DNA from: a virus | IMG/VR virus record: IMGVR_UViG_3300029826_000001 | Location: 3,304 to 67,303 of that record | Length of the DNA stretch: 64,000 nt | Reading direction: 5' to 3' (one strand) | Shown: positions 1 through 64,000 of the stretch, piece after piece | Layout: each line of letters starts with the position of its first letter | Numbering within the stretch: position 1 is the first letter of the stretch | Position numbers and translations under genes: made by a program | The notes under the pieces: model-generated | What the model was told of the DNA's origin: nothing | The model's database searches: none | What the model saw: only the letters and a program-made list of their open reading frames with translations

Positions 1-102
1 ATTTATATTTGAATGGAATGTTAACTGGGTCAAGCTATCAAGAAGTAGCTTATGACCTCAGCATATATAGAAAGCTATTTGACTATGGTATTATTCTTGG
101 AT

Positions 103-489
103 TTATCGAGTAATCTCTTTGTATACTTTTAGTATCTGTTTAGCCATATTATCAGTTCTACCTCTTGGTGAAGCAAGCCTCTTATTTTTCTCTATGTAGT
201 CTATAAGTTCTTTCACATAAACGTTGTCCAGCTGTTTAACAGTGAGATTGTCAAGCCACTTGTATGTTTCACCTTTTATCTTTAGTGAATGCATGATGTG
301 TTGAGCCAAAGATATTCTCGATGCTCTAGGCATTGCACACTTGTTGTTTAGATATTGAGATATTTTGTTCTGAGTATGTCCAGATACCAAGTATGTATCT
401 TCTGATGATTGCATATCGTCTTTCATTTTTACTGCAAAGTGAAGAATTAATAGAATGTCTTTTTGCAGTATTAAATCAATGCTACCCAT
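103..489 (-). CDS. hypothetical protein, divergently transcribed; possible regulator
   Basis: 128-aa ORF with AAGG RBS and a minus-strand TGCTATAAT at 508-516; the only credible minus-strand CDS. Confidence 0.6.
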   Translation of the reverse strand: MGSIDLILQKDILLILHFAVKMKDDMQSSEDTYLVSGHTQNKISQYLNNKCAMPRASRISLAQHIMHSLKIKGETYKWLDNLTVKQLDNVYVKELIDYIEKNKRLASPRGRTDNMAKQILKVYKEITR

Positions 490-507
490 ATTAAACCTTT
501 TTTCATG

Positions 508-516
508 ATTATAGCA
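508..516 (-). promoter_or_regulatory. extended -10 promoter for 103..489
   Basis: attatagca reads TGCTATAAT on the minus strand, 18 nt before the ATG. Confidence 0.6.
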
Positions 517-559
517 GAAAGGTTAAAACAAGTCAATAATTGTTATGAATAAGTAAATA

Positions 560-631
560 TTAAGCCAATAATTACTATAATGCATTAAGCAAAAAACCAA
601 CAAAGGTTACAAAATATCAAAAGGACTAGAT
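560..631 (+). promoter_or_regulatory. early promoter/leader cassette P1
   Basis: TTAAGCCAATAATTACTATAAT ... AAAAAACCAAC ... AAGGACTAGAT-ATG. Confidence 0.85.
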
Positions 632-859
632 ATGACAAAAACAGAGCAATTAAAACAGCTTATCGAAAACAACGAAATGGATAAGGCACTTTCACTTGCT
701 AAGTCATTTAAGATTTGGGATAGAAAGGAGGATAAAGAGGTGGTTATATTGGCTCATGAGTGCAATGTTAACCCAGACTTTTACAGACAGATAGGAAAGG
801 ATGTTCCAGCTTGTATTGAGGCTGGAGTAAACACGCTGAAAAGAATTTACTTGGACTAG
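632..859 (+). CDS. hypothetical early protein
   Basis: ORF directly after P1 and its RBS. Confidence 0.75.
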   Translation: MTKTEQLKQLIENNEMDKALSLAKSFKIWDRKEDKEVVILAHECNVNPDFYRQIGKDVPACIEAGVNTLKRIYLD

Positions 860-869
860 GAGGTTTATT

Positions 870-1097
870 ATGATGAGTGTAAATTTTATTATGGACTACG
901 AAAGTGGTATCGCATCAGATGTTGATACGTTGAAAAATTTTGCAGAAGGAATCAAAGACGGTTCTGTGTGGGGTCTTCAGGGTCACTACGGAAGAACTGC
1001 AAAAGCAATGATTGATGATGGATGGATTGAGCGTAATGGTGAGCTTACTGAAAAGGCTCTTGAATTTATAGCAGATGAGGAGATTGATAGTGAATAA
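870..1097 (+). CDS. hypothetical phage protein
   Basis: AGGAGG RBS; W-x-LQG-x-YGR-x-A motif typical of a small phage protein family. Confidence 0.75.
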   Translation: MMSVNFIMDYESGIASDVDTLKNFAEGIKDGSVWGLQGHYGRTAKAMIDDGWIERNGELTEKALEFIADEEIDSE

Positions 1098-1572
1098 TAT
1101 ACCAGTAAAGATTAAGGTTGAGACGGGTGGGCTTATCCCAGAATATAAAACAGATGGAGCTGGTTGTTTCGACCTATTTTCTCCAGATGATTATGTTTGG
1201 GAGACAGTAGCAATCGGTGGAGGTTTGGTTAAGGCAACTTGCGTGATTGACCTAAAAGTGAAGTTCGAGGTTCCAGACGGGTATATCATGAATATCTACC
1301 CAAGAAGTGGTTGGGGGTTCAAGATGGACATTCAACTTGCAAATGGTACTGGTAAAATTGATTCAGACTACAGAGGAAATGTAGCGGTGAAACTCATCAC
1401 ATATATTGAGAGAGATAGGTTGCCAGATTTAAGAAGAGGTGTTGGAATTGCTCAGGCTGAAATCATGCCAGTGTATAGAGCAGAGTTTGAGGTTGTCGAT
1501 GATCTATCTGAGACAAATAGAGGTGAAGGAGGTTTTGGTTCCACTGGTCACCACAGAGAGCACAAGGAGTAA
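1090..1572 (+). CDS. dut: dUTPase (trimeric)
   Basis: Motifs AGCFDL, PRSG, GKIDSDYRG, IAQ, RGEGGFGSTG; GTG start after GAGGAG preferred. Confidence 0.95.
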   Translation: MNNIPVKIKVETGGLIPEYKTDGAGCFDLFSPDDYVWETVAIGGGLVKATCVIDLKVKFEVPDGYIMNIYPRSGWGFKMDIQLANGTGKIDSDYRGNVAVKLITYIERDRLPDLRRGVGIAQAEIMPVYRAEFEVVDDLSETNRGEGGFGSTGHHREHKE

Positions 1573-1586
1573 GAATAGGAGGTATT

Positions 1587-1913
1587 ATGACTGATGATGA
1601 AAAAAGAAAAAACCTATCCAAAAACATAGAATATCTAGCTGGACACTTTAGGTCTCATGCAATGCTATCAAGGCTGTTAAAATGTCCTCCTAAGTTTGTA
1701 AATAGGGCAGTAAATACACCAAATGAATTAAGTATTGCATCAACCGATTGTGCAAGTAAGTCTTTGTGTATATCAGAAGAAGTGCTTCTTGGGGATTTGA
1801 AAACATTCAAGAAGTCTGTAGCAAGATGGATAAAAGATAAAAAAAGGATGATAGATGATAGAAGAGAAAGTAGAACTAGAAGTAAAAGACCTAAAAGCTC
1901 CAGTGCTAGGTGA
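1587..1913 (+). CDS. hypothetical protein, possibly HTH-like
   Basis: AGGAGG RBS; basic and helical. Confidence 0.6.
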   Translation: MTDDEKRKNLSKNIEYLAGHFRSHAMLSRLLKCPPKFVNRAVNTPNELSIASTDCASKSLCISEEVLLGDLKTFKKSVARWIKDKKRMIDDRRESRTRSKRPKSSSAR

Positions 1914-2919
1914 CATTCACTACCCAGTAACAGTTGTTGATATTGATGCACTTATAGATAAGTTCAAGAATATAAAAAATATTGACCTTGAAGATGAAAA
2001 TGTGAAAGAACACTATGCTCTGATAAGAGATGGTCAAAGACAATTCCAGAAAGCAAGGACGGCTATCGAGACAGCTAGAAAAGAGTTCAAAGCTCCAGCT
2101 ATTGCTTATGGCAAAAAAGTTGATGAGGTTGCAAAATCTCTTCAGGAAAAGATTGCTCCATATGAACAGTTCTTTGTAGAGCAGAGGAAGATTTATGATG
2201 ACCATGAAGCGAAGCTTAAAAAAGAAGCTGAAGAGGCAGAACGTAAGCGTATTGAGAAAATCAACAATAAGATTGATTTCATAAGAAACCTACCTCTTAC
2301 ACTTATTGATAAGTCGTCTGATGACATAAGGACATCTCTAAGTGATTTAAGAGCTGAGGACATAAACGATGAAACATACGAGGAGTTCACAGACATAGCA
2401 AAGCAAGTTCACGAGGTTACTTGTCTTACTCTTCAGAATATGGTTGATTCAAAAGCTGAAATCGAGCGTATAGAGAACCAAAGAAAAGAAGAGCTGAGAA
2501 TACAGCAGGAAGAAAAAGAGAAGCTAAGAAAAGAAGCTGAAGAAGCAAGAAAAGCTCAAGAAGAGGCTGAAAGAAAACTAAAAGAACAAGCTGATGCAAT
2601 CAGGGCTAAAGAAGAAGCAGAAGCAAAAGCAAAAGATGATAAAGAGATAAGAGTAAAAAGAGAAGAAGAAGAGGCGAGAATTGAAAGAGAAAAGAAAGAA
2701 CAAGAGCAAAAAGAAAGAGATGAAGCAGAAGCAAGAAAAGCTCAAGAAGAGGCAAGAATCAAAGCTGAGTATGAAGCTAAGTCCGAGTCAATCAAGGAAG
2801 CTAGAAGAGAGTCAATCGAAGGCATTGCAACCATTTCTGGTCTAAGTAAAGTAAAAGCAAGAATGATTGTTGAGGCAATAGAGCAAGGTGAAGTTCCTCA
2901 CATCAAATTCGAGCTATAA
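1855..2919 (+). CDS. coiled-coil phage protein (DUF1351-like)
   Basis: ARTAIETARKEFKAP motif and long E/K/R/A heptad stretch. Confidence 0.6.
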   Translation: MIEEKVELEVKDLKAPVLGDIHYPVTVVDIDALIDKFKNIKNIDLEDENVKEHYALIRDGQRQFQKARTAIETARKEFKAPAIAYGKKVDEVAKSLQEKIAPYEQFFVEQRKIYDDHEAKLKKEAEEAERKRIEKINNKIDFIRNLPLTLIDKSSDDIRTSLSDLRAEDINDETYEEFTDIAKQVHEVTCLTLQNMVDSKAEIERIENQRKEELRIQQEEKEKLRKEAEEARKAQEEAERKLKEQADAIRAKEEAEAKAKDDKEIRVKREEEEARIEREKKEQEQKERDEAEARKAQEEARIKAEYEAKSESIKEARRESIEGIATISGLSKVKARMIVEAIEQGEVPHIKFEL

Positions 2920-2934
2920 GTAGAAGCCCTAATA

Positions 2935-2945
2935 TGTGCTATAAT
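2935..2945 (+). promoter_or_regulatory. putative structural-operon promoter
   Basis: TGTGCTATAAT upstream of the portal; related sites at 5455-5464, about 18574-18584 and 24091-24101. Confidence 0.55.
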
Positions 2946-2962
2946 GGTTTGAATAAAAATCA

Positions 2963-5431
2963 TTGGAGCACATTTTGGCAGAGATTAAAGACAAGAATCC
3001 CTCCACAGAGGAGTTAACACCGAACTCAACATTCGCTGGTGTCGTTGGTAGCTTACCTAATCCAGATGTAATCCTAAGAAAAGCTGGTATCTCAACCACT
3101 GTATATGATGAGATGCTTTTCGACCCTCAAATTTTCTCAGCATACCAAAAACGTAAAAGAAAAATCCAAAGACTAAAGTATATCGTTGAAGGTGAAGACA
3201 AGGAGATTGTAGATTTCGTTGTTGAAACAATAGATTATCTCAATATGAAAAACCTTATTGTTGGTATGGTTCGTGCAATACCTCATGGATTTTCAGTTGC
3301 AGAGATTATGTGGGAAAATTATGAAGGTAAATGGATTCCAGTAGAACTGAAAAATAGAAGTAACCAGAAGTTTGAGTTTAATGAGCTATCACAACTTACA
3401 TATGAGTCTCAAGAAGGAATGGTTGTTGCACCGTATGGCAAATTTGTTCTTCATAGGAACGATTATGATGATGCTGGGAATCCGTATGGAACATCACTTA
3501 ATTCAAGATGCTACTGGTATTGGAGATTCAAGAAGCATGGATGGAAGGTATGGGGATTATACCTAGAGAAGTATGGAGACCCAGCACTTGTTTTGAAGTC
3601 AGAAGAAACAGATGAGGAGAAAATAAAAGAATTGCTTGTAAAGCTTGATAGCGTGTCAAGTGGTTCAAATATGGTTATAGGTTCACAAGAAAGTGTAGAT
3701 GCAATCAGTATACCGAATGCTGGCTCAATTGGATATGCAGATTATACAAAAGAAGCTGATAAGCAGATAGCAAAAATATATCTCGGTTCATCTCTTCTTA
3801 TGGATGAGACATCAACTGGAACATATGCTACATCGGTTGAGCATGGAAACGACCTAGATGACATTATCATATCAGATGCAACTTCCATTGCTGAGTCAAT
3901 AAGAGATTATCTTTTGAAGCCTATGATTTACTTCAACTATGGAGAAGATAGAGAAGTTCCTTTTATTAAGTTCTATAGTGATGCTGAGATGCAAGAGCAA
4001 GAGACTCAAGGTGGAACAGAGGAAGAGGTTGAAAAAGAAGAAGAGGTAAAAAAAGAAGAAGAAAAGACGGAAGCATCTTCAAAAAATATCTCAGAGAATT
4101 TTTTTTTTGACGATTTGACTGTAGAACAGTTTGCGGAACTTCCAGTTTATAAGCAAACACTTGAGAAATTAAGCTCTAATCTCGAAATAAAACAAATACC
4201 TATCTTCGATGAGATAAAAGCATTTAAAAGCTATTCTAAAGACCCACAAACGGCATTTTTCCAGCTACAAAACTTTTACAGTGATACCCTAGATAAAATC
4301 CATGAGAATCTTGGGTACGCAATGTTCTTTGTAAAGATGTATGCAAAACTAAACTCTCCTACCTACAAAGCAAGCTTTATTAGTGGAGTCAAGGATATAT
4401 TTGCAACAAGCAAAATAGAGGACGCTATAATACAGCCATATGAAGAAGTGAGAAAACTCTTCAAGTCTAAAATAGTGCTTACAGATGAAGAATATCTATT
4501 GCTTGTAAATGAAGCTAAAAATGATGCGTTTTCAATATCTGGGTACAAATCAAAACAAGTTCTAAATGCATTGAAAGATATGCTTGAGCAAATGATTATT
4601 GATGGAGAAGGTGAGGCAGTATGGAAAAAGAAAGCAAGTGAACTTCTTGATTCTTATGGTATGTCTACAACAAAAGCACATCTTGGTAACGTATACAGAA
4701 CAAACCTATACAGTGAATATGCAAAAGCTGGGTACAAAGAGTACGAAAAAGTAAAAGATGAGTTCCCAGCATTGATGTATGATGCTATAGGTGATGCAAG
4801 AACAAGACCAACACACCTAGCACTTGATGGAAAGATATTCTGGGCTAACGACCCTATATGGGATACAATTTACCCACCGAATGGATACAACTGTAGATGT
4901 TCTGTGATTCCAATGTCTCAAAAGAAACTGAGTGGTGTAGAAGTTCAGAATGGAGCAGATTACACTGGAGAAAAGTATGCTCCAGATGATGGATGGGATT
5001 ATCATAGTGGTAGAGACTATAAGCCAGAGCCTAAAGTTATTTACGATAAAGACGCAAACAACACTATGACCTATTCAGAGTTCGGTCTTCCAGATAATCT
5101 TGAACCAGTAAAAAAGTCTTCATTCTCGTCAGTAGATGATGTTGCTGGAGATGTTCTTGGTGGAGACGTAAAGATTGATAGTGATGTTGAAGATATTGAT
5201 GTCATTAGAAATATTCTATCTAAACCGCAAGAGGTGTGGATTTACTCAATGTATAGCAAGTCAAAAAATTTAGTACACAAAGTAAACTATGTAAAAAGCT
5301 TCATTGATGGTGACACGATAGAGTCATTCACAGTATCTGTCGATAGTAGAGGAAACTTTATTTCTTTGAGCAAAATGAGTAAAAAAGACAGAAGCGGATT
5401 CCCTATCTATGTAAACGAGTTTGAATCATAG
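2963..5431 (+). CDS. portal protein (Mu gp29/DUF935-like) fused to a MuF (gp30/SPP1 gp7-like) minor head domain and a PBECR2-like C-terminus
   Basis: N-term YDEM..DPQI, HGFSVAEIMW, NPYG, W..YLEKYGDP; MuF motif RTN...D.RTRPTH.ALDG...W....PPNGYNCRC; C-term ILSKPQEVW...YVKSF; acidic linker. Confidence 0.9.
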   Translation: MEHILAEIKDKNPSTEELTPNSTFAGVVGSLPNPDVILRKAGISTTVYDEMLFDPQIFSAYQKRKRKIQRLKYIVEGEDKEIVDFVVETIDYLNMKNLIVGMVRAIPHGFSVAEIMWENYEGKWIPVELKNRSNQKFEFNELSQLTYESQEGMVVAPYGKFVLHRNDYDDAGNPYGTSLNSRCYWYWRFKKHGWKVWGLYLEKYGDPALVLKSEETDEEKIKELLVKLDSVSSGSNMVIGSQESVDAISIPNAGSIGYADYTKEADKQIAKIYLGSSLLMDETSTGTYATSVEHGNDLDDIIISDATSIAESIRDYLLKPMIYFNYGEDREVPFIKFYSDAEMQEQETQGGTEEEVEKEEEVKKEEEKTEASSKNISENFFFDDLTVEQFAELPVYKQTLEKLSSNLEIKQIPIFDEIKAFKSYSKDPQTAFFQLQNFYSDTLDKIHENLGYAMFFVKMYAKLNSPTYKASFISGVKDIFATSKIEDAIIQPYEEVRKLFKSKIVLTDEEYLLLVNEAKNDAFSISGYKSKQVLNALKDMLEQMIIDGEGEAVWKKKASELLDSYGMSTTKAHLGNVYRTNLYSEYAKAGYKEYEKVKDEFPALMYDAIGDARTRPTHLALDGKIFWANDPIWDTIYPPNGYNCRCSVIPMSQKKLSGVEVQNGADYTGEKYAPDDGWDYHSGRDYKPEPKVIYDKDANNTMTYSEFGLPDNLEPVKKSSFSSVDDVAGDVLGGDVKIDSDVEDIDVIRNILSKPQEVWIYSMYSKSKNLVHKVNYVKSFIDGDTIESFTVSVDSRGNFISLSKMSKKDRSGFPIYVNEFES

Positions 5432-5494
5432 ATGCAGTAAAAAGTTATAAGTTTTGTGTATAATACAAATTATTGGCTTGAAAAAGGAGTAAGC

Positions 5495-5911
5495 ATGAAG
5501 AACAAAGAGAATGAATTAAGTCCAGCATTTTTTGAAGGTATGCTAAACGATGTAGGAAAGGCACTGGAAAGGTTAGATAATTTAGATGGTGTTGACCTGA
5601 AGACACTTGGGTATCAGGAGGGTAAAGCGTTTATAGCGTATCAGATTTACAGACAGAGAATCCATAACCCTAAACTCCTTGAGATTGCAACAAGAAGACT
5701 AAAGAAGTGTAAAGAAATATACCAAAAGTGGGAGGTTTCTGTAGAAGATTGTAATGAAGATGTTGACAATGAAGATGTTCTAACGCTTGAAAAAATTGAT
5801 AAAATGAAAAAGCCAGAACTTATCGCTATGTTGAGTCAGCTTAAAATTGATGGTGTTGAAGAAAAGGTTGAGCCAATGAAAGAGGCTCTTAGACAAATTG
5901 TAAATAAATAG
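5495..5911 (+). CDS. hypothetical protein with C-terminal helix-extension-helix-like motif
   Basis: AAGGAG RBS before ATG 5495; LEKIDKMKKPELIAML. Confidence 0.65.
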   Translation: MKNKENELSPAFFEGMLNDVGKALERLDNLDGVDLKTLGYQEGKAFIAYQIYRQRIHNPKLLEIATRRLKKCKEIYQKWEVSVEDCNEDVDNEDVLTLEKIDKMKKPELIAMLSQLKIDGVEEKVEPMKEALRQIVNK

Positions 5912-5919
5912 GAGAGAAT

Positions 5920-6876
5920 ATGAAAACAGCAAAGATTCAAATTTTCAAAGCTGGTGTCTATGGAAACTCTGAGAGTAGGGTTTGGAGCAGAGAAGAATGT
6001 CAACAACTTGTAGATAACTATGATGTTGCTTTCAGGTCTGCTCCGATTATTCTTGGTCATAATGACTGGAATGGAGAAAAGCCAGCATATGGATATGCAC
6101 AGACTCTTGGTATTGACGATAATGGTGTTGTTTTTGCAAACATAGAATACAATGATGCTCTCGGTGAAATGGTTGAGCAAAAAATGTATACTAGGGTTAG
6201 CATTGAGGCAACAAAAAAGATTGAGCTTTATGATAGAGTAGATGGTAGGTCTGGAGCATACTGTTTGGCTATCGCACTACTTGGTGGTACACAACCAGCA
6301 GTATCTGGTCTTGAGCCAGTTCATTTTAGTGCAGAGGACGGTGAACACGCTTTCTCTCTTGAAAATGAGATTGAAGTATTTGATGTTAAAGAACAAGAAG
6401 ATGCTGGTTCTGATGATGAGGAAGGTGTTGAAAATGATGTTGACACACCAGACGTAACTTCTGATAAAATTGTAGATGAAGTAGATAGTGATGAGTCTAC
6501 AGAAACACAAAAAGAGGAGTATACAGTGAAAACAGCAGAAGAGCTTAAAGCTGAACAAGAGGCACTAAAAGCTGATAGAGAAGCTTTTAAGGCTGAACAA
6601 GACGCTTTCAAACTTGAGCAGAGAAAAGGTGCTGTTGCAAAGTTCATGAATGACAATGCAAAGAGAATCGTTCCAGCCCAAAAAGAAAACATTGAGTCGT
6701 TCATGACTAGCCTTGATGATGAAAAACTTGAGAAGTTCCAAGAAATCATCTCTGCCTTCCCAGAAAACGAAATTTTCAAAAATATGGAAGACGGTCAAAA
6801 TGAACAAAAGCACATTGATACTGATGAGAAGTTTGCACAACAAGCTCTCGATGACATCAAAGCTACAAAAAAGTAA
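5920..6876 (+). CDS. Mu-like prohead protease/scaffold
   Basis: IFKAG, APIILGH, PAYG, Y..VS.E, ALLG..QPAVSGL; coiled-coil C-terminus; position after the portal. Confidence 0.85.
   Translation: MKTAKIQIFKAGVYGNSESRVWSREECQQLVDNYDVAFRSAPIILGHNDWNGEKPAYGYAQTLGIDDNGVVFANIEYNDALGEMVEQKMYTRVSIEATKKIELYDRVDGRSGAYCLAIALLGGTQPAVSGLEPVHFSAEDGEHAFSLENEIEVFDVKEQEDAGSDDEEGVENDVDTPDVTSDKIVDEVDSDESTETQKEEYTVKTAEELKAEQEALKADREAFKAEQDAFKLEQRKGAVAKFMNDNAKRIVPAQKENIESFMTSLDDEKLEKFQEIISAFPENEIFKNMEDGQNEQKHIDTDEKFAQQALDDIKATKK
6526..6876 (+). CDS. scaffold protein from an in-frame internal start (Mu gpZ-like)
   Basis: GAGGAG RBS at 6514-6519 and in-frame GTG at 6526, at the start of the coiled-coil. Confidence 0.6.
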   Translation: MKTAEELKAEQEALKADREAFKAEQDAFKLEQRKGAVAKFMNDNAKRIVPAQKENIESFMTSLDDEKLEKFQEIISAFPENEIFKNMEDGQNEQKHIDTDEKFAQQALDDIKATKK

Positions 6877-6887
6877 GGAGATAAAAG

Positions 6888-7238
6888 ATGGCAACTACTG
6901 AAACTATCGGTAATCCGTTGGCTAACTTGTTCACAAGTGACAAGTATGATGTAAGACCTTCTGTTTTCACTGGTGATGCTAGTGGATATGAGCATGGAGA
7001 AATTGTTACTTTCGATGAAACTACAAATACCTATGCAAAATGTGTACTTGGTACAGACCAAGCAGACGGTGTTGTTTATGACGAGGTTGAAGCAGATGGA
7101 ACAGTTGGACTTGTTGTTACTTCTGGTGGTGTGAGAGCGTCACTTCTGGTCGGGTACTCAGCACTTGCTACTGATGCACTTAAAGGTGCGGTAAGAGGCG
7201 ACTTGCTTAACAAAAACATCTATGTGGAGGATTTGTAA
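6888..7238 (+). CDS. head decoration protein (lambda gpD-like)
   Basis: 116 aa, beta-rich, between scaffold and major capsid. Confidence 0.7.
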   Translation: MATTETIGNPLANLFTSDKYDVRPSVFTGDASGYEHGEIVTFDETTNTYAKCVLGTDQADGVVYDEVEADGTVGLVVTSGGVRASLLVGYSALATDALKGAVRGDLLNKNIYVEDL

Positions 7239-7239
7239 G

Positions 7240-8241
7240 ATGGCAACTATTGATTTTCTAAGCCCAGCATATCTTGAAACGATTGCTAAAGAGGCAGACA
7301 GTATGAAGAAATACGAGACTCCGATTCTCAATATGTTCTTCAAGAGACAAGTATCGGCTCCAAATGGATTCGTAAAGGTTCCAAAAGAAGTTTTCAACTA
7401 TGATGACATCCTTCCGTTGATTCAAAGAGGTGGAGCGATTCAGGCATCAGCACTTAATACTTCAAGAGAGTATACAACTTACGAGTTGAAGTCGTTTGGT
7501 GATATGAAGGTTCTGTCTCCTAGAGATATCAAAGACCTTGTTGTTCAGCTTGAGAACTTGACTGGTACTACTTACCAAGCCAAGAAGGTAGAGTTGGCGA
7601 ACCAAATCGTTGGTGAGTTCAATGAGAAGGTTAACGCAACAAGAGAGTATATGGCTGGTTCAGCTATTCTTGGTACAATCAAAGACAAAGATGGTAACAC
7701 TATCGAGACATTTGATATTCCAGTTGCAAACCAACTAGGTTCACAGACTGTTTCTGATGGTACTGTAAAAGTGTATCAGCTTATGAGGATGATGACAAAG
7801 CAAATGAGAAAAGCTACCAAATACAAAGGTGGTGTTGGTATTCTTATCGGTGAGGATGCTTTCGAGACTATCCAAGATACAGCAGAGTTCCAGAACTGGG
7901 CTACTAACGTTGCCAACAACTTGTCTGCTGAAGATATGGCAGAAGGTATCGAAGGGTTCATGGGTAACAAGCGTTATCCGTTTATCGTTGCAGATGACTT
8001 CTACTATAGTGACGGTACTCAGACTCAGTTCTTTGATGCTGACACTATCGTTGTTGCACCAGTTGATGCATTTGCTGAGTTCTATGCAACTATCGAAACA
8101 AACGATGGTTCATTCTCAAAAATCAAGCACGTTGACTCATGGGAAGAAAAAAACCCAGACGGTACAGCATACAGACTACAGTGTAGTGCAATGCCAATCG
8201 TTACTTTGCCTAACGCAATCGTAACAGCTACAATCGCATAA
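7240..8241 (+). CDS. major capsid protein (gpE-like)
   Basis: Size and position; TREYMA...LG and NPDG....LQ..AMP...PNAI; ATG 7240 after GGAGG. Confidence 0.85.
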   Translation: MATIDFLSPAYLETIAKEADSMKKYETPILNMFFKRQVSAPNGFVKVPKEVFNYDDILPLIQRGGAIQASALNTSREYTTYELKSFGDMKVLSPRDIKDLVVQLENLTGTTYQAKKVELANQIVGEFNEKVNATREYMAGSAILGTIKDKDGNTIETFDIPVANQLGSQTVSDGTVKVYQLMRMMTKQMRKATKYKGGVGILIGEDAFETIQDTAEFQNWATNVANNLSAEDMAEGIEGFMGNKRYPFIVADDFYYSDGTQTQFFDADTIVVAPVDAFAEFYATIETNDGSFSKIKHVDSWEEKNPDGTAYRLQCSAMPIVTLPNAIVTATIA

Positions 8242-8251
8242 GGTTGTAGCA

Positions 8252-8653
8252 ATGGCTATTGCAGTTAGTGATATTGAATCGTACTGGAAAAGTTCAGAAC
8301 TAAACTCTATCGCTGACTACAATGAGGACGGTAAGTTCGATAAAGATACCGTCCAGTCTGCAATCACGGATGCATACAGCGAACTAAAAATCCTAGATGG
8401 ATACTATGCTACTGAGACTATAGATTTATTCGCAAAGCGACTTACAATTTGCATACTGCTATCAAGAATGAATGTTAATCCAGAAGCGGTTGTTTTGCCA
8501 ATGAATGATTGCCTTGTAGTTAGAGAGAAGATTGATGCTGTGATGAAGATTATCCAGAAAAACAAAGCTGAGGTTGATAACAGAAAGGTGTCAAGTGGGG
8601 TATCTGTGTCTGAGGGTATGACAGATTTTTCGGACATCATAGTTGATTTCTAG
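8252..8653 (+). CDS. head-tail adaptor (Mu gp36-like)
   Basis: Position after the capsid gene; AITDA.SE motif. Confidence 0.65.
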   Translation: MAIAVSDIESYWKSSELNSIADYNEDGKFDKDTVQSAITDAYSELKILDGYYATETIDLFAKRLTICILLSRMNVNPEAVVLPMNDCLVVREKIDAVMKIIQKNKAEVDNRKVSSGVSVSEGMTDFSDIIVDF

Positions 8654-8662
8654 GAGGTTACT

Positions 8663-9088
8663 ATGGAAGTTAATATCAATGGCATAAAGGCACTTGAAAA
8701 GCTTGATGATAACCTAAAGAAAGTAAGTAAAAACACAATGAGCAAAGTAGGTCAGGTCGTAGAGACAGATATCCTACTTGGGTTCAAAAATGAGACAGAC
8801 CCATCTGGTAAAAAATGGGCTGGACTAAAGCCATCCACAATAAAATCAAGACTAAGAAAAGGTGTCGGTGAGATAAAGATTCTTCAAGATACTGGGAATC
8901 TAAAAAAATCTTTAAATAGGAAAGCCAGCGAAGGTTCAGTAACTATTGGATTTGGAGCAAAATATTCTGTTTTCCATCAACTCGGAACTGGTGATATGGA
9001 AGCAAGAAAGATACTTCCAACAGAGCCAGAAGAGATTGACATGGAAGAGATAGAGAGAATCATATTGGGAGACATTAAGGATGTATAG
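8663..9088 (+). CDS. virion morphogenesis protein (Mu gpG-like)
   Basis: F....DPSG.KW..LKPST...R, ILQDTG.L..S, YS.FHQLG, ARKIL. Confidence 0.85.
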   Translation: MEVNINGIKALEKLDDNLKKVSKNTMSKVGQVVETDILLGFKNETDPSGKKWAGLKPSTIKSRLRKGVGEIKILQDTGNLKKSLNRKASEGSVTIGFGAKYSVFHQLGTGDMEARKILPTEPEEIDMEEIERIILGDIKDV

Positions 9089-9503
9089 CACAATAACACT
9101 ACAGAATATGTTTGTTGACTTCTTGAATGAAGCAAACATACAAGTTAAACCACTAGAAACAAAAGAACAGCTATCTATGACCGTATCAAGCCCTACAATC
9201 TACATTCAGTTTATAGGCAATACCTACCCCTTAAACAGTGCTCCAAACTATTTTAACGCTAATTTCAAGATATATATACTTAACAAAACTCTATCCGAGA
9301 AAAAGAAGTCTGAACTTCTTACAATCCTAGATACAATAAGACAACATTTGGTTGGTGCGAGAGTTGATTACGAGAAGTATGTAACGAAAGAGAATCCAGT
9401 TATAATTAAAAATGAAACTTTTCATGAAACAAAGAGTTCGGTGTTTGCATACACTTTTGATTTTTCTGTAAAGGTAGGAGTATCGAATGTACACAACAAA
9501 TAG
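9081..9503 (+). CDS. tail terminator-like protein (Mu gp37-like)
   Basis: Position and size. Confidence 0.55.
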   Translation: MYSTITLQNMFVDFLNEANIQVKPLETKEQLSMTVSSPTIYIQFIGNTYPLNSAPNYFNANFKIYILNKTLSEKKKSELLTILDTIRQHLVGARVDYEKYVTKENPVIIKNETFHETKSSVFAYTFDFSVKVGVSNVHNK

Positions 9504-9687
9504 AATCATTATACACAATGGTAAGGCAATTCAAAAGGGTAAACCTTTTTCAAGTGAAGACAAAGAGCTTATATCTCTTCTTGAGAGTGTTGGAGATATT
9601 ACCGATACATCAAAAAAAACTACAGTTAAAGTAGAAAGAAAAAAGAAAGTTGTTAAAGTAAAGGAAGAAGAAAATGAACATGAATAA
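9487..9687 (+). CDS. hypothetical virion-region protein
   Basis: AGGAG RBS; overlaps both neighbours. Confidence 0.6.
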   Translation: MYTTNRIIIHNGKAIQKGKPFSSEDKELISLLESVGDITDTSKKTTVKVERKKKVVKVKEEENEHE

Positions 9688-9928
9688 TATTACGCTTGAA
9701 GAATCTCAAGGGTGGGTCAAGCTTGACTCTGAAAACATAGGGTTTAATCTATTGACTGTTGGTGGTCAAGTTCAATACTATGTTTCATCTGTTGATGTTG
9801 CTCCAACTGGAAACGAGGGTGATATAGTATTTGAACATGACCCTAGAATATGGGATGCTGGTAACCATGCATGGGTTAAGACAGAGGTTAAAAATAAAAC
9901 GATGCAAGTTTGCGTCTATCTCTCTTAG
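9674..9928 (+). CDS. hypothetical virion-region protein
   Basis: Coupled ORF. Confidence 0.6.
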   Translation: MNMNNITLEESQGWVKLDSENIGFNLLTVGGQVQYYVSSVDVAPTGNEGDIVFEHDPRIWDAGNHAWVKTEVKNKTMQVCVYLS

Positions 9929-9937
9929 GAGTACAGA

Positions 9938-10834
9938 ATGAGAGTACCTTTTGACTTTAGGGTTCCACTAAGGGTAAGTGATATTTTAGTTAAAGAATAC
10001 ACAGTAAAAACAGTTGGTTCGGGTAAAGACTTTGAAACACTACACGAGGCTTTATCGTGGGCAGAAAAGATAAGTGGTGTTGGTAATGGTATGATTATAT
10101 TTAAGCTCGATGATGGAGTGCATAAATTAGGTGCAGAAGGCTCTTTTGATGGCACGAAACCAATATACTCTATACAGAACCTTTACATAAGTATTGAATC
10201 TTCTTCGCAAATTGAAGGAAATTGCATTATAACTATTGATGGTGGTTCACAAACACCAGCATTTATTGAGGTATTTAGGCTAATCGGTAGCGTAATAATT
10301 ACTTACAAAATAACAGTAGACTTGGCATATGATGGGTACGATGTAGGCGCAACATCTTTGTATTTTGGTAGATTATTTTCAACAGCTACTTTTATAATGC
10401 AATCATCAACCATTAAATCCGTTGGTCAAATAATGGCACAACACGCATCTACAATAGTATTTGATAACTCAACAGTAGATGGGTTTAAATCTATCACAAT
10501 GGTAAATTCAAATGCTATTTTCATGGATACAATAGTCAAAAATGGAACCTCTTCAGGTGGTAGCATAGTCGCAATGTATTTTAGTAATGTGCAACTCATT
10601 AATGCAACACTTACCGACAACGTAAAAGATACCAATATCCCACTAAATGAAGTTCAAGAAGATGGTTCTTACATTGGCGATGGTTCATACCTACAACCAA
10701 AGCCATTGAGCGGGGATACAGCTTCGAGACCAACAGTAACCCGTATAGGGTTCAGGTACTTTGATACCACACTTGGTAAGCCTATTTGGTGGAGTGGTTC
10801 AGAATGGGTTGATGCAACTGGAACAACAGCGTAA
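9938..10834 (+). CDS. fibre/tailspike-like protein with beta-helix-like body
   Basis: TVGSGKDF.TL.EAL start; C-terminal GDTASRPT...G.RYFDTTLGKPIWW.G..WVDATG fibre motif. Confidence 0.7.
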   Translation: MRVPFDFRVPLRVSDILVKEYTVKTVGSGKDFETLHEALSWAEKISGVGNGMIIFKLDDGVHKLGAEGSFDGTKPIYSIQNLYISIESSSQIEGNCIITIDGGSQTPAFIEVFRLIGSVIITYKITVDLAYDGYDVGATSLYFGRLFSTATFIMQSSTIKSVGQIMAQHASTIVFDNSTVDGFKSITMVNSNAIFMDTIVKNGTSSGGSIVAMYFSNVQLINATLTDNVKDTNIPLNEVQEDGSYIGDGSYLQPKPLSGDTASRPTVTRIGFRYFDTTLGKPIWWSGSEWVDATGTTA

Positions 10835-10844
10835 GAGGTGATAT

Positions 10845-11303
10845 ATGAAACTATGGTTCTATTATGCATTCTGTGACAATGCAACATTGCTTGATGGAAT
10901 CATAGCTCAAACAACTGGTGGAATCTATAGCCATGTAGAAGGTCAATTTTCATGTGGTGATTCTTTCTCTGCATCTCCTAGGGATGGAGGAACAAGATGG
11001 AAGAAGATAGACTATAAAAAAGAAAATTGGAAATGCATAGATATCCCACTGTCTGAAGAATCAGAAAGAAGAATAAGAACAAGATGCGAGCTTACTTCAA
11101 GTAAAAAGTATGCATATTGTGGAGCAATTTTTTCAATATCTCCATTGTGTCTAAGTCTTCCAGATAGAACATTCTGTTCAAGGCTGTGGGTTACTCTTCT
11201 ATGTGACACATTAATGTATGAGTTCGGAATAGTTCTTGGAGACCCATGCTCATACTCACCGCAAAAATTATATGATGAATTAGCAAAGTATTTCGGAGAA
11301 TGA
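10845..11303 (+). CDS. permuted papain-like (NlpC/P60, YiiX-type) enzyme
   Basis: YSHVE (His) precedes FCS (Cys); SP..L at the C-terminus. Confidence 0.7.
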   Translation: MKLWFYYAFCDNATLLDGIIAQTTGGIYSHVEGQFSCGDSFSASPRDGGTRWKKIDYKKENWKCIDIPLSEESERRIRTRCELTSSKKYAYCGAIFSISPLCLSLPDRTFCSRLWVTLLCDTLMYEFGIVLGDPCSYSPQKLYDELAKYFGE

Positions 11304-11304
11304 T

Positions 11305-12912
11305 ATGCCATTAACGATAAGTCTCATAGGTAAGGGTGTTATAGCAAATGCCGATGGGTATTCAGATACTGCAACATCTGGGTCAACTTGGAATGAAGAT
11401 GGTGGCGGTACTGATTCGTTCAGTGGTGATACATACTTGTATGGTTCACTGTCTTTCGCTGGAGCTTACTCTGCAAAAAGCGGATGGCAATATTTCGATA
11501 TTGGCTCTGGAAATGTTCTTGACTTTACACCTTCAACTGGTAGTGAGGCTGGACAGTTTTTATGGTTGCCAATCTCATGTCCTACACTTGGACTGTTGCA
11601 GACCATAGCAAATAAGGGCTTGACGATTAGGGTCGGTTCCAGTTTGACTGATTATTGGGAATGGGATATCGGTGGTTCAGATGACTCAAATGGTTGGCTA
11701 GGTGTTGACTGGAAATGTTTTGTAATTGACCCAACAGAAGGTGGGAGTAGGACGGTTGGTTCTCCAAATATAGCTTCAGTCAGGTATATGGGTGTATGGA
11801 TTGATACCTCAGCACTTGCAAAAGGTGATAACATCTTCATATCACAAATTCTTTGTGCCTCTGGGCTTAGAATAGAAGGAACAAGTACAGATGTGTGGAA
11901 TGATGTAATATCTTACTGTACAGACTACTCAAACAGAGCGTATACCATGATAATGGAGAAAGAGGGAATCGGTTTTGCTCTTGGTAGTTTTGTTTTTGGT
12001 AATACTGCACAAACAGCAGATACTGATGTTAGTGGTTCAAGCCAAACTGTTAAGTTCGCAAGGTCTGAATACTGGAACGGTTCAGCGTGGGTGTCCACCT
12101 ACCCAACAAATGCGAACTTGATTAATTTTGAAGAGAATGTAACTTATAGCACTACATACGATTTGTCTGACTCATCCATAAGTGGAGCAAACGGAAGTAC
12201 GTTTTCATATGATGGAGCAGATGTAGCATTGAACTTGTCTGGAGGTTCATCTGTAGCGTGTCAAGCTATATTTGATTCTACTGATACACTAAATGGTCAT
12301 GTGTTTGCTGGATGTCCAGCGGTAAAGCCAAATGGTGCTTCTGTTTCAAATATAGCAATAAGTTCTACTTTAGAGGCTTCTACTGGTGCTTTAGAGATTG
12401 TAAGTTCTTCAGACCTACTCAATATATCTGGAGTAACTTTCAGTAAATATAGTGGTAAAAACGCTTTATATATCCCAGCATCTGTAACTGGAACGATTTC
12501 CCTCAATGGGTTTATCGGTGATGGTTCTGGAACTGATGTTTACTGGGCTGGAACTTCTGGAACGCTTACTATCAACAAGTCGGGTGGTACAAACCTATCA
12601 AGCTGGAATAGTGCTGGTGGAACAGTGTCTTTAGTGTCATCAGTAAGTATAGACGTTCATGTTGAAGACCAAAGTGGTTCAGATATTGTTGGAGCATACG
12701 TTTACATAGATGAGGATTTGGAGTCTGCTGGAGAGATTATTAACACTACATCAAGTTCTACTGGAGATGTTTCAACGTCATATAGTGGGTCTGCTACATC
12801 AGCAACTGTTAGAATCAGGAAGTATGGATTCAAACCGTATAGTGGTACAATATCTTTAACAAGTGATACTAACTTGAACGTAACTTTGGTTACAGACCCT
12901 CAACAAATATAA
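11305..12912 (+). CDS. virion fibre/structural protein
   Basis: S/T/G-rich beta protein; C-terminal beta-sandwich with RKYGFKPY...DPQ. Confidence 0.65.
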   Translation: MPLTISLIGKGVIANADGYSDTATSGSTWNEDGGGTDSFSGDTYLYGSLSFAGAYSAKSGWQYFDIGSGNVLDFTPSTGSEAGQFLWLPISCPTLGLLQTIANKGLTIRVGSSLTDYWEWDIGGSDDSNGWLGVDWKCFVIDPTEGGSRTVGSPNIASVRYMGVWIDTSALAKGDNIFISQILCASGLRIEGTSTDVWNDVISYCTDYSNRAYTMIMEKEGIGFALGSFVFGNTAQTADTDVSGSSQTVKFARSEYWNGSAWVSTYPTNANLINFEENVTYSTTYDLSDSSISGANGSTFSYDGADVALNLSGGSSVACQAIFDSTDTLNGHVFAGCPAVKPNGASVSNIAISSTLEASTGALEIVSSSDLLNISGVTFSKYSGKNALYIPASVTGTISLNGFIGDGSGTDVYWAGTSGTLTINKSGGTNLSSWNSAGGTVSLVSSVSIDVHVEDQSGSDIVGAYVYIDEDLESAGEIINTTSSSTGDVSTSYSGSATSATVRIRKYGFKPYSGTISLTSDTNLNVTLVTDPQQI

Positions 12913-12925
12913 TAAGGAGTAGAAA

Positions 12926-14608
12926 ATGGCTTTCAATAGTGCTCATTGGACGATTGATTATGCAACAAAGGAAATCTGGAATACGGATTCAACTATTGGT
13001 GCAAGGCTTCCGATTGCCACTGGTGATTATTCTGGTGTTGGTGAGATACTTGAGTTCTTTCAATGGCTTGCTGGTGAATTTGCTTCAAGCGGTCAAATGG
13101 ATGATACATACCCGATTGAATCACAAACCCCTACAGTTTACAAGTTTTTGAACGGATGGACTTTTAAATATCCAGCAGAAGACTTCAAATATCTAAAGGG
13201 CGGTACGATTGAAGACCCAGCTGGTTCAGGTTCTGCGAACGCTGATTCTTTGTGGGTAAACCTTTATTCAATCGGTACTCAGGAAAGTGGTACACAGCTT
13301 TATGTAGTACAGAACGATGCAGAGGTTACAAACTGGTGGATTACTGGTAACATTGATATCCTGCTAAGAGTAAAAGTAAATGGCTCATGGATTCAGTCAG
13401 AAGATACAAGTGGTGTATTAACAAATGGTGGTGTGTGGGTTTATGCAAGGGAATTTGGTGATACATATGACCACAACTTTGCAAACATCTCAGGTGGTGG
13501 TAGAAACCCTATCGGTATCAACACATCAGCAGACTCAGCGAACAAGTCTGGAGAGCTTTATGTAACAGTTGCTGATTCCACTGGATTTACTATAGGTGAA
13601 TTTGCTCAAGATACAACAACTGGTGGGGTAGGTAAGATTGCAAAGATTGAAGGTAACAATATTTACCTTAACGCTGTAAGAGGTGGTGTAATCACCGCAT
13701 CCAACACACTTGCAGAGTTCTCAGAGAGAGAGTGTGTGAATGCTTCAGGTACATCGTCATCAATCTCAAGTGTTACTGATGTTGTCGCTGGATGGAGTGA
13801 CATATCTACAACATTTGGAAGCATCTCAAGAGACCTCAATAATGGTAATGGTTCACAAAGCTATGATGTTGAGATTGACTTGAATAGTAGAACAACTGCT
13901 CAGGGTTATGAGTGGTTAAAATTCATTACAAGATATGGTTCAACTGGTGCTACATATACGGTTAATTCCGATGATGGTCAAGAGTATCGTTCATGTGATG
14001 AGGGAACATACCCAGAGGTGAAAGTTGCTCCATTTGGTACACTTGCTGGTACTACATTCTATGGTGCTCAAGGTGTATGGGTAACTGGATATTCTTCTGC
14101 TGATTTTGTATTGAAAGATGCTTCTGGTGTCGAGCAATCTCCTCCTAACTATCAAAATGTTGATGTTTCTCATGCAAGTCTATCTGGATGTAATATTTTT
14201 GTTGCAGAGATTTCAGGTGGAGCAATCGTTAAAAATCAATATACCATCCAGAGTGTAACGACAAATACGATTCAGGCTACAGCTTCAATCAATCAGAACA
14301 AAGTGCCTCAATCAGGTTCACTTAGAATAGGAGACACAAAGTATACATATACTGCTTTCAGTGGTGATACTTTCACTGGTGTGTCTCCAGACCCTACTGG
14401 AGAAACTGGAGACTTCTATGTTCCGTTGCTTGATATCACGGCAGATGCTACTCAGGAGATTTCCGATAACATCATTTTCACAGCGAACTTCGATGTTAGA
14501 ACCTCAGTAAGAAAATACGGATACAAGCCTTACGATGTTGATACTCAGTTCACTTCAACTGGATTGACTTTCGTTCCGATTCTATCTGATGACCCTCAAG
14601 CAACATAA
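12926..14608 (+). CDS. virion fibre/structural protein
   Basis: S/T/G-rich; C-terminal RKYGYKPY...DPQ like the preceding gene. Confidence 0.65.
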   Translation: MAFNSAHWTIDYATKEIWNTDSTIGARLPIATGDYSGVGEILEFFQWLAGEFASSGQMDDTYPIESQTPTVYKFLNGWTFKYPAEDFKYLKGGTIEDPAGSGSANADSLWVNLYSIGTQESGTQLYVVQNDAEVTNWWITGNIDILLRVKVNGSWIQSEDTSGVLTNGGVWVYAREFGDTYDHNFANISGGGRNPIGINTSADSANKSGELYVTVADSTGFTIGEFAQDTTTGGVGKIAKIEGNNIYLNAVRGGVITASNTLAEFSERECVNASGTSSSISSVTDVVAGWSDISTTFGSISRDLNNGNGSQSYDVEIDLNSRTTAQGYEWLKFITRYGSTGATYTVNSDDGQEYRSCDEGTYPEVKVAPFGTLAGTTFYGAQGVWVTGYSSADFVLKDASGVEQSPPNYQNVDVSHASLSGCNIFVAEISGGAIVKNQYTIQSVTTNTIQATASINQNKVPQSGSLRIGDTKYTYTAFSGDTFTGVSPDPTGETGDFYVPLLDITADATQEISDNIIFTANFDVRTSVRKYGYKPYDVDTQFTSTGLTFVPILSDDPQAT

Positions 14609-14617
14609 GGAGCTTAG

Positions 14618-14785
14618 ATGGGAGAGCTAGTATTTATGGATGATACAGCTACAGTTAACCAAATTCCATCAGCAAAGTGGGCTACCATAGAAGGTAGCTT
14701 CACTTCTGAGGAACTAAGGAAAATAGCTGATAAAATAGATGACAACTACAAAACCTTCAAGGAAGGGCAGAAAAGAGGTAAATAA
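14618..14785 (+). CDS. small hypothetical protein (55 aa, not in ORF track)
   Basis: AAGGAG RBS; MGELVFMDD...RGK; stop overlaps the next ATG (TAATG). Confidence 0.65.
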   Translation: MGELVFMDDTATVNQIPSAKWATIEGSFTSEELRKIADKIDDNYKTFKEGQKRGK

Positions 14786-15957
14786 TGGCAATAAGAGGTG
14801 ATATAAGTGTAAATTGGAATACTTCACCAAGAATCATAACTGTTGCCAAGCCATCTACAGAATGCAGTATGCAAGATTTGCTTGATACATTACGTTACCT
14901 TGAAGCACAGTTTAACGCTATGGATGAACCGAGTATTGTAAGTGCGTCTGGCAAAGAGCCTCTTGGTGGTGGTGTAAAAGTTGGACTTACAGTGTCACTA
15001 CTAAATGCTAAGATTGCGTTTGAAGGAAGAGATGTAGCGGATGGATGGACTCTGTGTAACCTACAAGGTGGGAATCTTGTTGCATTTGATAGTTTAGGCG
15101 GTGAGATGGATTCAATCCAGCCTACATCATATGTTACTGTTGCAAAGACATCTTCAGCATCTGCAACACTTCAGGAGCAAGGAGCATTGCAATATTCATC
15201 ATTTGATGGCGGTGTTTCAATTGATTTTGTAAATGGTATATCTGGAACTGACTTTCCAGCTGGTACAGTAGAGCACCCAGTTAACAACCTTATTGATGCA
15301 AAAGCCATAGCAGTTGAAAGAGGGTTTGATAGGATATGGCTTAATGGTAATATGTTCATTACTGGAGATGATGATATCTCTGATTACTCAATTATAAATA
15401 GGTCTGACAACCCGACTAAGAGTATTGTTGTTGTAGATGCTTCAGCAAATACAACTGGTGTCCAAATTAAAAGATGTGCTGTATCTGGAACGCTGGACAA
15501 TGGTGTTATTCTTGAGGAATGTATTACAATGGGTATCAACTATATAAATGGATATCTAAAGGAATCAATTCTGGCATCGTATGAGATTGTTCTTGGTGGA
15601 AATGAGCCAGCATTTTTGATTAATTGTCAAAGTGGTGTACCTAATGCTTTAAGAACTCAGCCATCTATAGATTTAGGTGGTTCTGGTCAGGCACTTGTTA
15701 TGTCTGGTTTCGATGGTGAGATATCATTAGTAAATAAGACTGGCAATGATGTATGTTCAATCAGGATGACTGGTCAATTGAGGGTTGATAGTGCCACTTG
15801 TATAGCTGGAAACATAGAGGTTTTTGGAGATTGTTATATCACTGATGAGAATGGTGATTTATGGGTCAATGGTGTTGGAAAATCGAATGTTATAGATATG
15901 ACAACTGGAACCAAAGAAGAGATTGCAGATTCTGTATGGAATAAGGTGATACCATGA
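14785..15957 (+). CDS. virion structural protein
   Basis: GT...PVNNL.DA motif, beta-helix-like body, EIADSVW C-terminus. Confidence 0.65.
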   Translation: MAIRGDISVNWNTSPRIITVAKPSTECSMQDLLDTLRYLEAQFNAMDEPSIVSASGKEPLGGGVKVGLTVSLLNAKIAFEGRDVADGWTLCNLQGGNLVAFDSLGGEMDSIQPTSYVTVAKTSSASATLQEQGALQYSSFDGGVSIDFVNGISGTDFPAGTVEHPVNNLIDAKAIAVERGFDRIWLNGNMFITGDDDISDYSIINRSDNPTKSIVVVDASANTTGVQIKRCAVSGTLDNGVILEECITMGINYINGYLKESILASYEIVLGGNEPAFLINCQSGVPNALRTQPSIDLGGSGQALVMSGFDGEISLVNKTGNDVCSIRMTGQLRVDSATCIAGNIEVFGDCYITDENGDLWVNGVGKSNVIDMTTGTKEEIADSVWNKVIP

Positions 15958-16220
15958 CAACTGGAGAGAAGTTAAGCTCAATATCTTCAGTATCAGATGT
16001 ATCTGCACTTGAGCATCTTCTTAATGTTGTTGGAGGTGAGTGTATATCTTCAACCATCATAAAATCATTAAAGGTCACTGCTGTTAGAAATCAGCATGAA
16101 GTCAAGTTGCTTAAAAAAGATTATAATATTGAGAGAGTACAACAGCTTAGAAAGGTTGTTTATGAGCCTAGTAAGCAAACTATCAAGAGAATAGAATCAA
16201 CTAAAGTAGCAAGGGGTTAG
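15954..16220 (+). CDS. hypothetical protein
   Basis: ATGA-coupled ORF. Confidence 0.6.
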   Translation: MTTGEKLSSISSVSDVSALEHLLNVVGGECISSTIIKSLKVTAVRNQHEVKLLKKDYNIERVQQLRKVVYEPSKQTIKRIESTKVARG

Positions 16221-16221
16221 G

Positions 16222-16542
16222 ATGACAATAGATGATAGATATGAGGGAGACACAAACCCACTTGTTATGTGGCTATATGATGTTGACGAAAACAAAAAAG
16301 AAATCCCAGTAAAGCTTGTTACTGATTCTTGTACAGTTAAATTAAGAGTAAAACTTAGCGATGATACTGTTCATGAAATAGTTGGTGAAAACATAACTGA
16401 TGAAGGATATGTTGAGTTCCCATTCGCATCTGATGAGATTGATGCTGGAGAGTATATATTCGTAGTTAAAGTAGACAATACTGCACTATCCCATACCCTT
16501 ACATACATCAGGGGTGTTCTTGATATAAAAGAGAGCATTTAA
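16222..16542 (+). CDS. BppU N-terminal-like Ig-fold virion protein
   Basis: GDT...V, G.VEFP, AGEY..., G.L.I.ESI pattern. Confidence 0.55.
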   Translation: MTIDDRYEGDTNPLVMWLYDVDENKKEIPVKLVTDSCTVKLRVKLSDDTVHEIVGENITDEGYVEFPFASDEIDAGEYIFVVKVDNTALSHTLTYIRGVLDIKESI

Positions 16543-16952
16543 TGAAGAATCAGGTTATTGAGGTAAACGCAACTGGTGTAATAAAAGCAAGTAGTGTAGG
16601 TGTATCTATGTCAAGTGGTGGAATATCACTTGGTGTAATACAGATTAGTCATGATATGGTAGTTCTTGCTTGCATTGGTCTCATTGTCTCAATACTAGCT
16701 TTTGCGTATGATTTTTCACACGAAGAAACACAACATAAGAACAGACTTGCTTTTGCAACTGCACTTGTTCAGTATATGATTTTTGGTAGCTTTGCTTTGC
16801 CAGCTGGGTTTATGATTACTTACTCTTATTTTACTCAAGAGGTTATGGCTTGTATGCTTGTTGGGATATTTTCATCATGGGTTATAGTCGCTGTTGCTAA
16901 GGCACTAAAGAAAAGAACTGTGAGAGAGGTTGATGAAAGGAAGATACCGTAA
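16542..16952 (+). CDS. holin-like membrane protein
   Basis: About 3 hydrophobic segments and a basic C-terminus; lies in the lysis cassette. Confidence 0.6.
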   Translation: MKNQVIEVNATGVIKASSVGVSMSSGGISLGVIQISHDMVVLACIGLIVSILAFAYDFSHEETQHKNRLAFATALVQYMIFGSFALPAGFMITYSYFTQEVMACMLVGIFSSWVIVAVAKALKKRTVREVDERKIP

Positions 16953-17248
16953 TGCAGTACGTTGAAATTATTGAGTTTTCTGGATTTACTTTAGGTAGTT
17001 TTGATGTAGTAAAATATCTATGTATGTTCATGGTGACTATGTTTGCTTTGGCTGTATATCATAAGCTATACAATAGAAGTCTATCTTCGTTTATCTCTAT
17101 AGCTGGAATTACTGTTTTTGCTTGTACAGTTATGTACGTTGATGCTATATATTCATTCGGTACTTTGGCAGTTACTGTATTGATACTTCATGCTAGGGCT
17201 ATGCTTATGGAGTGTAAAGGTGTATGGTTTTTTAGAAAGGATAAATGA
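16952..17248 (+). CDS. membrane protein (holin/antiholin candidate)
   Basis: About 3 TM segments; lies in the lysis cassette. Confidence 0.55.
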   Translation: MQYVEIIEFSGFTLGSFDVVKYLCMFMVTMFALAVYHKLYNRSLSSFISIAGITVFACTVMYVDAIYSFGTLAVTVLILHARAMLMECKGVWFFRKDK

Positions 17249-17526
17249 TGCCTAGTTTCCTATTGAACAAATATTTTATAGTAGCAATTATATCCGTAGG
17301 TCTTGTTGCTGGAACATGGTACGCTGTCGATGATATATGCTTCAAGCCACAGAGGGAAATGGAGAAAGAGCTTCAGAGTATAGGTGAATATCTTAATATA
17401 TCTGAAGCGAAACTTACTGTATGTGAAGCAAAACTTGGAAAGAACACACTTGAAGGACTTGTGGAGGGTTTACATGAAGGAGATGATGAGAATATCACTA
17501 TTGACCTTGATGATTCTTGGTATTAG
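17245..17526 (+). CDS. i-spanin (Rz-like)
   Basis: N-terminal TM anchor and coiled periplasmic part; overlaps a lipoprotein gene. Confidence 0.6.
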   Translation: MMPSFLLNKYFIVAIISVGLVAGTWYAVDDICFKPQREMEKELQSIGEYLNISEAKLTVCEAKLGKNTLEGLVEGLHEGDDENITIDLDDSWY

Positions 17527-17788
17527 TGGATGCTGTGATAACGAGCCGAAGCCTTGTGAGCCTCAACCTTGCAAGAACATATTACCTCACCTGACTACTT
17601 GGAAGGTTCCAGATAAAAAAAGATTTATAGAACAGCCTATACCAGTTGGTGATGGAGTTCATTCTATAGTGAGAACAGATGACTTGAAAGGATGTCTAGC
17701 AACAAATAGAAGGCTTAGGAAAATATGCAGTAATTATGCTGTAGTTTTCAAAAAGATAAACGATATGAACAACAAGGAGAATAAGTGA
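17474..17788 (+). CDS. o-spanin (Rz1-like lipoprotein)
   Basis: Signal MRISLLTLMILGISG-C lipobox; Pro/Cys-rich; overlaps the i-spanin. Confidence 0.7.
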   Translation: MKEMMRISLLTLMILGISGCCDNEPKPCEPQPCKNILPHLTTWKVPDKKRFIEQPIPVGDGVHSIVRTDDLKGCLATNRRLRKICSNYAVVFKKINDMNNKENK

Positions 17789-18015
17789 AAAGGTATAAAT
17801 TCAAAGGCTTTATATGGGTAGTTAACCACAGAGAAAGTGGATGGATTGATTTGTCAATAGAGAACAAAAACTATGACCCTAAAGACAAAACAAGTAGACA
17901 TTACTATGGTCAGGGTATATTCAAGGATGTTGAAGGTATGTTGCAATACATCTACAACTACCACAACCTAAAAGAACCTATAACACTTGAAGACCTAGAG
18001 ATACTGGAGGACTAA
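17785..18015 (+). CDS. hypothetical protein
   Basis: AAGGAG RBS, GTG start. Confidence 0.6.
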   Translation: MKRYKFKGFIWVVNHRESGWIDLSIENKNYDPKDKTSRHYYGQGIFKDVEGMLQYIYNYHNLKEPITLEDLEILED

Positions 18016-18561
18016 ATGGGAAAGTATGCACTATGTGTTGGACACAATGAGATTTATCAGGGAGCAATAGGTTCTGCTGGTGTAAGTGAGTTTATGTTCA
18101 ATGATGGGCTTATAAAAGATATTCTATCTCATCCAAAAGTTGTAAATTCTGGAAACGAGTTTAAGGTATTCTATGAAAATCCATACGCTGGTAAGTACAC
18201 TGCAAGACAGATTGATTTACATAAAAGGATTGATGAGTGGGGTGCTGATTATTCTGTATCATTCCACTTTAACGATGCAGTAAGCAAGTCAGTCAATGGT
18301 CATGAAATTCTGTACTACTCTCCAAATGGAATGAAGCTTGCAAAAAGACTTGATGAACTGCTTGATAAGTATATGCCCAATAGAGATAGAGATATAAAAC
18401 AAAGAGCGAGAAGAGATCGTGGTGGACAGTTCCTATCTAGGGGTAATTCATACTGCATAATTTCCGAACCGTTCTTTGCAACATACCAAAATCTATATGT
18501 AGAAGGTGGTGAATTTAGAGATAAACTACTTGAAGCATATGTTGATTTCTTTAGTGCATAA
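18016..18561 (+). CDS. endolysin, N-acetylmuramoyl-L-alanine amidase (Amidase_3)
   Basis: GH...E...SFHFN...G.E...EPFF zinc-amidase motifs. Confidence 0.9.
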   Translation: MGKYALCVGHNEIYQGAIGSAGVSEFMFNDGLIKDILSHPKVVNSGNEFKVFYENPYAGKYTARQIDLHKRIDEWGADYSVSFHFNDAVSKSVNGHEILYYSPNGMKLAKRLDELLDKYMPNRDRDIKQRARRDRGGQFLSRGNSYCIISEPFFATYQNLYVEGGEFRDKLLEAYVDFFSA

Positions 18562-18616
18562 ATGCAAAAAATGCGTGATACAATATAGTGAAATAAAACA
18601 TTAAAAGGAAAAAACA

Positions 18617-19387
18617 ATGCCTGTTTCTACAGATTACATCAATACTGGTGGTGGAAAGCTTTATATTGAGCAATTCGTTAATGGTGCGCCAAGTGGTGAT
18701 TTGGCTTACTTCGGTATCACCGAGAATGTTAACTTAACCACAGCTGTTGAGTTCATTGACCATAAGAATACCGAAACAAAAACTACAAAGACAGACAAGA
18801 AGGTTCAAAAATCAGTATCTGCTACTATCAATTTTGCTACAGCTGAAATCAGTCTAGCTCAAATGGCTAGAGCATATGGTGGTACTGTTACTGCAAATGC
18901 TCAGACAGCATATACTGATGAGGCAGTTACTATTACTGGAGCAAAAGCTGGATACTACTACCCTATCGGTATTCGTAACATTACATCACTCATTGTTAAA
19001 GATGTTACGGATACAACAACTTATGTCATCAATGATGATTACACATATGATGCATCAACTGGTATGCTTTACATTGTTGATGGTGGTGCAATCACAAGTG
19101 AAGACCTTCACCTTACAGTTTCTGCTGATGCATTTGCTGATGGTGCTATCATGGGTGCATTCCTTGAGTCTCAGCTTGAAGCAAAACTCGTATTCATCTC
19201 AGACCCACTTGCTGGTAAGAGATTTGTGTATACATTCAAAAAGGTCGCTATTTCTGGTACTGGAGACCAAGCGTTGAAATCAGAAGATTTCGCAACCATC
19301 ACATTTGAAGGTACAGCACTTGTTGACGATACGGTAACCGACCCTACATTGTCTGACTACTTTGATGTAGAAGAAATTCCAGCATAA
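18617..19387 (+). CDS. major tail tube protein
   Basis: G.GKLY start, DFATITFEG.AL.D; upstream of chaperone and tape measure; no sheath gene seen. Confidence 0.8.
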   Translation: MPVSTDYINTGGGKLYIEQFVNGAPSGDLAYFGITENVNLTTAVEFIDHKNTETKTTKTDKKVQKSVSATINFATAEISLAQMARAYGGTVTANAQTAYTDEAVTITGAKAGYYYPIGIRNITSLIVKDVTDTTTYVINDDYTYDASTGMLYIVDGGAITSEDLHLTVSADAFADGAIMGAFLESQLEAKLVFISDPLAGKRFVYTFKKVAISGTGDQALKSEDFATITFEGTALVDDTVTDPTLSDYFDVEEIPA

Positions 19388-19393
19388 GGGTAA

Positions 19394-19675
19394 ATGATGG
19401 AGAATACATATCCCGTTAGGACAAAGAAAGTCTTTATAAACGGTGATGAGTATGAGCTTTGTGAATTGCCAGTCTCGTACCTTATAGGTATCGAGGAGGG
19501 CAAAAACAATAGTAAGATTGAAAACTGTGTAAAAGGTTCAAATATTCCACTTGAAGTAATTAACAGTTTGACTCTTAGTCAACTCAATGGTGTCTATGGA
19601 GATATCATGATTTTATCGTATGGTGATGACTGGGAAAAAAGAGCCAAAGAAGGCGAACCCTCAAAAAAAAACTAA
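19394..19675 (+). CDS. tail assembly chaperone (G-like)
   Basis: Between tube and tape measure; ends in slippery A AAA AAC TAA. Confidence 0.75.
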   Translation: MMENTYPVRTKKVFINGDEYELCELPVSYLIGIEEGKNNSKIENCVKGSNIPLEVINSLTLSQLNGVYGDIMILSYGDDWEKRAKEGEPSKKN

Positions 19676-19923
19676 GTGAATGGGTCGCATGGCTTATAAG
19701 CAACGGTCATCTGTATGCTTATAGCTATGGGATTTACTTCTTTCACACAGCTATCAAGCAAACATTAGAAAAACAAAATGAAGAACTACTTATAGCGACA
19801 CACGCAAGTAGGATAAGTCAATACAGTAACAAAGATTTTGAGAAGGCTATAAAGCCATTCTTACCTAAGTCTCCAATATCTGTTGACCATGAAGAAAACA
19901 TTAAAAGGTTTGGGAAAAAATAA
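19672..19923 (+). CDS. -1 frame extension of the tail chaperone (GT-like)
   Basis: 83 open codons (LSEWVAWLISNGH...FGKK) with no ATG of its own; stop overlaps the tape measure ATG. Confidence 0.8.
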   Translation, partial: LSEWVAWLISNGHLYAYSYGIYFFHTAIKQTLEKQNEELLIATHASRISQYSNKDFEKAIKPFLPKSPISVDHEENIKRFGKK

Positions 19924-22900
19924 TGGCTGTAGACAATGAAATACTCTTAACCATAAAAGCAGAAACTGATAAAGCTAGAAAAGAGGTAAAGGAACTTAAA
20001 CTTGCCATTGATAAATTGGCTTCAAGCTCTGATGGTAGTGCCAAGAGTTTTCATGGTCAAGAAACAGCTTTAAAGAATATAGAACAAAAGACAAAAAGTC
20101 TTACTAGCTCACTAAAAAGTCTTGTTGGTGTATATGCATCATTTCAGGGTGCTAAAGCATTCATTAACTCAATGTCTGAGATTGAACAAGGTTTTATCGG
20201 TATCGCAAAAACAACTGGTGCAACCGAAGAAGAGATGGAGAAGTTCAAGGATGGTATCTATGCTCTTGCTGATGAGTTGTCTGGTATAGAGGTAAACGAA
20301 CTTCAATCAATAGCTGAGGGTGCTGGTCAACTTGGTGTTGCAAAAGAAGATATCCTAAAATTCTCAGAATCAATAGCAAAGATAAGTGTAGCTACAAATC
20401 TTACTGCTGAAGAGGCTAGTTCAGATTTTGCAGTAATCGCAAATGTGTTTAAGGAACCAGTTGACAATATTGAAAATCTAGGTTCTGCTGTTAACGAACT
20501 TTCCGCAACAACGGCTGGTACTGTTTCATATATAGTTGATTCAACAAAAAGATTGGCTCCAGTTGGTTCGTCTTTCGGTTTACTGTCTCATGAGGTTATG
20601 GCATTCTCCGCTACACTTGCAGATGCTGGTATCAGGTCTGAAGTTGGTGCTACTGCATTGTCTCAAATTTTCCAAAAAATGCAAGTTGATGTTGATAAGT
20701 TTGCAAAACTTTCTGGAATGAGCATTGATGATTTCTCAACGATTATGAGAGATAAACCAGCTGAGGCTGTTAAGATTGTTGCAAGTGCTATACATCAATT
20801 AGGTACTGAAGCTCCTTCTGCACTTGATAGTCTTGGGTTATCTGGAGCTGGTACAGCTCAAACAATTCTTGCTTTGTCAAACAATGTTGATAACCTATCA
20901 AAAAACCTACAGACATCAAAAAAAGCATTCGAGGAAAACACATCAGTAAGTGATGAGTATTTGAAAGCGTCTAATTCAATTGATGCAAAAATGAAAGATG
21001 TTAAAACATCATTTGTCCTATTATCGAGAGAACTTATGGTTGAACTACAACCAGCAGTTAAAGATGCACTCGATGGTATAAATGAGTTTATACGTTCAAT
21101 TGATTCCAAAGCAATAGGAGAATTTGCTGGTGATTTGGTTGACGGTGCAAAATCAGTTGCAACATTCGCAAGTGAGAATAAGACGTTATTAAAAACAATA
21201 GCTGAGGTTGCAATAGCATTCATAGGATTCAATAAGGCGAAAACAGCATTTTTTGGTTTGTTCAGTTCTCAATCAATACAAATAATAGAACACTTTAGTG
21301 CTAAGGGTCAAGGTCTATCAAAAACCATTGATATAATGGTAAGAGGTTTCTCTAAGTTTGGAAAAACTGTACTTGGATTAGTTACCGCAAACCCTATTCT
21401 TGCTGGACTTGCTGTAGCTATAACAGCGGTTGTGTATGCGTACAATAAACTAAGTGAAGCAGAGGCAGAAAGAGAAAAGGTATCTGAGGGCTTTAGAGAT
21501 AGTGCTAAAAATGGAATAGCAGTACTTGAAGAGTATTCACAGCATTTGGATGAGAATAAAAATCTTTATTTTAAAAGCATTGAAGAACAGAAGAAATATG
21601 TAAAGTCAATAGATGAAACAATACTTGCAAACAAAAATCAAATCAAGTCAATGGAAGACCTTGACCATGATAGATATGCAGAAGAAATTTCACAACTTAC
21701 AAAACAGAATGAAGTTCTTGTTTTAACAAAAGAGAAAGTTGTATCTGTAACAGCAGAAGAAATAAAAGCAATGAATGAAGCCATAGCTACATCTAAGGCT
21801 GAAGAAGCTTCAAAAGCTTCACTTATAAAAGCACATCAAGATTTTGTTGATAAGGCTATTGAGGCAAATGAAAAAAGGCTGTCAAAAGAAAAAGAGACAA
21901 TTGAGCTATTAAGAGACAAAGAGTCTCAATTATATGTTGACCTAGCAGAACTTGAAAAAGAACTTGCTGAAACTAGACAGAAATATTCAAACCAAAGAAT
22001 AGTAGTAACTGATGAGCTAAATGATAAGATTAGAAAGCTAAATGAGCTTGATGCAACAGAAACACAAAAGTCTGTAAATTCAAAAATTCTAGCTGAACAG
22101 AAATATGCACAAGTAAGAGAAAATATCTCAAAGGGAAACATTGAGTTAGCAAAAAAATACCTCAGTGAGTATGATTCACTTGTAGAGCAGAATTTCAATA
22201 CAGAGTACGCAAGAGCACAAGATAGCACCTATAAAAAAATGCAATTGGTAGATGAGTACAAAGAAGCTTTAGCTAATAGTGCTCAATTCTCAATAGAGAT
22301 GATTGACCTTGAAGAGCAAAAAGAAATTAAAGCTCACAACACAAAGATAGAAGCAAAACAGATTGAGATAAGAGCTACCCAAGCACAGATTCAATTGCAG
22401 ATGCGAATGATTGAGCTTATAGGTAAGATGGTAGAGAAGGCAACTGGTACAAAGTTTGAAATGCAGTTTGATGACTTTGAACAAGATGTTAAAGATGCAG
22501 ACAAACTACTTGATGAGCTTGAGAGTCAAAAGAGAACTGCAACTATAAGAGCAAAAGCAGAAACTGGTGATGCCGATATAAGTCTAAACAGAACAGTACA
22601 AATTGGTAGTCAGACTGTAGAAATGAAGCAGATAGCAGATAATAGTGATGCTGTTTCAAAAATTGACGATGTAGTAAGAAAGGCAGAAGATTCTAACCCT
22701 AAAATATTCACATATGTTGATAACACAACAGCAGATGGTCAGATTGTTAGGTTCATAGAAGATGTAAACGGAAAATATGCAACAGTAAGTGTTGATGCAA
22801 AAGATGATAATGCACAAAAGAAGCTAGATGTCTTAATGCTTGATATCTTGGGTAGAGAAGGATATGTTTCAGTTGGAGTAAACTCTGAGAATGTTACTCC

Positions 22901-23723
22901 AGCACTTGATGACATAGAGAAAAAAATAACAACCACTGAAGGAACAGTAAAAGTATATGGTAATGCTGATAACTTTTACGAGGTTGTAAATAAAGCAACG
23001 AGTGATATAGAAGAAACTATAGCAAAGAAGAAAGTTGGTTTTGTAAAATCAAAAGACCAAGAGACATTGGCTGTAGAGAAGGCTATAAAGTCATTAAATA
23101 GTGATACCACATCAACACATAAAGTAAAAGAAGATAAGCCGTCATTTGACTCACTAAAGGCTACAAAAAGGGAAATATCAAAAGACACAGAAAGTATTCA
23201 CCGTATTATATTTGACCAGAACAATCTAGCAGACATATATACTATTTTGTCAGACATAAGAATGGATACCCAGTCAATACATACAATTATACTTAGAACT
23301 GTTGACCAAAGAACACACGCATATAAAACTGGAGGAGAAGTTATTCCCAAATTTGCAACTGGCGGGTTTACGAGATTGTCTGGTGCTCTTGGTGGATATG
23401 GTGGTGGTGATAGGATTAAAGCACTTCTTGAAGCTGGTGAATTTATTCATAATAAAGAATCCGTATCTATGTATGGTCTTGATTTTATGAACATGATTAA
23501 CAAGAAGCTTCTACCAGTTGATGCTGTAAGAAACTTGGTAGGCGGTGGAGTCAGAAGATATGCTACTGGTGGTGAGGTTTCTGCTATACCATTATCAAGC
23601 CCTACAATGAGTGCTCCAGCTATCATAAATCTAACAGTTGCTGGAAGAACTTTCCAAGTAATGTCAGATAAAGATGTTGCTGATGCACTTGCTAGGCATA
23701 TTGAATTAACTGGAGGTATATGA
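19923..23723 (+). CDS. tail tape measure protein (TP901-type core)
   Basis: 1266 aa helical; IAKTT...EL..IAE.AGQLG core; C-terminal FATGG and GDRI.ALLE.GEF motifs. Confidence 0.92.
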   Translation: MAVDNEILLTIKAETDKARKEVKELKLAIDKLASSSDGSAKSFHGQETALKNIEQKTKSLTSSLKSLVGVYASFQGAKAFINSMSEIEQGFIGIAKTTGATEEEMEKFKDGIYALADELSGIEVNELQSIAEGAGQLGVAKEDILKFSESIAKISVATNLTAEEASSDFAVIANVFKEPVDNIENLGSAVNELSATTAGTVSYIVDSTKRLAPVGSSFGLLSHEVMAFSATLADAGIRSEVGATALSQIFQKMQVDVDKFAKLSGMSIDDFSTIMRDKPAEAVKIVASAIHQLGTEAPSALDSLGLSGAGTAQTILALSNNVDNLSKNLQTSKKAFEENTSVSDEYLKASNSIDAKMKDVKTSFVLLSRELMVELQPAVKDALDGINEFIRSIDSKAIGEFAGDLVDGAKSVATFASENKTLLKTIAEVAIAFIGFNKAKTAFFGLFSSQSIQIIEHFSAKGQGLSKTIDIMVRGFSKFGKTVLGLVTANPILAGLAVAITAVVYAYNKLSEAEAEREKVSEGFRDSAKNGIAVLEEYSQHLDENKNLYFKSIEEQKKYVKSIDETILANKNQIKSMEDLDHDRYAEEISQLTKQNEVLVLTKEKVVSVTAEEIKAMNEAIATSKAEEASKASLIKAHQDFVDKAIEANEKRLSKEKETIELLRDKESQLYVDLAELEKELAETRQKYSNQRIVVTDELNDKIRKLNELDATETQKSVNSKILAEQKYAQVRENISKGNIELAKKYLSEYDSLVEQNFNTEYARAQDSTYKKMQLVDEYKEALANSAQFSIEMIDLEEQKEIKAHNTKIEAKQIEIRATQAQIQLQMRMIELIGKMVEKATGTKFEMQFDDFEQDVKDADKLLDELESQKRTATIRAKAETGDADISLNRTVQIGSQTVEMKQIADNSDAVSKIDDVVRKAEDSNPKIFTYVDNTTADGQIVRFIEDVNGKYATVSVDAKDDNAQKKLDVLMLDILGREGYVSVGVNSENVTPALDDIEKKITTTEGTVKVYGNADNFYEVVNKATSDIEETIAKKKVGFVKSKDQETLAVEKAIKSLNSDTTSTHKVKEDKPSFDSLKATKREISKDTESIHRIIFDQNNLADIYTILSDIRMDTQSIHTIILRTVDQRTHAYKTGGEVIPKFATGGFTRLSGALGGYGGGDRIKALLEAGEFIHNKESVSMYGLDFMNMINKKLLPVDAVRNLVGGGVRRYATGGEVSAIPLSSPTMSAPAIINLTVAGRTFQVMSDKDVADALARHIELTGGI

Positions 23724-24100
23724 TGGGAAACAAAAGAGCAACTCAAATAGGTTCAGTGGAATTTGACCATAGCTTATTGGTAGCTGAACTTGATAACCCG
23801 AATAACATTTTATGTGAGGTAAACATAAGTGAAGCTGGTAATCATATTGTTTGGCAGACAGAGGTTGAAGAAAGGTATATAACTCTTGTTAGTGGTGAGG
23901 GGGGATGGATTTACCATGACACAAAACTAGCTTTAATTGCATTGTATAATCAACTTGAAACAGTATTTACCTTGACGTATAGTGATGAATCAACAGATAC
24001 TGTAAGATTTGCACACGAAAAGCCTCCAAAATTTGTTGAGATTTATGAGGGTGCAGAGATTTATTTTGCAGAAATAAGTTTTGCTACCGTTGTGGTATAA
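23720..24100 (+). CDS. distal tail-like protein
   Basis: Immediately after the tape measure gene. Confidence 0.55.
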   Translation: MMGNKRATQIGSVEFDHSLLVAELDNPNNILCEVNISEAGNHIVWQTEVEERYITLVSGEGGWIYHDTKLALIALYNQLETVFTLTYSDESTDTVRFAHEKPPKFVEIYEGAEIYFAEISFATVVV

Positions 24101-24123
24101 TTAAATAATCAAAGGAGAAATTC

Positions 24124-24729
24124 ATGGCTACAATTACATATTTTAAGTGCGTTAATTCACAGACAGATGGTTCTAAGGGAGCACAGATTACAAGTGGTCA
24201 GGTTGATGCAGTTTTGCCGTATTTGACAAGCCAACAGAGAATAACTGGTATTACACAGCTTGAGAAATTCTATATACAGTCAGACACAGATTTAGAGATT
24301 TTCGTAGGATTATCTGATTTGGGGATATTCACTGCTGGAATGATAGATTCAACTGGTGCTTCTGAGGTTGCTGGTGATGTGAGTGGTGCTTCACCTAGAC
24401 ACGGTGCGTCAAAGATTCTCGCAAATAGCGCAACTGGATGCACCATTGAACATAACCCAACAGTGGATTTGTTCAGAGCTAACGATTACATCTTAGTTGG
24501 CGATGTTGTTGTGCAGATTGATACGATTTCAGCCAACACAACAGATAGGGTAATTACATATAAGTTCACTATCCCATATGTTAACTTAGTAGGGCAGAAT
24601 GCGACATCAGTGCTTCAGAAATCACTCACCGCAGGCGTAGGTGTACCATTGTGGATAGAGAATATTGTACCAGCTGGCGCACCAGCTACCCAGACATATA
24701 ATACTATCCCTATGGTGATTGTGAGTTAA
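24124..24729 (+). CDS. tail protein
   Basis: PLWI...VPAGA motif; tail context. Confidence 0.6.
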   Translation: MATITYFKCVNSQTDGSKGAQITSGQVDAVLPYLTSQQRITGITQLEKFYIQSDTDLEIFVGLSDLGIFTAGMIDSTGASEVAGDVSGASPRHGASKILANSATGCTIEHNPTVDLFRANDYILVGDVVVQIDTISANTTDRVITYKFTIPYVNLVGQNATSVLQKSLTAGVGVPLWIENIVPAGAPATQTYNTIPMVIVS

Positions 24730-24731
24730 TC

Positions 24732-25151
24732 ATGGCGAGTGTGATATACAACTCATTTAAAAAATCAATCAATGGAACTGTTAATTTTGCCACCGACACT
24801 ATCAAGGTGATGCTCGTTGATGATACATACGAACCAGATATTGATACTCACCAATTCATAGATGATGTGACAGGTGAAGTAACTGGCACTGGGTACACAG
24901 CTGGTGGTGCAACACTGTCCAATAAGAGTGTGACTGTTGATACGACAAACGACTTAGCGAAATATGATGCTGACAATATAACATGGGCTAACTCAACCAT
25001 CACCGCTTATGGAGCAGTTATTTATCAAGATACTGGTACACCTTCCACATCAGGGTTGATAGCGTTCATAGATTTTCTAGGTGTCAAATCATCGTCAGAC
25101 GGAGACTTTATTCTTCAGTGGCACACTGGTGGAATATTTACAGTATCTTAG
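24732..25151 (+). CDS. minor tail protein
   Basis: DTIKVML...EVTGTGYTAGG.TL...DA.N.TW...TITA pattern. Confidence 0.75.
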   Translation: MASVIYNSFKKSINGTVNFATDTIKVMLVDDTYEPDIDTHQFIDDVTGEVTGTGYTAGGATLSNKSVTVDTTNDLAKYDADNITWANSTITAYGAVIYQDTGTPSTSGLIAFIDFLGVKSSSDGDFILQWHTGGIFTVS

Positions 25152-25163
25152 AAAGGAGAATAC

Positions 25164-25571
25164 ATGGCTATGACAAATTATCTCGAACAGAGACTCATTG
25201 ATTTTGTGTTCAATTCAAACGCTGAGTTCTCTTTTTCGTCTCCTGCAAATGTTTATGTTGCGTTGTTTACTTCAGCCACAGCAGATGATGGAACTGGAAC
25301 AGAAGTGACAGGCACCAATTATGCTCGTGTTGATACAGGCTCTTTTACGGCAATGACCAATATCACAGACGGGCAAACCGAAAACACAAACGATATAGTA
25401 TTTCCAACGGCAGGTTCAGGTGGGTGGGGTACTGTAACACACATAGCACTATTTGATGCACTAACTGGCGGTAATATGCTCTTTCATGGAGCATTATCAC
25501 AATCTAAAGAGATATTGGACGGAAACACATTTTCAATAAATGCAGGTGGTCTAGTTCTAACTTTATCCTAA
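25164..25571 (+). CDS. minor tail protein
   Basis: NYLE...VYVALFT...GTEV.G..YAR...WGTVTH.ALFDA.TGGN.L pattern. Confidence 0.75.
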   Translation: MAMTNYLEQRLIDFVFNSNAEFSFSSPANVYVALFTSATADDGTGTEVTGTNYARVDTGSFTAMTNITDGQTENTNDIVFPTAGSGGWGTVTHIALFDALTGGNMLFHGALSQSKEILDGNTFSINAGGLVLTLS

Positions 25572-25583
25572 TGAGGAGTATTT

Positions 25584-28500
25584 GTGGCTACACCCGTAAT
25601 TGAAGTATTCACGACCAATAGGACTGAGGGTACAGCAAGTTCATTAACCCTCTCAAAACCAGTTGGTGTAGTTGCAGGTGAATTGCTATTAATACTCGTA
25701 GCGAACGAGAACTCAGCTAACGGTGAGGGATTTGGTGCTATTACATCTGAGTCAGGTTGGACTCAAATATTCAATTATGGCTCAGGAAACGTTGATACAT
25801 ACATTGGTGCATACTATAAGATTGCAACTGGAACTGAAAACGAAACAGTAACAGTTCCTTTTATTGCATCTGATGACGGGCTTGGATGGTATATTCGCAT
25901 TTCAGGGGTAGATGCAACCAACCCTATTGGTTATGTGAGAAGTGCAACTGAAAGCACAAATTACTATGTGAACATGGTAGGAGATTACACCTACCCACAG
26001 ACCGATAATCCATTAATGATCGGACTCGCTTCGTTCGATGGATCAGATGGTATGCCACTCTATACGTCAAGCACTGGTTGGGTTAATGAAAGCAGTATTG
26101 ATAGTCCAAAAAATTCAAACTCAGGCGGTGCATCCTCAGCGGTATTCACAAGTTGTTCTACAATAACAAGCTCTTCGCAACAAATACCCACTTTACTCAT
26201 ATGGAGTACGGGGAGCGTTGTTGATGGTTTTATTGGAACACTTTTTGAAATAAGAAGTCCATCATCATTAAACTTGGAAGCTTCACTTTCTTCTAATTCA
26301 ACGATCTATGCTCGTGGTTCCATTGACGGTGAGATATACGCTGAAACTGACTGGGTGCATTATGAAACACTTGGTGGTGGCTCAGCCAGTTGGACTAACC
26401 CAACATTCATAGAGACAGAAAACGGAGTTGGAGCACAATACGATGCTGGGTCAAATATAACTTCCCCTACTATCGGTGGTGACCAATGGTGGGATGGAAC
26501 AAATATGTTGTACGACCTCGTACCGTCAGATGCTACAATCTACGGTATTGAAGTAAGAGTCAAAGCACAGCCGTCATCATACAACATTATCAAAGATGCC
26601 AATGTTCTGATAACGACACCAAGCAAGACCTCAAGCAACAAAGCGAGTTCTGCGTATTGGGAGACTGGTGGATACACAACAAGATACTACGGTGGTACAA
26701 CTGATTTGTGGGGATTGACTGGAGGACTCACACCCTCAGAACTTGGGTCAAGTGCGAGATTCTCTTTCTTGTACTCATTTAAGAACTATGATGCTTCAAC
26801 AAGATACCTTTACATTGATGTAATAGAACTGAAGATACATTACTCCTATAGAGACACGAACAAAAACGGAAATGCAAGTCTATCCGCATCATCGTCATTA
26901 ACAGTAGATGGAGCGTTATCAACATCATTTAGTGCTTCTGTATTTCCAGTAACATTATCTCTAATACAGCCTACAATAATTGCCGTAGCACCAAACGTTA
27001 CAGTAACCCCCCAAACAATCGCTTCTGTGATGACAGTAGAGCCTATTTCCATTGTCAGCCATAATACGTTGTACCTAAACACAGTTAACGTCAATATGAC
27101 CATGCTGGATGCCTTAGTGTCAATACCAACACCTATCGTAGTGATTGATACCTTTGAAATCAAACACGGTGTTGACAATGAATATGATTTTTTATATGCT
27201 GACGTAATACAAGAGCTTGAACCTGCTACATATTTCTATTTATCCATCATACATGAGATTCAAGACCCTGAAATAAGCAGAGAGACAGTTGATACGTTCG
27301 TATTCAAACACAGATTGGATTTTGATTACGCAGTAGTGACTGAAATAGTACCAACTGGGTATCCAACTGATAGGTTTTCTTATTTTAAGCTTGATGGAGA
27401 CTTTCAAGACGAAGAAGGTAATCTATCAACATTATCCCCAGTAGATGACCCAATATGGGAGCCGTTTGATATCTTCGATATGTGTCTAAAACAAAGTGAG
27501 AAAACAGATTCATACGCACAGCTGACTTCTCAATATTCAAATTACACAAACTACACATTGTCGTTTTGGGTTGAAATTGGTAATGATAGGGTGTCTTATG
27601 ATTACTTCTCAGCTGATGTATATGGCTGGATGAGCTTCCTTGACGGTGGCTATAATATGAGCGGATATGATTTCCCTAATAAATTCTGTCAAAACAGAAT
27701 GAATCATGTTGCAGTAGTGTATGAAAACCCATATGTTTATGTATTTGTGAATGGTGACAAGGTAAGATGGGATGGGGGTGAATATTATAAGCAAACATTA
27801 GTTGATTCAAGAATCATTCTCTCACGGATAGGATTAAAAGACCAAACTGGTCACATGGCAGAAATGGAATTGTTTTTGAGAGCATTATCCATGAGTGAGG
27901 TCAGACAACTTTACGCAAAACACGCAAATAAGCCATTGGTGATCAAACAAGGTGTCATGCAGGGTAACCCAACAGCAATGATTGTTGATACTTTCATAGT
28001 AAAAAATCAGCTAGAGAGCAGTGGATTGAATTATTATCAATACACAAAGAGCCGTTTTGAAAGGTTCTTGATTCCACATGGTGTTTTACTTGGAACTTAC
28101 AATATCATTTACATCGATTATTTTGAAGTCAAACATGAAGTTGAAAGTGAAGTTTTAGCATCCATCGACAATAGAGTGATAGGTGAGTCCGATATATTCG
28201 GTGATAACTCAACTCGCACACATATTGTTAGCACTATAACTGGCTTCAAAGATGAATTGTCAATACAGAGACATTATTATTTTAAGTATGGTGTATGGAT
28301 TGACCCATATGGTTTTAATTCATTTCAAGGCGACAATATGTTTGTCAGCGAGGAGATGATACATTTAAAGCGTTCAGGTCTAACACGGTCACCATTCGGT
28401 GTGACTTCGCTGAGACCAGTGTGTAGTTATCGTGGTATGAAATCATTCACAGACAGACGTAATGGTGGAGTAACAATATCTTTTTTCATGAAGATGTTCG

Positions 28501-30872
28501 ATGCAAATTCAACTGACGAGACTGTGCAGGAAAATTACAAACATACAATTTTAGGCTCCCATGCAGTTGATGAGACACTACTAACTGGTGAAGACCCTCA
28601 ATTTTATATGACTGGTCAAGCTATTGATATGTTGACTTTCTACGGTGTTGGTTCCCAGACGATGTTTGAAATGACATCTGGTTCAATTTACCTCACCTAT
28701 TCAAACAGAGATGAAGAACACAGAATGGGTCTTGTGGATACTTTTTTGTTGGAGCAAAAATTTAATCATTTTGCACTTAGTATTGATATGCAAACAGCGG
28801 AAGCTATTTTGTATATGAATCATAAAGAAGTTGGTCGAACAACGGCATCTGACCCAAATGGCTTCATACATATCTATCGGTTTGTGAATGGGTTCATAGG
28901 CGGTATGACTAAAACTGACCCATCTGGTCGGTATATCGATATAAGTCATCGTGGGAAATTCGCTATTGATAATATACGAATCATAGATAGGGTGCTAAAT
29001 ACCTCTGAAATTGCCAAACTGGAGTATGAAGGCATAGAGGGAATGATAATATCATCAAGGGTTGAGAGATTCACTATACATAGAATGTCATTCACACAGA
29101 CTATGGAGAGAGCATTATTATACAAAGTTGGTGATGATAGGAGTAGGGATACATTCAATGACTGTAGCTTAATTGGGTATTGGGATTGGAAAGGTGACGG
29201 CAGAAACAAATCTCTGTATAGAACCAAAGAGACCAAACTACACATTGATGAATTTTTTTATGAAGACATACTTGATTATATCCCATCTTCATGGCTTGGC
29301 TACGATTCAAAAAACAAGCGAAATTACGTCAAAGTTGGCTCAATTAGAGGTGGTGTAGCATTAGGGCAAGGTATAGACAGCTATGAGTTTTCTATCTCAT
29401 GGAGCGTTACTGATAATACATATTTTGGAATAGGTGTGTCTCACCAGAGTGGTATTTTTGATATCCCCACATCTACTGGTATGGGTCAACCTATGAAAAT
29501 ATTGCAGGGAAATAAATTCACACCGTACTCCTATTCCGATTTTTTAGGAGGGCAGATAGATGTAACTGGGATGACTAGAAGAGGTGATGATGAATGGAAT
29601 TACTTCACCCTCACTCAGAAGTTGGTCGGTGGGAAATTTGAATGTACGCTCTATGTCAATGAGCAAAAATTCACAACTTTAAACGATGTTCCTATGTTCC
29701 CTTTTGCGGATGAGGGGGTCAATGTCAATAAAGACTATGTACCGCACAATTTATATCTCGCAACAACCGTACCCAATGTCGCTGGTGCTTCCGTTAAAGC
29801 GGTAGGCGCATTGAGACTCTTTAATAGGGCATTAACCGATAAAGAAGCCTTTTCCCTTGTCGATGATAAATTTGATGGCATTACTGAGCTATTCAATGTT
29901 GTAAATACTATCAATGCGCCATACACCATCATTGAAGAGCCAATTTTTATACGTCAACACATCTACCCAGATTTTGTGCAATTCGACAACAGAGATGTGG
30001 TTGATATCTTTGGTGATGAGTCTGGTATGTACCTATGGAAATTTGACGGTGACTTGGGTGAAGAAGGCGAACGTGCAGTTTTATTGTCTTCCACATCTGA
30101 TTACACCTATGAGGATGCTGTATTTGACGAAGGATTATACTGTCCTAGTGAGACCTCCCAATCATTCAGGTACTCTCTACCCGTGACATCAAGGGTGCTT
30201 ACTATCTCATCACATATTAAATATCTCTATCTATTTGATTACGATCAGGTTGGTGGACTTCATATCGAGTCAAACACAAGTGAATATAGTGGTATAAACT
30301 TTTTTTATGAACCAACATTTAACAGATTCACACTTGAAAAATATGAATGGGGTATAGGGAATATAACATACGCAACTGGTATTGCACCTTTCACGGTTGA
30401 AGAGATGACAACTGAGTATCACAACGTTGTCTTAAAACTCGACCTTGATGCTATCTTTTTTGAACTGACGGTTGATAACATTGTGGTATTTAGTGGAACC
30501 ATTGATTCTGGTAGTTACAATAGAATGGATGGAACCCCAAATGAGTTACGGATTGGGTATGGTTCACATGGGTATGGGTATTCAAGAGCGGGTTATGACC
30601 AAATACGAATGTTCAATAAAATTTTGTCGGACGATGAAGTGGCTATGCTTAAAACTGAAGCAAGACCACCTGTCGGCTTCATGGTCGTTAATACCATTGA
30701 AGAGGTAAAATATGATATGATTGAGGTAGTGAATGGAATTGAAGCATTCAAGTTTGAGGAATTCAAATTTACACAGAGATTCAAAATTGTATCTGAGTTT
30801 TACAAAATGAACATTACACAGTCTATACAGCAGAAACATAACACTCTATTCATAAAAAGGATTAAAGAATGA
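25584..30872 (+). CDS. large tail fibre/adhesin with several LamG (ConA-like) domains
   Basis: About four modules ending R.FNRAL/RIIDRVL...E; repeated DIFGD/DTFND starts. Confidence 0.8.
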   Translation: MATPVIEVFTTNRTEGTASSLTLSKPVGVVAGELLLILVANENSANGEGFGAITSESGWTQIFNYGSGNVDTYIGAYYKIATGTENETVTVPFIASDDGLGWYIRISGVDATNPIGYVRSATESTNYYVNMVGDYTYPQTDNPLMIGLASFDGSDGMPLYTSSTGWVNESSIDSPKNSNSGGASSAVFTSCSTITSSSQQIPTLLIWSTGSVVDGFIGTLFEIRSPSSLNLEASLSSNSTIYARGSIDGEIYAETDWVHYETLGGGSASWTNPTFIETENGVGAQYDAGSNITSPTIGGDQWWDGTNMLYDLVPSDATIYGIEVRVKAQPSSYNIIKDANVLITTPSKTSSNKASSAYWETGGYTTRYYGGTTDLWGLTGGLTPSELGSSARFSFLYSFKNYDASTRYLYIDVIELKIHYSYRDTNKNGNASLSASSSLTVDGALSTSFSASVFPVTLSLIQPTIIAVAPNVTVTPQTIASVMTVEPISIVSHNTLYLNTVNVNMTMLDALVSIPTPIVVIDTFEIKHGVDNEYDFLYADVIQELEPATYFYLSIIHEIQDPEISRETVDTFVFKHRLDFDYAVVTEIVPTGYPTDRFSYFKLDGDFQDEEGNLSTLSPVDDPIWEPFDIFDMCLKQSEKTDSYAQLTSQYSNYTNYTLSFWVEIGNDRVSYDYFSADVYGWMSFLDGGYNMSGYDFPNKFCQNRMNHVAVVYENPYVYVFVNGDKVRWDGGEYYKQTLVDSRIILSRIGLKDQTGHMAEMELFLRALSMSEVRQLYAKHANKPLVIKQGVMQGNPTAMIVDTFIVKNQLESSGLNYYQYTKSRFERFLIPHGVLLGTYNIIYIDYFEVKHEVESEVLASIDNRVIGESDIFGDNSTRTHIVSTITGFKDELSIQRHYYFKYGVWIDPYGFNSFQGDNMFVSEEMIHLKRSGLTRSPFGVTSLRPVCSYRGMKSFTDRRNGGVTISFFMKMFDANSTDETVQENYKHTILGSHAVDETLLTGEDPQFYMTGQAIDMLTFYGVGSQTMFEMTSGSIYLTYSNRDEEHRMGLVDTFLLEQKFNHFALSIDMQTAEAILYMNHKEVGRTTASDPNGFIHIYRFVNGFIGGMTKTDPSGRYIDISHRGKFAIDNIRIIDRVLNTSEIAKLEYEGIEGMIISSRVERFTIHRMSFTQTMERALLYKVGDDRSRDTFNDCSLIGYWDWKGDGRNKSLYRTKETKLHIDEFFYEDILDYIPSSWLGYDSKNKRNYVKVGSIRGGVALGQGIDSYEFSISWSVTDNTYFGIGVSHQSGIFDIPTSTGMGQPMKILQGNKFTPYSYSDFLGGQIDVTGMTRRGDDEWNYFTLTQKLVGGKFECTLYVNEQKFTTLNDVPMFPFADEGVNVNKDYVPHNLYLATTVPNVAGASVKAVGALRLFNRALTDKEAFSLVDDKFDGITELFNVVNTINAPYTIIEEPIFIRQHIYPDFVQFDNRDVVDIFGDESGMYLWKFDGDLGEEGERAVLLSSTSDYTYEDAVFDEGLYCPSETSQSFRYSLPVTSRVLTISSHIKYLYLFDYDQVGGLHIESNTSEYSGINFFYEPTFNRFTLEKYEWGIGNITYATGIAPFTVEEMTTEYHNVVLKLDLDAIFFELTVDNIVVFSGTIDSGSYNRMDGTPNELRIGYGSHGYGYSRAGYDQIRMFNKILSDDEVAMLKTEARPPVGFMVVNTIEEVKYDMIEVVNGIEAFKFEEFKFTQRFKIVSEFYKMNITQSIQQKHNTLFIKRIKE

Positions 30873-31006
30873 TAGAAGTAACTGCTATAAGTTCGTTCAG
30901 TTTTTCATGTTTAATTAGTTCTGGTTTCGATGTTAGGCTATTCGTTTTTGTTTCCAAGATAGAAAAGGTTCAATACCAGACAATATTAAGAAGGACGTTT
31001 GAATGA
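30869..31006 (+). CDS. small hypothetical protein (45 aa, not in ORF track)
   Basis: AAGGA RBS; ATGA overlaps at both ends. Confidence 0.5.
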   Translation: MIEVTAISSFSFSCLISSGFDVRLFVFVSKIEKVQYQTILRRTFE

Positions 31007-34000
31007 CACAATTATTTAAGGTGCTACTGGATGGGGTATCTGTTACTAAAAAAGTTGTTGATGTTACAATAAATGAGTCTGTAGGTTCAATATTTAACAC
31101 TGCAATTTTCAAGATAGCTGGAGTGTACCCAGAATTGTACAATGGTGCTAACGTACAGATAACACATGGAGACCATGTTTTTAATGGTTTTGTTCTTGGG
31201 TTCTCTAAGGTTTCAAGAGATAGCTATACTGTAAGTTGTAGGTCAAATGGAGGCAGGTTGTCTGAGCCGTTTTTTACAGATACAGAGAGAATGTCTATTG
31301 CTACTGATGCAATAGGGTTATGTGCTGAATTTGCTTATGAGTCTGGAGTGCAGATTTCATATATTTCTCCAAATATTTCTTTTGGTGGAGCATGGATTAG
31401 TGATGGTACTCCAGATGCTGAACTTATGAAGCTTGCCAACATAACTGGTGCTGATATTTATGATGACGGAACTGGTATAGTAATAGAGCCAGTTAAAGCT
31501 GTTTCTGGCTCTGCCGAGATTATAGAGGCTAATGAAATTATTGATTTCGCTGTTATTGAAAAAAGCATCATGAATAACAATTTGGGTATTGTAATAACAA
31601 AGACGGAAGAGGACACAACCTCATCGTCACAGTCATACAGTGGAGATGTTATTGCATACAATACTATAAACTTTGATATAAAAGAAGATGAGTCAATTGC
31701 AAAAATATATATTTCACCATTCCAAAAAATGGATGACTATGATGGATTTATAATCACAAAATATGGAGATATTGAGACTTTAATAGACTCTCAAATGATG
31801 AATGGTGATACAGTTATTGGTTTGACATCTGCTATAAAATCAATTGTAGGTGTAACACTAAATGGTATACCAATAACAAACTACAAGTATAAGCTGAACA
31901 CAAATGTTGTTTACTTTGACACCCCTCAATATGGTGAGCTAAGAGTGCAATATGAGACAAGATATCATCTTGTATCAATGGAGGCAGAATATACACCAGC
32001 TGGAAACTTTTCGCACATAATGGTTAAGGTTGGAGAAAACATAAAAGAGTGGAGTGGTTTTGTTAGGTCTGGTGCATCTCTTACTGGTGGAGGAATCACA
32101 GATGATGGAACAAGGATTTTTGGTGGAGATGACAATGTATCATACTATTCTGAGACTGGGTTCAATTCTGATGATGGATTTTTGATTAATACTTTTGGTG
32201 ATTCTGCTGTTGTTGAACTATATTCAGGAAGTGAGCTTATAGATGGAGCAATAACAGAGTCTCCAGATGTTGTACTGCTTACTGAGGTAAACACTGTAAC
32301 ATTATTGTCTGGTCAAGTAGGTGTTGACCCAGTTTATGGATACTCAACAGACTATACTCCAATATCCGTTGTAAGTGTAAGGGATGGTGTTCAGTCTGGT
32401 TCTGATGGTGTGTCTGTAAGTTTCACTGTTAATGAGTTTGATGAAATTGTTGTTGGTGAAGATTATGGCACAGTATTGACAAAATATTATGCATCGAAAT
32501 TTGATGTTACTGGTTCTTTGACATCATCACTTATTACAGAACAGCTTGATTCTATTGATGATGGTGGTGTTTTTAAGATAATACCATCTCAGGTTCTTTC
32601 TGGAACAGTTAGTGTTATAAAAGATGGTCAGAATATATCTTTTACTGAGAATGTTTCTGGTGGATATATAGAGGTTGGTCAAGAATATAGCAAATTGTCT
32701 GTCACATACTGGACTGATACACAAAATCTTGTTAAAAATAAAGAGTCTGCAACAGTTGAAATGATTAGTGGTAATTATGGGATATATCCAGATTATCCAA
32801 TTGGTGATGTTATTGGTGTGTACTCTAATGGTCAACCAATATCATATACTACTGCACAAGATTCACAGCTTGTAGATTATATACAGCTTGATGGATGGTA
32901 CTCTAATCTTCAGGTTAATTATAGTGGTGTTGGGTTGGTGTCTGAGGATTTGGATTATATTGATGCTGTATGGGGTATTTATACTGATTTCCCAGTTGAG
33001 TCAGTATCGCTTCTAACATCAAACGGTTTACCTATAGATTACACTATAGAGGATGGATATATAGGTGTTGATTCCAAGTATCCGAATGTTGAGGTTGAAT
33101 ATTATACTACTGGAGAAGAGTTCTATGTTAAATATGATAGTGAATATAGTGACAAGGTATCACTGAAAATTTATCCAGATGGTTCAGACCCAGACGAATA
33201 CGATAGTATACTTCTTGAGTTAGATGACGAGTATATTGATGGATTCGGGTATGGTCAGAATAATACAAAGTATTTCTTTTATGAGATTGATACAAGTGGC
33301 GGTGGTGAGCCTAACTATGTTACGGGGTTTGCAATATACTGTTTTGGCGAGGAGCCAGATTTTGAATTATACTCTGGAATCACAAAAATTACCACAGACG
33401 GAAAGATTACACAAAGAGGTTCGGTTAATGAGTCTTGGACTATAAAAGAAAGAGCAAACATACAGAATGATGATTCTGGAAGAAGAGTAATTTACACTGG
33501 ATACCAAAGTAACGGCATAGTGAAATTAACATCAAATGGAATAGATATAAACTATTCAGAATCCGTAGATGATTATGGAAGGACGATGATTGTGCTTGAT
33601 GATATGTATCCACAAGTAGATGTATATTACAATTTGACTTGTAGGATTTACGACCTTCAGTATGCAGAAAATCTTTCTGAAGAGCAGACATTAATTATCA
33701 TATGCAATGAAACTGGAGATAGATATGAAATCCCTCTTCAGAACAGTAGAAGCAGTGATGATTGGTATGACCCATCAAATATCCCTTGTTCATATCCTCA
33801 AGATTTTCCGTTTAATATCCCAGAGCTTCTTGATTTGAAATTGAATGATTGTATCGGTAAGTCAATACAAGATATGGGAACTGTTGGTGATGATGGTTTT
33901 ATATTTGTAACAATAACACAAGACGGTCTATATGAATGGGATGCTAGTTCATTGAAACCAAGAACAACAATAACACTTAGAGCAAATGTGAATGGGAGCT

Positions 34001-34008
34001 TAGAGTAA
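31003..34008 (+). CDS. tail hub/baseplate-like protein with internal beta repeats
   Basis: Hub-like N-terminus; repeated P..V..V.SNG..I.Y...Y..V.V.Y units. Confidence 0.65.
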   Translation: MTQLFKVLLDGVSVTKKVVDVTINESVGSIFNTAIFKIAGVYPELYNGANVQITHGDHVFNGFVLGFSKVSRDSYTVSCRSNGGRLSEPFFTDTERMSIATDAIGLCAEFAYESGVQISYISPNISFGGAWISDGTPDAELMKLANITGADIYDDGTGIVIEPVKAVSGSAEIIEANEIIDFAVIEKSIMNNNLGIVITKTEEDTTSSSQSYSGDVIAYNTINFDIKEDESIAKIYISPFQKMDDYDGFIITKYGDIETLIDSQMMNGDTVIGLTSAIKSIVGVTLNGIPITNYKYKLNTNVVYFDTPQYGELRVQYETRYHLVSMEAEYTPAGNFSHIMVKVGENIKEWSGFVRSGASLTGGGITDDGTRIFGGDDNVSYYSETGFNSDDGFLINTFGDSAVVELYSGSELIDGAITESPDVVLLTEVNTVTLLSGQVGVDPVYGYSTDYTPISVVSVRDGVQSGSDGVSVSFTVNEFDEIVVGEDYGTVLTKYYASKFDVTGSLTSSLITEQLDSIDDGGVFKIIPSQVLSGTVSVIKDGQNISFTENVSGGYIEVGQEYSKLSVTYWTDTQNLVKNKESATVEMISGNYGIYPDYPIGDVIGVYSNGQPISYTTAQDSQLVDYIQLDGWYSNLQVNYSGVGLVSEDLDYIDAVWGIYTDFPVESVSLLTSNGLPIDYTIEDGYIGVDSKYPNVEVEYYTTGEEFYVKYDSEYSDKVSLKIYPDGSDPDEYDSILLELDDEYIDGFGYGQNNTKYFFYEIDTSGGGEPNYVTGFAIYCFGEEPDFELYSGITKITTDGKITQRGSVNESWTIKERANIQNDDSGRRVIYTGYQSNGIVKLTSNGIDINYSESVDDYGRTMIVLDDMYPQVDVYYNLTCRIYDLQYAENLSEEQTLIIICNETGDRYEIPLQNSRSSDDWYDPSNIPCSYPQDFPFNIPELLDLKLNDCIGKSIQDMGTVGDDGFIFVTITQDGLYEWDASSLKPRTTITLRANVNGSLE

Positions 34009-34292
34009 TGGCAACTTATACTTTTCAACTTGCAACTGGAAACACTGGAAAGAAAACTATTGTAGACCCTATGTTGAACACCGAACGTATAGCAAACGAG
34101 AGAGCTAGAAGAGAGTTCATGGAGAATGGATATACACATAAGTATGTTACACTTAAAACGTATAGAACTGATTTAGTGTTAAACCAGATAATATCGGTTC
34201 ATGGTGTTAAGTTCAAGATTATTGCAAAAAACACAAGTTCTGATGATAAAAAAGTAATTGTATCAATAACTGGAGTTAGATATGAGCAATAA
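34008..34292 (+). CDS. tail protein (hub C-terminal-like)
   Basis: I.DPML.TE..A.ERAR.E motif; coupled. Confidence 0.6.
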   Translation: MATYTFQLATGNTGKKTIVDPMLNTERIANERARREFMENGYTHKYVTLKTYRTDLVLNQIISVHGVKFKIIAKNTSSDDKKVIVSITGVRYEQ

Positions 34293-34425
34293 AAACGTAT
34301 CAAAAGCCATCTATGATGCCGTAAAAAGGCAAACTATAGTTAAGAAACCAAATATATCAAATGGAGCAAAAATAAGCTCTACGGTCATTTTCAGTGCAAT
34401 TAAGATACAAAACATGAATGAGTAA
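34282..34425 (+). CDS. small hypothetical protein (47 aa, not in ORF track)
   Basis: GGAG RBS; fills the gap before 34428. Confidence 0.5.
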   Translation: MSNKNVSKAIYDAVKRQTIVKKPNISNGAKISSTVIFSAIKIQNMNE

Positions 34426-34427
34426 TT

Positions 34428-36173
34428 ATGGCTTTCGGAAGTGCTTACTATGTAGACCCATGTATTAACGATAAACCTCAAGACCCTTGTTGGATGATAA
34501 CAACAAGAACTGCAAATGAAATAACAGAAGAGGAGCCTATTGAGCCAAATAATAGCTTCAAGGCATCATCAGCAACAAGTGACAGAATAAAGAAGGTTAG
34601 AGAAGGTCAATGTTGGGAAGTTAGGGTTAGTCAAGACCCATGTTGGTCTCTAAATGTCAGTACGTTGTGTGGTCAAAATCCAAATCCAAGATTTGAAAAA
34701 GATATAGAGCTTGAAGAGCATGATATATTTAGAGCATACGCTGTTCATATAAGGGGTGGGGAGATATATATGGCTGTAGAGTTTAGACCACCAGACGAGC
34801 CAGACGATGTGTATCTTGATATTTTTGGTTACAGCGGTAAACCTATACAAGTTGGTCAGGATTTGAAATATGCATATTATCCATCATACAAATCAACACA
34901 AATAGTTGATGTTTCACACCCGTTGACTGGTGCTGTTCCTCATAGTATCGGTGTTGGAGACTATGGATACAAGTATATAATAACTGATAAACCAGAGTTC
35001 TTTGAAGTTAGATATAAGCTTGATGCTGGATTCAGAATTATTAGGGGTATTTTTTCAAGTGCATTTGATAAGCAAGGTCATTATATGTCTGCTATAATTG
35101 ATTCAATTGAACTCAACAATACACTCATAGGTGCTGGATGTTCTCTTATGGCTCATGAAAGTTCAGGTCTTACTGATTACTTGTATTTCAATGCAATGAA
35201 TGGAAATTCGTATAGAATTGATATGCTAGGGTTTTCTATTGTACCTTTGTCCACTTCAAATTTGAACTATATGCTCACAAAAACAATCGCATTGAAGACA
35301 GAAAGTAAGACAAGATTCTATGTTGAAGAGGACTATGGTGAGCCAAATGCATATCCTACAGATTTTGCTCTGGGTTCATATAAATGGACATATCTTAATG
35401 TTATGCAGAATGATGAAATTACAATTGGTTTTCCAGTATTTGATGGGAATATTTTAAATTACGAACAAGCAGTATTGCAGAATTTATATTACCTTATTCA
35501 AGACCCAGAGTCATCTGGCGGTTCATGGGGAGGGGTTGGTAATACTGGCTCTATTATTGGTACAGCACCATATAATCCAGATAAATATTTCAGAGAACCT
35601 ATACCGTATCCCCCAGTGATACCATATACACTACCATCATACTATGGTAATTATGCTGTTCTTGTTGGTATGACCCCATATACAAGCTATATTACAGATG
35701 GTTTTGAACTTGTAGCTAACGGACTTATGAGTGATTCAATCATAAGAATGAATATAGGTGATGATTTCATAATTTCAACTGGAGGTGAGATACTTTATCT
35801 CGAAAATAATCACGGTTCTTTTGTTGGAATAACTGTTCATAAGATAATTGACCACTCTCAGGGTGGACTTGGAATATTTTATGGTGTTAATCCATCCCAT
35901 CCAATTGATAATGTTCTTGCTGTATATTTTGATGGTAATCCAATACCATACCAGATAGCTCAGGATTCATCAGAAAACTTCTTTTTGAATGTGTACAAAC
36001 AGTATGGTAATGTAGATGTTGATTATTCTGGAATTGGTATCGTATCAGAGCAAGTAAATAAGATAGGTGAGACCAAGATAGACTATTGCTATTATCAAGG
36101 AATTCTTGTTATGTCAAATGGAACAAATGTGCTAAAAGTAAGAGATGTTATTGATGCTATTTTTTGGAATTAG
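34428..36173 (+). CDS. tail tip/structural protein
   Basis: Last gene of the tail module; shares a roughly 50-aa module with 31003..34008. Confidence 0.6.
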   Translation: MAFGSAYYVDPCINDKPQDPCWMITTRTANEITEEEPIEPNNSFKASSATSDRIKKVREGQCWEVRVSQDPCWSLNVSTLCGQNPNPRFEKDIELEEHDIFRAYAVHIRGGEIYMAVEFRPPDEPDDVYLDIFGYSGKPIQVGQDLKYAYYPSYKSTQIVDVSHPLTGAVPHSIGVGDYGYKYIITDKPEFFEVRYKLDAGFRIIRGIFSSAFDKQGHYMSAIIDSIELNNTLIGAGCSLMAHESSGLTDYLYFNAMNGNSYRIDMLGFSIVPLSTSNLNYMLTKTIALKTESKTRFYVEEDYGEPNAYPTDFALGSYKWTYLNVMQNDEITIGFPVFDGNILNYEQAVLQNLYYLIQDPESSGGSWGGVGNTGSIIGTAPYNPDKYFREPIPYPPVIPYTLPSYYGNYAVLVGMTPYTSYITDGFELVANGLMSDSIIRMNIGDDFIISTGGEILYLENNHGSFVGITVHKIIDHSQGGLGIFYGVNPSHPIDNVLAVYFDGNPIPYQIAQDSSENFFLNVYKQYGNVDVDYSGIGIVSEQVNKIGETKIDYCYYQGILVMSNGTNVLKVRDVIDAIFWN

Positions 36174-36174
36174 A

Positions 36175-36300
36175 CCTATTGATAAATTCGTCAATACCCT
36201 ATTGATATTTTTATCAATACCCTATTGACAAATATGTCAAGTAAATAATACAAGATATTAATAATATAAAATATATTTAATAAATTAAATATACAAAAGT
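36175..36300. repeat. three 23-bp tandem palindromic iterons plus AT-rich tract; candidate replication origin
   Basis: CCTATTGAy-N6-rTCAA units at 36175, 36198 and 36221, followed by about 60 bp of nearly pure A/T. Confidence 0.7.
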
Positions 36301-36344
36301 TTTCAAAACTAAGATAAAAACACAATACAAAGTTAAGAAATAAA

Positions 36345-36400
36345 TAAGTCAATAATTGTTATAATATTCTTTGCAATAAAACCAACACAAAGGATTAGAT
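36345..36400 (+). promoter_or_regulatory. early promoter/leader cassette P2
   Basis: TAAGTCAATAATTGTTATAAT...AAAACCAAC..AAGGATTAGAT-ATG. Confidence 0.85.
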
Positions 36401-37168
36401 ATGGTCGAAGATTCAAAAAAGAATGACATTGTAATTTCTGAACAAAAACCACAAAAGGACAATTGGCTTACACTCGAAGAAAAGCAGATTGTTATGACAC
36501 AGTTTTTCCCACCTAATGCTACTCAGGCAGATATGGTGTACTGCATGAATGTTGCAAAGACTTTCAACCTCAACCCTATACTAAAGCAAATCTTCTTTGT
36601 TAGCAGAAGAACAAAGAATGAAGAGACTGGACAGTGGATAACAAAAATCGAACCGCTTGCTGGTAGGGATAGTTTTCTTACCCTCGCACACAGAACAAAG
36701 ATGTTCGATGGGATAGAGAGTCATATTGAGGTCAAGGAGATACCTTCACTTGAAAATGGTGAATGGGTTATGAAGAAAGAGCTTGTTGCCATTGCGAATG
36801 TATGGAGAAAAGACACTCAAAGACCATTCTCGGTAGAGGTATCATACAGCGAGTATGTACAAAAGACAAGCAATGGAGAGGTTACAAAGTTCTGGAAAGA
36901 TAAGCCTCACACTATGCTCAAAAAGGTTGCAGAGTCTCAGGCACTTAGAAAGGCTTTCAATATCACTGGTCTATACGATGAAAGTGAGCTTGATAATGAG
37001 GCAGAGAAAAGAAAAAACACAACAAATGCAAAAGAAAATCTTGATGAAAAACTTGAGATTCCATATGCAACAAAAAATAATGTACCTCAGAAACAAGTAG
37101 TAGAAGAAGAATATATCGAGCATGACGATATTGTTGTTGAATCAATAACTGGTGAAGAAAATGAATGA
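36401..37168 (+). CDS. bet: Bet/RecT-family single-strand annealing recombinase
   Basis: LNP..KQI.F, W...P.TML.KVAESQALRKAF..TGLYDESE. Confidence 0.9.
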   Translation: MVEDSKKNDIVISEQKPQKDNWLTLEEKQIVMTQFFPPNATQADMVYCMNVAKTFNLNPILKQIFFVSRRTKNEETGQWITKIEPLAGRDSFLTLAHRTKMFDGIESHIEVKEIPSLENGEWVMKKELVAIANVWRKDTQRPFSVEVSYSEYVQKTSNGEVTKFWKDKPHTMLKKVAESQALRKAFNITGLYDESELDNEAEKRKNTTNAKENLDEKLEIPYATKNNVPQKQVVEEEYIEHDDIVVESITGEENE

Positions 37169-38234
37169 GACACTCGGAGTAATTGAGAGCAGTGAAGAGT
37201 ACCATAGCAACAAAGCTATTGGTAGTACAACTTGCAAGGCATACATGGTAAACCCAGTAAAGGCATACAAGACATGGAGTGGTGAGATTGAGATGAAGGA
37301 GTCTCAGGCATTGATTGATGGCAAGTTGATTCATTGTCTGATACTTGAGCCTCATGTGTTTAACGATGAGTTCCATATTCTTGGAGATGGTGACATAAGA
37401 TACAATAAGGAACTTGTTCAACACATAGAGGAGAATATACTAAATAAACGAATGGTATTGTACCCTCAAGAGCTTTTAACACCTTCTGGCAACCTATCAT
37501 CCTCAAAAAAGGCAAAAGAGGAAATAGAGGCATTTAAGCTTAAAAATGGGGATTGTTTATTTTTAACACCAGCTCAATACGCTGAATACAAGTTTTATCT
37601 GAATGTAAAAGGCAAGATTTTAATTACCAATGAGCAGTACGAGTATGCAAGTAAAATAGCAAAAAAGGCACTTGCATATGAGTTCCAGATGACTACAACT
37701 ATGGGGGTGTTCACGTTTACTCTTCAGGATGCAATCAATAACGAATCTGCGATTATGGAGAGGTCGTTCTACGCATGGTACAACCCAGATACTGGAGAAG
37801 TAACCAAAGAGAAGATGACTGAAGATTCAATCCATGTAAAAACAAAGCCAGACATCATGCTTGAGGTCGGTAAAATGATTTATGTTGTGATTGATGTCAA
37901 GAGTGCCATTGATGCAAGTCCAGATACAGTAAGAAGTGCTGGTAGGTTGTTTTATCATCTTCAGGAGGCACACTATACAAAGATTCTTGAGGCACATGGA
38001 ATCAAGGTGTATAAGTTCAAATTTATGTTCACTGGTAAAGAGGAGTGGTCTACTTGCCAAGATTATGAGTATGGAGAAACTACTAAAGATTTGGGTGTAC
38101 AGCATTTTCACAAAGCAATGAAGATGCATAGACTAGCAATCAATGGAGAAGTCAGGGAGACCATCTTTGATGGAGAAAAGTACGATAGGGAGCCAGTAGT
38201 TGATGTTCCAAACTGGTTGTTTTATCTTGATTAG
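37161..38234 (+). CDS. RecE/ExoVIII-like PD-(D/E)XK exonuclease
   Basis: EEYH...IGST, G.L.H.LILEP, ERSFY, K.KPD, IDVKS, YHLQ.A.Y; adjacent to bet. Confidence 0.85.
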   Translation: MNETLGVIESSEEYHSNKAIGSTTCKAYMVNPVKAYKTWSGEIEMKESQALIDGKLIHCLILEPHVFNDEFHILGDGDIRYNKELVQHIEENILNKRMVLYPQELLTPSGNLSSSKKAKEEIEAFKLKNGDCLFLTPAQYAEYKFYLNVKGKILITNEQYEYASKIAKKALAYEFQMTTTMGVFTFTLQDAINNESAIMERSFYAWYNPDTGEVTKEKMTEDSIHVKTKPDIMLEVGKMIYVVIDVKSAIDASPDTVRSAGRLFYHLQEAHYTKILEAHGIKVYKFKFMFTGKEEWSTCQDYEYGETTKDLGVQHFHKAMKMHRLAINGEVRETIFDGEKYDREPVVDVPNWLFYLD

Positions 38235-38242
38235 GATATCAA

Positions 38243-38506
38243 ATGACGATAGAAGAGTTTGAGAAAGGGATAAGAGACCTTCTTTTGGAGCATATTGGTA
38301 AGATGCACCTTGCTCCATTTGAACACTGGTTTGAGGTAGAGGTAAAAGGAAAGTATCATGATAAGCTGGTTACTGTTACTTTTCTTCATAGGAGAATAGT
38401 TTCAAGGTTGGATGCTGAAAGAATTGTTGAGAGAGCACCAGAGTATGATGTGCTGTTTGAGTATATTCTTAAATCAATAGAAAAAAGACTAAAGGAGAAA
38501 AAATGA
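38243..38506 (+). CDS. hypothetical protein
   Basis: RBS, tandem ORF. Confidence 0.65.
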   Translation: MTIEEFEKGIRDLLLEHIGKMHLAPFEHWFEVEVKGKYHDKLVTVTFLHRRIVSRLDAERIVERAPEYDVLFEYILKSIEKRLKEKK

Positions 38507-38865
38507 GAGACAAGAAAGTAAGTGTTAAAAGAATTGAGTTGCTTAAAGAGTTAGAGAAAAACATGGAGATTCATGTTAAAGACTTCGGAGACATGATGGA
38601 TGCGTACTTTGTTGATGTTGTAAGGTCTGCTGATGAGCTTAGGAAAAAGGTTGCTGAACTTGATAGTGATTTTGACCCAAGAAACTGGTCATTCCCTTCA
38701 AAGCCAGTATCATACGAGAAGGACTATAGTGTAGCAATCAGAATGTTTGAAATGGAGGTCAATGATGTTGTTGAGTTGACTGAAGAGGAGTTCAGACAGT
38801 TTGTTTGTGATGAGTGGAACTGGAAACGTAAATTTGACATGATGAAAACAGCTTACTCAAGATAG
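38503..38865 (+). CDS. hypothetical phage protein
   Basis: P.SY.K.Y..AI.M.EM...D..EL...EF.Q.V.DEW.W pattern. Confidence 0.7.
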   Translation: MRDKKVSVKRIELLKELEKNMEIHVKDFGDMMDAYFVDVVRSADELRKKVAELDSDFDPRNWSFPSKPVSYEKDYSVAIRMFEMEVNDVVELTEEEFRQFVCDEWNWKRKFDMMKTAYSR

Positions 38866-38874
38866 GAGGATAAA

Positions 38875-39198
38875 ATGTCAGATAGAAAAAAGATTGTAGT
38901 TGAGGCTGAGCTTGATGCTACTGGTAATGGTATAACCTATTTGTATATTGGAGACATATACTTAACCTACATAATTAAGCCAGTTAGTATTGATTTGGAT
39001 GACCTAGCTCCAGAGAATTTTGTTGACTGCAACAAGTATGATGCACTTGAAAATGAAACAAGTACGGTTGGTGAAGCAAAAGTTGTTGAAGATTATCCTA
39101 CGGTCAGGTATGGTGAGGTTGATGAAGCATTGAGGTTGAAAGACAAAGGTTTTTCTGATGAAGTGATTATTGAGATAATCAAGTTGGCTAAAAATTAA
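38875..39198 (+). CDS. hypothetical protein
   Basis: AGGAGG RBS. Confidence 0.65.
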   Translation: MSDRKKIVVEAELDATGNGITYLYIGDIYLTYIIKPVSIDLDDLAPENFVDCNKYDALENETSTVGEAKVVEDYPTVRYGEVDEALRLKDKGFSDEVIIEIIKLAKN

Positions 39199-39212
39199 AG
39201 AGGTAAATTAAA

Positions 39213-39818
39213 ATGAATATCGGTTGGGTACAACAAAAAGAAGTAAAAACAGATGGTGGAACAGCAAAGTTCCTTGAGATGTCAATTAGAGCACCCTTTG
39301 GCTCCATGACGGCAACACTTACAAAATATAAACCAAAGGAAGGTGAGGAGCATAATGAAAACTCACCAGATTACTACATCAACTTCAGTCCAAACAGAAA
39401 GGGTGAGAGCTTTGACAGAATGAGAGTTGGAGCACTTTGGATGAAGCAATCTCAAAACAATGAGACATACATGAGTGGATACATTGACAGTCCTTTTATG
39501 GTTCCAGCTGGTAGACTGCATATCAATGTGGTCAAGTATGTTCACAGAGAAGGAATGAAAGTTCAGCCTATTCTCTACAATGTGCTCTGGAGTTCACAAG
39601 CTGAGAATGACAGTCACAAAAGAAGAACAGCTAGTCAAGGTGGATATGATGATGGTAGAGGTGGTGATTATGATAGCGGTTATGCAGATTATCAAGAATC
39701 AGTAGGTCAGAGTCAGCAAGTTGGAACAACTGCTGGTGGAGCACCAGTAACTGTTGAAAATGCTCCAGCACATCATATTCCAGAAATTGACATCAGTGAA
39801 GAAGAAATACCCTTTTAG
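39213..39818 (+). CDS. ssDNA-binding protein (DUF736-like OB fold)
   Basis: NSPDY...VGALW.K....Y.SG.ID.P; Gly-rich linker; acidic EEEIPF tail. Confidence 0.8.
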   Translation: MNIGWVQQKEVKTDGGTAKFLEMSIRAPFGSMTATLTKYKPKEGEEHNENSPDYYINFSPNRKGESFDRMRVGALWMKQSQNNETYMSGYIDSPFMVPAGRLHINVVKYVHREGMKVQPILYNVLWSSQAENDSHKRRTASQGGYDDGRGGDYDSGYADYQESVGQSQQVGTTAGGAPVTVENAPAHHIPEIDISEEEIPF

Positions 39819-39829
39819 AATGGAATCAT

Positions 39830-39870
39830 TTAATCTAAAATATAATTCCATTTTAGATAAAGAATTTTTA
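39830..39870 (+). terminator. AT-rich hairpin after the SSB gene
   Basis: ATCTAAAAT / ATTTTAGAT stem followed by a T run. Confidence 0.4.
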
Positions 39871-39889
39871 AGGTAAGTATTGTTATAAT
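39867..39889 (+). promoter_or_regulatory. promoter for the ncRNA/initiator unit
   Basis: TTTAAGGTAAGTATTGTTATAAT; variant of the early promoter lacking the CCAATAA core and the AACCAAC leader. Confidence 0.75.
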
Positions 39890-39895
39890 ACGACA

Positions 39896-40160
39896 ACCTA
39901 TGAAGGAGGGTTTGTTGGTTGCTTCCCATCCTTCAAAAAGTAGGTAGGAGTAACAGCCTTAGCTCCGATTCTTGACATGAAGCTAGTTTCCTAGTCCGAA
40001 CGGTCGCTTCATTCAAGAAGGTTCCTTATGTAATTTTAATGCAGTTGTCCAACTGTATCAGACTTTGGGTGCCACCCCTCTTCCCCTTTAGGCACCCAAG
40101 TTTGATTATCTGACTGTTGCATTAAGATTATCCTCAAGGATTTGGCATTGGACAACTGCT
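39896..40160 (+). ncRNA. structured multi-hairpin RNA; candidate antisense regulator of early leaders
   Basis: Stems ACCTA-TGAAGGA-GGG/CCC-TCCTTCA-TAGGT, TTCTTGA-ATGAAGC/GCTTCAT-TCAAGAA and TTGGGTGCC/GGCACCCAA; first stem starts 7 nt after TATAAT; no credible ORF. Confidence 0.7.
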
Positions 40161-40189
40161 AATCAATCTTAAATAAAATTGTCGAAAGA

Positions 40190-40861
40190 ATGGATATGGG
40201 GAATCCAAATTACTTTGGAATTATTACTGCTCCTATAAGATACTCAAAAACGCTAACTGATTTCCAGAAAATACTGTACTCTGATATAGTTGCATTATCA
40301 AATAGATATGGCTATTGCACAGCATCTAATGACTACTTTGGTAATTTGTTCGATAAGGCTCCAGAGACAATATCTCGCTCAATAAGTGCATTACAGAAAG
40401 AAGGTCATTTAAAAGTCGTTATGGTTTACGACAAGGAAAAGCCAAGATTAATCATAGGAAGAAGAATATATCCAGTAACTAAGTTCGATGAAGATAATCC
40501 ACTTGATGAAAAATATCGAACAGAAGAGCAAGTTCCACAGCATAGAAAAAAGAAAAAAGCAGAACAAGTTGAAATACCAGCATGGATAGATAGAGAGATA
40601 TGGAGTCTATGGGAGTCACATAGGGCTGAAAAAGGACAAAAGCTAACCCCAACATCAATAAAACAGCAAATCAAGCTCCTAGAGGCAAACAAGCCACTTT
40701 ATAGGGATATTATCATTCAATCAATAAGGAATGGTTGGACTGGACTATTCCCTATCAAACCAAATGCTGGTATAATTAATAAGCCAGAAGAGGGAAGCAT
40801 AGGTTGGCATATGCAGAATGAAGAAAGGAACTCAGATACCATTGATGCGGAGATAGAATAA
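40190..40861 (+). CDS. replication initiator (N-terminal winged HTH, HTH_36-like)
   Basis: PNYF.II.A.IRY...L....KILY.DI.ALSN..GYC.ASN.YF...ISR.IS.L; C-term II.QSI.NGW.GLF. Confidence 0.85.
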   Translation: MDMGNPNYFGIITAPIRYSKTLTDFQKILYSDIVALSNRYGYCTASNDYFGNLFDKAPETISRSISALQKEGHLKVVMVYDKEKPRLIIGRRIYPVTKFDEDNPLDEKYRTEEQVPQHRKKKKAEQVEIPAWIDREIWSLWESHRAEKGQKLTPTSIKQQIKLLEANKPLYRDIIIQSIRNGWTGLFPIKPNAGIINKPEEGSIGWHMQNEERNSDTIDAEIE

Positions 40862-41466
40862 TGGCAAATATTAATCCAGACCATCTTTTGATTTTAGCTG
40901 GAATTATGGGGTTGGATGTCAACTCTCGTTCAGACAGCAAATTCATAGGATATTGCATCAACGGTATAAATGATATTGATGCATTTATCCAGTATTGCAA
41001 TGATAAAAAGGATGGAATCATAGCAAAAAGGCAAGAGAAGCTAAATATCCTTTCAATAAAATTCAAAAAAATGGAAGAAGATGCAAGGCTAAGTGATGAC
41101 TCGAATAAGGCATTAGTATATGCAAAGAGGCTTGCTGAGAAGGTTGCAGAAACAAGAAGCAGTGTCAAAAATGCAAGGGAAGAACAAGAGTTCAAAGGTA
41201 TTGACGTTACAGCTGGGTTTGGAAGTGTAATAGACCACTACACAAAAGAAAAATACTTCACAGATAAAGAGATTGCAACACTTGTTGCAGTAGCAAAAAA
41301 CACAGAGAAAGTTATCTTCTATTCAGAGACTGGGGAACTCGCAGACATGATTTATCAGGCATATATAAACAAGCTTAAACCAAAAAAGAAGTACGAAGCA
41401 CTCGCTGATGGTCAAAAGAACGTTATGAAGATGATAAGTGGAGCGGTCAAACATGGAGAAGACTAA
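40861..41466 (+). CDS. replication-associated hypothetical protein (helicase-loader position)
   Basis: Coupled to the initiator; no clear motif. Confidence 0.55.
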   Translation: MANINPDHLLILAGIMGLDVNSRSDSKFIGYCINGINDIDAFIQYCNDKKDGIIAKRQEKLNILSIKFKKMEEDARLSDDSNKALVYAKRLAEKVAETRSSVKNAREEQEFKGIDVTAGFGSVIDHYTKEKYFTDKEIATLVAVAKNTEKVIFYSETGELADMIYQAYINKLKPKKKYEALADGQKNVMKMISGAVKHGED

Positions 41467-41647
41467 AAGAGAGAGAAAGCTTGAAAAGACAATTCACACA
41501 CTCGTAGGATTTATGGGTGAGATTGATGATGCAAGAAACGTTATTAATAACATGATGGTAAATGCATTAACTCATATAAAGAAGGGTCAAATCGGTCAAG
41601 CGACAAAAATAATAGAGAAAGCCAAAAAACTTACGGACAAGAAGTAG
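41453..41647 (+). CDS. hypothetical protein
   Basis: GGAG RBS. Confidence 0.6.
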   Translation: MEKTKRERKLEKTIHTLVGFMGEIDDARNVINNMMVNALTHIKKGQIGQATKIIEKAKKLTDKK

Positions 41648-41649
41648 AT

Positions 41650-42006
41650 ATGATGAGTTCCAATACACGAAAAAAGCTAAAGAAGTTTCTAGGCAAGACA
41701 GTAATGTACACAGCGTTTTTTGGTGGTGTTTCATCCCATAGTAGAAATATGGTTATATTGTTCGAGTTGAGGCATAATGGGAAATTAATATCAGACCATG
41801 TTAGTGTTTCTGGAGAGATATTGAAGGGAAATATAGATATTGGAGACAAGGTATCGTTCTTTTCTGAGGCATACACCTATAGAGATAAGAGAGGAGTAAG
41901 AAAGTATGGTTTAAAGAGTGTCACATACTACATAGTAGGTGATAATGGTGAAGAGCTATTCAAAAAGATTAGACATGACAAGGCAAACAGACAAAGGAGA
42001 TGTTAA
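41650..42006 (+). CDS. hypothetical protein (OB-fold-like)
   Basis: DH....GDKV.F.....Y...G...YGL pattern. Confidence 0.6.
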   Translation: MMSSNTRKKLKKFLGKTVMYTAFFGGVSSHSRNMVILFELRHNGKLISDHVSVSGEILKGNIDIGDKVSFFSEAYTYRDKRGVRKYGLKSVTYYIVGDNGEELFKKIRHDKANRQRRC

Positions 42007-42344
42007 TGTATGGTGATAACAGTAGACGTTTAGCGATAGGTATAGACTTTGATGATACTATAACAAGGAACGAAGATATGTTCTTTGATATCATAAAAAT
42101 TATGAAGAATAGAAATTGCGATGTATACATTGTTACGGCAAGAGGTAAAAACCAGTGGTGTGAAAAGCTGAGAAACTTCAGTTCAAAAGCAAATGTTCAA
42201 GTTATTTTTGCTGGAACAAAAGCAAAACATGAAGTTGCTGTGATAGATATTTGGATTGATGATTTTCCTTTGGCAATTACGCATGATTTCAAGGAAGCAA
42301 GATGGAGTCCTAGTAAGACATTAATTGAGGAGAGACTTGTATGA
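42000..42344 (+). CDS. HAD-superfamily phosphatase-like protein
   Basis: IGIDFDDTI, IVTAR, K, IWIDD.P. Confidence 0.8.
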   Translation: MLMYGDNSRRLAIGIDFDDTITRNEDMFFDIIKIMKNRNCDVYIVTARGKNQWCEKLRNFSSKANVQVIFAGTKAKHEVAVIDIWIDDFPLAITHDFKEARWSPSKTLIEERLV

Positions 42345-42658
42345 CCGAAGATATACATAAGATTGTCGGAGAACTAGAGGTTGAGCTTATTAAGTATGGG
42401 ATAACTGTAGACTTTAACGGAGAAGGATATGTTCTTAACTCATCAAGAAACGATACTGCACTAAAGCTTATTCTTGAAAGGTTGGAACTTGAAGCAAAAA
42501 TAGAGACCATATCGCTTCTTCTTGCTGGAGAAGAGATTAATGGTCATATGATTGCAGACGGTCAGGAAGATAAGGCTGAAAAATTAATAGGTGAATACAG
42601 AGCTGAGATAGATGTAATATCAAAAGAGTTGAAAAAATATGAGGTGTCAAATGTCTGA
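42341..42658 (+). CDS. hypothetical protein
   Basis: GAGGAG RBS, coupled. Confidence 0.65.
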   Translation: MTEDIHKIVGELEVELIKYGITVDFNGEGYVLNSSRNDTALKLILERLELEAKIETISLLLAGEEINGHMIADGQEDKAEKLIGEYRAEIDVISKELKKYEVSNV

Positions 42659-42977
42659 AGCATATTCAAAAGAAAAACAGCTAGGAAAGTCAAAGAGGGA
42701 AAACCCAAAGAAGATGACAAGAACAGAGCTTGATGCATATGAGACATTCATTGATGAAAAGCAAAAAGGTTTGTGCTTCTGTGGATGTGGTAGACCTATA
42801 ACAGAATATCATCATGCATGGTTCGGAGCATACAAAGACGATAGGTACTTGGTTGGTATCGCACAATATCCATGCCACTATGCAATCCATCATGGAAAAG
42901 ATATTGATTTGAAGTCGAGACTAATCCTACTGTCGAGAAAAAAAGCAAAAGAGCACTGGAAAGACTACAACTCATGA
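42651..42977 (+). CDS. HNH-like zinc-binding nuclease
   Basis: C.CGC....E.HH ... CH..IH. Confidence 0.6.
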   Translation: MSEAYSKEKQLGKSKRENPKKMTRTELDAYETFIDEKQKGLCFCGCGRPITEYHHAWFGAYKDDRYLVGIAQYPCHYAIHHGKDIDLKSRLILLSRKKAKEHWKDYNS

Positions 42978-43372
42978 TTACAAAAAAAGGTAGTGAAGCG
43001 AACGAGCAAGAGATATTTGTCCTCTACTTGGAAAAGCAGAACATACCAGTTATCCCAAATCTAAATGAGAACATATGGTCTGGAATCATAAGATGGGTAG
43101 TAAAGCCAGAAAGCGTTGCACTTGGAATTATAGCTAGAATAGAACAGAAGATGAAGAAGATGGGTAAACGAAAGGGTGTTCCAGATTTATTTATCCCTTA
43201 CCCGTCTGGTAGATATCATGGAATGTATATTGAGATGAAGTATGGAAAAAACAAGGCTACGAACGAACAGATGGAATGGCTACAGAGACTATCGAAGCTT
43301 GGATACTACTGCGTAATATGCTACAGTGCAAAACAAGCGATAACCGCATTTGAAAAATACAAGAAAGGATAA
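42974..43372 (+). CDS. VRR-NUC domain nuclease (resolvase-like)
   Basis: E..EQ, G.RKGVPDL, G.YIEMK, Q.EW...L...GY. Confidence 0.9.
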   Translation: MITKKGSEANEQEIFVLYLEKQNIPVIPNLNENIWSGIIRWVVKPESVALGIIARIEQKMKKMGKRKGVPDLFIPYPSGRYHGMYIEMKYGKNKATNEQMEWLQRLSKLGYYCVICYSAKQAITAFEKYKKG

Positions 43373-43373
43373 T

Positions 43374-43447
43374 TGGCTGTAGTGAAGAGAATCGAACTCT
43401 TTCATCCGTACTGTACGATACAGACCTTCCCTAGTAGAACGCTAAAA
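43374..43447 (-). pseudogene. degenerate tRNA-like element
   Basis: Intact T arm AAGAG-TTCGATT-CTCTT and 3' GCCA, but mismatched acceptor stem and non-canonical D and anticodon arms. Confidence 0.45.
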
Positions 43448-43453
43448 CGATTA

Positions 43454-43530
43454 TGGTGGGTAAGTATGGACTTGAACCATAGACCAACCGCTTATGAGGT
43501 GGTTGCTCTAACCAACTGAGCTACATACCC
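43454..43530 (-). tRNA. tRNA-Ile2/Met (anticodon CAT), Ile2-like
   Basis: GGGTATGTAGCTCAGTTGGTTAGAGCA...CT-CAT-AA...GGTTCAAGTCCA...ACCA. Confidence 0.85.
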
Positions 43531-43544
43531 GAAATATTGATATT

Positions 43545-43621
43545 TGGCTGAGATAGGGGGCATCGAACCCCCAAACATCACATTAACAGTGTGACGGATT
43601 TACTAGTTTGCCTATATCTCA
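43545..43621 (-). tRNA. tRNA-Asn (GTT)
   Basis: TCACA-CTGTTAA-TGTGA anticodon arm, G73, encoded CCA. Confidence 0.85.
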
Positions 43622-43625
43622 ATAG

Positions 43626-43715
43626 TGGAGGAGTATGTAGGATTTGAACCTACGGTAGTTTTAACTACAAGTGACTAGCAATCACCCAGATTAAACCAGA
43701 CTCTCTCAATACTCC
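43626..43715 (-). tRNA. tRNA-Ser (GCT)
   Basis: TT-GCT-AG loop, long variable arm GTAGT/ACTAC, encoded CCA. Confidence 0.85.
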
Positions 43716-43720
43716 ATGTA

Positions 43721-43819
43721 TGGCAAGTATCTCTGGACTTGAACCAGATTTGAGGTCATGACAAACTCAACGCTCTAAAGAAACACTCAACTAGTATCAT
43801 TCCAATATAGCAAATACTT
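43721..43819 (-). ncRNA. atypical 99-nt tRNA-like RNA
   Basis: Paired acceptor AAGTATT/GATACTT-G-CCA and T arm TCTGG-TTCAAGT-CCAGA, with an enlarged non-canonical middle. Confidence 0.5.
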
Positions 43820-43837
43820 ACAGATAAAAAAACAATA

Positions 43838-43912
43838 TGGAGCGTCAGGGTGGATTCTAACCACCGACCTTCCAGCTGGAAACTGGATGCTCTAACACTG
43901 AGCTACTAACGC
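43838..43912 (-). tRNA. tRNA-Gly (TCC)
   Basis: TCCAG-TTTCCAG-CTGGA arm, U73, CCA; variant T loop TTAGAAT. Confidence 0.8.
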
Positions 43913-43928
43913 ATAAGTGGGTAATTGA

Positions 43929-43936
43929 ATTATACA
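43929..43936 (-). promoter_or_regulatory. -10 box for the tRNA operon
   Basis: TGTATAAT on the minus strand about 17 nt upstream of tRNA-Gly. Confidence 0.5.
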
Positions 43937-43952
43937 AGAGTAAACCTTATAG

Positions 43953-44146
43953 AATGTCGAAATGTCGAACTTTTAATGTCGAATTGGTATTTTTATGTCG
44001 AATTTTGGTATTATGTCGATAGATGGTTTATGTTGAATAGTCTTCAAAGCTCGGTGTTTTGGGGGTTTGTGTTGAATGTCGAATGTCGAACATTAATTTG
44101 TCGACTTTTTAAGTTGAGAGTCTTTGGAGGTTAATGGTTTGTCGAA
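43953..44146 (+). repeat. cluster of same-orientation TGTCGA repeats; candidate pac site
   Basis: Nine TGTCGA plus two TGTTGA within about 190 bp, directly upstream of and overlapping the terS start. Confidence 0.65.
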
Positions 44147-44903
44147 AGTAAGCAAAGTTTCAGACAGTACACTTGAAGAAATAAAGATTCTTTGGGAGAA
44201 GGGTGAGAGGAATAATTCCAATATCGCTTCGATGTTTGAAGAGTACAATGTAACTGAAAAGAATATTCGAGACTGGGCTAAAAAGTTCGGATGGACTAGG
44301 GAGCATAAGCCTTCACTGAAGAGACCAAAGGTTGGAGATGCTGGAGCAGTTGTAAGGCTCACAGATAAAAGAAGAAAAAAGAAACCAAAACAAAATCCAG
44401 AAGTACAGAAGAAAACTCACGGAGACCAGCAGAGGGAAGATATACTTAGGTCGATGGAGGAGATAGAGAGAGGTGAAAGATTCTCAACAAAGGAGTTGAA
44501 CGAGATTCTTGAAATCATCCTTGAGATGATAGTGTCTGGATACAGAAAGACACAAATAAAACAGTTTCTGGAACGAAAAAGACAAGTTGCCACCCACTTA
44601 TTTAACGAACTACACTTACACGCTATCAAAGCACTAGCAGACTCAATAGAATATAATATGATGTCAAGATATGCATTCCATGTTGAAGCAAGACTCAGGC
44701 TTTTAAGAAAGCTTGAGGAAAAGGAAGACTGGAGAGGTGTTCATGCTGTGCTTATGGATTTAGGTAGGCTTGAAGGTGTGTATCCTAAAGACCCTATACT
44801 CGACATGAAGGGTGTTGAATCCACCAAGAAGGTATTCGCACTCAAGGTTCCAGATGAGTATAGGAACATGGCTATCACAGCAAAGGTGATTCCAAATGAG
44901 TAG
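44139..44903 (+). CDS. terminase small subunit-like protein
   Basis: HTH-like N-terminus (IA..F....V....IRDWAKK.GW); overlaps terL; TTG start after GGAGG. Confidence 0.7.
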   Translation: MSKVSKVSDSTLEEIKILWEKGERNNSNIASMFEEYNVTEKNIRDWAKKFGWTREHKPSLKRPKVGDAGAVVRLTDKRRKKKPKQNPEVQKKTHGDQQREDILRSMEEIERGERFSTKELNEILEIILEMIVSGYRKTQIKQFLERKRQVATHLFNELHLHAIKALADSIEYNMMSRYAFHVEARLRLLRKLEEKEDWRGVHAVLMDLGRLEGVYPKDPILDMKGVESTKKVFALKVPDEYRNMAITAKVIPNE

Positions 44904-46212
44904 AGTAGAGACACTAGTAGAACAAATTGATATGACGGCTCTGTTCGAGACAACGAACAAAAAGTACATTCCGTTCTACTGGGATATGTCAAGATATTTT
45001 ATTGCATTCGGTGGTGCTGGGTCAGGTAAATCAAGATGGGTCGGTCAAAAGATGCTCTATCGTATGCTTGATGAGACCCCACATAGAATACTTATTGTAA
45101 GAAAGGTAGCAACAACCCTAAGAAAGTCTGTCTTCCAGCTTATGGTCGACTATATCCATAAGTACGGTCTGTCATCGAAGTTCATAATCAGAAAAGGCGA
45201 TATGACCATAGAGTGTGAGAATGGTAACCAGATGTACTTTATGGGTCTTGATGATGTTGAGAAGCTAAAGTCAATCGAGGGTATTACAAGCATATGGATT
45301 GAAGAAGCAAGTGAAATCACTCAAGACGACTTCTTGCAACTAGACTTGCGTTTGAGAGGTTACACTCAAAACTATCAGCAGATTACATTATCATTTAACC
45401 CGATATCTGAGCACCATTGGATTAGAAAACTCTTTTTTACTGATGATATCGAAGAAACGATTGATGAAGACGGATGCTACATCGGTGATGATGTAACGAT
45501 AGTGAAGTCAACTTATCTTGATAATGAGTACATAGACGATAGATATAAAAAGGTTCTCAACGACCTAAAGCTAAAAGACCTGAGAATGTATAATATATAC
45601 GCTCTTGGTAAGTGGGGTGTTCTTGGTAATTTGGTATTTAACCCATACAATGACATCACAAGGTTTCCGACAGTCGCACAGATTCCAGACCTACAAATAA
45701 CATACGGTGTTGACTTTGGTTTTACCAACCCATCAACATTTATAAAAATAGGTTATTCAAAGCTCAATAATGCACTATATTTGGATGAACTATATTACGA
45801 ATCAAACACAACCAAACCAGAATTTATAACAGCCGTCAAAAGGTCAAATCCAGACATGAAAGATATTGTCGGGTACGGTGACTCAGCTGAACCAGCCTCA
45901 ATCAAAGAATTTACTAAATCTGGGTTCAAGATGAAGTCGGCACACAAAGACACAAACATGAGTATCGACTTTATAAATAGGCATACTGTATACATCACAT
46001 CAAGAAGCAAGAATCTAAAAAAAGAGTGGGAAGGATACAAGTGGAAACAAAATAAGGATGGCGAGACGGTTGATGAGGTCGTAAAAACAAATGACCACTG
46101 TATAGATGCTGTTAGGTATGGTGCATACACTAAGTGGGGAATCATTGTAGACTCGAAGGGTCATGTTTCAGATAAGCAAATGTCAATCATCAAATCTTAT
46201 GGCAAATATTAA
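44896..46212 (+). CDS. terL: terminase large subunit, PBSX family
   Basis: GGAGSGKS, GLDDVEKLKS, WIEEASE, SFNP, STYLDN, GVDFGF..P, DSAEP, NDHCIDAVRY. Confidence 0.95.
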   Translation: MSRVETLVEQIDMTALFETTNKKYIPFYWDMSRYFIAFGGAGSGKSRWVGQKMLYRMLDETPHRILIVRKVATTLRKSVFQLMVDYIHKYGLSSKFIIRKGDMTIECENGNQMYFMGLDDVEKLKSIEGITSIWIEEASEITQDDFLQLDLRLRGYTQNYQQITLSFNPISEHHWIRKLFFTDDIEETIDEDGCYIGDDVTIVKSTYLDNEYIDDRYKKVLNDLKLKDLRMYNIYALGKWGVLGNLVFNPYNDITRFPTVAQIPDLQITYGVDFGFTNPSTFIKIGYSKLNNALYLDELYYESNTTKPEFITAVKRSNPDMKDIVGYGDSAEPASIKEFTKSGFKMKSAHKDTNMSIDFINRHTVYITSRSKNLKKEWEGYKWKQNKDGETVDEVVKTNDHCIDAVRYGAYTKWGIIVDSKGHVSDKQMSIIKSYGKY

Positions 46213-46220
46213 TATTAAAA

Positions 46221-46274
46221 TAAGCCAATAATTGTTATAATAATGTACACAAAAACCAACAAAAAAGGAAACAG
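46221..46274 (+). promoter_or_regulatory. early promoter/leader cassette P3
   Basis: TAAGCCAATAATTGTTATAAT...AAAAACCAAC AAAAAAGGAAACAG-ATG; lacks GGACTAG. Confidence 0.85.
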
Positions 46275-46733
46275 ATGAAAACTGGAAATTTCTCTCACAA
46301 GATACCTAGCGACAAATATTGTAGGGTATCAATAGCGGTCGGAGACCCAAAGTATGGTGATAAGCCAGATTTTAAGATAGACCAACTTGCACCGACATGG
46401 AAGCTACTCAATGCATTTAGAAATGAAATGATTACAGAAGAAGAATATGTTGCTCAATTCAATGAACAATTATCTGTACTCAATCCAAAAGGAACGCTAG
46501 AAGCAATCAAAAAAGCGTGTGGAGACAAGGAGCCAGTATTATTGTGTCACTGTGGGAAACAACACTTTTGTCATAGACATCTTGTTGCTGAATGGCTTGA
46601 GAATGGAACTGGTGAAAAAATTGAGGAATTCAATTATGGTGAAACACCAAGATATCATGGAAGAATCATCAAAGGTGTAAAACATAGTGAAGAAGAGCCA
46701 GAACAATCATTAGAATGGAGTCTGTTTGGATAA
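46275..46733 (+). CDS. DUF488-like protein
   Basis: LAPTW.LL...Y...F...L...VLLC.....FCHRHLVAEWL. Confidence 0.8.
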   Translation: MKTGNFSHKIPSDKYCRVSIAVGDPKYGDKPDFKIDQLAPTWKLLNAFRNEMITEEEYVAQFNEQLSVLNPKGTLEAIKKACGDKEPVLLCHCGKQHFCHRHLVAEWLENGTGEKIEEFNYGETPRYHGRIIKGVKHSEEEPEQSLEWSLFG

Positions 46734-47523
46734 GGTTAAAAAGCTTGACGGGATTATATCTAATTGTCTCGAAAAGGATTGCGGATTTGTATGCTGTGAT
46801 TTTGGTGAGAAGGGTCATATTATAATCTTGCCAAATGAGCTTGATGGTATAAATGCAGATATGATGAAGCACCTCACTACAGTAAGTGAGAATGGTGATG
46901 GAAGTCGTTTTGTTAAGTGTACTGCTACAGATAGAGTATCGTGCGACAATGGATATAAACCGATACAGTGTAGGACATTTCCACTGTGGCTGAGAGGAGA
47001 TAGCACTTTTGAGAAGAGCACAAGATGTCCTCTTACTCCAGAAGAGTCAACGCTTCATGCGGAGATGGCAAGAAGATTATTCGACAGTGTTGGAGCAACA
47101 CAAGACTTTCTTGATAAGGCAGTTATCACAATGTATGAAAAACTGTATACAGTAAGAGAAGCAACAAACGATGATTTAGGTGTCATAATGTCCATTTATA
47201 GCATGATAGACGCAGACCCAAATACATTCATCAAGAATGATGTTGTGACGGTAAAAAACCTTCTTAAGAATTCAATTATTTGCGAGTCTGGAGGAAAGGT
47301 TGTTGGATTCATGTTGAAGAACAGCCTATACATAGATACTATCGTTTCAATAAGTGATGGAGCTGGTACTGCAATGATGAAAACACTCAAAGGTAAATAC
47401 CTTGTTCATATCTCGGATAGCAACAGAAGTAGTCTGAATCTATTTAAGAAATTTGGATTCAGGAAGGTCGGTGATGACAAGTTGCATGGATATGATAGGG
47501 GTCTGTATGAAGCTGAGTTGTAG
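46726..47523 (+). CDS. Cys-cluster (YkgJ-like CxxxCxxCC) domain fused to a GNAT acetyltransferase
   Basis: CLEKDCGFVCC...PIQCRTFP...CP; C-term GAGT.MM...N..SLNLFKKFGF. Confidence 0.7.
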   Translation: MDKVKKLDGIISNCLEKDCGFVCCDFGEKGHIIILPNELDGINADMMKHLTTVSENGDGSRFVKCTATDRVSCDNGYKPIQCRTFPLWLRGDSTFEKSTRCPLTPEESTLHAEMARRLFDSVGATQDFLDKAVITMYEKLYTVREATNDDLGVIMSIYSMIDADPNTFIKNDVVTVKNLLKNSIICESGGKVVGFMLKNSLYIDTIVSISDGAGTAMMKTLKGKYLVHISDSNRSSLNLFKKFGFRKVGDDKLHGYDRGLYEAEL

Positions 47524-48253
47524 TATAGGCGGTCTCATTAGAAACAGAGACTTCATAAAGGATATTTGCAACTCAAAGAATCTTGAGCTGGCTTTTATGA
47601 TAAAGAAGCAGTTAGCTATTCCAGAAATCATGAGTGTACTCGATAATGAGAAAGTGTACACTACAGAAGAAAGCAGTAAAGCAAAATCAATCTACCATGA
47701 CAAGAATATAGTGATTGTTGATGCGTTTGAGCGTAGAGAGGGAATCAGCGTTACGGATGCGGTAAAGATAGCAAGCTCTGAGCTTACAGCAATAGTAAAT
47801 TTTTACTGCTGTGAGGAGAGGATACCTACAGATACAGACCTCAATAGAATATACAAGAAGCTGAAGTCGTCTGGATTCGGAAGGGTATCTTTCGGTGGAA
47901 GTATGTTCATTGAGTTTGACTATACAGAATACGATGAGATGAGGGTAGGAGAAGCGTTCCTAACTGGATACTCAACTGTTTACAATAAAGAGATATCTGA
48001 ATGCAATCCTTTCAGTGTCGAGCTTGATATCTACAAAGAGGAGGCAGACAGATATGTCGTAGAACATGGATTCTTGGAGATAGGTGGGTTCACTGATGCG
48101 GATACTGTATGTGTGAACACTGATTTTACAGTAATTGAAAAAAGAAGTGGAATGGTAGAGCGTAATGGTAAGCTCATACTGCATCCAGACTATTTTACAC
48201 TTATAAAGTTAGCACATAATGGAGATTTGAAAAATGCTGAATTTACTAGATAG
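47507..48253 (+). CDS. PLP-dependent amino-acid racemase (alanine/ornithine racemase fold), compact
   Basis: N-terminal Lys (FMIKK), RREGI, NF.C....PT, SFGGS, MRVGEAFLTG. Confidence 0.75.
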   Translation: MKLSCSIGGLIRNRDFIKDICNSKNLELAFMIKKQLAIPEIMSVLDNEKVYTTEESSKAKSIYHDKNIVIVDAFERREGISVTDAVKIASSELTAIVNFYCCEERIPTDTDLNRIYKKLKSSGFGRVSFGGSMFIEFDYTEYDEMRVGEAFLTGYSTVYNKEISECNPFSVELDIYKEEADRYVVEHGFLEIGGFTDADTVCVNTDFTVIEKRSGMVERNGKLILHPDYFTLIKLAHNGDLKNAEFTR

Positions 48254-50240
48254 AACCTTTGGTATGGAGCTTGAGTTTGGTGATGTAATCAAAAATAGTG
48301 TTGACTTGCCAAACGGTTATTCATGGAGCAAGGATGAGCGTAGTATCGTTAATACGAATAGCAAGAAATCTACTCCTTCTGGAGATTATGGTGGAGAGCT
48401 TAATACTAGACCGCTAATGCCGACAAGAAGCGACATTAAAGAGCTTAGAAGCGTAATAAAAGATTGTTTCAATAATCATGGTATTAATATGTGGAATACT
48501 GGATTTGATGGTCACTTGTTCATCGGTGACTTAGAGCTTGAGCACCTAAAGAAGATATTTGCTCTTGGTTACTACACTACCCCTCATATCATAAAAGCAT
48601 TTAAGCTGGGTGAATGGTTTAATGTTGAGCATCTCGTTCCTATTGTAAGCCGTGAGATTTACCAAAGGGTAATGGAAGCGGATACGTTTGAATCACTAAA
48701 GAATACGTTTGCAAACTCATCAAACATCGGACACTATAGATTCCATATAAACATCATGCCGTATTTTAAGACAAAGACGCTTGAGTACAGAATATTCAAC
48801 GGCACTCCAAACTTCAGAGAAACGCTTGAGACTATCAAATTCATGTACAGCTTTTTGGATTATGCATTAAATAACGATATAGAGGATTTCAGAAAGATAG
48901 AGACGCTTGAAGACTTCATGAATACGTTCGATATAAGAGGAGAGTTGCCAAGTGCGATACCACCTCTTATTTTTGCTGAGAGTCACATGGAAGCAGTAAG
49001 AAACATATCAAAGGGGTTCGCACCATCGAGAAAGCTTATAAGTGCATTCATAGATGATAGTGGTGAATCAGTAGCTACAGTTAATCCATTCCACTATACG
49101 ACAGAACTGGCAGTTTACGACAAGAAGAAGTTGACGATATATAACAATTCAGAATACAATGACATTGTGCATCTTCTGGCAACTGGGTCGATGTCAATAA
49201 GTTATGAGAATCAGTTTGAAGTTCTTAATCAGTACAAGGATGGTACGGCAGAGAGAGAGTTGATTCTATTCTTTATCTTTGCAAGAATACAGAAATACAG
49301 TCTAAATACAGAGTATGGAGCAAACGAGTTTATGTCGTATGTTGGTGTGATACCGAATAGTATAGACAAGCTACACGATACAGCGGTGAATCTCATAAAG
49401 ATGTTCGAGAACAGTAAATATGTTCATGGTACTCTAAATGATGCACTGGAGAATGAGCAAGATATTTTATTCCAGCAAGAACTTGACAGTAAATCGAACT
49501 CGGTTGTAACCCAACTGAAGAACAATAGCGATTATGAATCATCGTTTGAAAATCTTTATATATCATACAAGAATATAAAAGAGAAGTCAGAATCGGTGAA
49601 TAAACTGTATGTTGTGAGTCATAATGACTTCTTGCCATTCTATAAGATATCAAAAGACATGAGCACTACCCTCTATTCATCAAAAAAATCTTACGTTGGT
49701 GTAAGGAAGGTAATCGACAAAGATATGAACTTCTCAGTAAAAGTTCCACCAGATGACTATGAGATAACAGATAAAACTAGGATTGAAGTAAGAGAAATTA
49801 GACCAGTAGCATTCACAGTTCTTCAAAGAAATTTTGTGAAAAAGGTGACTAAGTTCAAGCAACCTAAGTTGTGCTATGTAGTAATGTCTGATGGATATGT
49901 TCTTGGTGCGTTTGGGTTTGACTATTCAAAAGATGATAACTATACGTTGTTCTTATTGAGCGACTTTTGTACAAATAACGATGTAAGATTGCTAAGTAAA
50001 CTCATACTATTCATTATCAAAACTAGGGAAGTCAAGAAGATTTTAGAGCGTAAAATTGTTGAAGAAGTGGACAACTGTTACACTAAAGTATACACGACAA
50101 TGCCAGTGAGTATGAAGTATAGAGGAGCTTTCAATAAAGTAAAGACAGACTCACCGAAAAGTTTGCAATATGACTTCAAGTTTGGAGAGATTGAGTCAAT
50201 AGGTCACGCAGTAAGAGAATACAACAAAAGGAGAAAATAA
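48234..50240 (+). CDS. amidoligase domain fused to a probable DNA-modification module
   Basis: RTFGMELEF, ELNT.P, GH, N, TLEYR.FNGT amidoligase motifs; C-term LGAFGF...LLSDF...LLSKL...T..PVSMKYRG as in ParB-linked phage modification proteins. Confidence 0.75.
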   Translation: MLNLLDRTFGMELEFGDVIKNSVDLPNGYSWSKDERSIVNTNSKKSTPSGDYGGELNTRPLMPTRSDIKELRSVIKDCFNNHGINMWNTGFDGHLFIGDLELEHLKKIFALGYYTTPHIIKAFKLGEWFNVEHLVPIVSREIYQRVMEADTFESLKNTFANSSNIGHYRFHINIMPYFKTKTLEYRIFNGTPNFRETLETIKFMYSFLDYALNNDIEDFRKIETLEDFMNTFDIRGELPSAIPPLIFAESHMEAVRNISKGFAPSRKLISAFIDDSGESVATVNPFHYTTELAVYDKKKLTIYNNSEYNDIVHLLATGSMSISYENQFEVLNQYKDGTAERELILFFIFARIQKYSLNTEYGANEFMSYVGVIPNSIDKLHDTAVNLIKMFENSKYVHGTLNDALENEQDILFQQELDSKSNSVVTQLKNNSDYESSFENLYISYKNIKEKSESVNKLYVVSHNDFLPFYKISKDMSTTLYSSKKSYVGVRKVIDKDMNFSVKVPPDDYEITDKTRIEVREIRPVAFTVLQRNFVKKVTKFKQPKLCYVVMSDGYVLGAFGFDYSKDDNYTLFLLSDFCTNNDVRLLSKLILFIIKTREVKKILERKIVEEVDNCYTKVYTTMPVSMKYRGAFNKVKTDSPKSLQYDFKFGEIESIGHAVREYNKRRK

Positions 50241-50977
50241 TGAGCAGTAAATGGAAACTAGTCGAGGTAAACGTAGATGAGGTTGAGTTCACAGAGGTGA
50301 ATGCAAATAGGATGTCTCAATCTGATTTTGATAAGCTTGTGAACAACATAAGAACAAGCGGTCTAAGTTCAGTGATTGCTTGCTACAGAAGAAAAGATGA
50401 TGGCAAGTATGTAATCATCAGTGGTAATCATAGATTCAGAGCTTGTCTAAAGTTGGGCTATACAAAAATCAATATTCTATATGCTGATGAACAAGATATG
50501 TCACACGATGAAATAGTGGCATTGCAGTTATCCCACAACTCATTACATGGTGATGATGATAGAGCGATTCTAAAGAGACTTATGGATGAAATCAAGGATA
50601 TAGATTTTAAAGAGTTCGCTCACATTCAGATTGATGATATTGATGTCGATGATATGTTCAGTGGTTCAATAGTTCCAATGTCTGAGCACTATTCAGTATC
50701 ATTGGTTCTATATAAGAAGGACAAAGAATCAATAGAAGAGCTTATGAGTATTGTTGAAGACAACAACAAAGTAAACGATATGGTTATTCTGGCAGATGGA
50801 GAAAAAAATGAAAAAGTGTTCTTGGAAATGATTTCAGATATCAAGAAAGATTTTGACATAAAGTCATCTAGTATCGCTTTTTCAAAACTACTAGAACTGG
50901 CTAAAGCTGGTTACGGCACACTAGGAACTGACGATGTAGACCCAGAAGAGTTTAGTGAGATACAATCTGAAGACTAA
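50240..50977 (+). CDS. ParB/Srx-family protein
   Basis: NAN.MS..DF.KL..NI...G, Y.IISGNHR.RA, LQLSHNSL.G.DD. Confidence 0.88.
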   Translation: MSSKWKLVEVNVDEVEFTEVNANRMSQSDFDKLVNNIRTSGLSSVIACYRRKDDGKYVIISGNHRFRACLKLGYTKINILYADEQDMSHDEIVALQLSHNSLHGDDDRAILKRLMDEIKDIDFKEFAHIQIDDIDVDDMFSGSIVPMSEHYSVSLVLYKKDKESIEELMSIVEDNNKVNDMVILADGEKNEKVFLEMISDIKKDFDIKSSSIAFSKLLELAKAGYGTLGTDDVDPEEFSEIQSED

Positions 50978-50984
50978 GTTTATT

Positions 50985-51039
50985 TTAAGCCAATAAATGT
51001 CATAATACTTGTACTTAAAAACCAACATAAGGACTAGAC
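50985..51039 (+). promoter_or_regulatory. early promoter/leader cassette P4
   Basis: TTAAGCCAATAAATGTCATAAT...AAAAACCAAC.TAAGGACTAGAC-ATG. Confidence 0.85.
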
Positions 51040-51216
51040 ATGGAAGACATTAAAAAGAAGATAGCCATTGAAGCAATCAGAATGGTTGCAAAGCACTATA
51101 ACACTACAGCATCAAAAGTTGCTCAATCAATTAAAGATGGAAATGAAAAAGTCAAGAATCAAGTTAACTTTATTTGTGTTGCAACTCTAAATAATCTACT
51201 AGTGGAATCGGCATGA
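51040..51216 (+). CDS. hypothetical early protein (58 aa, not in ORF track)
   Basis: First ORF after P4: MEDIKKKIAIEAI...VESA. Confidence 0.7.
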   Translation: MEDIKKKIAIEAIRMVAKHYNTTASKVAQSIKDGNEKVKNQVNFICVATLNNLLVESA

Positions 51217-51386
51217 TGGAGTATCCACTATTCCCAGCAACAAGAAGCAACGAGATTACAGAAGGATATTACTTCTGTATTGTTGGTCAAATCAGTCGAG
51301 GAACTTGTAGTAAGAAAGTGCAGAAGATTATGAGAAGAAATGGTTCTCATGAGTATTTCACATACCATCTGGTATCAGAAAGGTAA
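51213..51386 (+). CDS. hypothetical early protein (57 aa, not in ORF track)
   Basis: ATGA-coupled: MMEYPLFP...LVSER. Confidence 0.6.
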   Translation: MMEYPLFPATRSNEITEGYYFCIVGQISRGTCSKKVQKIMRRNGSHEYFTYHLVSER

Positions 51387-51396
51387 GGAGAAGCAG

Positions 51397-51696
51397 ATGA
51401 GAAGAGAAGAGCTTCGTAGAAAAATAGAAAAGCTAATATCAAGTGGTCATTCCAAGAATAAGATAGAGCTGATTGATGTTTTGTATTATAAGACGGGTGG
51501 TGCTCAAAAGGTTGTGGTCGTGGAATTAAAGATGTATGGTGCACTCTCTTCATCTATTAGGGTTCACTCCAGCGATAGTGCAGAGAAGGCATTGTTGTCT
51601 GCTATTGATAGGCACACCAATGGCGGTGAGCTGGACATGAGTAATTCGGTAACTGGAAAAAGTAGTGATAACACAGCATTGGTAGAGGAGTTATAG
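51397..51696 (+). CDS. hypothetical protein
   Basis: AAGGAG RBS before ATG 51397. Confidence 0.65.
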   Translation: MRREELRRKIEKLISSGHSKNKIELIDVLYYKTGGAQKVVVVELKMYGALSSSIRVHSSDSAEKALLSAIDRHTNGGELDMSNSVTGKSSDNTALVEEL

Positions 51697-51697
51697 T

Positions 51698-51883
51698 ATG
51701 ACAAACTCAGAAGCAAGAAAACTAAAAGTAGGAGACAGAATTAAAGTCTCCACATGGAACAGAGAAGGCAAAAAGACTTGTGAGAGAGATATTGTATGTA
51801 TCGACTCACTTGGTATCGGAATAAGGTTGTTTGGATGGAATCCGTTCTATGTACAGCCACATGAAATTGTAGATAAGGTTTAG
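51698..51883 (+). CDS. small SH3/KOW-like protein
   Basis: LKVGDRIKV; GAGGAG RBS. Confidence 0.6.
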   Translation: MTNSEARKLKVGDRIKVSTWNREGKKTCERDIVCIDSLGIGIRLFGWNPFYVQPHEIVDKV

Positions 51884-51885
51884 CA

Positions 51886-52140
51886 ATGAGTAAAGTAAGA
51901 GGCAAAAAAGAGGAAATCACTTGTGCTTGTGGTTGTGGAAGAAAAAGACTCGTTAGAGTTGCAGATATAAAACGTGGATGGGGGAAATACTTCAACAAGT
52001 CATGCAAAGCAAGACATCAGGAAAAGAGAACTGGTCAATATGCTGATTACCTACATAGAAGAGCAACGTGTACAAGCGAGGTTGACTGCATTGAAAGCAG
52101 TTTCCACCCGCACGACCCATATTCTCTCGGTCAAGAATAA
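51886..52140 (+). CDS. zinc-finger-like phage protein
   Basis: C.CGCG.....R.AD.KRGWGKY..KSCKA..Q..RTG. Confidence 0.7.
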   Translation: MSKVRGKKEEITCACGCGRKRLVRVADIKRGWGKYFNKSCKARHQEKRTGQYADYLHRRATCTSEVDCIESSFHPHDPYSLGQE

Positions 52141-52147
52141 GTAATAT

Positions 52148-52203
52148 TTAAGCCAATAATTGTTATAATACAGATACCAACAAACCAACAAAAAGGACTA
52201 AAA
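52148..52203 (+). promoter_or_regulatory. early promoter/leader cassette P5
   Basis: TTAAGCCAATAATTGTTATAAT...ACCAACAAACCAAC AAAAAGGACTAAAA-ATG; motif duplicated. Confidence 0.85.
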
Positions 52204-52488
52204 ATGAAATTAACTACCTTCTCAGTAAGAGACTTTGACGATAAACTAACTGGTCATGTACTGATTGATATTTCAGACAGAGACAAAGCAAAGGTAGAGT
52301 TTGTATTAAACTATCTTGCTAACATCGGTGGATGGAGCATAGCTAACTGCCCTAACGAGGAAGATGGTGTTTATTCTGACTCAATTTCTGTTCTTTCATG
52401 TGAAGTAAAGCTCGCAAAGGAATATTACAAAGATGCAAAGACTGAACTTCAAAAGCTAATAAAATCAATTCGTGATACCAATTTCTAG
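52204..52488 (+). CDS. hypothetical early protein
   Basis: First ORF after P5. Confidence 0.7.
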   Translation: MKLTTFSVRDFDDKLTGHVLIDISDRDKAKVEFVLNYLANIGGWSIANCPNEEDGVYSDSISVLSCEVKLAKEYYKDAKTELQKLIKSIRDTNF

Positions 52489-52498
52489 GAGGCATAAT

Positions 52499-52699
52499 AT
52501 GGAAAGAGTAATCATGTCAATCATAAACGGGCAAAGAAAACAAGCATTGAAGCAACTACTTGAAGATGGATACAAGTTGTCTGACCTTACTGTTGAGCTT
52601 GTAGACAGAAATATGGTAAAAGAGATTCCAGTAATGATTAGACTTGCTGAAGACCATTCGATTATCTCATACCATCCAGCAAACTTGAGGAGTCTATAA
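52499..52699 (+). CDS. hypothetical protein
   Basis: AGGAGG RBS before ATG 52499. Confidence 0.65.
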   Translation: MERVIMSIINGQRKQALKQLLEDGYKLSDLTVELVDRNMVKEIPVMIRLAEDHSIISYHPANLRSL

Positions 52700-53331
52700 T
52701 GAATATGGTTACAGACTATGAAGTTTATGGATGCTGGACATATGAAGATGTAAAAGGTGTATGTCCAAAGTGCTCATCCACTCTTGAGCTAGTACCAGAA
52801 GAAGGTCACTATAACTCTAAGTATTGGAGGTTAAAGAGGGATGATGGGCTGGACTTGTATTGTTGTCCAAAAGGATGTAACAATGATTTTCTTGGAGCCA
52901 TAAGAGATAATGCAAAAGAGCTTGATGAAAAAACACTCAAGTCATTTTGTTTTGTGCATGATGTTGATTATGAAAAAGGTGACATGAACATACTCCATGA
53001 CTACTACTCCAGTGTTCATGTGTTGCCAGTAAGGGAGTTTGTTTACAACTATGAAGGTTTTGTGTCCTATCACCTTGAGGACTTTGGAGGAAAATCAGAT
53101 GTTGAATTTCTCATTGATGTTAAATCTGGATATGTCTTCTTTAATATACCAAGCCATGAGCCATTTGCATCATGGTTGTATGAACTTGTTTTCCCAAATG
53201 TTGCAGACCAAGACAGGCTATATGAGGCAGAAAGAAATGGATTTTGTATATGGAAGAGTACGATATCTAATACCATTCATGGATTGGATAATCCAAGTAT
53301 ACCAACTCACATAAGAAACAAGTTTAAGTAA
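52699..53331 (+). CDS. zinc-ribbon-containing hypothetical protein
   Basis: CPKC...CCPKGC. Confidence 0.65.
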   Translation: MNMVTDYEVYGCWTYEDVKGVCPKCSSTLELVPEEGHYNSKYWRLKRDDGLDLYCCPKGCNNDFLGAIRDNAKELDEKTLKSFCFVHDVDYEKGDMNILHDYYSSVHVLPVREFVYNYEGFVSYHLEDFGGKSDVEFLIDVKSGYVFFNIPSHEPFASWLYELVFPNVADQDRLYEAERNGFCIWKSTISNTIHGLDNPSIPTHIRNKFK

Positions 53332-53427
53332 GGAGAAGATGATGCGAAAGTACACTGACCATGTTTCTCACATTGAAAATATGAGTGATTTAATATCTAC
53401 CCATACAAAACCATTAGAGGAGGTGTA

Positions 53428-53643
53428 ATGAAGGCTACAACTGCTCTCAGAGAGCTTAAAAACGGTGAAACAGTTGTTGATGACAATTTCCACTGTTCTT
53501 ACTGCATACCAGACAGTGAGACACAGAAGCATCTTTGTGATGGCGAAGATATCTATGTTTCAAGAAAAGACAGTGGGGAGTTTATCTCTTTTGAGGATTT
53601 TCTTGATTTGAAGTACAACTTTAAGTTGGAAAGTTATAGGTAG
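53428..53643 (+). CDS. hypothetical protein
   Basis: GAGGAGG RBS. Confidence 0.65.
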   Translation: MKATTALRELKNGETVVDDNFHCSYCIPDSETQKHLCDGEDIYVSRKDSGEFISFEDFLDLKYNFKLESYR

Positions 53644-53692
53644 GAGGAAATGTAATGTGCAGTGAAAGCACTGGAGGAGCAAGGAGTATTAA

Positions 53693-53932
53693 ATGAGTGT
53701 AGTTAAATGTGCAAGAAGAGGATGTGATTCCATGTGTTGTACTGTGTACAGTAGTAGTTATGGATATCTTTGTAATGAATGCTTTGAAGAGATGAAAACA
53801 TATCTTGCAATAGAGTTCAAGTTCCATTCACTTGGAATAGCTGGAGAAATGTTCATGAATACAACAAAGCCAAACAAGTATGAGGCTGAATATATTGATA
53901 AGTGGTGCGATGAAGAATTTAAATCTATATGA
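53693..53932 (+). CDS. Cys-rich small protein
   Basis: C.R.GC...C..YS..YGYLC.ECFEE. Confidence 0.65.
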   Translation: MSVVKCARRGCDSMCCTVYSSSYGYLCNECFEEMKTYLAIEFKFHSLGIAGEMFMNTTKPNKYEAEYIDKWCDEEFKSI

Positions 53933-53943
53933 TTTATAAAACT

Positions 53944-54015
53944 TTAAGCCAACAATTGTTATAATACGTTATATCAAAAAACCAACTTGATATAAAAAAA
54001 TACTAAGGACTAGAT
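53944..54015 (+). promoter_or_regulatory. early promoter/leader cassette P6 with hairpin
   Basis: TTAAGCCAACAATTGTTATAAT; TTATATCAA-AAAACCAAC-TTGATATAA; AAGGACTAGAT. Confidence 0.85.
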
Positions 54016-54321
54016 ATGAAACATCCACTAAAATTTGACCACAGTAAAAAGGATATCTTTGAAGCTATAGGCACAACACCAGATGAGCTTAGTGAGGCAT
54101 TCGATGATAAGAACAATGAGTTGCACAGAGTTTCAAAAATACTCAATGTGATGATGGACAATGGTCACATCTCAAAAGATGGTCTTGGAGCGATGATTGC
54201 TACATTTTCGTTTATGACTGGAAATACTTCGGGCTACGTTTCTGAAATGATTGAAAAATACCTAGACTCTCTTGATGCCGACAATGTTGATGCGGTTTTG
54301 AAAAAGTGTGAGGAGGAATAA
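54016..54321 (+). CDS. hypothetical early protein
   Basis: First ORF after P6. Confidence 0.7.
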   Translation: MKHPLKFDHSKKDIFEAIGTTPDELSEAFDDKNNELHRVSKILNVMMDNGHISKDGLGAMIATFSFMTGNTSGYVSEMIEKYLDSLDADNVDAVLKKCEEE

Positions 54322-54666
54322 ATGGAAAAATATTACGATGTACCAAATGGAAAACTTGAGCTAGAGGTGAGATACCAAAAGGGTGGAAGCAACTGGGGAA
54401 CTGGAGACATCGAAAGAAGAGGTCTATACCTACACTTCACTACGGTTCAACTCGTAAATGGAAGTAGGACTGCTCAGCTATATGGAGATATCACTGGAAA
54501 CGATATCAAGAATGCAAAGGTCTTCTTGAAGGAGCTTGGAAGAAAGTCTGATAAGCAGATTGAATTAATCGAAAAGAAAATTCCTTTCGACAAACTTGCG
54601 GAGCTTTGGATTTCAAAACAATATCAAGAAGTGTTGAGAGTTATCGAGAATGAGGTGAAATCATGA
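54322..54666 (+). CDS. hypothetical phage protein
   Basis: Y.KGG.NW.TG..ERRG.YL motif; GAGG RBS. Confidence 0.7.
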   Translation: MEKYYDVPNGKLELEVRYQKGGSNWGTGDIERRGLYLHFTTVQLVNGSRTAQLYGDITGNDIKNAKVFLKELGRKSDKQIELIEKKIPFDKLAELWISKQYQEVLRVIENEVKS

Positions 54667-54959
54667 TTATTGAAGGTAGAGATATCGTATGTCTAACCCT
54701 AAAGAAAGACTATGACGCTGGAACATCTGTTAAGAGTGGTGAAGTAGTTGTTATCATCAGAGGGCTTATCGGATACGGACTCACAAGCTATGGTGAGAAA
54801 ACAAGAGAGTGGGTTGAAGAAATAAACAGAGATGTGTTTAAAGTAACCCCAGAGGATGAGGAGGCATACATCACTATGAGTATGTTTGGATGGGGGAATG
54901 AGCACTCTGTAAAGTCTCTCATGAAAGGCTTTGTAGGGAGAAAGAAAAATGACATATGA
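54663..54959 (+). CDS. hypothetical protein
   Basis: Coupled; SMFGW motif. Confidence 0.65.
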   Translation: MIIEGRDIVCLTLKKDYDAGTSVKSGEVVVIIRGLIGYGLTSYGEKTREWVEEINRDVFKVTPEDEEAYITMSMFGWGNEHSVKSLMKGFVGRKKNDI

Positions 54960-55242
54960 ACAAGCACAAATAATTGAGAAGTACTTTGATGCTGGGTATG
55001 CAGTAAAGATTTCATATGGTGGCTATGTAGATAGTTTCTGTACTGGATTCTACTTTGATGAAGAGGAAGAAAACTGCTATGTGTATGATTCTGAGGTTTT
55101 TACTGGTCAACCAGTAACAGACATTAATATTGGATGTGTCGAGGTGTTTGCTCCAGTTAGAGACCTTAGTAGCAAAGAGATTGATTATTTGGATGATCAA
55201 GACCAGTGGTTTGTAGAAAAAATAGATGGAGAAATAGTATGA
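54949..55242 (+). CDS. hypothetical protein
   Basis: Coupled acidic ORF. Confidence 0.65.
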   Translation: MTYEQAQIIEKYFDAGYAVKISYGGYVDSFCTGFYFDEEEENCYVYDSEVFTGQPVTDINIGCVEVFAPVRDLSSKEIDYLDDQDQWFVEKIDGEIV

Positions 55243-55631
55243 CAAAATCAGACCTAAAAACAACAATGGTATTTGTAACAAGAGGTGGTGAACAGAGAAT
55301 GGTGTTCAGAGGTAAAAAAAGAGGAGAAGATGCTCATGCTGGTGTTTCTGGATGGGGTATTCTCGATGACTACAATGAAGACCTATCTCATAAGACGGCA
55401 AGCCATCTCGACATGGTTGCCGTGTATGAGATGACATCAAACAAAGGTATTCATATGTTCTTGAAGTACGGTGAATACTCAGATGCTATGGTTCGTCTTA
55501 TTTGGGCTTTACCATCAGAGGATATTGATAAAACAAAAAAATATACACTTGAAGAGGTTGCACAGATGGTTTCAGATGGAGAAATCGGTATTGTGTTTGG
55601 TAAAGACGGTGCAAAATTAATAAGGGAGTAA
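55239..55631 (+). CDS. hypothetical phage protein
   Basis: KSDLKT.M...TR.G...Y.EDL......D..AVY...LIW pattern. Confidence 0.65.
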   Translation: MTKSDLKTTMVFVTRGGEQRMVFRGKKRGEDAHAGVSGWGILDDYNEDLSHKTASHLDMVAVYEMTSNKGIHMFLKYGEYSDAMVRLIWALPSEDIDKTKKYTLEEVAQMVSDGEIGIVFGKDGAKLIRE

Positions 55632-55633
55632 CC

Positions 55634-56053
55634 ATGAAAACGATTGAGTATATTATTGATAACTACACAAGTGGTTGTATTGACGGAAGGGATATTATAA
55701 GGCTTGGTCAATTTTTGACAGAGGAGCAACTTGAGAAAGTTGGTATGAGCTTAAAAGATGAGTTCAAAGGTAAGTATGAGCCTATTGAGTTCACGAGAGA
55801 GAATATTCTTTTGCAACTTGAGAAAGACGTTGAGTTCGGTTTTGAAAAAGCACTTAACCAAAGAGGTATTTCTGCTGGAATGATGCATGAAGTTGTGAAG
55901 ATGTGGAACTGGGTTCTTGAGGAAGGACTTGAGGATTTTGATGACTACGCTATGTATGGTCTCCCACTATTCAAGGCTACAGCAGTGAAGTATGGTTTTG
56001 ATAACCCTATCGGTGATGATACTGGTAGAGAGTCGTATTATGATGCAAGATGA
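55634..56053 (+). CDS. hypothetical phage protein
   Basis: DGRD..RL..F...DV.FGFEKAL.QRGISA..M...YGLPLFKATA.KYG. Confidence 0.7.
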   Translation: MKTIEYIIDNYTSGCIDGRDIIRLGQFLTEEQLEKVGMSLKDEFKGKYEPIEFTRENILLQLEKDVEFGFEKALNQRGISAGMMHEVVKMWNWVLEEGLEDFDDYAMYGLPLFKATAVKYGFDNPIGDDTGRESYYDAR

Positions 56054-56065
56054 AAGGATGATATT

Positions 56066-56356
56066 ATGTGTAGAGGAATGTTAACACAAGATGCAATCAA
56101 CCTATCGACAGCAATTTTCGGTAGAGAGGTTTACATAAGAGAAATGAGACTTATTCCTTATGTTAGGAACTGTCTCGTAAATGGTGGAACTATCAGCATG
56201 GGAAGTGTTGATGATGATGAAAAAATGTTCTTGGATGAATGGGAAGAAAAAGGTCTCATCAAGATAAGCGGAAACAAAATATCATGCTCAGAGGAGTTTT
56301 GGAACATCACAAATTTAATGATGTGGTCAACTTATGTAAATTACGAAAAGGAGTGA
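56066..56356 (+). CDS. hypothetical phage protein
   Basis: RG.L...E.RL.PY...FW pattern. Confidence 0.65.
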   Translation: MCRGMLTQDAINLSTAIFGREVYIREMRLIPYVRNCLVNGGTISMGSVDDDEKMFLDEWEEKGLIKISGNKISCSEEFWNITNLMMWSTYVNYEKE

Positions 56357-56359
56357 CAC

Positions 56360-56653
56360 ATGAGCAGAAGTAAAAAAAGAAACAGCATTGAGAATAAAGT
56401 ATATGGACTCATCGAGTTGAGTCCTTTTATCTATGGTGGAAACAAAGCTACGAATGTTGTAAAGCATATGTTTCATGAAGAGTTTGGAATATTGCTTACA
56501 GATGAGCAGATTAAGTTTATAGCATCTGTAGACAGAGCTAGAAGAAGGGTGCTTAAATCAAATCCAGAGCTGGACAATAGAACCAGAGTGAAAGAACTCC
56601 AGAAGGAAGATGCAAAACACTATGCGAAAACAAAAAATAAGAGGATGCTGTAA
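56360..56653 (+). CDS. hypothetical protein
   Basis: AAGGAG RBS. Confidence 0.65.
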   Translation: MSRSKKRNSIENKVYGLIELSPFIYGGNKATNVVKHMFHEEFGILLTDEQIKFIASVDRARRRVLKSNPELDNRTRVKELQKEDAKHYAKTKNKRML

Positions 56654-56868
56654 TGACTAAACAGAGATTTGCATGGCTACCAACAATTGTATGGAACATG
56701 AAGAGTAGAAACTACAGATACACAGTAGCTTGGCTTGTATGGTACTGGGATGACGGAACTGGAGAAGAAGACAAACCAACTCATTTTCACAGACTATCGG
56801 ATGACCCGTATGAAGATACAAGGTTATGGAAAAGGCACAAGACCAGAACAAACACAAACAGATGGTAG
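56653..56868 (+). CDS. hypothetical Trp-rich protein
   Basis: FAWLP....WL motif; coupled. Confidence 0.6.
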   Translation: MTKQRFAWLPTIVWNMKSRNYRYTVAWLVWYWDDGTGEEDKPTHFHRLSDDPYEDTRLWKRHKTRTNTNRW

Positions 56869-56883
56869 ATTGCTAAGTAATAT

Positions 56884-56958
56884 TTAAGCCAATAAATGTT
56901 ATAATCAATGCATGAATAAAACCAACTATTCATAAATAAATTACAGAAGGACTAGATT
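56884..56958 (+). promoter_or_regulatory. early promoter/leader cassette P7 with hairpin
   Basis: TTAAGCCAATAAATGTTATAAT; ATGAATA-AAACCAAC-TATTCAT; AAGGACTAGA. Confidence 0.85.
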
Positions 56959-57309
56959 ATGGAAAATCTATTTAGACTCAACAGAAACGGACATACGGCA
57001 GAGGAAATTTTCGGTAAACCTACAGACGAGCTTGTTAAGATAACAATGGAAGATTTATACGCAGATATTCCTTTTGCACTGTTTATCTACAGAGCAACAA
57101 CGGTGAAGGCTGATTTAATGGCTCCAGTATCTATTATTCTTGGTGTATTAATCGGAAGAAGGCTTGAAGAGAGAGAAGACATGGTTGAGTATCTTGTTAA
57201 CTCAGTCAGGGATAGGGGTGATAGAGAGATTGTGATTAGGGCATTGAGTTTCATAACGGACAAGGAAGATATGATGAAAATTTTAAAAAGAGAGGAAGAG
57301 CAATGTTAG
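56959..57309 (+). CDS. hypothetical early protein
   Basis: First ORF after P7. Confidence 0.7.
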   Translation: MENLFRLNRNGHTAEEIFGKPTDELVKITMEDLYADIPFALFIYRATTVKADLMAPVSIILGVLIGRRLEEREDMVEYLVNSVRDRGDREIVIRALSFITDKEDMMKILKREEEQC

Positions 57310-57614
57310 AAAATTACGATATAAGGGAAATTAACGTATATGATGGTAATTTGAGTGTACCCAATACATTCCTTTACCTAATCGGTAAAAACCCGTCAAA
57401 TCGCATTCTATGTATGAAAATAGAGATTTATTCTCTTGATAGGGATACATATAAACCTAGAAACATTTCAACTGTTTACTGTCTACAGAAAGATGTAGTT
57501 GATAATAGGGATGAACTTATACACATGGCAATAGCAAATGTTACTGATTTGCCATACAGCATGAGAAAAAAAATGCTTATAGATGATGTAAACATTTGGG
57601 AGATTGAGCAATGA
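57303..57614 (+). CDS. hypothetical protein
   Basis: Coupled ORF. Confidence 0.6.
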   Translation: MLENYDIREINVYDGNLSVPNTFLYLIGKNPSNRILCMKIEIYSLDRDTYKPRNISTVYCLQKDVVDNRDELIHMAIANVTDLPYSMRKKMLIDDVNIWEIEQ

Positions 57615-57763
57615 GATATGAGGTCACATTCAAGGTGATGGTAGATGCTCCAAGCCCAACAAAGGCTAAAGAGTACGGTCAGAAATTTTGTGACACAATA
57701 AACAGTAAAGACTCACGCAATAAAGCTTGGGTGTCTCAAGTGGTGGAGAAAAAGAATGGTTGA
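57611..57763 (+). CDS. small hypothetical protein (50 aa, not in ORF track)
   Basis: ATGA-coupled MRYEVTFKV...KNG. Confidence 0.55.
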   Translation: MRYEVTFKVMVDAPSPTKAKEYGQKFCDTINSKDSRNKAWVSQVVEKKNG

Positions 57764-58001
57764 AGAATATTGGTTGGTAGTAGCAATAGCCATTGCTATT
57801 TTGTTTATGTATCTTAGAATGGAAAGGTATGTTGTTGTATGCTCTCAAGATGACTTCACTGCTTTCAGTGGAAGAAAGGCATTCATGACATATGATGATG
57901 CGTTGAAGTTCGCTGAATCAAAAGCAGACCATTTTGACTATGTGTTTATTGAGCATGGAGAGAATCAGGTTGATGTTGTAAGGATGAATGGTAGCAAATG
58001 A
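57756..58001 (+). CDS. small membrane-anchored protein
   Basis: N-terminal TM segment; GGAG RBS. Confidence 0.6.
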   Translation: MVEEYWLVVAIAIAILFMYLRMERYVVVCSQDDFTAFSGRKAFMTYDDALKFAESKADHFDYVFIEHGENQVDVVRMNGSK

Positions 58002-58062
58002 TGAAAGTTAGTGAAGACAGCATCTTTAAATATCTTGAAAAGATAGTATCAGGAGAGAGACA

Positions 58063-58260
58063 ATGAATGACAGAGTAAAAGAAATCCTTGAGAACATCAA
58101 GAAGATGGGTTTAAGTGAGTTGCAAGAATACAAGCGTAGGTTGTGGCTATCTACATCAAAGGACAAAACAAAACTGATTGATGCTTGTGATGAGAGAGAA
58201 TCAATGTTAAGCAAAAATAGTCCAATGATTGAATACTCGGATTTTGACGATATAAATTAA
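58063..58260 (+). CDS. hypothetical protein
   Basis: AGGAG RBS. Confidence 0.6.
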   Translation: MNDRVKEILENIKKMGLSELQEYKRRLWLSTSKDKTKLIDACDERESMLSKNSPMIEYSDFDDIN

Positions 58261-58267
58261 GCAACTA

Positions 58268-58337
58268 TTAAGCCAATAAATACTATAATATGATATGTCA
58301 AAAAACCAACTTGACAAATAAAAATAAGGACTAGAAA
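58268..58337 (+). promoter_or_regulatory. early promoter/leader cassette P8 with hairpin
   Basis: TTAAGCCAATAAATACTATAAT; TGTCAA-AAAACCAAC-TTGACA; AAGGACTAGAA. Confidence 0.85.
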
Positions 58338-58649
58338 ATGGCATACGCATACCCAATATGGAATAAAGTTGAAGCTTGTATCTATAACTCCGATAAAAGC
58401 TATGGAGCGAAAGAAACAAGCAAGGTAAACATCTTGGTAGGTAGTAGTAAGTCGAACTCTTACGAACTTGCAGAGGCAATCACAACAAAAAGAAGATACT
58501 TCGATGAGGATGCAAATGAATACAGATGGAAATTCAGACATTCTGTAGACGGTGTTATCCTCAAGGAAATAATCTTTAAAGACAACAAAGGTAAAGCTGG
58601 TGAGTTTATCAAAGAGCGTTCTGCACTCAAAAGAATGAAGGGGTTGTAA
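58338..58649 (+). CDS. hypothetical phage protein
   Basis: YPIWN.V.ACIY.S.KSYG...VG.S.SNS motif. Confidence 0.7.
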   Translation: MAYAYPIWNKVEACIYNSDKSYGAKETSKVNILVGSSKSNSYELAEAITTKRRYFDEDANEYRWKFRHSVDGVILKEIIFKDNKGKAGEFIKERSALKRMKGL

Positions 58650-58963
58650 TGACATACGAAGAGTTTGAGAAGAGAAGAGTAGAGCACTACGAAGGCATGA
58701 GAGAGGCTGGTGGTATTGCAAATGCATTTCAGGATGGATATGGAGATGACTACCCAGACTACACATATGAATCAGCAATGAAAGAGGCAGATGAGCATTA
58801 CGAAAAGTACGAACAGTTAGCAAAAGATGCGAACATGACGCTCGATACACTTGAGCTGTTTGATATCTTGGTTGAAAAATCAGCAAGAAAGCTGTTTGCA
58901 CAAGCAGACAAGAACAGAGACAAAGGTATGCTTAAAGCATCACTTGGAAGAAGGGTATCATGA
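58649..58963 (+). CDS. hypothetical protein
   Basis: Coupled ORF. Confidence 0.65.
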   Translation: MTYEEFEKRRVEHYEGMREAGGIANAFQDGYGDDYPDYTYESAMKEADEHYEKYEQLAKDANMTLDTLELFDILVEKSARKLFAQADKNRDKGMLKASLGRRVS

Positions 58964-59193
58964 CAAAGACAGTGAGGGGAACATACGGGTCTCTCAATAT
59001 CCCATGCAATGTATTTGTATATGTTAATCGTGATATGGTCTGGTACGCTGTTGAGGGTAGCTCAAATGTTAACGGAACATATGAGCAGATTGAAGATGGT
59101 GTTGATATTGAAAAAATCCATGATTGTGAGTATTTTTCATGGAAAGAAGATATCAACTCAGAAGATGATTTAGTAATTGCTGTAGAAGCATAA
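58960..59193 (+). CDS. hypothetical protein
   Basis: GTYGS...WY.VEGS.NVN motif. Confidence 0.65.
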   Translation: MTKTVRGTYGSLNIPCNVFVYVNRDMVWYAVEGSSNVNGTYEQIEDGVDIEKIHDCEYFSWKEDINSEDDLVIAVEA

Positions 59194-59200
59194 GGGAAGA

Positions 59201-59509
59201 ATGATGGGATTATACCTAGAGCCTAAAGGCGATAAAAATGAAAGAATCAAGTGGCTTGGTGACAACAAAGAGAAAACATATCATCTCGGTGTAGAAGACC
59301 CACTTATTAAGTATGAGTCAATTCCAGTAGATGAGGTTTTGGTATGTCTTGTAGATAACGGAGCTTTTGTAGCAATTGCTGTGTGTTACAGTAGACACGA
59401 ATATGGTGCTTTTGCTAAAGAAGATGGAAGAATCAAGATTTGGGCTACACTAAAGAAGAATGTAGCAAAAGCTGTGTGTCCTATGTGGGATTCATATATT
59501 AAAAACTAA
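59201..59509 (+). CDS. hypothetical phage protein
   Basis: VCLVDNG.F.A..V.Y...E...F...D.R...W. Confidence 0.7.
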   Translation: MMGLYLEPKGDKNERIKWLGDNKEKTYHLGVEDPLIKYESIPVDEVLVCLVDNGAFVAIAVCYSRHEYGAFAKEDGRIKIWATLKKNVAKAVCPMWDSYIKN

Positions 59510-59519
59510 GGAGAAAAAG

Positions 59520-60209
59520 ATGTTAGAAAAACTAGATACAAACGATTTGAGATTGCTACTCGCATACTGTGACAAGAATAGTCCTAAGTTAGAGCTGAAT
59601 GGTATTTGGATTAATGGAGAAAAAGGTCACATGGTAAGTACCAATACAAGAGCACTAATCGTGCTAAAAACAGCTCCAAGTGATGTAAACAATATAGTAC
59701 ATAGGGATAGTGTAGAACTGCTCACAAAGCTCACTACAGTGAATATGTCAAAAGGTGTTTGGATTTCAAACGAGAAGCTGTCAAACGGAAACGGAGAGAA
59801 GGTCATTGATGGTATTGGTATGCAGACATACGACATCCACAGCAGAGATAAAAAAGAGAATGTGATGGTAGTTGGTTCGGTCATACATGGAAAGTTCCCA
59901 GACTACACAAGAATCATTGCAGATGAGTCAAAATATGATACAGATTGGGATGGCGAAACAAAGTATTCAGATGATAACAACGAAAAACCTATCACAAAAA
60001 TGAAGGCAGAAAAGGTTCATGCTGAGTTCTTAAAGCAATCAATTGCTATGACTGGAACAGTTGTTGATGATGCATACATGAAGCCTATCATGGACTACAT
60101 CAAGCAGAAGGGTATCAGTGAGGTAACTTTGAAGTTTATCTCAACAGCGCATCCGATATATGTTGAGCATGATAACTTTGATTTTGTTGTTATGCCTGTT
60201 GTATTTTAA
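59520..60209 (+). CDS. DNA sliding-clamp (DnaN beta) domain-like protein
   Basis: LNGI.......VSTN..AL, GKFPDY.RII and C-terminal VVMP as in beta-clamp domains. Confidence 0.65.
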   Translation: MLEKLDTNDLRLLLAYCDKNSPKLELNGIWINGEKGHMVSTNTRALIVLKTAPSDVNNIVHRDSVELLTKLTTVNMSKGVWISNEKLSNGNGEKVIDGIGMQTYDIHSRDKKENVMVVGSVIHGKFPDYTRIIADESKYDTDWDGETKYSDDNNEKPITKMKAEKVHAEFLKQSIAMTGTVVDDAYMKPIMDYIKQKGISEVTLKFISTAHPIYVEHDNFDFVVMPVVF

Positions 60210-60216
60210 TTTGGCA

Positions 60217-60259
60217 ACCAGCACCAAGCTGTATTGGTGTTGGTATAATTTAATTTTTT
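60217..60259 (+). terminator. intrinsic terminator-like hairpin
   Basis: ACCAGCACCAA / TTGGTGTTGGT stem then a T-rich tail; its 3' arm overlaps TGGTATAAT. Confidence 0.5.
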
Positions 60260-60271
60260 AAAGGAGATGTT

Positions 60272-60490
60272 ATGACCAAGACCATGCTTATTTACGGGAA
60301 GACAAACTCATACTTTAGAGGTATGTTGTTTGAGGAAGCTATCAAGGAAAGATTGAAGCTTGTTGAGCCAAGATACTACGAGATGGAGACATCTAGCAAT
60401 CTCACATATCAAGAAGAGCTAATCAAGAAGGAGATGAGAGATGCCATTGAATGGTGTAGAAAGATGATAGAAGAGTTCGATGAAGACTAA
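60272..60490 (+). CDS. hypothetical protein
   Basis: AAGGAG RBS. Confidence 0.65.
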   Translation: MTKTMLIYGKTNSYFRGMLFEEAIKERLKLVEPRYYEMETSSNLTYQEELIKKEMRDAIEWCRKMIEEFDED

Positions 60491-60497
60491 GTATACT

Positions 60498-60572
60498 TTA
60501 AGCCAATTAATGTTATGATATAACTATCAAATAAAAACCAACATTTGATAAAACCAACACTAAGGACTAGAC
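60498..60572 (+). promoter_or_regulatory. early promoter/leader cassette P9 with hairpin
   Basis: TTAAGCCAATTAATGTTATGAT; TATCAAAT-AAAAACCAAC-ATTTGATA; second AAACCAAC; AAGGACTAGAC. Confidence 0.85.
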
Positions 60573-60830
60573 ATGACAGAAGAACGAAACATTGTTCTAT
60601 GGTACAGAAACAGAGCAGACAAAGACAAACTATACACATTTGATGAGATAGCTGATGGATTCCTTGAGAGTGAATTCTACTCAGACTACAAGAAGGAAAT
60701 GTATCCAAGTATCCAACAAGCACTGGTACATTACATCACAATGGAAGAAGGGCTGAATAGCTCTTATGAGGTGGATATGCTTGACCCCCTGCTTGGTCAT
60801 GTAATCAAAAGACACAAGGAGATGAGATGA
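60573..60830 (+). CDS. hypothetical early protein
   Basis: First ORF after P9. Confidence 0.7.
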   Translation: MTEERNIVLWYRNRADKDKLYTFDEIADGFLESEFYSDYKKEMYPSIQQALVHYITMEEGLNSSYEVDMLDPLLGHVIKRHKEMR

Positions 60831-61483
60831 AGTATGAAGAGTTTACACCAATGCACCAGATACACAAAGAAGATGTTGAAGGTGAGAGATTTAAGATTGA
60901 GAGACTTCATTTATCTGAAGAGGTTGTTGAGAGAGAGAAAAGAACAGCATGGAGAACTGCTGGTGGATATAATGAGGTGAGAGGTCTTGAGGCTGGAACC
61001 TATGTGAAGCTGGTTGATAAGAATAAACGTGAAATTGTGATGTCTGATACATGGATGGAACAAGCTACAAATATTGATTTTGTGAGAAAGGCAAATGGTC
61101 ATGTATTGATTGGTGGTCTTGGTATCGGTATGGTTGTACTTGCAATCCAAGATAAGCCAGAGGTTGAGTCAGTTACAGTAGTTGAGCTTCATCAGGAGGT
61201 TTATGACTTGACAATGAAGCAACTCAAACCTCACCTCAATGATAAGGTCAAAGTGGTGGTACAAGACATCCATGACTTCATACCAGACAGAAAGTATGAT
61301 GTCATCTACTGCGATATTTGGAATAACATCACCAGTGATAACTGGGAGGAGATGAAAGACCTCACAAAGAAGTTCAAGTATAAGGTGAACAGAGAGAATA
61401 AAAACCATATGCTAGACCACTGGAGAAAGAATGATGTTCATAGGCTGTACAAGAAAGAGCAAAATGAAAGATACTTCTGGTAG
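60827..61483 (+). CDS. class I SAM-binding protein (spermidine-synthase-like methyltransferase fold)
   Basis: VMSDT..E, VLIGGLGIG, VVE, YDVIY.DIW. Confidence 0.8.
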   Translation: MKYEEFTPMHQIHKEDVEGERFKIERLHLSEEVVEREKRTAWRTAGGYNEVRGLEAGTYVKLVDKNKREIVMSDTWMEQATNIDFVRKANGHVLIGGLGIGMVVLAIQDKPEVESVTVVELHQEVYDLTMKQLKPHLNDKVKVVVQDIHDFIPDRKYDVIYCDIWNNITSDNWEEMKDLTKKFKYKVNRENKNHMLDHWRKNDVHRLYKKEQNERYFW

Positions 61484-61492
61484 GAGGAAGAC

Positions 61493-61837
61493 ATGATTGA
61501 AGAAAAAGTTACCATGTACATCAGTGATGATAATAAAGTAAGAAGTGATGATAGGAAGCGTGTTGAAGAGTATGAGAAGCTTGTGTTAATCATCCAAGAT
61601 GTACAAAAAGAATTTGATGAAAGATTCATTGATAGTGAGTGGAAGTTTTTGATACAAATAGAAAATAGTTCCTATTCGAGAAATGAAAGGCTTGAGTATA
61701 TTGTTTCACATAAAGAGAATGGTAGAACTCCAGATGAGGAGCTATGCACAAGAGAAGATAAAATTATTGATGCAATAAAAGATATGTTCAAACCAGTACA
61801 GATAGTGTCTGGAAGCATTTATTATTGGTGTAAATAG
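61493..61837 (+). CDS. hypothetical protein
   Basis: AGGAGG RBS. Confidence 0.65.
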   Translation: MIEEKVTMYISDDNKVRSDDRKRVEEYEKLVLIIQDVQKEFDERFIDSEWKFLIQIENSSYSRNERLEYIVSHKENGRTPDEELCTREDKIIDAIKDMFKPVQIVSGSIYYWCK

Positions 61838-61846
61838 GAGTAAAGT

Positions 61847-62116
61847 ATGATAGACACAAACTCATGTGAGATTGTTGGACGCATTGGTAGCCTTAGAGTT
61901 TTCTCAACTATGAATATGACAAAGCAAGAAGGAACAAAAAACATACCAAATCCAAATAGGAGATGGTGGTTCCAGTTCTGGATTCAGAAAACAATAGAGG
62001 TTCCAAATATGGTTCCTATGACTAATGTTATTGTAGACCATTTGAATAATGCAATATATATCCATCCAGCTGTCTTGGATGAGCTGAAGAAGCTTGATGG
62101 ATTTCATTTAGTATAA
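61847..62116 (+). CDS. hypothetical protein
   Basis: AGGAG RBS; I.HP....L motif. Confidence 0.65.
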   Translation: MIDTNSCEIVGRIGSLRVFSTMNMTKQEGTKNIPNPNRRWWFQFWIQKTIEVPNMVPMTNVIVDHLNNAIYIHPAVLDELKKLDGFHLV

Positions 62117-62123
62117 GTACATT

Positions 62124-62179
62124 TTAAGCCAACAATTGTTATAATAATGAACCTTAAAAACCAACAAAAAGGATTATAC
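62124..62179 (+). promoter_or_regulatory. early promoter/leader cassette P10
   Basis: TTAAGCCAACAATTGTTATAAT; CCTT-AAAAACCAACAAA-AAGG; GGATTATAC-ATG. Confidence 0.85.
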
Positions 62180-62449
62180 ATGGAAGTAATTATTGATGAA
62201 AGATACGGAGCAGATGCAGATGGAAACAGAGGAATCAGTAAGCAGTTTGTAGTGTTCGAGAATACTCCAGAAGAGAGAGCTACGATAGCAAAAGCCCTCT
62301 TTGATAAAGGTGTATCCAGTGAGTGTACTGGGTCATCAACTATCAAGTATGATGATGGTAGCGTTGTCGTAGAGGAGTTGGATATTGATGATGTCTATGA
62401 GTATTCATTTGAAATAAAAATGCTTGAGGAGGAGGACGATGAAAAGTAA
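62180..62449 (+). CDS. hypothetical early protein
   Basis: YGADADGNRG motif; ATG 62180 after P10. Confidence 0.7.
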   Translation: MEVIIDERYGADADGNRGISKQFVVFENTPEERATIAKALFDKGVSSECTGSSTIKYDDGSVVVEELDIDDVYEYSFEIKMLEEEDDEK

Positions 62450-63512
62450 GACTATAAATGCGGTAATATCAAAAAAGGTTGGTCAGTGGCTAGACTCAAT
62501 AGATGACAAGGAGCTGAGAGATAAGCTTGTTGGTAATGTTATAGTTACTGGAGGATGTATCACATCAATGTTGCTTAATGAGCAAGTGAATGACTTCGAC
62601 ATCTATATTACGAAAAAGAGCCTCGTAAAAGAATTGTCTCAATACTACTGTGACCAGTGGAATGATGAGCATGGAGATGTACAGAATAAGGTTGGAGGAA
62701 CAGCTGAGGCATATGTCCTTGACGGGGAAGATGTTGAAGCTTGGAAGGATGGAAGAAAGAATCTATCATCTTTTACACTCGGATATAAAGACATGACATA
62801 TCATGATGCTATGGAGTGGAATAGTGATGGCTCTGCACATGAAAGACCATCAAATATGATTCTCAACACAGACAAAGATAGGATTAAGATTATCATAAAT
62901 TCAGATGGTGTTGCTCAGTCAGAAACCATAGATACAGTTGCAGATAATGTAGAGTATGATATCAATGATTTCCTCGATGAGGTGAACGAAGACAAGACCA
63001 ATGTGGATGATGATACAAAAAAGAAATATAGACCTATATTTTTGTCATCGAATGCAATCACACTATCCAATAAGATTCAGATTATTATAAGATTCTATGG
63101 TGAACCAAGTGTAATACATGAGAATTATGACTTTATCCATACTACGAACTATTGGACACATAGAGATGGAGTAGTGTTGAATCAAAGAGCACTTGAGGCA
63201 ATCCTTAATAAGGAACTGTTCTATAGTGGAAGCAAGTATCCGATTGCATCAATCATAAGAACACGAAAGTTTTTAAAGCGTGGATGGCAAATTAACGCTG
63301 GTCAGTACCTAAAGATGGCTTTCCAGATTTCAGCACTAGACCTAAACGACATAAGTGTTCTTGAAGACCAGCTTGTTGGAGTAGATAGTATCTACTTTTT
63401 GCATTTCATAAGAGTTTTGCATGAGAACATACTATCTGGAAAAATAAACAAAGAAGAGGTAACAATTGATAGTACATATGTAGTGTCAGTTGTAGATAAG
63501 ATTTTCGGATAA
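62439..63512 (+). CDS. Pol-beta superfamily nucleotidyltransferase-like protein
   Basis: VTGG.I.S.L...VNDFDIY; NAITLS.KIQ..RF.G...YDF.H; YP..S..R.RKF..RGW. Confidence 0.75.
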   Translation: MKSKTINAVISKKVGQWLDSIDDKELRDKLVGNVIVTGGCITSMLLNEQVNDFDIYITKKSLVKELSQYYCDQWNDEHGDVQNKVGGTAEAYVLDGEDVEAWKDGRKNLSSFTLGYKDMTYHDAMEWNSDGSAHERPSNMILNTDKDRIKIIINSDGVAQSETIDTVADNVEYDINDFLDEVNEDKTNVDDDTKKKYRPIFLSSNAITLSNKIQIIIRFYGEPSVIHENYDFIHTTNYWTHRDGVVLNQRALEAILNKELFYSGSKYPIASIIRTRKFLKRGWQINAGQYLKMAFQISALDLNDISVLEDQLVGVDSIYFLHFIRVLHENILSGKINKEEVTIDSTYVVSVVDKIFG

Positions 63513-63521
63513 GGAGAAAAA

Positions 63522-63734
63522 ATGTTAACAGTAACAGTAGATAAAATAGATAAAAAAAATATATACCCATATGTTGCAACTGCTCCAAAAACTGGAACTG
63601 TTGTTTTATTTACATCACTTAGAAAAGGTGTATGCTTGAGACAAGGTAGTGGTGAAACAAGAGTTGGAGAGACTTCTGATAATTGGGTTGAGGAAAACTT
63701 TATTCCATGCAAAGTAACACTTGAAAGCGTTTGA
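63522..63734 (+). CDS. hypothetical protein
   Basis: AAGGAG RBS. Confidence 0.65.
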   Translation: MLTVTVDKIDKKNIYPYVATAPKTGTVVLFTSLRKGVCLRQGSGETRVGETSDNWVEENFIPCKVTLESV

Positions 63735-63931
63735 GAAAGATGATGGAGATAAAAAAAGTATTTATCCTTGTGCAAATTGAAGGAATTGATGGTTTGAGGC
63801 AAGTTCTACTTGATGAAGAAAAAACTCAACAGTTAAAGTTTCTTATTAATGCTGGTTATTTCGGTAAAGATATTAAAGTTCACGATAAGGTAGTAGCGGA
63901 GGTGGAAGATGGAACTAAAGCAAAAAGATAG
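63731..63931 (+). CDS. hypothetical protein
   Basis: Coupled ORF; start uncertain. Confidence 0.55.
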   Translation: MRKMMEIKKVFILVQIEGIDGLRQVLLDEEKTQQLKFLINAGYFGKDIKVHDKVVAEVEDGTKAKR

Positions 63932-64000
63932 CACTTGGAGAATCACTGTATTGTCAAACAAGAACAAGATTATTGTTGATAGGTTTGGTATGGTGAACAT
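63909..64000 (+). CDS. partial hypothetical protein (runs off the window)
   Basis: GGAGG RBS, MELKQKDSTW... Confidence 0.45.
   Translation, partial: MELKQKDSTWRITVLSNKNKIIVDRFGMVN

Follow-up and report, generated by a model that had tools for sequence, protein, structure and literature searches.

What does a promoter and leader cassette do that recurs almost unchanged along one phage genome, and what, if anything, reads the short tags in its leader? We analysed a window of 64,000 nucleotides, bases 3304-67303 of a virus record of 67,303 bp, and its sequence suggests an uncultured phage of about 67 kb whose early genes are served by a dozen near-identical host-type promoters. The 21-nt core TAAGYCAAYWAWTRYYATRAT has ten exact plus-strand matches in the window (starting at 561, 36345, 46221, 50986, 52149, 53945, 56885, 58269, 60499 and 62125) against 0.06 expected from shuffles, which confirms the ten-copy promoter/leader cassette reported in a preliminary description of this DNA. 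An eleventh match, with two mismatches, lies at position 529 just 5' of the first cassette (P1), and two further cassettes at genome positions 1578 and 2622 give 12 core copies per 67.3-kb genome. A(3-6)CCAAC is found 15-19 nt past the -10 in 11 of the 12, the cassette at genome 2622 being without the CCAAC motif; in nine of these 11 copies CCAAC starts 16-17 nt after the -10 (full range 15-19). AAACCAAC occurs 14 times compared with 2.5 expected, 13 times on the plus strand and 11 times inside the ten cassettes. All transcription starts used here are predicted, and no paralogous genes were found adjoining the cassettes.

The leaders are 25-50 nt long and carry two conserved blocks: block A, A(3-6)CCAAC(AAA), at about +8 to +17, and block B, GGACUAG, which comprises the 3' half of the ribosome-binding site plus the spacer. 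Block B is missing from three of the 11 tagged leaders (genome 1578, P3 and P10) and matches at six of seven letters in P5. The invariant blocks alternate with fully variable, unalignable spacers, a split that supports, at the level of sequence, selection on the motif. P5 and P9 had been described as carrying the motif twice; P9 holds two exact copies of AAACCAAC, but the second copy in P5 is partial (ACCAAC).

529-549, plus strand: degenerate tandem core copy of P1
550..631, plus strand: P1; TAAG boxes at 550 and 561, -10 at 576-581, AAACCAAC at 594-601, GGACTAG at 623-629, ATG at 632
36334..36400, plus strand: P2; TAAGTCAAT variant, AAACCAAC at 36379, ribosome-site block GGATTAG; 5' of the RecT/exonuclease module
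46210..46274, plus strand: P3; AAACCAAC at 46253, without block B, first TAAG box degenerate; directly 3' of the large terminase gene and 5' of the DUF488/amidoligase/ParB-N genes
50975..51039, plus strand: P4; AAACCAAC at 51019, GGACTAG at 51031; TAA of the first TAAG box doubles as stop codon of the preceding gene
52138..52203, plus strand: P5; ACCAAC, then AAACCAAC (52182); block B reads GGACTAA
53933..54015, plus strand: P6; 9-bp stem 53969-53977 / 53987-53995, loop A+AAACCAAC, GGACTAG at 54007
56874..56958, plus strand: P7; 7-bp stem 56912-56918 / 56927-56933, loop AAACCAAC, GGACTAG at 56949
58258..58337, plus strand: P8; 6-bp stem 58296-58301 / 58311-58316 (TGTCAA/TTGACA), GGACTAG at 58328
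60488..60572, plus strand: P9; 8-bp stem 60525-60532 / 60543-60550, AAACCAAC at 60535 in the loop and at 60551 just 5' of the ribosome site, GGACTAG at 60564
62114..62179, plus strand: P10; AAACCAAC at 62158, ribosome-site block GGATTAT, likely ATG at 62180
39869..39889, plus strand: non-cassette promoter of the class, TAAGGTAAGTATTGTTATAAT; extended -10, without CCAA, inside an ORF-free gap
43929..43949, minus strand: 14th member of the promoter class, TAAGGTTTACTCTTGTATAAT; just upstream of a minus-strand tRNA cluster (Gly, Ser, Asn, Met; 43912 down to 43454)

A relaxed pattern for this promoter class has only 14 matches genome-wide. TGn precedes the -10 in 10 of the 12 cores, a TTGACA-type -35 was found at the proper position in none of the 12, and TAAG-N7-TAAG stands in one register in nine, the two TAAG boxes lying 11 bp apart at about -38 and -27. 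The cassette promoter therefore looks, by sequence, like a host-RNA-polymerase promoter of the Campylobacterota type, with TGnTATAAT, no TTGACA and AAGGA as ribosome site. C. jejuni sigma-70 promoters are described as TGxTATAAT with a periodic A/T signal, and the ribosome site as AAGGA (PMC3656092); the -35 region is reported to read TTTAAGTnTT (PMC3824568), and HP1043 to activate transcription from a site ttTAAG-5bp-tTTAAg at -42 to -26 (PMC8345958). The phage promoter matches this published site of HsrA/HP1043 and may putatively bind an HsrA-like regulator, its TAAG hexamers, 11 bp apart, spanning about -40 to -24 versus -42 to -26 at the H. pylori hp1227 promoter. The host is putative, assigned from a capsid relative of 44% identity within a metagenome-assembled genome together with promoter and ribosome-site style; another relative, G001, uses TTGACA promoters. 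Among 30 genomes from the family of a Nautiliaceae genome holding a capsid relative, TAAG-N7-TAAG-N10-12-TATAAT occurs 127 times compared with 8 for the reversed control, the corresponding counts for the host form TAAGCnAA are 38 and 0, and tRNA-Phe follows the promoter directly at two of four host loci checked. The cassette promoter would thus copy a strong host promoter class. However, the phage copies are much more uniform than host promoters and add CCAAY 3' of the second hexamer as well as the downstream leader box, whereas no CCAAC-type downstream box was found at the inspected host promoters of the class (13 sites, 12 loci).

In P6-P9 block A is enclosed by a perfect stem (9, 7, 6 and 8 bp, respectively) that closes within 3 nt of the motif. 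Stems of at least 6 bp occur in four of the 11 tagged cassettes, with 0.06 expected and four reached in 0 of 20,000 shuffles; they are AU-rich and weak (predicted -4.1 to -5.5 kcal/mol at 37 C). The display of AACCAAC on hairpins, as originally proposed, is borne out in these cassettes, but just 4 of 11 motifs sit in hairpins. Nor are the stems completely different: P7 is unrelated, but the inner arm T(A/G)TCAA/TTGA(T/C)A is common to P6, P8 and P9, so that three of the four stems are related. Arm spacing is 9, 9 and 14 nt across the related stems, and one compensatory A-T to G-C change separates the P6 stem from that of P8. Because arm spacing varies, the P7 arms differ and P6 and P8 show this compensatory pair, predicted hairpin formation fits better than a double-stranded operator. 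A 4-bp pairing into the SD, noted earlier for P4 and P10, is present but within chance, since shuffles give 0.8 cassettes with at least 4 bp. The proposal that selection acts on the RNA thus stands in part, as the motif is selected and hairpins fit better than an operator, but a constraint at the DNA level, or one anchored at the transcription start, would fit the fixed distance to the -10 equally well. 5'-terminal stem-loops stabilise mRNA in E. coli ompA and in B. subtilis/SP82 leaders. The stems of P6-P9 and of the candidate RNA described below resemble such stabilisers in lying at, or no more than 1-2 nt from, the predicted 5' end, but the phage stems are weak and their loops of 8-10 nt hold conserved sequence that a pure stabiliser would not need.

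A possible reader of the tags lies in an ORF-free gap of 371 nt (39819-40189), in which no plus-strand ORF of at least 40 aa was found. An AU-rich hairpin with a T run at 39820-39857 precedes the 39869 promoter, and the following features lie downstream of it.

39896..40112, plus strand: candidate non-coding RNA; predicted start 39896, 3' end uncertain
from the predicted +1, plus strand: stem-loop 1 of the candidate RNA; loop 39911-39924 holds TTTGTTGGTT
39990-39997, plus strand: inner loop of stem-loop 3, CCUAGUCC, which holds CTAGTCC
about 40064-40100, plus strand: GC-rich stem of 9 bp

TTTGTTGGTT, the complement of AACCAACAAA, has its single plus-strand occurrence in the genome in loop 1 of the gap, and CTAGTCC, the complement of the GGACTAG block, has its own in loop 3. 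The loops of the candidate RNA thus complement AACCAAC(AAA) and GGACTAG, and both anti-blocks have a predicted unpaired probability of 0.76-0.99 compared with a mean of 0.41. The partner region was found by searching for the complement, and its statistics are therefore partly post hoc: the gap folds at -90.2 kcal/mol versus -67.8 for shuffles (z -4.76, 0 of 200 shuffles as good), and a block A match of at least 10 nt arises in 0.08% of shuffles of the region, a block B match of at least 7 nt in 6.6%. Predicted pairings are short (7-10 bp), with net energies per site of -5.7 to -9.2 kcal/mol and opening costs in the candidate RNA of at most 1.2 kcal/mol. When 112 gene starts were scored as targets, seven of the 10 best predictions were cassette leaders, in a test that is partly circular. 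An Rfam search of the candidate RNA matched no family. The transcript from 39896 may instead run on into the replication-initiator-like gene at 40190 as its 5' UTR, and the gap could be no more than this 5' UTR or an origin-related element. This structured, candidate non-coding stretch is new here; it lends the earlier idea of a kissing-loop target a concrete candidate partner and partial support. An inverted cassette remnant, considered as the source of the anti-blocks, was ruled out by their order and 70-nt separation.

Tentatively, and at somewhat less than even confidence, we propose that a two-loop antisense RNA recognises the tagged leaders of the early genes, with the 5' hairpins presenting tag A for loop-loop contact. 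The phage RNA, transcribed from 39896 by a promoter of the same class, would pair through loop 1 (UUUGUUGGUU) with block A, forming 10 bp where the leader is linear and a loop-loop contact of 7-8 bp in P6-P9, where a predicted hairpin from about +1 would present block A as its loop and probably also shield the 5' end against decay. Loop 3 (CUAGUCC) would pair with block B and cover the ribosome site. Citron and Schuster reportedly described in 1990 that c4 RNA pairs with two short blocks in a leader, one of them covering the ribosome site. The predicted pairing of short exposed segments with two leader blocks, one over the ribosome site, is alike. The c4 antisense RNA of phages P1 and P7 acts on the icd-ant leader (PMC8201110), that is, on one target operon of a temperate phage, whereas the tag proposed here would be common to 11 leaders. 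In the RNA model, the conserved A run 5' of AACCAAC stays unpaired.

It is doubtful, but worth weighing, that the reader is instead a protein of the phage or the host, either one that binds RNA or a sequence-specific nuclease, which recognises A(3-6)CCAAC and/or GGACUAGA in single-stranded form on early leaders, with the complementary loops of the 39896 region a chance match or a decoy. Such a protein would resemble T4 RegB or the RegA repressor, through which many early mRNAs come under coordinated post-transcriptional control via a short sequence shared in the ribosome-binding region; RegB cuts GGAG ribosome sites within the long consensus GG*AGRAYARAA (PMC3014915), and block B likewise outreaches a normal ribosome site. 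Structure prediction leaves the motif single-stranded in 10 of 11 leaders and makes it the loop of all four hairpins, and RNA pairing does not need the invariant first A of AAACCAAC. However, the early ORFs yielded no RNA-binding or nuclease family match (70 proteins against Pfam, 15 also against PHROGs), and a protein leaves unexplained why both complements stand in loops of one structured non-coding stretch. T4 RegB and RegA are proteins, whereas the candidate reader here is an RNA and a second tag lies near the 5' end.

Alternatively, although we regard this as unlikely, nothing specific reads the tag: the A/C-only stretch would be an initially transcribed and leader sequence optimised to ease promoter escape and to leave the ribosome an unstructured place to land, recombination among the copies would keep them alike as in T4-type PeSLs, and the hairpins would be mere 5' stabilisers enclosing the motif since it occupies the sole space beside +1. 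For strong T5 promoters, downstream regions do matter for promoter strength. The motif stands at a set distance from the -10 (15-19 nt) but at a varying one from the ribosome site (3-27 nt), hairpin cassettes keep the former distance and lengthen only on the 3' side, and the phage encodes RecT and an exonuclease. RNA pairing itself gives no account of this tight spacing. The PeSLs of T4-type phages offer a precedent for repeated promoter cassettes beside ORFans (PMC2839356), being many cassettes of ~70-100 bp, each with a strong host-type early promoter (PMC2839356; PMC4122927). PeSL stem-loops are described as GC-rich terminators around or upstream of the promoter (PMC2839356), whereas this phage has stems in 4 of its 12 cassettes, and these are AU-rich, begin at roughly +1, have no T run and surround a conserved leader box. 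Moreover, an invariant CCAAC in 11 copies beside saturated spacers exceeds a composition effect and is unlike gene-conversion tracts, which are expected to homogenise contiguous stretches, and the inspected host promoters are without such a box.

A DNA operator appears improbable. Here AAACCAAC (~+8) and the similar box AAGCCAAY (about -26) would be double-stranded sites for a protein, of host or phage origin, that flanks the -10 and turns the early promoters on or off. The two boxes have 7 of 8 letters in common in P6 and P10, the distance between their CC dinucleotides is 31-35 bp (~three helical turns), spacing to the -10 is tight, and CCAA stands at -22 in all 12 mRNA cassettes, while the two RNA-gene promoters (39869 and 43949 minus) lack both the AAGCCAAY-like and the downstream box. 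Yet TAAGCnAA is normal in the host class without a downstream box, all copies share one orientation in the transcribed strand, P9 and P5 carry extra copies at other distances, the Pfam/PHROGs scan gave no DNA-binding family match among early proteins, and the hairpins are not accounted for.

Antitermination of the N/nut kind, where a boxB hairpin RNA loads an N-type antiterminator onto RNA polymerase, here in each early operon, is very improbable: a conserved loop carried by differing stems close to where early transcripts begin would suit it, and read-through control is conceivable given that no intrinsic terminator was found between cassettes, but then there are none to overcome, hairpins hold just 4 of the 11 tags, their loops have 8-10 nt on weak stems, and the same scan of early proteins recognised no N-like or Q-like protein.

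Under the two-loop antisense RNA that we tentatively favour, the candidate RNA shares its promoter class with its targets, so a delayed shut-off needs an extra assumption, for example that a stable RNA accumulates. If this reading is true, translation of the whole early gene set would be tuned, most likely repressed, by one RNA.

We found a 21-nt core (TAAGYCAAYWAWTRYYATRAT) ten times as an exact match in the window against 0.06 expected, at the very places where the preliminary description had reported a ten-copy promoter/leader cassette, and that observation is therefore real. Across the whole genome there are 12 cores, the extra two lying outside the window:

561, plus strand, core of cassette P1
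36345, plus strand, core of cassette P2
46221, plus strand, core of cassette P3
50986, plus strand, core of cassette P4
52149, plus strand, core of cassette P5
53945, plus strand, core of cassette P6
56885, plus strand, core of cassette P7
58269, plus strand, core of cassette P8
60499, plus strand, core of cassette P9
62125, plus strand, core of cassette P10
genome 1578 and genome 2622, plus strand, cores of the two additional cassettes

The leader box AAACCAAC occurs 14 times against 2.5 expected and is present in 11 of the 12 cassettes, the copy at genome 2622 being the one without it. From its 5' end, the cassette consists of a first TAAG box, 7 nt, TAAGCCAAY and AAWTGT-TATAAT; after the -10 follow 9-13 variable nt, A(3-6)CCAAC (tag A), a variable stretch and AAGGACTAGAnATG. 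CCAAC starts 15-19 nt after the -10 (16-17 nt in nine of 11 copies), and the motif stands anywhere between 3 and 27 nt from the ribosome site. Whichever anchor is used for the alignment, the cassettes show invariant blocks alternating with non-conserved spacers, a pattern that points to selective maintenance of the blocks and not to copies made recently, and that bears out the earlier proposal as far as selection on the motif is concerned. The cassette wholly occupies intergenic gaps of 60-137 bp, and the TAA of the first TAAG box is the stop codon of the upstream gene in P4, P5, P8, P9 and P10. A terminator scan returned no terminator-like site before or at any cassette, and the flanking early genes are ORFans without a known family, with no paralogues among them. 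The record (IMG/VR, 67,303 bp, the window being its bases 3304-67303) carries a 104-bp terminal repeat, which together with the cassettes at the genome ends implies that the early region extends from window position 50986, across the end of the record, to window position 631. A Chi-like or restriction-site role was rejected for the motif, as it is neither enriched nor avoided outside the cassettes.

Individual cassettes have features of their own. The 12th (TAAGCCAAACATTGTTATGAT, genome 2511-2659, outside the window) lacks both AAACCAAC and the first TAAG box, and has a leader of only ~13 nt; upstream of it lie a GC-rich hairpin (GGGGTTG...CAACCCC) and a further TATAAT. Next to P1, a degenerate tandem copy of the core lies at 529-549, and a single minus-strand ORF (103-489, 128 aa, no family) diverges from the cassette, with a canonical TTGACT-17-TATAAT on the minus strand directly before its ATG; purely as a conjecture, it could be a regulator gene. 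Behind P3 (46275-50977) are encoded a DUF488-N3a protein, a ParB-N protein and a 668-aa protein with amidoligase, DAM-like-phage2 and phage GNAT-like domains, a combination that suggests a DNA base-modification module.

The recognised genes (portal, protease, major head, tape measure, major tail and large terminase) point to a siphovirus-like phage. Neither the early region (by megablast) nor the capsid protein (by tblastn) matched any phage record, and the phage has no close relative among those deposited; no close-relative DNA was found in phages, IMG/VR or metagenome contigs, and nothing close to the replication-initiator protein turned up in IMG/VR. Capsid-based locus searches recovered relatives at 49% (L009, on IMG/VR contig G001), 44% (L012, a contig of a Nautiliaceae metagenome-assembled genome) and 75% identity (L010, one 1.2-kb fragment), and the terminase matches include Helicobacter pullorum prophage-like records (45%). 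At the protein level, the nearest capsid relatives, P0002-P0008, share 82-61% identity, P0005 being encoded on a 70-kb contig. The host is probably, not certainly, a member of Campylobacterota, the TTGACA promoters of relative G001 being a counterpoint. The cassette of our phage is absent from both distant relatives, G001 and L012. Scanning IMG/VR for core and motif jointly gave no match; the core alone was found in 17 stretches with one match each, and the motif with the ribosome site in at least 117 stretches, with one match each among the matches listed. These scan matches are at chance level, with no multi-copy contig among the matches listed. The phage is present in three DNA runs, all from one marine-sediment study, and no RNA run was listed for it; the three contain identical fragments with no informative variants at the cassettes.

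Relative G001 (capsid 49% identity, 27% GC) has its own repeated cassettes at ~29142-39225, built from AAAAACTTGACAAAATAA and a TATAAT-like -10, with a leader rich in A and AAAAAGGATTGAGAGATG conserved as the ribosome site. Their design is alike, whereas the sequences differ and the promoters are of the -35 type, with TTGACA unlike the class used by our phage. No plus-strand complement of the AAAAAGGATTGAGAGATG block was found on this contig, which is only 54% complete, so that the absence carries no weight in either direction.

The promoter half of the cassette closely resembles a host promoter class. TGn precedes TAT(A/G)AT in 10 of the 12 cores with no TTGACA box, and TAAG-N7-TAAG stands in one register in nine, the boxes lying at about -38 and -27. 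A sigma-70 scan requiring a -35 (44001-64000) picked none of the eight cassette -10 hexamers, its sole match inside P3 being TTAAAA with AATAAT, shifted from TATAAT. According to the passages cited, C. jejuni sigma-70 promoters have TGxTATAAT, a periodic A/T signal replacing the -35 box and an AAGGA ribosome site (PMC3656092), the Campylobacter -35 region has the consensus TTTAAGTnTT (PMC3824568), and ttTAAG-5bp-tTTAAg at -42 to -26 is bound by H. pylori HP1043/HsrA, which activates transcription (PMC8345958). An extended -10, an upstream TAAG signal and the lack of TTGACA are common to the Campylobacterota sigma-70 promoter and the phage cassettes; relative to the predicted start, the phage hexamers lie at about -40 to -35 and -29 to -24, and nine of 12 match the HsrA/HP1043 site, as that source describes it, in sequence and position (PMC8345958). 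Among 30 Nautiliaceae-family genomes, TAAG-N7-TAAG-N10-12-TATAAT occurs 127 times against eight in the reversed control and is present in 29 of them; the host form TAAGCnAA occurs 38 times against zero, so the phage TAAGCCAAY is a host-like hemisite. At two of four host loci checked, tRNA-Phe lies directly behind the promoter, and an A-run-CCAAC box was found downstream of none of the 13 host promoter sites inspected. These comparisons lead us to regard the promoter half as an imitation of a strong class of host promoters, and host mimicry explains this part of the cassette. In Nautiliaceae-family genomes (L153, L158, L156 and L161), TAAG-N7-TAAG promoters are followed by conserved non-coding sequences, e.g., TTTCCTTAAATTTTACTTAAAGG and CAATTTCCCCTCCTTAAAAG, which may be host small RNAs.

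Within the leader, four cassettes place the motif inside a perfect stem that closes no more than 3 nt from it:

P6, 9 bp, TTATATCAA/TTGATATAA
P7, 7 bp, arms unrelated to those of P6, P8 and P9
P8, 6 bp, TGTCAA/TTGACA, set apart from P6 by a single compensatory pair (A-T to G-C)
P9, 8 bp, TATCAAAT/ATTTGATA, the hexamer of P8 with AT added to both arms

Such hairpins occur in four of 11 cassettes against 0.06 expected, and four were reached in none of 20,000 shuffles, confirming the motif as the loop of perfect stems in P6-P9. The stems had been called unrelated, which holds for P7 but not for P6, P8 and P9, which share a common hexamer and, between P6 and P8, the compensatory pair; the 4-bp pairings into the ribosome site suggested for P4 and P10 were within chance by shuffles. 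In all 12 copies, an A follows the -10 at a distance of 6 or 7 nt, and if transcription starts there, the stems are predicted to begin at +1 or +2. In a 5'-terminal stem-loop stabiliser, the stem starts at most a few nt from the true 5' end. Stem energies range from -4.1 to -5.5 kcal/mol at 37 °C and are weaker with a start at the seventh nt; the stems are AU-rich, lack a T run and are located 3' of the -10. The arms of the related stems are spaced by 9, 9 and 14 nt, which favours a hairpin over a dimer site on duplex DNA; on this ground, the stems as a double-stranded operator were rejected.

Just upstream of P2 and the RecT/exonuclease/replication genes, 36175-36300 holds three tandem 23-bp inverted-repeat units (CCTATTGAYA-N5-TRTCAATA) followed by a very AT-rich stretch, an arrangement resembling either iterons next to an unwinding region or a tripartite operator. 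As half-sites, the units have TTGAYA/TRTCAA, the hairpin-arm hexamers of P6, P8 and P9 in the opposite, everted order; TTGAYA..TRTCAA pairs number five against 0.6 expected, and everted pairs seven against 0.7.

The complement of the motif was sought post hoc outside coding sequence. GTTGGTT occurs seven times on the plus strand, one copy lying in an ORF-free gap with a candidate RNA gene:

39819-40189, ORF-free gap of 371 nt, starting with an AU hairpin and T run, then promoter TAAGGTAAGTATTGTTATAAT
39896, plus strand, predicted start of the candidate RNA
39911, plus strand, TTTGTTGGTT in the 14-nt loop of stem-loop 1, which begins at the predicted +1
39991, plus strand, CTAGTCC in the 8-nt inner loop (CCUAGUCC) of stem-loop 3
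43949-43929, minus strand, promoter of the same class directly before a tRNA cluster
43912-43454, minus strand, tRNA genes Gly-TCC, Ser-GCT, Asn-GTT and Met-CAT

The gap promoter agrees with the cassette core at 19 of 23 positions. A relaxed pattern, TAAG-N11-[TC]AT[AG]AT, has 14 matches in the genome, namely the 12 cassettes, the gap promoter and the minus-strand one at the tRNA cluster, in a genome whose plus strand otherwise holds nearly all genes; the phage would therefore use this class for RNA genes too. Folded from 39896, the RNA reaches -90.2 kcal/mol against -67.8 in shuffles (z -4.76; 0/200 as good). Rfam 15 gave no meaningful match in 39780-40250 at E up to 1, with three microRNA models (E 0.77-0.91) falling on the AU hairpin, and returned only three tRNA matches at gathering thresholds across the window; no phage matched the RNA region by blastn.

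Both exposed segments of this fold complement conserved cassette blocks. TTTGTTGGTT exactly complements AACCAACAAA, a sequence carried by five of the 11 tagged leaders, the remaining leaders pairing over 7-8 nt. CTAGTCC complements GGACTAG (tag B), an unusual conserved ribosome-site-plus-spacer block shared by six of the 12 cassettes and the gene at 870, where it likewise stands at the ribosome site. On the plus strand of the genome, neither complement occurs a second time, and both are predicted to be unpaired with a probability of 0.76-0.99 against an RNA mean of 0.41. In shuffles of the region, a 10-nt match to tag A arose in 0.08% and a 7-nt match to tag B in 6.6%. Among 2,681 genome windows, both complements were found over at least 7 nt in eight and over at least 6 nt in 51; since CTAGTCC is unique on the plus strand, we take the eight to be those over the candidate-RNA locus. 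Net pairing energies, computed for loops only with opening energy because whole-hairpin RNAduplex gave spurious extended pairings, were -5.8 to -9.2 kcal/mol for tag A and -5.7 to -9.0 for tag B. In a partly circular target prediction over 112 gene starts, cassette leaders took seven of the best ten places. The four leaders without an exact tag B carry the full 10-nt tag A, and the four hairpin leaders pair over only 7-8 nt at tag A with a perfect tag B in all four; by our own estimate, this is a trend and not significant.

The second gene of the P1 operon (ATG at 870) has GGACTAG at 853-859 without a promoter or tag A, and is a predicted loop 3 target with the best tag B energy among all gene starts. 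GUUGGUU-type sequences are common in tRNA D-loops, and the complement in the D-loop of the phage tRNA-Met (GUUGGUU) was dropped as chance. An inverted cassette remnant as the source of the two complements was ruled out by their order and 70-nt separation.

Here, we tentatively propose that at least 11 early operons form an RNA-addressed set, in which a tagged leader and ribosome site are bound by one two-loop RNA that switches translation or mRNA stability, with transcription through the strongest promoter class of the host (tRNA-type, HsrA-box). All cassettes would be fired early by the host RNA polymerase, perhaps with an HsrA-like activator, yielding leaders in which tag A lies close to the 5' end and the ribosome site contains tag B. 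Loop 1 of the RNA from 39896 would bind tag A, by loop-loop contact in P6-P9, and loop 3 would bind tag B and cover the ribosome site, so that translation and probably message stability would be lowered; the 5' hairpins would additionally protect message ends. We infer transcription, start sites, pairing, the direction of the effect and the host from the observed sequences, statistics and predicted folds. The leader box is under selection, and its RNA partner is plausible but unproven. Weak points of the proposal are the shortness of the pairings, the lack of tag B in three leaders and the promoter class that the candidate RNA has in common with its targets; it also leaves the conserved A run and the fixed -10 spacing unexplained. 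Moreover, the gap stretch may be nothing more than a long 5' UTR belonging to the replication-initiator-like gene, or may form part of an origin.

In the hairpin cassettes, the distance from -10 to motif is the usual one, with length added on the 3' side only; any 5'-terminal hairpin would thus have the motif as its loop, regardless of the reader. A protein that reads the leader tags in the manner of RegB/RegA (PMC3014915) is conceivable, though we consider it rather unlikely; the proposed system would be the RNA counterpart of T4 RegB/RegA. Somewhat less likely still, there may be no specific reader, the blocks reflecting promoter escape or translation effects and PeSL-like homogenisation (PMC2839356). 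Like the PeSLs of T4-type phages, our array (12 predicted-promoter copies) has a repeated sigma-70-like early promoter in intergenic space beside ORFans. The stems differ: each PeSL has a stable, usually GC-rich terminator/attenuator stem-loop, whereas stems occur in four of 12 phage cassettes, AU-rich and without a T run. PeSL copies also recombine with one another and so reshuffle the genes beside them, a trait known from differences among close relatives and from mini-circles. A pair of DNA operators, AAGCCAAY at -26 and AAACCAAC at +8, is in keeping with the lack of both boxes at the two RNA-gene promoters, and we regard it as improbable. A nut-like antitermination site is highly improbable.

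The predicted two-loop RNA resembles c4 of phage P1 in its two-block antisense logic, with two exposed segments facing two leader blocks, one of them at the ribosome site, and differs from it in its many targets and in having no family match. In the literature on phage small RNAs for early genes, so far as the sources cover it, RNAs target host genes or single targets and no shared leader tag was seen, which does not establish absence.

Repeated early promoter cassettes are already known, e.g., PeSLs, and if the RNA link fails, what is left is a clean, rather ordinary array of early promoters whose leader box is conserved. Its promoter grammar appears to be taken by the phage from host tRNA-type promoters. 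If true, the matching of a shared leader tag by loops in a non-coding RNA of the phage would amount to a novel means of timing early genes, a simple and testable circuit of one RNA and many targets, and would offer a first view of regulation in phages of Campylobacterota from the deep sea or sediments.

Follow-up and report, generated by a model that had tools for sequence, protein, structure and literature searches.

Repeated promoter-leader cassettes with an invariant leader motif and a candidate two-site antisense RNA in an uncultured marine-sediment phage

Background

Antisense RNAs that contact their targets at two sites include the C4 RNA with its two loops, the CI RNA of phage P4 and OxyS, which acts on fhlA. 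C4 and CI are immunity factors, each serving one operon of a temperate phage and each processed from the transcript of its own target. Antisense control by kissing loops is known from plasmids, namely RNA I/RNA II of ColE1 and CopA/CopT of R1. Other leader elements include the 5'-terminal stem-loops that stabilise mRNAs, such as those of the ompA leader and of the Bacillus aprE and ermC leaders, and the lambda nut sites (boxA plus boxB) and the RfaH ops element. The C4 RNA of P1 and P7 acts on the icd-ant mRNA, according to a passage in PMC8198154 that cites Citron and Schuster 1990. In the portions of PMC2839356 and PMC4122927 used here, the "promoter-early stem-loop" (PeSL) cassettes of T4-like phages appear as repeated promoter units through which ORFans are shuffled, and they are proposed as joints for modular shuffling.

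Here we describe a repeated unit in the 67.3-kb (67,303-bp) genome of an uncultured tailed phage from a marine-sediment metagenome. The window, a stretch of 64,000 nucleotides that contains most of this genome, provides the coordinates below unless a genome position is given. A single strand bears all the called protein genes, and all the features listed lie on this (+) strand. As in the PeSL excerpts, the unit is a conserved intergenic element of about 70-100 bp that is repeated many times and concentrated among small ORFan genes. However, the PeSLs described there combine a full sigma-70 consensus (-35 and -10) with AT-rich sequence upstream, and their promoter is preceded by a GC-rich stem-loop terminator, whereas the phage cassette has neither a -35 element nor an upstream terminator; its hairpin, where present, lies downstream in the leader, and it carries an invariant 8-mer tag of a kind that those excerpts do not describe for PeSLs.

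Results

Cassette architecture

The whole genome was searched for a 21-mer promoter with up to 5 substitutions, which gave 15 sites, 14 of them on the + strand. Eleven of these belong to full cassettes that head transcription units, ten in the window and one outside it at genome position 1578; all ten window cassettes named in an earlier sequence-only reading were recovered by this search combined with a motif search. The other three promoter-like copies on the + strand (genome 2622, window 529 and window 39869) are not followed by AAACCAAC.

A cassette begins with a TAAGTA-like element that contains the stop codon of the preceding gene, and continues with TTTAAGCCAATAAT, TGnTATAAT, a gap of 11-15 unconserved nt (12-13 nt in 9 of the 11), the invariant AAACCAAC, a variable leader and the ATG. 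The promoter itself, TAAGCCAATAATTGTTATAAT, is an extended -10 without a -35 hexamer. In six or seven cassettes a second conserved block, AAGGACUAGA, covers the SD and spacer ahead of the ATG. GGACTAG occurs nine times on the + strand, seven times at ribosome-binding sites (six cassette leaders and gene 870). We regard these elements as very probably promoter-plus-leader units.

The cassettes head all operons. Cassette 1 (546-631; promoter 561-581, AAACCAAC 594-601, GGACTAG SD block 623-629, ATG 632) leads the 35-kb structural operon (632-36173, with the portal gene at 2963-5431), and its long leader has no significant hairpin. A weak tandem promoter copy, CAAGTCAATAATTGTTATGAA (529-549; 4 substitutions from the consensus), lies 32 nt upstream of the 561 promoter and has no motif of its own. 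The RecT/exonuclease operon is headed by cassette 2 (36330-36400; promoter 36345-36365, a TAAGTCAAT variant, AAACCAAC 36379-36386, a GGATTAG SD block, ATG 36401 of RecT), and the DNA-modification cluster by cassette 3 (46206-46274; promoter 46221-46241, AAACCAAC 46253-46260, ATG 46275 of a DUF488-N3a gene). Since structural, recombination and DNA-modification operons are all headed in this way, the proposed restriction of cassettes to early genes does not hold. Three further cassettes have short leaders: cassette 4 (50971-51039; promoter 50986-51006, AAACCAAC 51019-51026, GGACTAG 51031-51037, ATG 51040), cassette 5 (52134-52203; promoter 52149-52169, AAACCAAC 52182-52189, ATG 52204) and cassette 10 (62110-62179; promoter 62125-62145, AAACCAAC 62158-62165, ATG 62180). 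Cassettes 6 to 9 are described with their hairpins below.

The window contains 14 copies of AAACCAAC, where 2.48 would be expected, and this count is reached in 0 of 100 shuffles. Thirteen copies are on the + strand, of which 11 lie within the ten cassettes (two in the 60499 cassette) and two in coding sequences, at 7728 and 56773. Cassettes 5 and 9 had been said to carry the motif twice. Cassette 9 does have two exact copies, the second (60551-60558) being 14 nt ahead of the ATG, but in cassette 5 the additional copy, which precedes AAACCAAC, is only ACCAAC (6 of 8 bases). The motif is exact in 11 of 11 cassettes and forms a perfectly conserved island with unconserved flanks on both sides, including the nucleotides between it and the -10; the promoter, by comparison, varies at up to 3 of 21 positions. 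The start codon is 13-14 nt from the motif in six leaders and 27-32 nt in five.

These figures bear on a reading in which AAACCAAC has no specific partner and lies in an A/C-rich, G-free unstructured stretch serving as a 30S standby site or S1-type enhancer, the hairpins being independent 5'-end protection. Copy identity would then come from descent or gene conversion, and the cassettes would also be recombination joints in the manner of the PeSL units of T4-like phages, which appear in the cited portions of PMC2839356 and PMC4122927 as repeated promoter units shuffling ORFans. In the six short leaders the motif does pass directly into AAAAAGGA, and L017, a phage related through its terminase only, has a comparable A/C-rich linker before the SD (AAAAACAAAAAAAGG, and AAACCAAAAA in some leaders). 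However, a compositional enhancer needs no 8-of-8 identity in 11 of 11 copies beside 12 unconserved nucleotides, when the promoter itself varies and the motif never does; the motif is far (27-32 nt) from the ATG in five leaders and inside a hairpin loop in four; and gene conversion would homogenise the flanks too. We consider this reading very improbable, even with the hairpins of L017 (below) in its favour.

Leader hairpins

Four consecutive cassettes carry the motif exactly in the loop of a 6-9-bp hairpin near the predicted +1. These are cassette 6 (53930-54015; promoter 53945-53965, hairpin 53969-53995, loop motif 53979-53986, GGACTAG 54007-54013, ATG 54016), cassette 7 (56870-56958; promoter 56885-56905, hairpin 56912-56933, loop motif 56919-56926, GGACTAG 56949-56955, ATG 56959), cassette 8 (58254-58337; promoter 58269-58289, hairpin 58296-58316, loop motif 58303-58310, GGACTAG 58328-58334, ATG 58338) and cassette 9 (60484-60572; promoter 60499-60519, hairpin 60525-60550, loop motif 60535-60542, GGACTAG 60564-60570, ATG 60573). 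The perfect stems of 9, 7, 6 and 8 bp, respectively, have shuffle p values of 0.002, 0.013, 0.030 and 0.000, which bears out the motif-in-loop hairpins that the sequence-only reading had noticed. Counted from the -10, the 5' arms begin at nt 4, 7, 7 and 6; in all four, the 3' arm follows the motif with 0 nt in between. The stems had been called unrelated; the arms indeed differ between cassettes, but a TCAA/TTGA inner pair is common to cassettes 6 and 8 and is found displaced in cassette 9. By contrast, the 4-bp stems that had been proposed to pair into the SD in cassettes 4 and 10 are at chance level (p 0.19-0.30) and mostly absent from minimum free energy folds; the 4-bp stem of the eleventh cassette is likewise at chance level, within the same range of p.

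The earlier proposal of selection at the RNA level stands in part. Folding predicts the motif to be unpaired (P at least 0.83) in 10 of 11 leaders, and four loops frame it exactly, but it is displayed on a hairpin in only 4 of 11. Selection on the transcript is favoured because the motif is conserved between unconserved flanks, is predicted to be unpaired and is framed by differing arms; we judge it somewhat probable that AAACCAAC acts at the RNA level.

An element of the DNA duplex at about +5 to +13 would be the alternative. It might serve a phage regulator as its operator, offer a processivity factor a place to load or pause, much as with RfaH-ops or Q, or be an initial-transcribed sequence adapted to promoter escape. 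The motif keeps its distance to the -10 (12-13 nt in 9 of 11) and not to the start codon, it is a separable module since some promoter copies lack it (genome 2622, window 529 and 39869), and a 35-kb operon with one visible promoter would profit from a processivity signal. A duplex site, however, does not account for arms that pair, differ and, in all 4 hairpins, end exactly at the edges of the motif, and the second copy in cassette 9 is positioned by the SD rather than the promoter. The motif has only 8 bp and is not palindromic, and a weak HTH in the replication initiator is the only sign of a DNA-binding regulator that was recognised. Action at the DNA level thus seems improbable to us.

Note that the hairpins and the motif may be separate features that coincide for geometric reasons, because in L017 5'-terminal hairpins are found in 11 of 13 cassette leaders and their loops are not conserved. 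The leader hairpins may accordingly be 5'-end protection unrelated to the motif. They resemble the ompA-type stabilisers in that 4 of 11 leaders have them a few nucleotides from the predicted 5' end, as do the non-coding RNA described below and the 11 of 13 leaders of L017. The phage stems are short, AU-rich and weak, though (-3.1 to -4.8 kcal/mol at 37 C), and their loop sequence is invariant, for which a pure stabiliser has no need.

If AAACCAAC acts in the transcript, its reader could be a protein. It would then be a single-stranded RNA site for a phage ORFan product or a host factor controlling stability, translation or processivity, for example an N/nut-like or other leader-binding factor. 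An invariant, unpaired motif near the 5' end, framed by hairpin arms in four leaders, is what such a factor would find, and like nut or ops the motif is a short, promoter-close leader element of several operons, with some copies beside or inside a hairpin. Such a protein could be hidden among the non-structural genes, which are mostly ORFans: a Pfam scan of 45 yielded no informative family, and a PHROGs scan assigned no family to 9 of 10 first cistrons (one behind a motif-less promoter). On the other hand, the motif does not resemble boxA or ops in sequence; the phage proteins scanned included none recognised as N-, Q- or NusG-like and none with a recognisable RNA-binding, sigma or antiterminator domain; and, in the region scanned (44001-64000), no intrinsic terminators on which an antiterminator could act adjoin or follow the cassettes.

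A predicted structured non-coding RNA

The twelfth promoter copy, TAAGGTAAGTATTGTTATAAT (39869-39889), has a perfect TGnTATAAT and no AAACCAAC after it, and is followed by a gap of 371 nt. Within this gap we predict a structured non-coding RNA (39896-40189). The fold has z-scores of -5.38 (301 nt) and -4.74 (217 nt), with no shuffle as good; no ORF of at least 40 aa is present in 39930-40189 on either strand, and an Rfam search of the RNA matched no family. Its 5' end is probably the 7th nt after the -10, where the 5' arm of H1 begins, as in the leader hairpins. The 3' end is uncertain: it may lie at about 40110, after a GC-rich hairpin, or transcription may read through into the replication gene at 40190. 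The candidate RNA would thus be about 220-300 nt long, with five helices (H1 39896-39945, H2 39947-39966, H3 39969-40019, H4 about 40023-40140, H5 40142-40162) and a possible pseudoknot. H1, H2 and H3 are identical in the folds of three different excerpts.

Two loops of this RNA are complementary to the conserved parts of the leaders. The apical loop of H1, UUUGUUGGUU (39911-39920), contains GTTGGTT and is complementary to the leader sequence AACCAACAAA; the 8-nt loop of H3, CCUAGUCC (39990-39997), contains CTAGTCC and is complementary to GGACUAG(G) of the SD/spacer block. The + strand of the whole genome has a single CTAGTCC, the one in this loop, which is predicted to be unpaired with P 0.80-0.91. 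The idea of a kissing-loop target, left general in the sequence-only reading, thereby gains a concrete candidate partner at 39896-40190. The region was also considered as a flipped copy of a cassette; this was rejected because GTTGGTT comes first and CTAGTCC second, whereas an inverted cassette would have them the other way round. Alternatively, the region may be no more than the 5' UTR of the replication-initiator gene (40190).

Predicted pairing with the leaders

After correction for accessibility, the best helix of each of the 11 leaders involves the H1 or H3 loop (-6.0 to -9.1 kcal/mol, median -8.4), compared with a median of -4.1 kcal/mol for 103 internal gene starts. Pairing with the motif is predicted to extend over 10 nt in five leaders, over 8 nt in two and over 7 nt in the four with hairpins; in cassette 5 the doubled motif supplies 11 nt, ACCAACAAACC, that are complementary to the base of the H1 loop. 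When 671 windows of 300 nt on the + strand were ranked by their median pairing energy to the 11 leaders, the three that contain H1/H3 took ranks 1 to 3 (-8.46, -8.40 and -7.05); the other 665 had a mean of -2.57 (sd 1.05) and a best value of -6.58. A protein-binding tag would leave unexplained why the best accessible complement of the leaders in the genome lies in two loops of a promoter-driven RNA; it would make this complementarity coincidental, and we think such a tag rather unlikely.

These numbers should be read with the order of the work in mind, since the complementarity was spotted first and the statistics were done afterwards. In dinucleotide shuffles of the RNA both complements appear in 157 of 20,000 (p 0.8%, not 1e-6). 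Complement 7-mers number 12 for the first block and 4 for the second on the + strand, and a second pair within 300 nt exists inside a gene (59579 and 59871). Simple co-occurrence of the two complements is therefore not extremely rare. Each RNA-leader helix has only 7-10 bp, and ordinary ribosome-binding sites can attain such energies, because 6 of the 103 control starts match or beat the leader median, five of them by pairing purine-rich SDs with the C/U-rich H4 loop. At the second gene of operon 1, the ribosome-binding site (UUGGACUAGGAGGU before ATG 870; 853-872) can pair over 14 nt, G-U pairs included, with the stem and loop of H3, and its match to the loop is perfect over 8 nt. Searches for related genomes found none with the cassette or the RNA, and the leader tag shows no variation among its copies.

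Discussion

We tentatively propose that the structured RNA is a two-site antisense or kissing regulator acting on all operon leaders; this is a reasonable possibility that we hold short of probable. Host RNA polymerase would start about 7 nt after the -10, which would put AAACCAAC at roughly +5 to +13 in each primary transcript, where either an A-rich unstructured leader or the loop of a 5'-terminal hairpin would keep it single-stranded. Together, the motif and the SD block would form a two-part address, read by the phage-encoded RNA transcribed from the promoter at 39869. The H1 loop would pair with AACCAAC(AAA), by a loop-loop kiss where the leader has a hairpin (four cases) and by a loop-to-single-strand contact elsewhere, and the H3 loop would pair with the GGACUAG found between SD and start codon, occluding the ribosome-binding site of the first cistron.

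Such an RNA would resemble C4, CI and OxyS in being small and structured, with loop complements to two leader sites, one of them at the ribosome-binding site. Unlike C4 and CI, the candidate would be transcribed from a promoter of its own, would exceed them in size (about 220-300 nt, five helices) and would address eleven operon leaders, and no lysogeny genes were recognised among the phage genes scanned, in contrast to the temperate phages of C4 and CI. With ColE1 and R1 it shares a 6-7 nt loop-loop complementarity between hairpins and a U-rich loop with a YUNR-like UUGG; those antisense RNAs, however, are cis-encoded and fully complementary, whereas the candidate pair is trans-encoded and complementary over only 7-11 nt.

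The least certain step is the direction of the effect, which may be repression, stabilisation, or an action of the leaders back on the replication-gene mRNA. In the version outlined above, the RNA would be a global post-transcriptional brake or timer for all phage operons. If the proposal is true, all the operons of this phage would be under RNA-based control.

Promoter cassettes and the leader motif

A fuzzy search of the whole genome with the 21-nt promoter sequence yields 15 sites, 14 of which are on the + strand. They comprise the ten cassettes that a sequence-only reading of the window had placed at 561, 36345, 46221, 50986, 52149, 53945, 56885, 58269, 60499 and 62125, all recovered here, together with an eleventh complete cassette outside the window (genome position 1578), three motif-less promoter copies on the + strand and one weak match on the minus strand. 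The motif-less copies are located at genome position 2622, at window position 529, in tandem with and 32 nt upstream of the promoter at 561, and at window position 39869. In most copies the -10 element is TGnTATAAT, accompanied by a conserved TAAGCCAAT block. The -35 hexamer is absent: the sequence 17 nt upstream of TATAAT is GTAATA or similar, and a two-hexamer scan of 44001-64000 detects no cassette promoter in register.

Position by position, conservation covers the promoter core and a TAAGTA-like element upstream of it; the 11-15 nt past the -10 are variable, and the 8-mer AAACCAAC that follows (the tag, or block 1) is invariant, usually with one or two extra A residues just 5' of it. An exact copy of this motif is found 11-15 nt after the -10 hexamer in all 11 cassettes. 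In the window, AAACCAAC occurs 14 times against 2.5 expected, a count reached in none of 100 shuffles, and its shorter form AACCAAC occurs 23 times against 7.9 expected. A literature search with the 8-mer returned unrelated papers only.

The upstream gene ends within the TAAGTA element: its stop codon is 8-15 nt upstream of the promoter core, so the cassette occupies the whole intergenic space. The 13 terminator-like sites in 44001-64000 all lie away from the cassettes, and the gaps offer no room between stop codon and promoter. No paralogous genes adjoin the cassettes. One region outside the window (L041:2511-2659 in genome coordinates) contains a tag-less promoter copy (TAAGCCAAACATTGTTATGAT, without AAACCAAC) with a leader of only ~10 nt followed by a 75-aa ORFan, which would be exempt from any tag-based control; a GC-rich hairpin, GGGGTTG...CAACCCC, precedes this promoter.

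Leader architecture and the Shine-Dalgarno block

The leaders are of two lengths. In the six short leaders, the distance from the -10 to the ATG is 33-35 nt, and the motif, 13-14 nt before the ATG, is followed by A-rich sequence and the Shine-Dalgarno (SD) sequence. In the five long leaders, the corresponding distance is 48-53 nt and the motif is 27-32 nt before the ATG. With a fixed distance to the -10 and two distances to the ATG, the motif thus takes its position from the promoter rather than from the start codon. An exception is the cassette at 60499, which, as had been noticed, carries the motif twice: its second exact copy is 14 nt before the ATG. The tight spacing between motif and -10 is also what would be expected if the motif were a promoter-proximal element acting at the DNA level, a reading that we regard as rather improbable.

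A second conserved block, AAGGACTAGA, spans the SD and the spacer (block 2) and is absent from the sequence-only reading. Its core, GGACTAG, occurs nine times on the + strand: in six cassette leaders, at the ribosome-binding site of gene 870, and twice within genes. The cassette at 36345 has GGATTAG at the position of the SD block.

Leader hairpins

In four consecutive cassettes (53945, 56885, 58269 and 60499), the motif had been described as the loop of a perfect stem, and this holds: the stems are 9, 7, 6 and 8 bp long, with shuffle p values of 0.002, 0.013, 0.030 and 0.000, respectively. In all four, the 3' arm directly follows the motif and the 5' arm stops 0-2 nt before it. The sequence-only reading had further called the stems completely different. 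Their arms do differ between cassettes; however, those at 53945 and 58269 have TCAA/TTGA as inner pairs in common, and only their outer pairs, on each side, are different. The other seven leaders have flanking stems of at most 2-5 bp, with shuffle p values of 0.12-0.97, so the 4-bp stems once proposed to pair into the SD are at chance level and do not constitute evidence.

The 5' arms begin at nt 4, 7, 7 and 6 after the -10, which, judging from promoter geometry, is where a sigma-70-type start would be expected. A 5'-terminal stabiliser would be expected within a few nucleotides of a mapped 5' end; the start used here is predicted from that geometry. At 37 C the four hairpins have little stability (-3.1 to -4.8 kcal/mol), but they would be more stable at sediment temperatures. 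When the transcript is assumed to start at the seventh nt after the -10, the mean unpaired probability of the motif is at least 0.83 in 10 of the 11 leaders, the exception being the cassette at 561 (0.47). The motif might also act as a generic enhancer, unstructured and A/C-rich, whose copies stay alike through recombination among the cassettes, but we consider this very unlikely.

A predicted structured non-coding RNA at 39869

The motif-less promoter at 39869 (TAAGGTAAGTATTGTTATAAT) has a family-like upstream element and no AAACCAAC after it. It lies in a gap of 371 nt that extends to the replication-initiator gene (40190). No ORF of 40 aa or more is present on either strand of 39930-40189, and two short ORFs overlap just the promoter and the 5' edge of the RNA predicted to start at 39896, with its 3' end at ~40110 or up to 40189. 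Folds of this region are far more stable than those of shuffled sequences: no shuffle is as good, whether 39890-40190 (z -5.38) or 39896-40112 (z -4.74) is folded. Among the predicted helices H1-H5, H1-H3 are identical across all excerpts folded, and H1 starts at the seventh nt after its -10, as the leader hairpins do. In addition, CAGUUGUCCAA and UUGGACAACUG, 100 nt apart in this region, read as perfectly complementary, which might allow a pseudoknot or a second fold.

Against Rfam, which includes a model of the C4 antisense RNA, only tRNAs reach the gathering score in the window, and nothing relevant is found up to E=10 in 39800-40250. Neither the phage collection nor any fetched locus contains a sequence similar to this RNA. 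Between the stop codon of the gene at 39213-39818 and the promoter, there is an AU-rich hairpin (39815-39856; -10.2 kcal/mol, z -2.6); 39869 is the only cassette-type promoter with a stem-loop upstream.

Complementarity between the RNA loops and the leaders

Two loops of the predicted RNA match the two conserved blocks of the leaders. The H1 apical loop UUUGUUGGUU is the complement of AACCAACAAA, and the 8-nt H3 loop CCUAGUCC, with an unpaired probability of 0.80-0.91, is the complement of GGACUAG(G). Block 1 could pair over 10 nt in five leaders and over 8 nt in two others; in the four with hairpins, the contact would be loop to loop and span 7 nt. The cassette at 52149, with its doubled motif, offers an 11-nt complement. 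Block 2 matches exactly in six leaders, and a seventh matches when G-U pairs are allowed. On the + strand of the genome, CTAGTCC occurs as a single copy, in the H3 loop, and GTTGGTT occurs seven times.

Two other explanations of these sequences were considered. The RNA region is not a flipped cassette, since GTTGGTT precedes CTAGTCC, the order opposite to that in an inverted cassette. GUUGGUU, the complement of the tag, is also found in tRNA D-loops, including that of the phage tRNA-Met; this partner was set aside because the D-loop is buried in the folded tRNA.

To score each pairing, we used our own script on ViennaRNA, which adds the helix energy and the opening costs of both partners and allows only uninterrupted helices of 6-14 bp. 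For all 11 leaders, the best pairing site in the RNA is the H1 or the H3 loop (-6.0 to -9.1 kcal/mol, median -8.4), compared with a median of -4.1 kcal/mol for 103 internal gene starts used as controls. Six of these controls match or beat the leader median. Five do so through the 17-nt C/U-rich loop of H4, paired with purine-rich SDs, and the sixth, gene 870, through a 14-nt helix between its ribosome-binding site and H3. This H4 loop, ACCCCUCUUCCCCUUUA (40074-40090), is the best accessible partner of the purine-rich SDs of the internal genes at 58960, 59201, 58649, 62424 and 57303, and resembles an anti-SD mimic.

The pairing potential was also compared across the genome in an unbiased way, using all 671 + strand windows of 300 nt with a step of 100. 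When these are ordered by their median pairing energy to the set of 11 leaders, the top three places go to the windows with H1/H3 (-8.46, -8.40 and -7.05), whereas the 665 other windows have a mean of -2.57 (sd 1.05) and a best value of -6.58. The + strand contains 12 complement 7-mers of block 1 and four of block 2, which form two pairs within 300 nt of each other: that of the RNA, 77 nt apart, and another, 292 nt apart, inside a gene. Both complements appear in 157 of 20,000 dinucleotide shuffles of the RNA. Note that the complementarity was noticed before it was tested, and thus these figures give moderate, not strong, support.

A possible two-site antisense mechanism

Tentatively, we favour a two-site antisense mechanism acting on the operon leaders, while giving it somewhat less than an even chance. 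The predicted RNA would be transcribed from the 39869 promoter, if active; its H1 loop would contact the tag near the 5' end of a leader, and its H3 loop would cover the spacer between SD and ATG, so that 30S binding on the first cistron would be blocked. The transcription starts, the activity of the 39869 promoter, the RNA-RNA pairing and the outcome of the pairing are what we infer in this scheme, and all the evidence on the system comes from one genome.

Alternatively, the single-stranded tag might be read by a protein. We regard this as unlikely. No candidate can be named: 45 non-structural proteins have no informative Pfam family, and none of the proteins scanned, which comprise few of the structural genes between 5456 and 25571, was recognised as a sigma factor, an antiterminator, an RNA-binding protein or a repressor. 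In a PHROGs search of ten cistrons, only the first cistron of operon 1 (632-859) was matched, and the function of the matching family is unknown. No match was obtained for the first cistrons of eight other cassettes or for the gene that follows the motif-less promoter at genome position 2622.

The antisense mechanism can be extended to a genome-wide RNA regulon of a virulent-type phage. One RNA of ~220-300 nt would read AACCAAC and GGACUAG on every operon leader via two loops, with loop-loop kisses in the hairpin leaders, and a third, C/U-rich loop would reach internal purine-rich SDs, setting the translation or stability of all phage messages. This broader proposal is put forward with more reserve, as a possibility.

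Genome organization and possible host

The window represents bases 3304-67303 of one 67,303-bp contig with overlapping ends; its first ~120 bases (L041:1-120) recur at its end (window ~63880-64000), which suggests a circular (permuted) or terminally redundant assembly. The GC content is 35-40%, the GC skew is positive along the whole window, and all large ORFs are on the + strand. On this strand, the family scans identified a Mu-type portal fused to a Mu-F domain, a tape-measure protein, the large terminase, RecT, an exonuclease, an O-like replication initiator (the gene at 40190), a dUTPase and a VRR-NUC nuclease. They also identified, again on the + strand, a DNA-modification cluster at 46275-50977, which suggests hypermodified phage DNA. 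Besides DUF488-N3a and a ParB_N protein, this cluster includes a protein of 668 aa that combines amidoligase, DAM-like and GNAT-like domains.

The called protein genes are all on the + strand, whereas four tRNA genes (Met, Asn, Ser and Gly; 43372-43924) are on the minus strand, and two more tRNA-like sequences with T-arm-like motifs in this region are not called by ARAGORN. Between this cluster and the small-terminase gene, the minus strand of 43954-44090 reads TTCGACAT six times exactly and twice with one mismatch in ~140 nt, with one further exact copy in the window; these repeats may be iterons, a pac/terminase-binding site or a tRNA promoter region. At 36175-36230, CCTATTGAYA occurs three times exactly with a spacing of 23 nt, each copy within a short palindrome, and is followed by a very AT-rich stretch just upstream of the RecT-operon cassette; this region looks like an operator or an origin. 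The sole sizeable minus-strand ORF (103-489, 128 aa) is located just upstream of the tandem promoters at 529 and 561 and has no convincing family, with a weak saposin-like match (E 0.002).

The DNA is present in runs labelled marine sediment metagenome, with no RNA run among those listed. No variants were seen at the cassettes or the non-coding RNA in the three DNA runs compared, one containing an identical low-depth copy and the other two, the likely source runs, providing short unrelated pieces only. Cultured phages are distant, with at most 50% identity in TerL and 31% in the portal by tblastn against the phage collection, and come from mixed hosts. The named TerL homologues include those of Sulfurovum, Sulfurimonas and also Aneurinibacillus, in addition to a contig of a Sulfurovum MAG, a candidate host for which no 16S rRNA match was found. 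Campylobacterota promoters have an extended -10 and no -35, and a Campylobacterota host would fit the promoters described here.

Comparison with related contigs

No near-identical DNA is present in the phage collection. The exact promoter 21-mer is absent from the viral contig collection, and the pattern of promoter plus motif from both the viral and the metagenome contig collections. In the genome collection, the pattern matches in Anabaena and Acholeplasmatales, one copy each in coding-like sequence, were judged to be chance. Searches of the viral contig collection anchored on the portal, TerL and the replication initiator returned no relatives. The TerL homologues P0002, P0003, P0005 and P0006 show 62-52% identity, and the contig of P0002 is not among the genome-collection matches.

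Of the relatives that could be retrieved, the one nearest in TerL (54% identity) is L017, the retrieved part of the contig encoding the homologue P0004, which has only TerL and, weakly, TerS in common with this phage. Downstream of its terminase (L017:11598-20750), there are at least 12 copies of a cassette of its own, different from the one described here and ~120 nt long. Its parts are an inverted repeat on the upstream side, a -10 of the TGnGAGAAT type, a hairpin in the leader, a linker rich in A/C and a fixed SD block, AAGGCTCTATTATG. In 11 of 13 leaders, a hairpin starts in the first four nt of the presumed transcript, and the loops are not conserved. L017 thus shows that the design recurs in which a promoter is followed by a hairpin at the 5' end, a linker rich in A/C and an SD that is fixed. 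However, since hairpins occur in L017 without a conserved loop, the case that the hairpins here serve to display the motif is weakened. The complement of the L017 SD block is not found in the 21 kb at hand, which is uninformative with about two thirds of that genome missing. Upstream of its small-terminase gene, L017 carries ATTCGACCA repeats.

Relation to known systems and significance

Repeated promoter cassettes are known in T4-like phages as promoter-early stem-loop cassettes (PeSLs; PMC2839356, PMC4122927). As in the PeSLs described there, the 11 units here extend from stop codon to ATG among ORFans, with SD and ATG after the promoter (PMC2839356, PMC4122927). In contrast, two defining features of PeSLs are absent: the cassettes here have no -35, whereas PeSLs have a full sigma-70 consensus with an AT-rich upstream region, and the stable terminator or attenuator stem-loop present in PeSLs is not found upstream of the cassette promoters here. 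PeSL copies are also described as crossover points between related genomes; for the present cassettes, no relative that carries them was found in the phage, viral, metagenome or genome contig collections.

The C4 antisense RNA of P1/P7 binds the immI transcript and blocks the expression of icd and ant (PMC8198154). Like C4, the predicted RNA has loops that are, by computation, complementary to two leader sites, one of them at the ribosome-binding site. Unlike C4, it matches no curated family; and whereas C4 is part of the same transcript as its single target operon and acts in prophage immunity, this RNA has its own promoter at 39869 and 11 separate operons as would-be targets. In temperate phages, two-site antisense RNAs are known to confer immunity; in the part of the proteome that was scanned here, neither an integrase nor a repressor family was found. 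Lambda-type nut sites have a conserved linear box and a conserved-loop hairpin in every copy, a cognate N-like protein and terminators downstream, whereas the hairpin here is present in four of 11 copies; neither an N-like protein, among the proteins scanned, nor downstream terminators, in 44001-64000, were found. The two-loop detail of C4, P4 CI, OxyS-fhlA, the ColE1 and R1 kissing complexes, nut, ops and 5' stabiliser hairpins serve as analogies only.

The combination of an invariant RNA tag on all operon leaders, a second tag at the ribosome-binding site and a structured RNA with loops matching both is unusual. If the pairing is real, the tag and its reader would be a compact, portable pair for synthetic multi-gene control, and the phage would coordinate its whole expression programme via one trans-acting RNA, not proteins. 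Intergenic repeats and orphan structured RNAs, when read together, can reveal regulatory circuits in uncultured, ORFan-rich phages.

Follow-up and report, generated by a model that had tools for sequence, protein, structure and literature searches.

The window analysed here is a 64,000-nt stretch of DNA, bases 3304-67303 of a virus record that is 67,303 bp long and carries terminal repeats. Its G+C content is ~37%, all of its long open reading frames (ORFs) are on the + strand, and four tRNA genes lie on the - strand (43454-43912). Between a gene for a DUF736/SSB-like protein and a replication initiator gene is an ORF-free gap of 371 bp (39819-40189). The original prediction had placed an ORF-free region with its own promoter here, and both are present. 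The features of the locus, with hairpins given as predicted folds, are as follows:

39213-39818, + strand: upstream neighbor, a DUF736 protein (Pfam match) with an SSB-like acidic IPF tail (from the translation)
39816..39855, + strand: A/T-rich hairpin (inverted repeat I3), 14-nt arms, 86% complementary, just past the stop codon of the DUF736/SSB-like gene
39881..39889, + strand: extended -10 promoter TGTTATAAT, by sequence match
39896..39945, + strand: hairpin 1, 5+7+3 bp, with a 14-nt loop at 39911-39924, UUUGUUGGUUGCUU
39947..39966, + strand: middle hairpin, 5 bp, 10-nt loop, with loop 7-mers 0.64-0.67 unpaired
39969..40019, + strand: hairpin 2, in which an inner 4-bp stem closes the 8-nt apical loop CCUAGUCC at 39990-39997
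40031..40165, + strand: long imperfect hairpin (inverted repeats I4, I5 and I19) with a 17-nt C-rich loop at 40074-40090
40190..40861, + strand: replication initiator, O/DnaD-like, with an N-terminal HTH (phrog_678, E 5e-20; alignment with its relative P0002)

The gap contains no + strand ORF of at least 25 aa, and a small protein gene was ruled out, the sole candidate being a 15-codon frame from an ATG at 39900; the - strand has three frames of 26-39 aa. The initiator is likely to start at ATG 40196 and has a weak Shine-Dalgarno (SD) sequence, judged from the 22 nt upstream, and the genes that follow it extend to about 43519, with a VRR-NUC nuclease among them. At the other side of the gap, the A/T-rich hairpin at 39816-39855 is, by its sequence, a possible weak end of the upstream operon. 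This hairpin is absent from the output of the terminator scan, and near-matches to Rfam at its position were chance, miRNA-like ones only, with E about 1. The stretch is present in three DNA sequencing runs of one study, with no RNA run listed among the holders, and the contigs of these runs show no variants in the region and add no informative joints.

Promoter, extent and fold of the transcript

The extended -10 sequence TGTTATAAT occurs in seven exact copies in the window, compared to 1.61 expected (sd 1.23), and seven copies were reached in 0 of 100 shuffles. Each of the six remaining copies heads one of the leader cassettes described below, and the box upstream of the 39881 promoter, read by eye, agrees with the cassette box at 10 of 15 positions, as a copy that has diverged from it. 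On this sequence resemblance, the 39881 promoter appears to be a diverged member of the cassette promoter family, but with a different leader. A consensus promoter scan that required a -35 hexamer did not pick it up. The predicted +1, at 39896, is the first base of hairpin 1, and in four of the cassettes the predicted +1 is likewise the start of a hairpin.

How far the transcript extends bears on what kind of RNA it may be. A discrete small RNA ending near 40030 had been proposed, and this part of the proposal was not upheld, as a terminator scan of the + strand from 39000 to 41000 returned no terminator-like site. With no terminator on this strand, the transcript should run into the initiator gene, which would make it a 294-nt 5' leader. 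The RNA of the region would thus be primarily a 5' leader and only secondarily, perhaps, a processed RNA. The leader had also been said to be free of the two motifs that characterize the cassettes, and the + strand of 39896-40190 indeed carries neither AACCAAC nor GGACTAG.

Sequences, predicted folds, accessibility and the significance of complementarity were all computed. The 295 nt from 39896 to 40190 fold with a z of -4.76, and 0 of 200 shuffles folded as well, while the 135-nt RNA from 39896 has a predicted energy of -40.6 kcal/mol (z -2.58), as good in 1 of 200 shuffles. The - strand of the region also folds well (z -3.50), so that the strand is undecidable by folding alone. In the predicted fold, hairpin 1, hairpin 2 and both loop sequences lie at the positions originally claimed for them. 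Loop 1 of hairpin 1 holds GUUGGUU (39914-39920), the complement of AACCAAC, for which the probability of the whole 7-mer being unpaired, P(unpaired), is 0.154 and the opening cost is 1.14 kcal/mol; 20 of the 129 7-mers in the 135-nt RNA reach 0.15. Loop 2 holds the complement of GGACUAG, and this CUAGUCC, with a P(unpaired) of 0.849, is the most exposed of the 129 7-mers and the sole one reaching 0.8. No partner was found for the loop of the middle hairpin at 39947-39966.

The 3' part of the leader has a strong fold of its own. Between 40031 and 40165 (z -3.52), the minimum free energy structure differs from the centroid, and two outer pairings, 40041-40052 with 40148-40159 and 40031-40043 with 40118-40130, are mutually exclusive. 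In addition, an A/U stem is predicted between 40025-40040 and the 20 nt preceding the initiator start codon.

The leader cassettes and the two complementary loops

Eleven leader cassettes are present in the genome, ten of them in the window and the eleventh at genome position 1590. Their order is a box, TTTAAGCCAATAAT, an extended -10, AAAACCAAC 12-16 nt on, and then AAGGAYUAG and AUG, with the -10 flanked by an upstream box, AAGCCAAT, and by AACCAAC in all eleven. The cassettes in the window are these:

573..634, + strand: cassette 1, with promoter; AACCAAC at 595, GGACTAG at 623, ATG at 632
36357..36403, + strand: cassette 2, of the RecT operon; AACCAAC at 36380, GGATTAG, ATG at 36401
46233..46277, + strand: cassette 3; AACCAAC at 46254, GGAAACAG, ATG at 46275
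50998..51042, + strand: cassette 4 (TGTCATAAT); AACCAAC at 51020, GGACTAG at 51031, ATG at 51040
52161..52206, + strand: cassette 5; AACCAAC at 52183, GGACTAA, ATG at 52204
53957..54018, + strand: cassette 6; 5' hairpin with a 9-bp perfect stem and AAAACCAAC loop, GGACTAG at 54007, ATG at 54016
56897..56961, + strand: cassette 7; 5' hairpin with a 7-bp stem and AACCAAC loop, GGACTAG at 56949, ATG at 56959
58281..58340, + strand: cassette 8; 5' hairpin with a 6-bp stem and AACCAAC loop, GGACTAG at 58328, ATG at 58338
60511..60575, + strand: cassette 9; 5' hairpin with an 8-bp stem and AACCAAC loop, a second AACCAAC at 60552, GGACTAG at 60564, ATG at 60573
62137..62182, + strand: cassette 10; AACCAAC at 62159, GGATTAT, ATG at 62180

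The motif counts given originally were confirmed: AACCAAC is in 10 of 10 window cassettes, as well as in the eleventh outside the window; GGACTAG is exact in six of the ten; and the variants GGATTAG and GGATTAT, found once each, are compatible with G-U pairing at the C/U position. Two further window leaders deviate at the GGACTAG site, with GGACTAA and GGAAACAG. The operons headed by cassettes are DNA-metabolism and small-gene operons, including RecT, dUTPase and DNA-modification genes, and neither the structural block nor terS-terL is headed by one. The cassette ribosome binding site (RBS), AAGGAYUAG, is specific to promoter-proximal genes, with AGGAG used by most internal genes.

Predicted structure suggests that AACCAAC is an RNA-level element. 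Ten of the 11 leaders give it a mean unpaired probability of 0.83-1.00 and the remaining leader one of 0.47, and in four leaders it is the loop, 9 nt long, of a 5'-terminal hairpin, on perfect stems of 9, 7, 6 and 8 bp whose sequences are all different. Such a hairpin in at least four leaders was reached in 0 of 5000 flank shuffles (mean 0.12, maximum 2). Varying stems around a constant loop are the outcome of selection on an RNA hairpin, which argues for AACCAAC as an RNA signal, and its placement in predicted hairpin loops is the geometry expected of a loop-loop kissing partner. The leader 5' hairpins would be a well-supported RNA signal even if the pairing considered here were false.

The central observation, that two loops of the candidate RNA are complementary to both leader motifs, was found as described, loop 1 matching AACCAAC and loop 2 GGACUAG. 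Among 20,000 dinucleotide shuffles of the 135 nt, 113 had complements of at least 7 nt to both AAAACCAAC and AAGGACTAGA, and 30 had both when the AACCAAC core was required; for the 295-nt region, the corresponding counts were 256 and 77 of 20,000. When the cut-off was lowered to 6 nt, both complements were common (1424 and 3123 of 20,000 shuffles). The + strand of the genome has seven GTTGGTT and four anti-B words, the latter including the complement in loop 2, and the two kinds come within 150 nt of each other at this region only. Exposure also sets the region apart, with a P(unpaired) for GTTGGTT of 0.154 here against at most 0.009 at the six other + strand sites, and for anti-B of 0.849 against at most 0.004 at the three others. 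That the region is an inverted leader cassette was ruled out, the motif order on the - strand being reversed and the similarity ending at 7-10 nt.

Pairing energies were obtained with home-made approximations of an accessibility-aware predictor, not with IntaRNA. The net energy (hybrid plus opening costs) is -5.3 to -9.1 kcal/mol at site A and -6.3 to -9.4 kcal/mol at site B, in nine of the eleven leaders in each case, and site B is weak in two (-0.8 and -2.6). A first energy test, using suboptimal duplexes plus opening costs, did not separate the candidate from its shuffles (mean -5.10 vs -4.49, sd 1.24; 83 of 300 as good). We attribute this negative result to incomplete enumeration, with short exposed sites missed. 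The leader at 36357, for example, scored -0.96 in this test against -9.1 site by site, but the outcome of the test still counts as negative. The test was superseded by an exhaustive local-window scan. In that scan the mean best site is -9.67, compared to -5.07 for shuffles (sd 1.11; 1 of 500 as good), and two non-overlapping sites give -15.90, compared to -7.11 (sd 1.67; 0 of 500 as good).

Two comparisons within the genome point the same way as the scan. When the + strand of the whole genome was tiled into 448 windows of 135 nt, the one at 39898 came first on both measures (-8.99 and -15.22; runner-up, -8.02 and -11.19). With 110 start regions as partners, the eleven cassette leaders rank 1-6, 8, 12, 13, 17 and 22, a ranking whose Mann-Whitney p is inflated because the leaders are paralogous, so that the independent evidence consists of the two 7-nt matches and their exposure. 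The initiator's own start region ranks 9 of 110, its predicted pairing with the loop 2 region having a net energy of -8.6 kcal/mol. The loops are not colinear with the leaders for antiparallel pairing, since the 5' loop goes with the 5' motif and the 3' loop with the 3' one, and in the short leaders the two motifs are merely 4-6 nt apart. The candidate was drawn from a very large scan, in which some such coincidences are expected. The two-loop complementarity is real, its sites are predicted to be accessible, and by shuffles, genome windows and start regions it is unlikely to have arisen by chance.

Possible roles of the transcript

Searches for relatives suggest that the phage has hardly any kin in the collections covered. 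The region had no blastn match in phage records, and neither the initiator nor the TerL peptide had a match in viral contigs. Of the 139 phage records found by tblastn with the initiator, all were below 60% identity and one covers at least 80% of the query; a protein search with the initiator gave 12 matches at E <=1e-10, one of them close (P0002, 49%, on a 1036-bp contig). A 668-aa protein found 15 distant records, and capsid relatives numbered 26 proteins. The closer relatives are a 70-kb contig encoding the capsid protein P0017 (67% identity) and short contigs encoding P0002 and P0014-P0016. Pattern searches were no more productive: the promoter box gave one locus, a chance match in a record lacking a TerL relative, and the promoter-plus-motif and leader patterns gave 46 and 117 loci, respectively, all single matches and none related. 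A metagenome scan returned one distant HTH-only locus without an upstream gap, and the genome contigs searched held no relative carrying the region. Among initiator loci aligned in viral contigs (80 of 182 kept), nhmmer had no match to the region, and blastn-short gave matches of at most 25 nt at E >=0.07 only.

Two relatives offer some context. In the closest initiator relative with flanking sequence, L050 (38% identity), the gene follows its upstream neighbor without any intergenic space. A distant relative, G002, a 41.6-kb fragment that is 54% complete (25% G+C), has a cassette of its own, consisting of TTGACAAA, TATAAT, an A-rich leader and AAAAAGGATTGAGAGATG, with a conserved SD-to-start block. 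This 54% complete fragment of 41.6 kb contains no AACCAAC, no + strand complement of at least 7 nt to the SD block and no long non-coding region past its SSB-like gene. That G002 keeps an SD-to-start block without a complement weakens the idea that such a block needs an antisense RNA, although with 54% of the genome represented this is not decisive.

We infer that transcription from the extended -10 promoter at 39881 would start near 39896, that its product, non-coding and strongly folded, would be the 5' leader of the operon of the replication initiator and that a stable fragment of ~135 nt may also be released from this leader. In the cell, GUUGGUU of loop 1 would kiss the single-stranded AAAACCAAC at the 5' ends of the leaders, where it is a predicted hairpin loop in four, and CCUAGUCC of loop 2 would pair with the GGACUAG located between the Shine-Dalgarno GGA and the AUG. 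With the SD-to-start segment covered, 30S binding should be blocked, so that the first cistrons would most likely be dampened or repressed, in step with expression of the replication module. The interaction may also work the other way round, with the abundant leaders binding and remodeling the replication leader.

In light of the modeled folds and energies, functional base pairing between the candidate RNA and the eleven leaders is plausible, and we put it forward tentatively. More doubtful is the wider proposal of one structured RNA as a global riboregulator, whose kissing loops would read a two-part address (the AAAACCAAC loop plus GGACUAG at the RBS) on the first genes of eleven dispersed operons. 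The original claim of a master regulator of about 10 operons stands in one respect, the complementarity to the motif pair of the leaders, which is unlikely to be chance. The role of master repressor is unproven. The same is true of an early-to-late switch or shut-off. As the promoter of the candidate RNA is early-type, the RNA would be made together with its supposed targets, which leaves a late shut-off unexplained. A further point against the pairing reading is that a single RNA would have to cope with the output of eleven strong promoters.

The region can also be read as a leader that acts in cis only, the 294-nt RNA affecting how well the initiator mRNA of its own operon is translated or how stable it is, by means of the switchable long hairpin and the weak RBS, with the two 7-nt matches a coincidence. 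Lacking a terminator, the RNA is necessarily the initiator 5' UTR, and the weak initiator SD, the exclusive pairings in 40031-40165, the A/U stem between 40025-40040 and the 20 nt ahead of the start codon and the predicted affinity of the loop 2 region for the initiator start region are all in keeping with control in cis, as are the shortness of the matches and the very large scan from which they were drawn. However, coincidence would have to account for matches that sit in the most exposed loops, in a region that ranks first of 448 + strand windows of the genome and beats 499-500 of 500 shuffles, and for a target motif that is displayed in hairpin loops. We consider action in cis only to be somewhat less probable than pairing with the leaders.

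Alternatively, a protein may read the leader motifs, be it an RNA-binding antiterminator, stabilizer or nuclease or a DNA-binding regulator, in which case the inverted copies would be irrelevant or would be double-stranded DNA sites near the twelfth promoter. The leader 5' hairpins, with their conserved loop and variable stem, resemble the boxB/nut sites of lambda. A double-stranded site is orientation-neutral, GTTGGTT lies at +19 of the twelfth promoter, and the flanking of the -10 by box and AACCAAC in all the cassettes would suit a protein reader. There is also a precedent in RegB of T4, a single phage factor that inactivates many early mRNAs via a short SD motif (PMC1702504). Yet a common DNA operator is hard to reconcile with the variable stems, the copies at 39914 and 39991 are placed and oriented differently from those in the cassettes, and a protein reader leaves the presence of both complements in exposed loops unexplained. 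Nor did a Pfam scan of 35 window proteins, most of them matchless, reveal an RNA-binding, antiterminator or repressor family; the scans that took in 30 of these proteins yielded RecT, VRR-NUC, dUTPase, a methyltransferase-like protein, DUF488 and ParB-N, and no regulator. A protein reader is improbable in our estimation. The setting would also suit an element of a replication origin, with a transcript that primes or activates replication in the manner of PE1-T of the lactococcal phage c2 or with hairpins that act as DNA beside the initiator gene. The region is non-coding, has a predicted promoter and no ORF, and lies between the SSB-like gene and the initiator, and both of its strands fold well. 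Phage c2 provides the precedent, as its origin region is non-coding and has an early promoter whose transcript is required for replication (PMC7150918). Against this, 39819-40189 has neither iterons nor an A/T-rich block, the genome has a classical candidate at another place (36175-36243, with three 23-bp palindromic repeats, then an A/T-rich stretch to 36293), and L050 lacks the intergenic space altogether. We regard an origin role as very improbable.

Comparison with known systems

If pairing with the leaders is the correct reading, the candidate RNA invites comparison with phage antisense RNAs. To our knowledge, those known (C4, CI, sar, OOP and aQ) act at one locus each. C4 uses two short segments, is made from the leader of an operon and has its target downstream on the same transcript. 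In sections 2 and 7 of one review (PMC12197685), C4 of P1/P7 and the CI RNA of P4 bind near the RBS through short loop segments and block translation, and the targets of the phage small RNAs covered there are host genes or single phage genes. The literature searched, as far as its available text extends, reports no phage RNA that addresses many operons through a shared leader tag.

The likeness to C4 and CI lies in a phage-encoded folded RNA with short complementary loop segments near the RBS, and a C4-like feature is present in the two short, predicted-accessible segments complementary to target leaders at or near the RBS. Whereas C4 silences one locus, the motifs targeted here recur in eleven dispersed operons, and, unlike for C4, four of their leaders present the target motif as a hairpin loop. 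As for a target downstream on the same transcript, the initiator start is a predicted partner at rank 9, and the main predicted targets belong to other transcripts. Membership in a C4-type family was not supported, as the region matches no Rfam family, C4 included: at gathering thresholds the window gave three tRNAs only, and at E up to 10 the stretch 39700-40300 gave six chance miRNA/snoRNA matches, all far below the cut-offs.

A bacterial parallel is OxyS-fhlA of E. coli, in which two short kissing contacts, one of them over the RBS, form a stable complex and translation is blocked (PMC2946933). Two short loop contacts with one at the RBS are also what is predicted here. OxyS is an Hfq-assisted, terminated small RNA, whereas no terminator was found for the candidate RNA and its loop order is not colinear with its targets. 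Of the features of trans-acting small RNAs, the candidate has its own predicted promoter and an accessible seed beyond chance, and it has no intrinsic terminator that we could detect. The PE1-T region of phage c2 is likewise described as non-coding and ORF-free, with its own early promoter and a tie to replication (PMC7150918). The region studied here shares with it the non-coding character, the early promoter and the lack of an RBS or ORF. In c2, the origin separates the early from the late module and needs no phage proteins, whereas here the RNA precedes the initiator gene and the iteron array is elsewhere.

Conserved-loop hairpins near the 5' end of early transcripts are known from the nut/boxB sites of lambda. 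BoxB occurs on two transcripts and is recognized by the N protein, whereas this phage has eleven leaders, its hairpin loop is 9 nt long, and its genome also encodes an RNA loop complementary to it. RegB, for its part, is a protein nuclease that cuts GGAG, whereas the reader proposed here is an RNA and the motif is GGACUAG. If true, the proposal would explain why promoter-proximal genes have a special leader and RBS in place of ordinary AGGAG sites, and it would represent a new variant of antisense control and a new viral way to coordinate a program, by a shared address on about eleven operon leaders. The RNA would then do for this phage what RegB does for T4, or what a repressor protein would do, linking early gene translation to the replication module.

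Leader hairpins and the repeat array upstream of the RecT operon

Four operon leaders carry a 5'-terminal hairpin with the same loop:

53972-53992, hairpin with a AAAACCAAC loop, 9-bp stem
56912-56933, hairpin with a AAAACCAAC loop, 7-bp stem
58296-58316, hairpin with a AAAACCAAC loop, 6-bp stem
60526-60549, hairpin with a AAAACCAAC loop, 8-bp stem

The AAAACCAAC loop is conserved and the stem sequences are all different, and the reading of these hairpins, with their conserved loops and variable stems, as an RNA signal is well supported.

The RecT-operon promoter is preceded, at a distance of about 110 to 180 bp, by a repeat array:

36175-36293, 23-bp unit repeated three times in tandem, with a palindromic A/T-rich stretch after it

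Each unit contains a TTGAYA...TRTCAA palindrome, and the array is origin-like or operator-like.

Ribosome binding sites and a distant relative

Among all gene starts in the window, promoter-proximal genes have AAGGAYUAG ahead of the AUG and internal genes mostly have AGGAG, giving a single phage ribosome binding sites of two classes. At 853-860, GGACTAGG matches loop 2, the apical loop of the candidate RNA's second hairpin, over its full 8 nt and overlaps the Shine-Dalgarno (SD) sequence of an internal gene that starts at 870.

The DUF736 protein (39213-39818) ends in an acidic C-terminal tail, ...EEEIPF, resembling that of bacterial SSB. A homologue (34% identity over 104 amino acids) is encoded by the distant relative G002 (25% G+C), which has a repeated cassette of its own, made up of TTGACAAA, TATAAT, a leader rich in A, and AAAAAGGATTGAGAGATG, with an SD-to-start block similar to the AAGGAYUAGA of the window's phage. 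Examples in G002 (L131-L133) are:

29150-29240, cassette
37460-37550, cassette
39140-39228, cassette

tRNA genes and module order

43454-43912, minus strand, four tRNA genes (Met, Asn, Ser, Gly)
44896-46212, terS-terL
2963-5431, portal-MuF

The tRNA genes are oriented against every long ORF, and GUUGGUU, the word in loop 1 of the candidate RNA, is also present in the tRNA-Met D-loop. The portal-MuF gene and terS-terL, separated by about 25 kb on the map with DNA-modification and small-gene operons between them, form an unusual module order.

A C-rich loop ahead of the initiator gene

Downstream of the candidate RNA's two complementary loops lies another loop:

40074-40090, C-rich apical loop of 17 nt, fully exposed (P about 1.0)

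Its predicted pairing with the leaders is weak. Firmicute sRNAs have C-rich loops that bind the SD sequence, and the loop is reminiscent of these.
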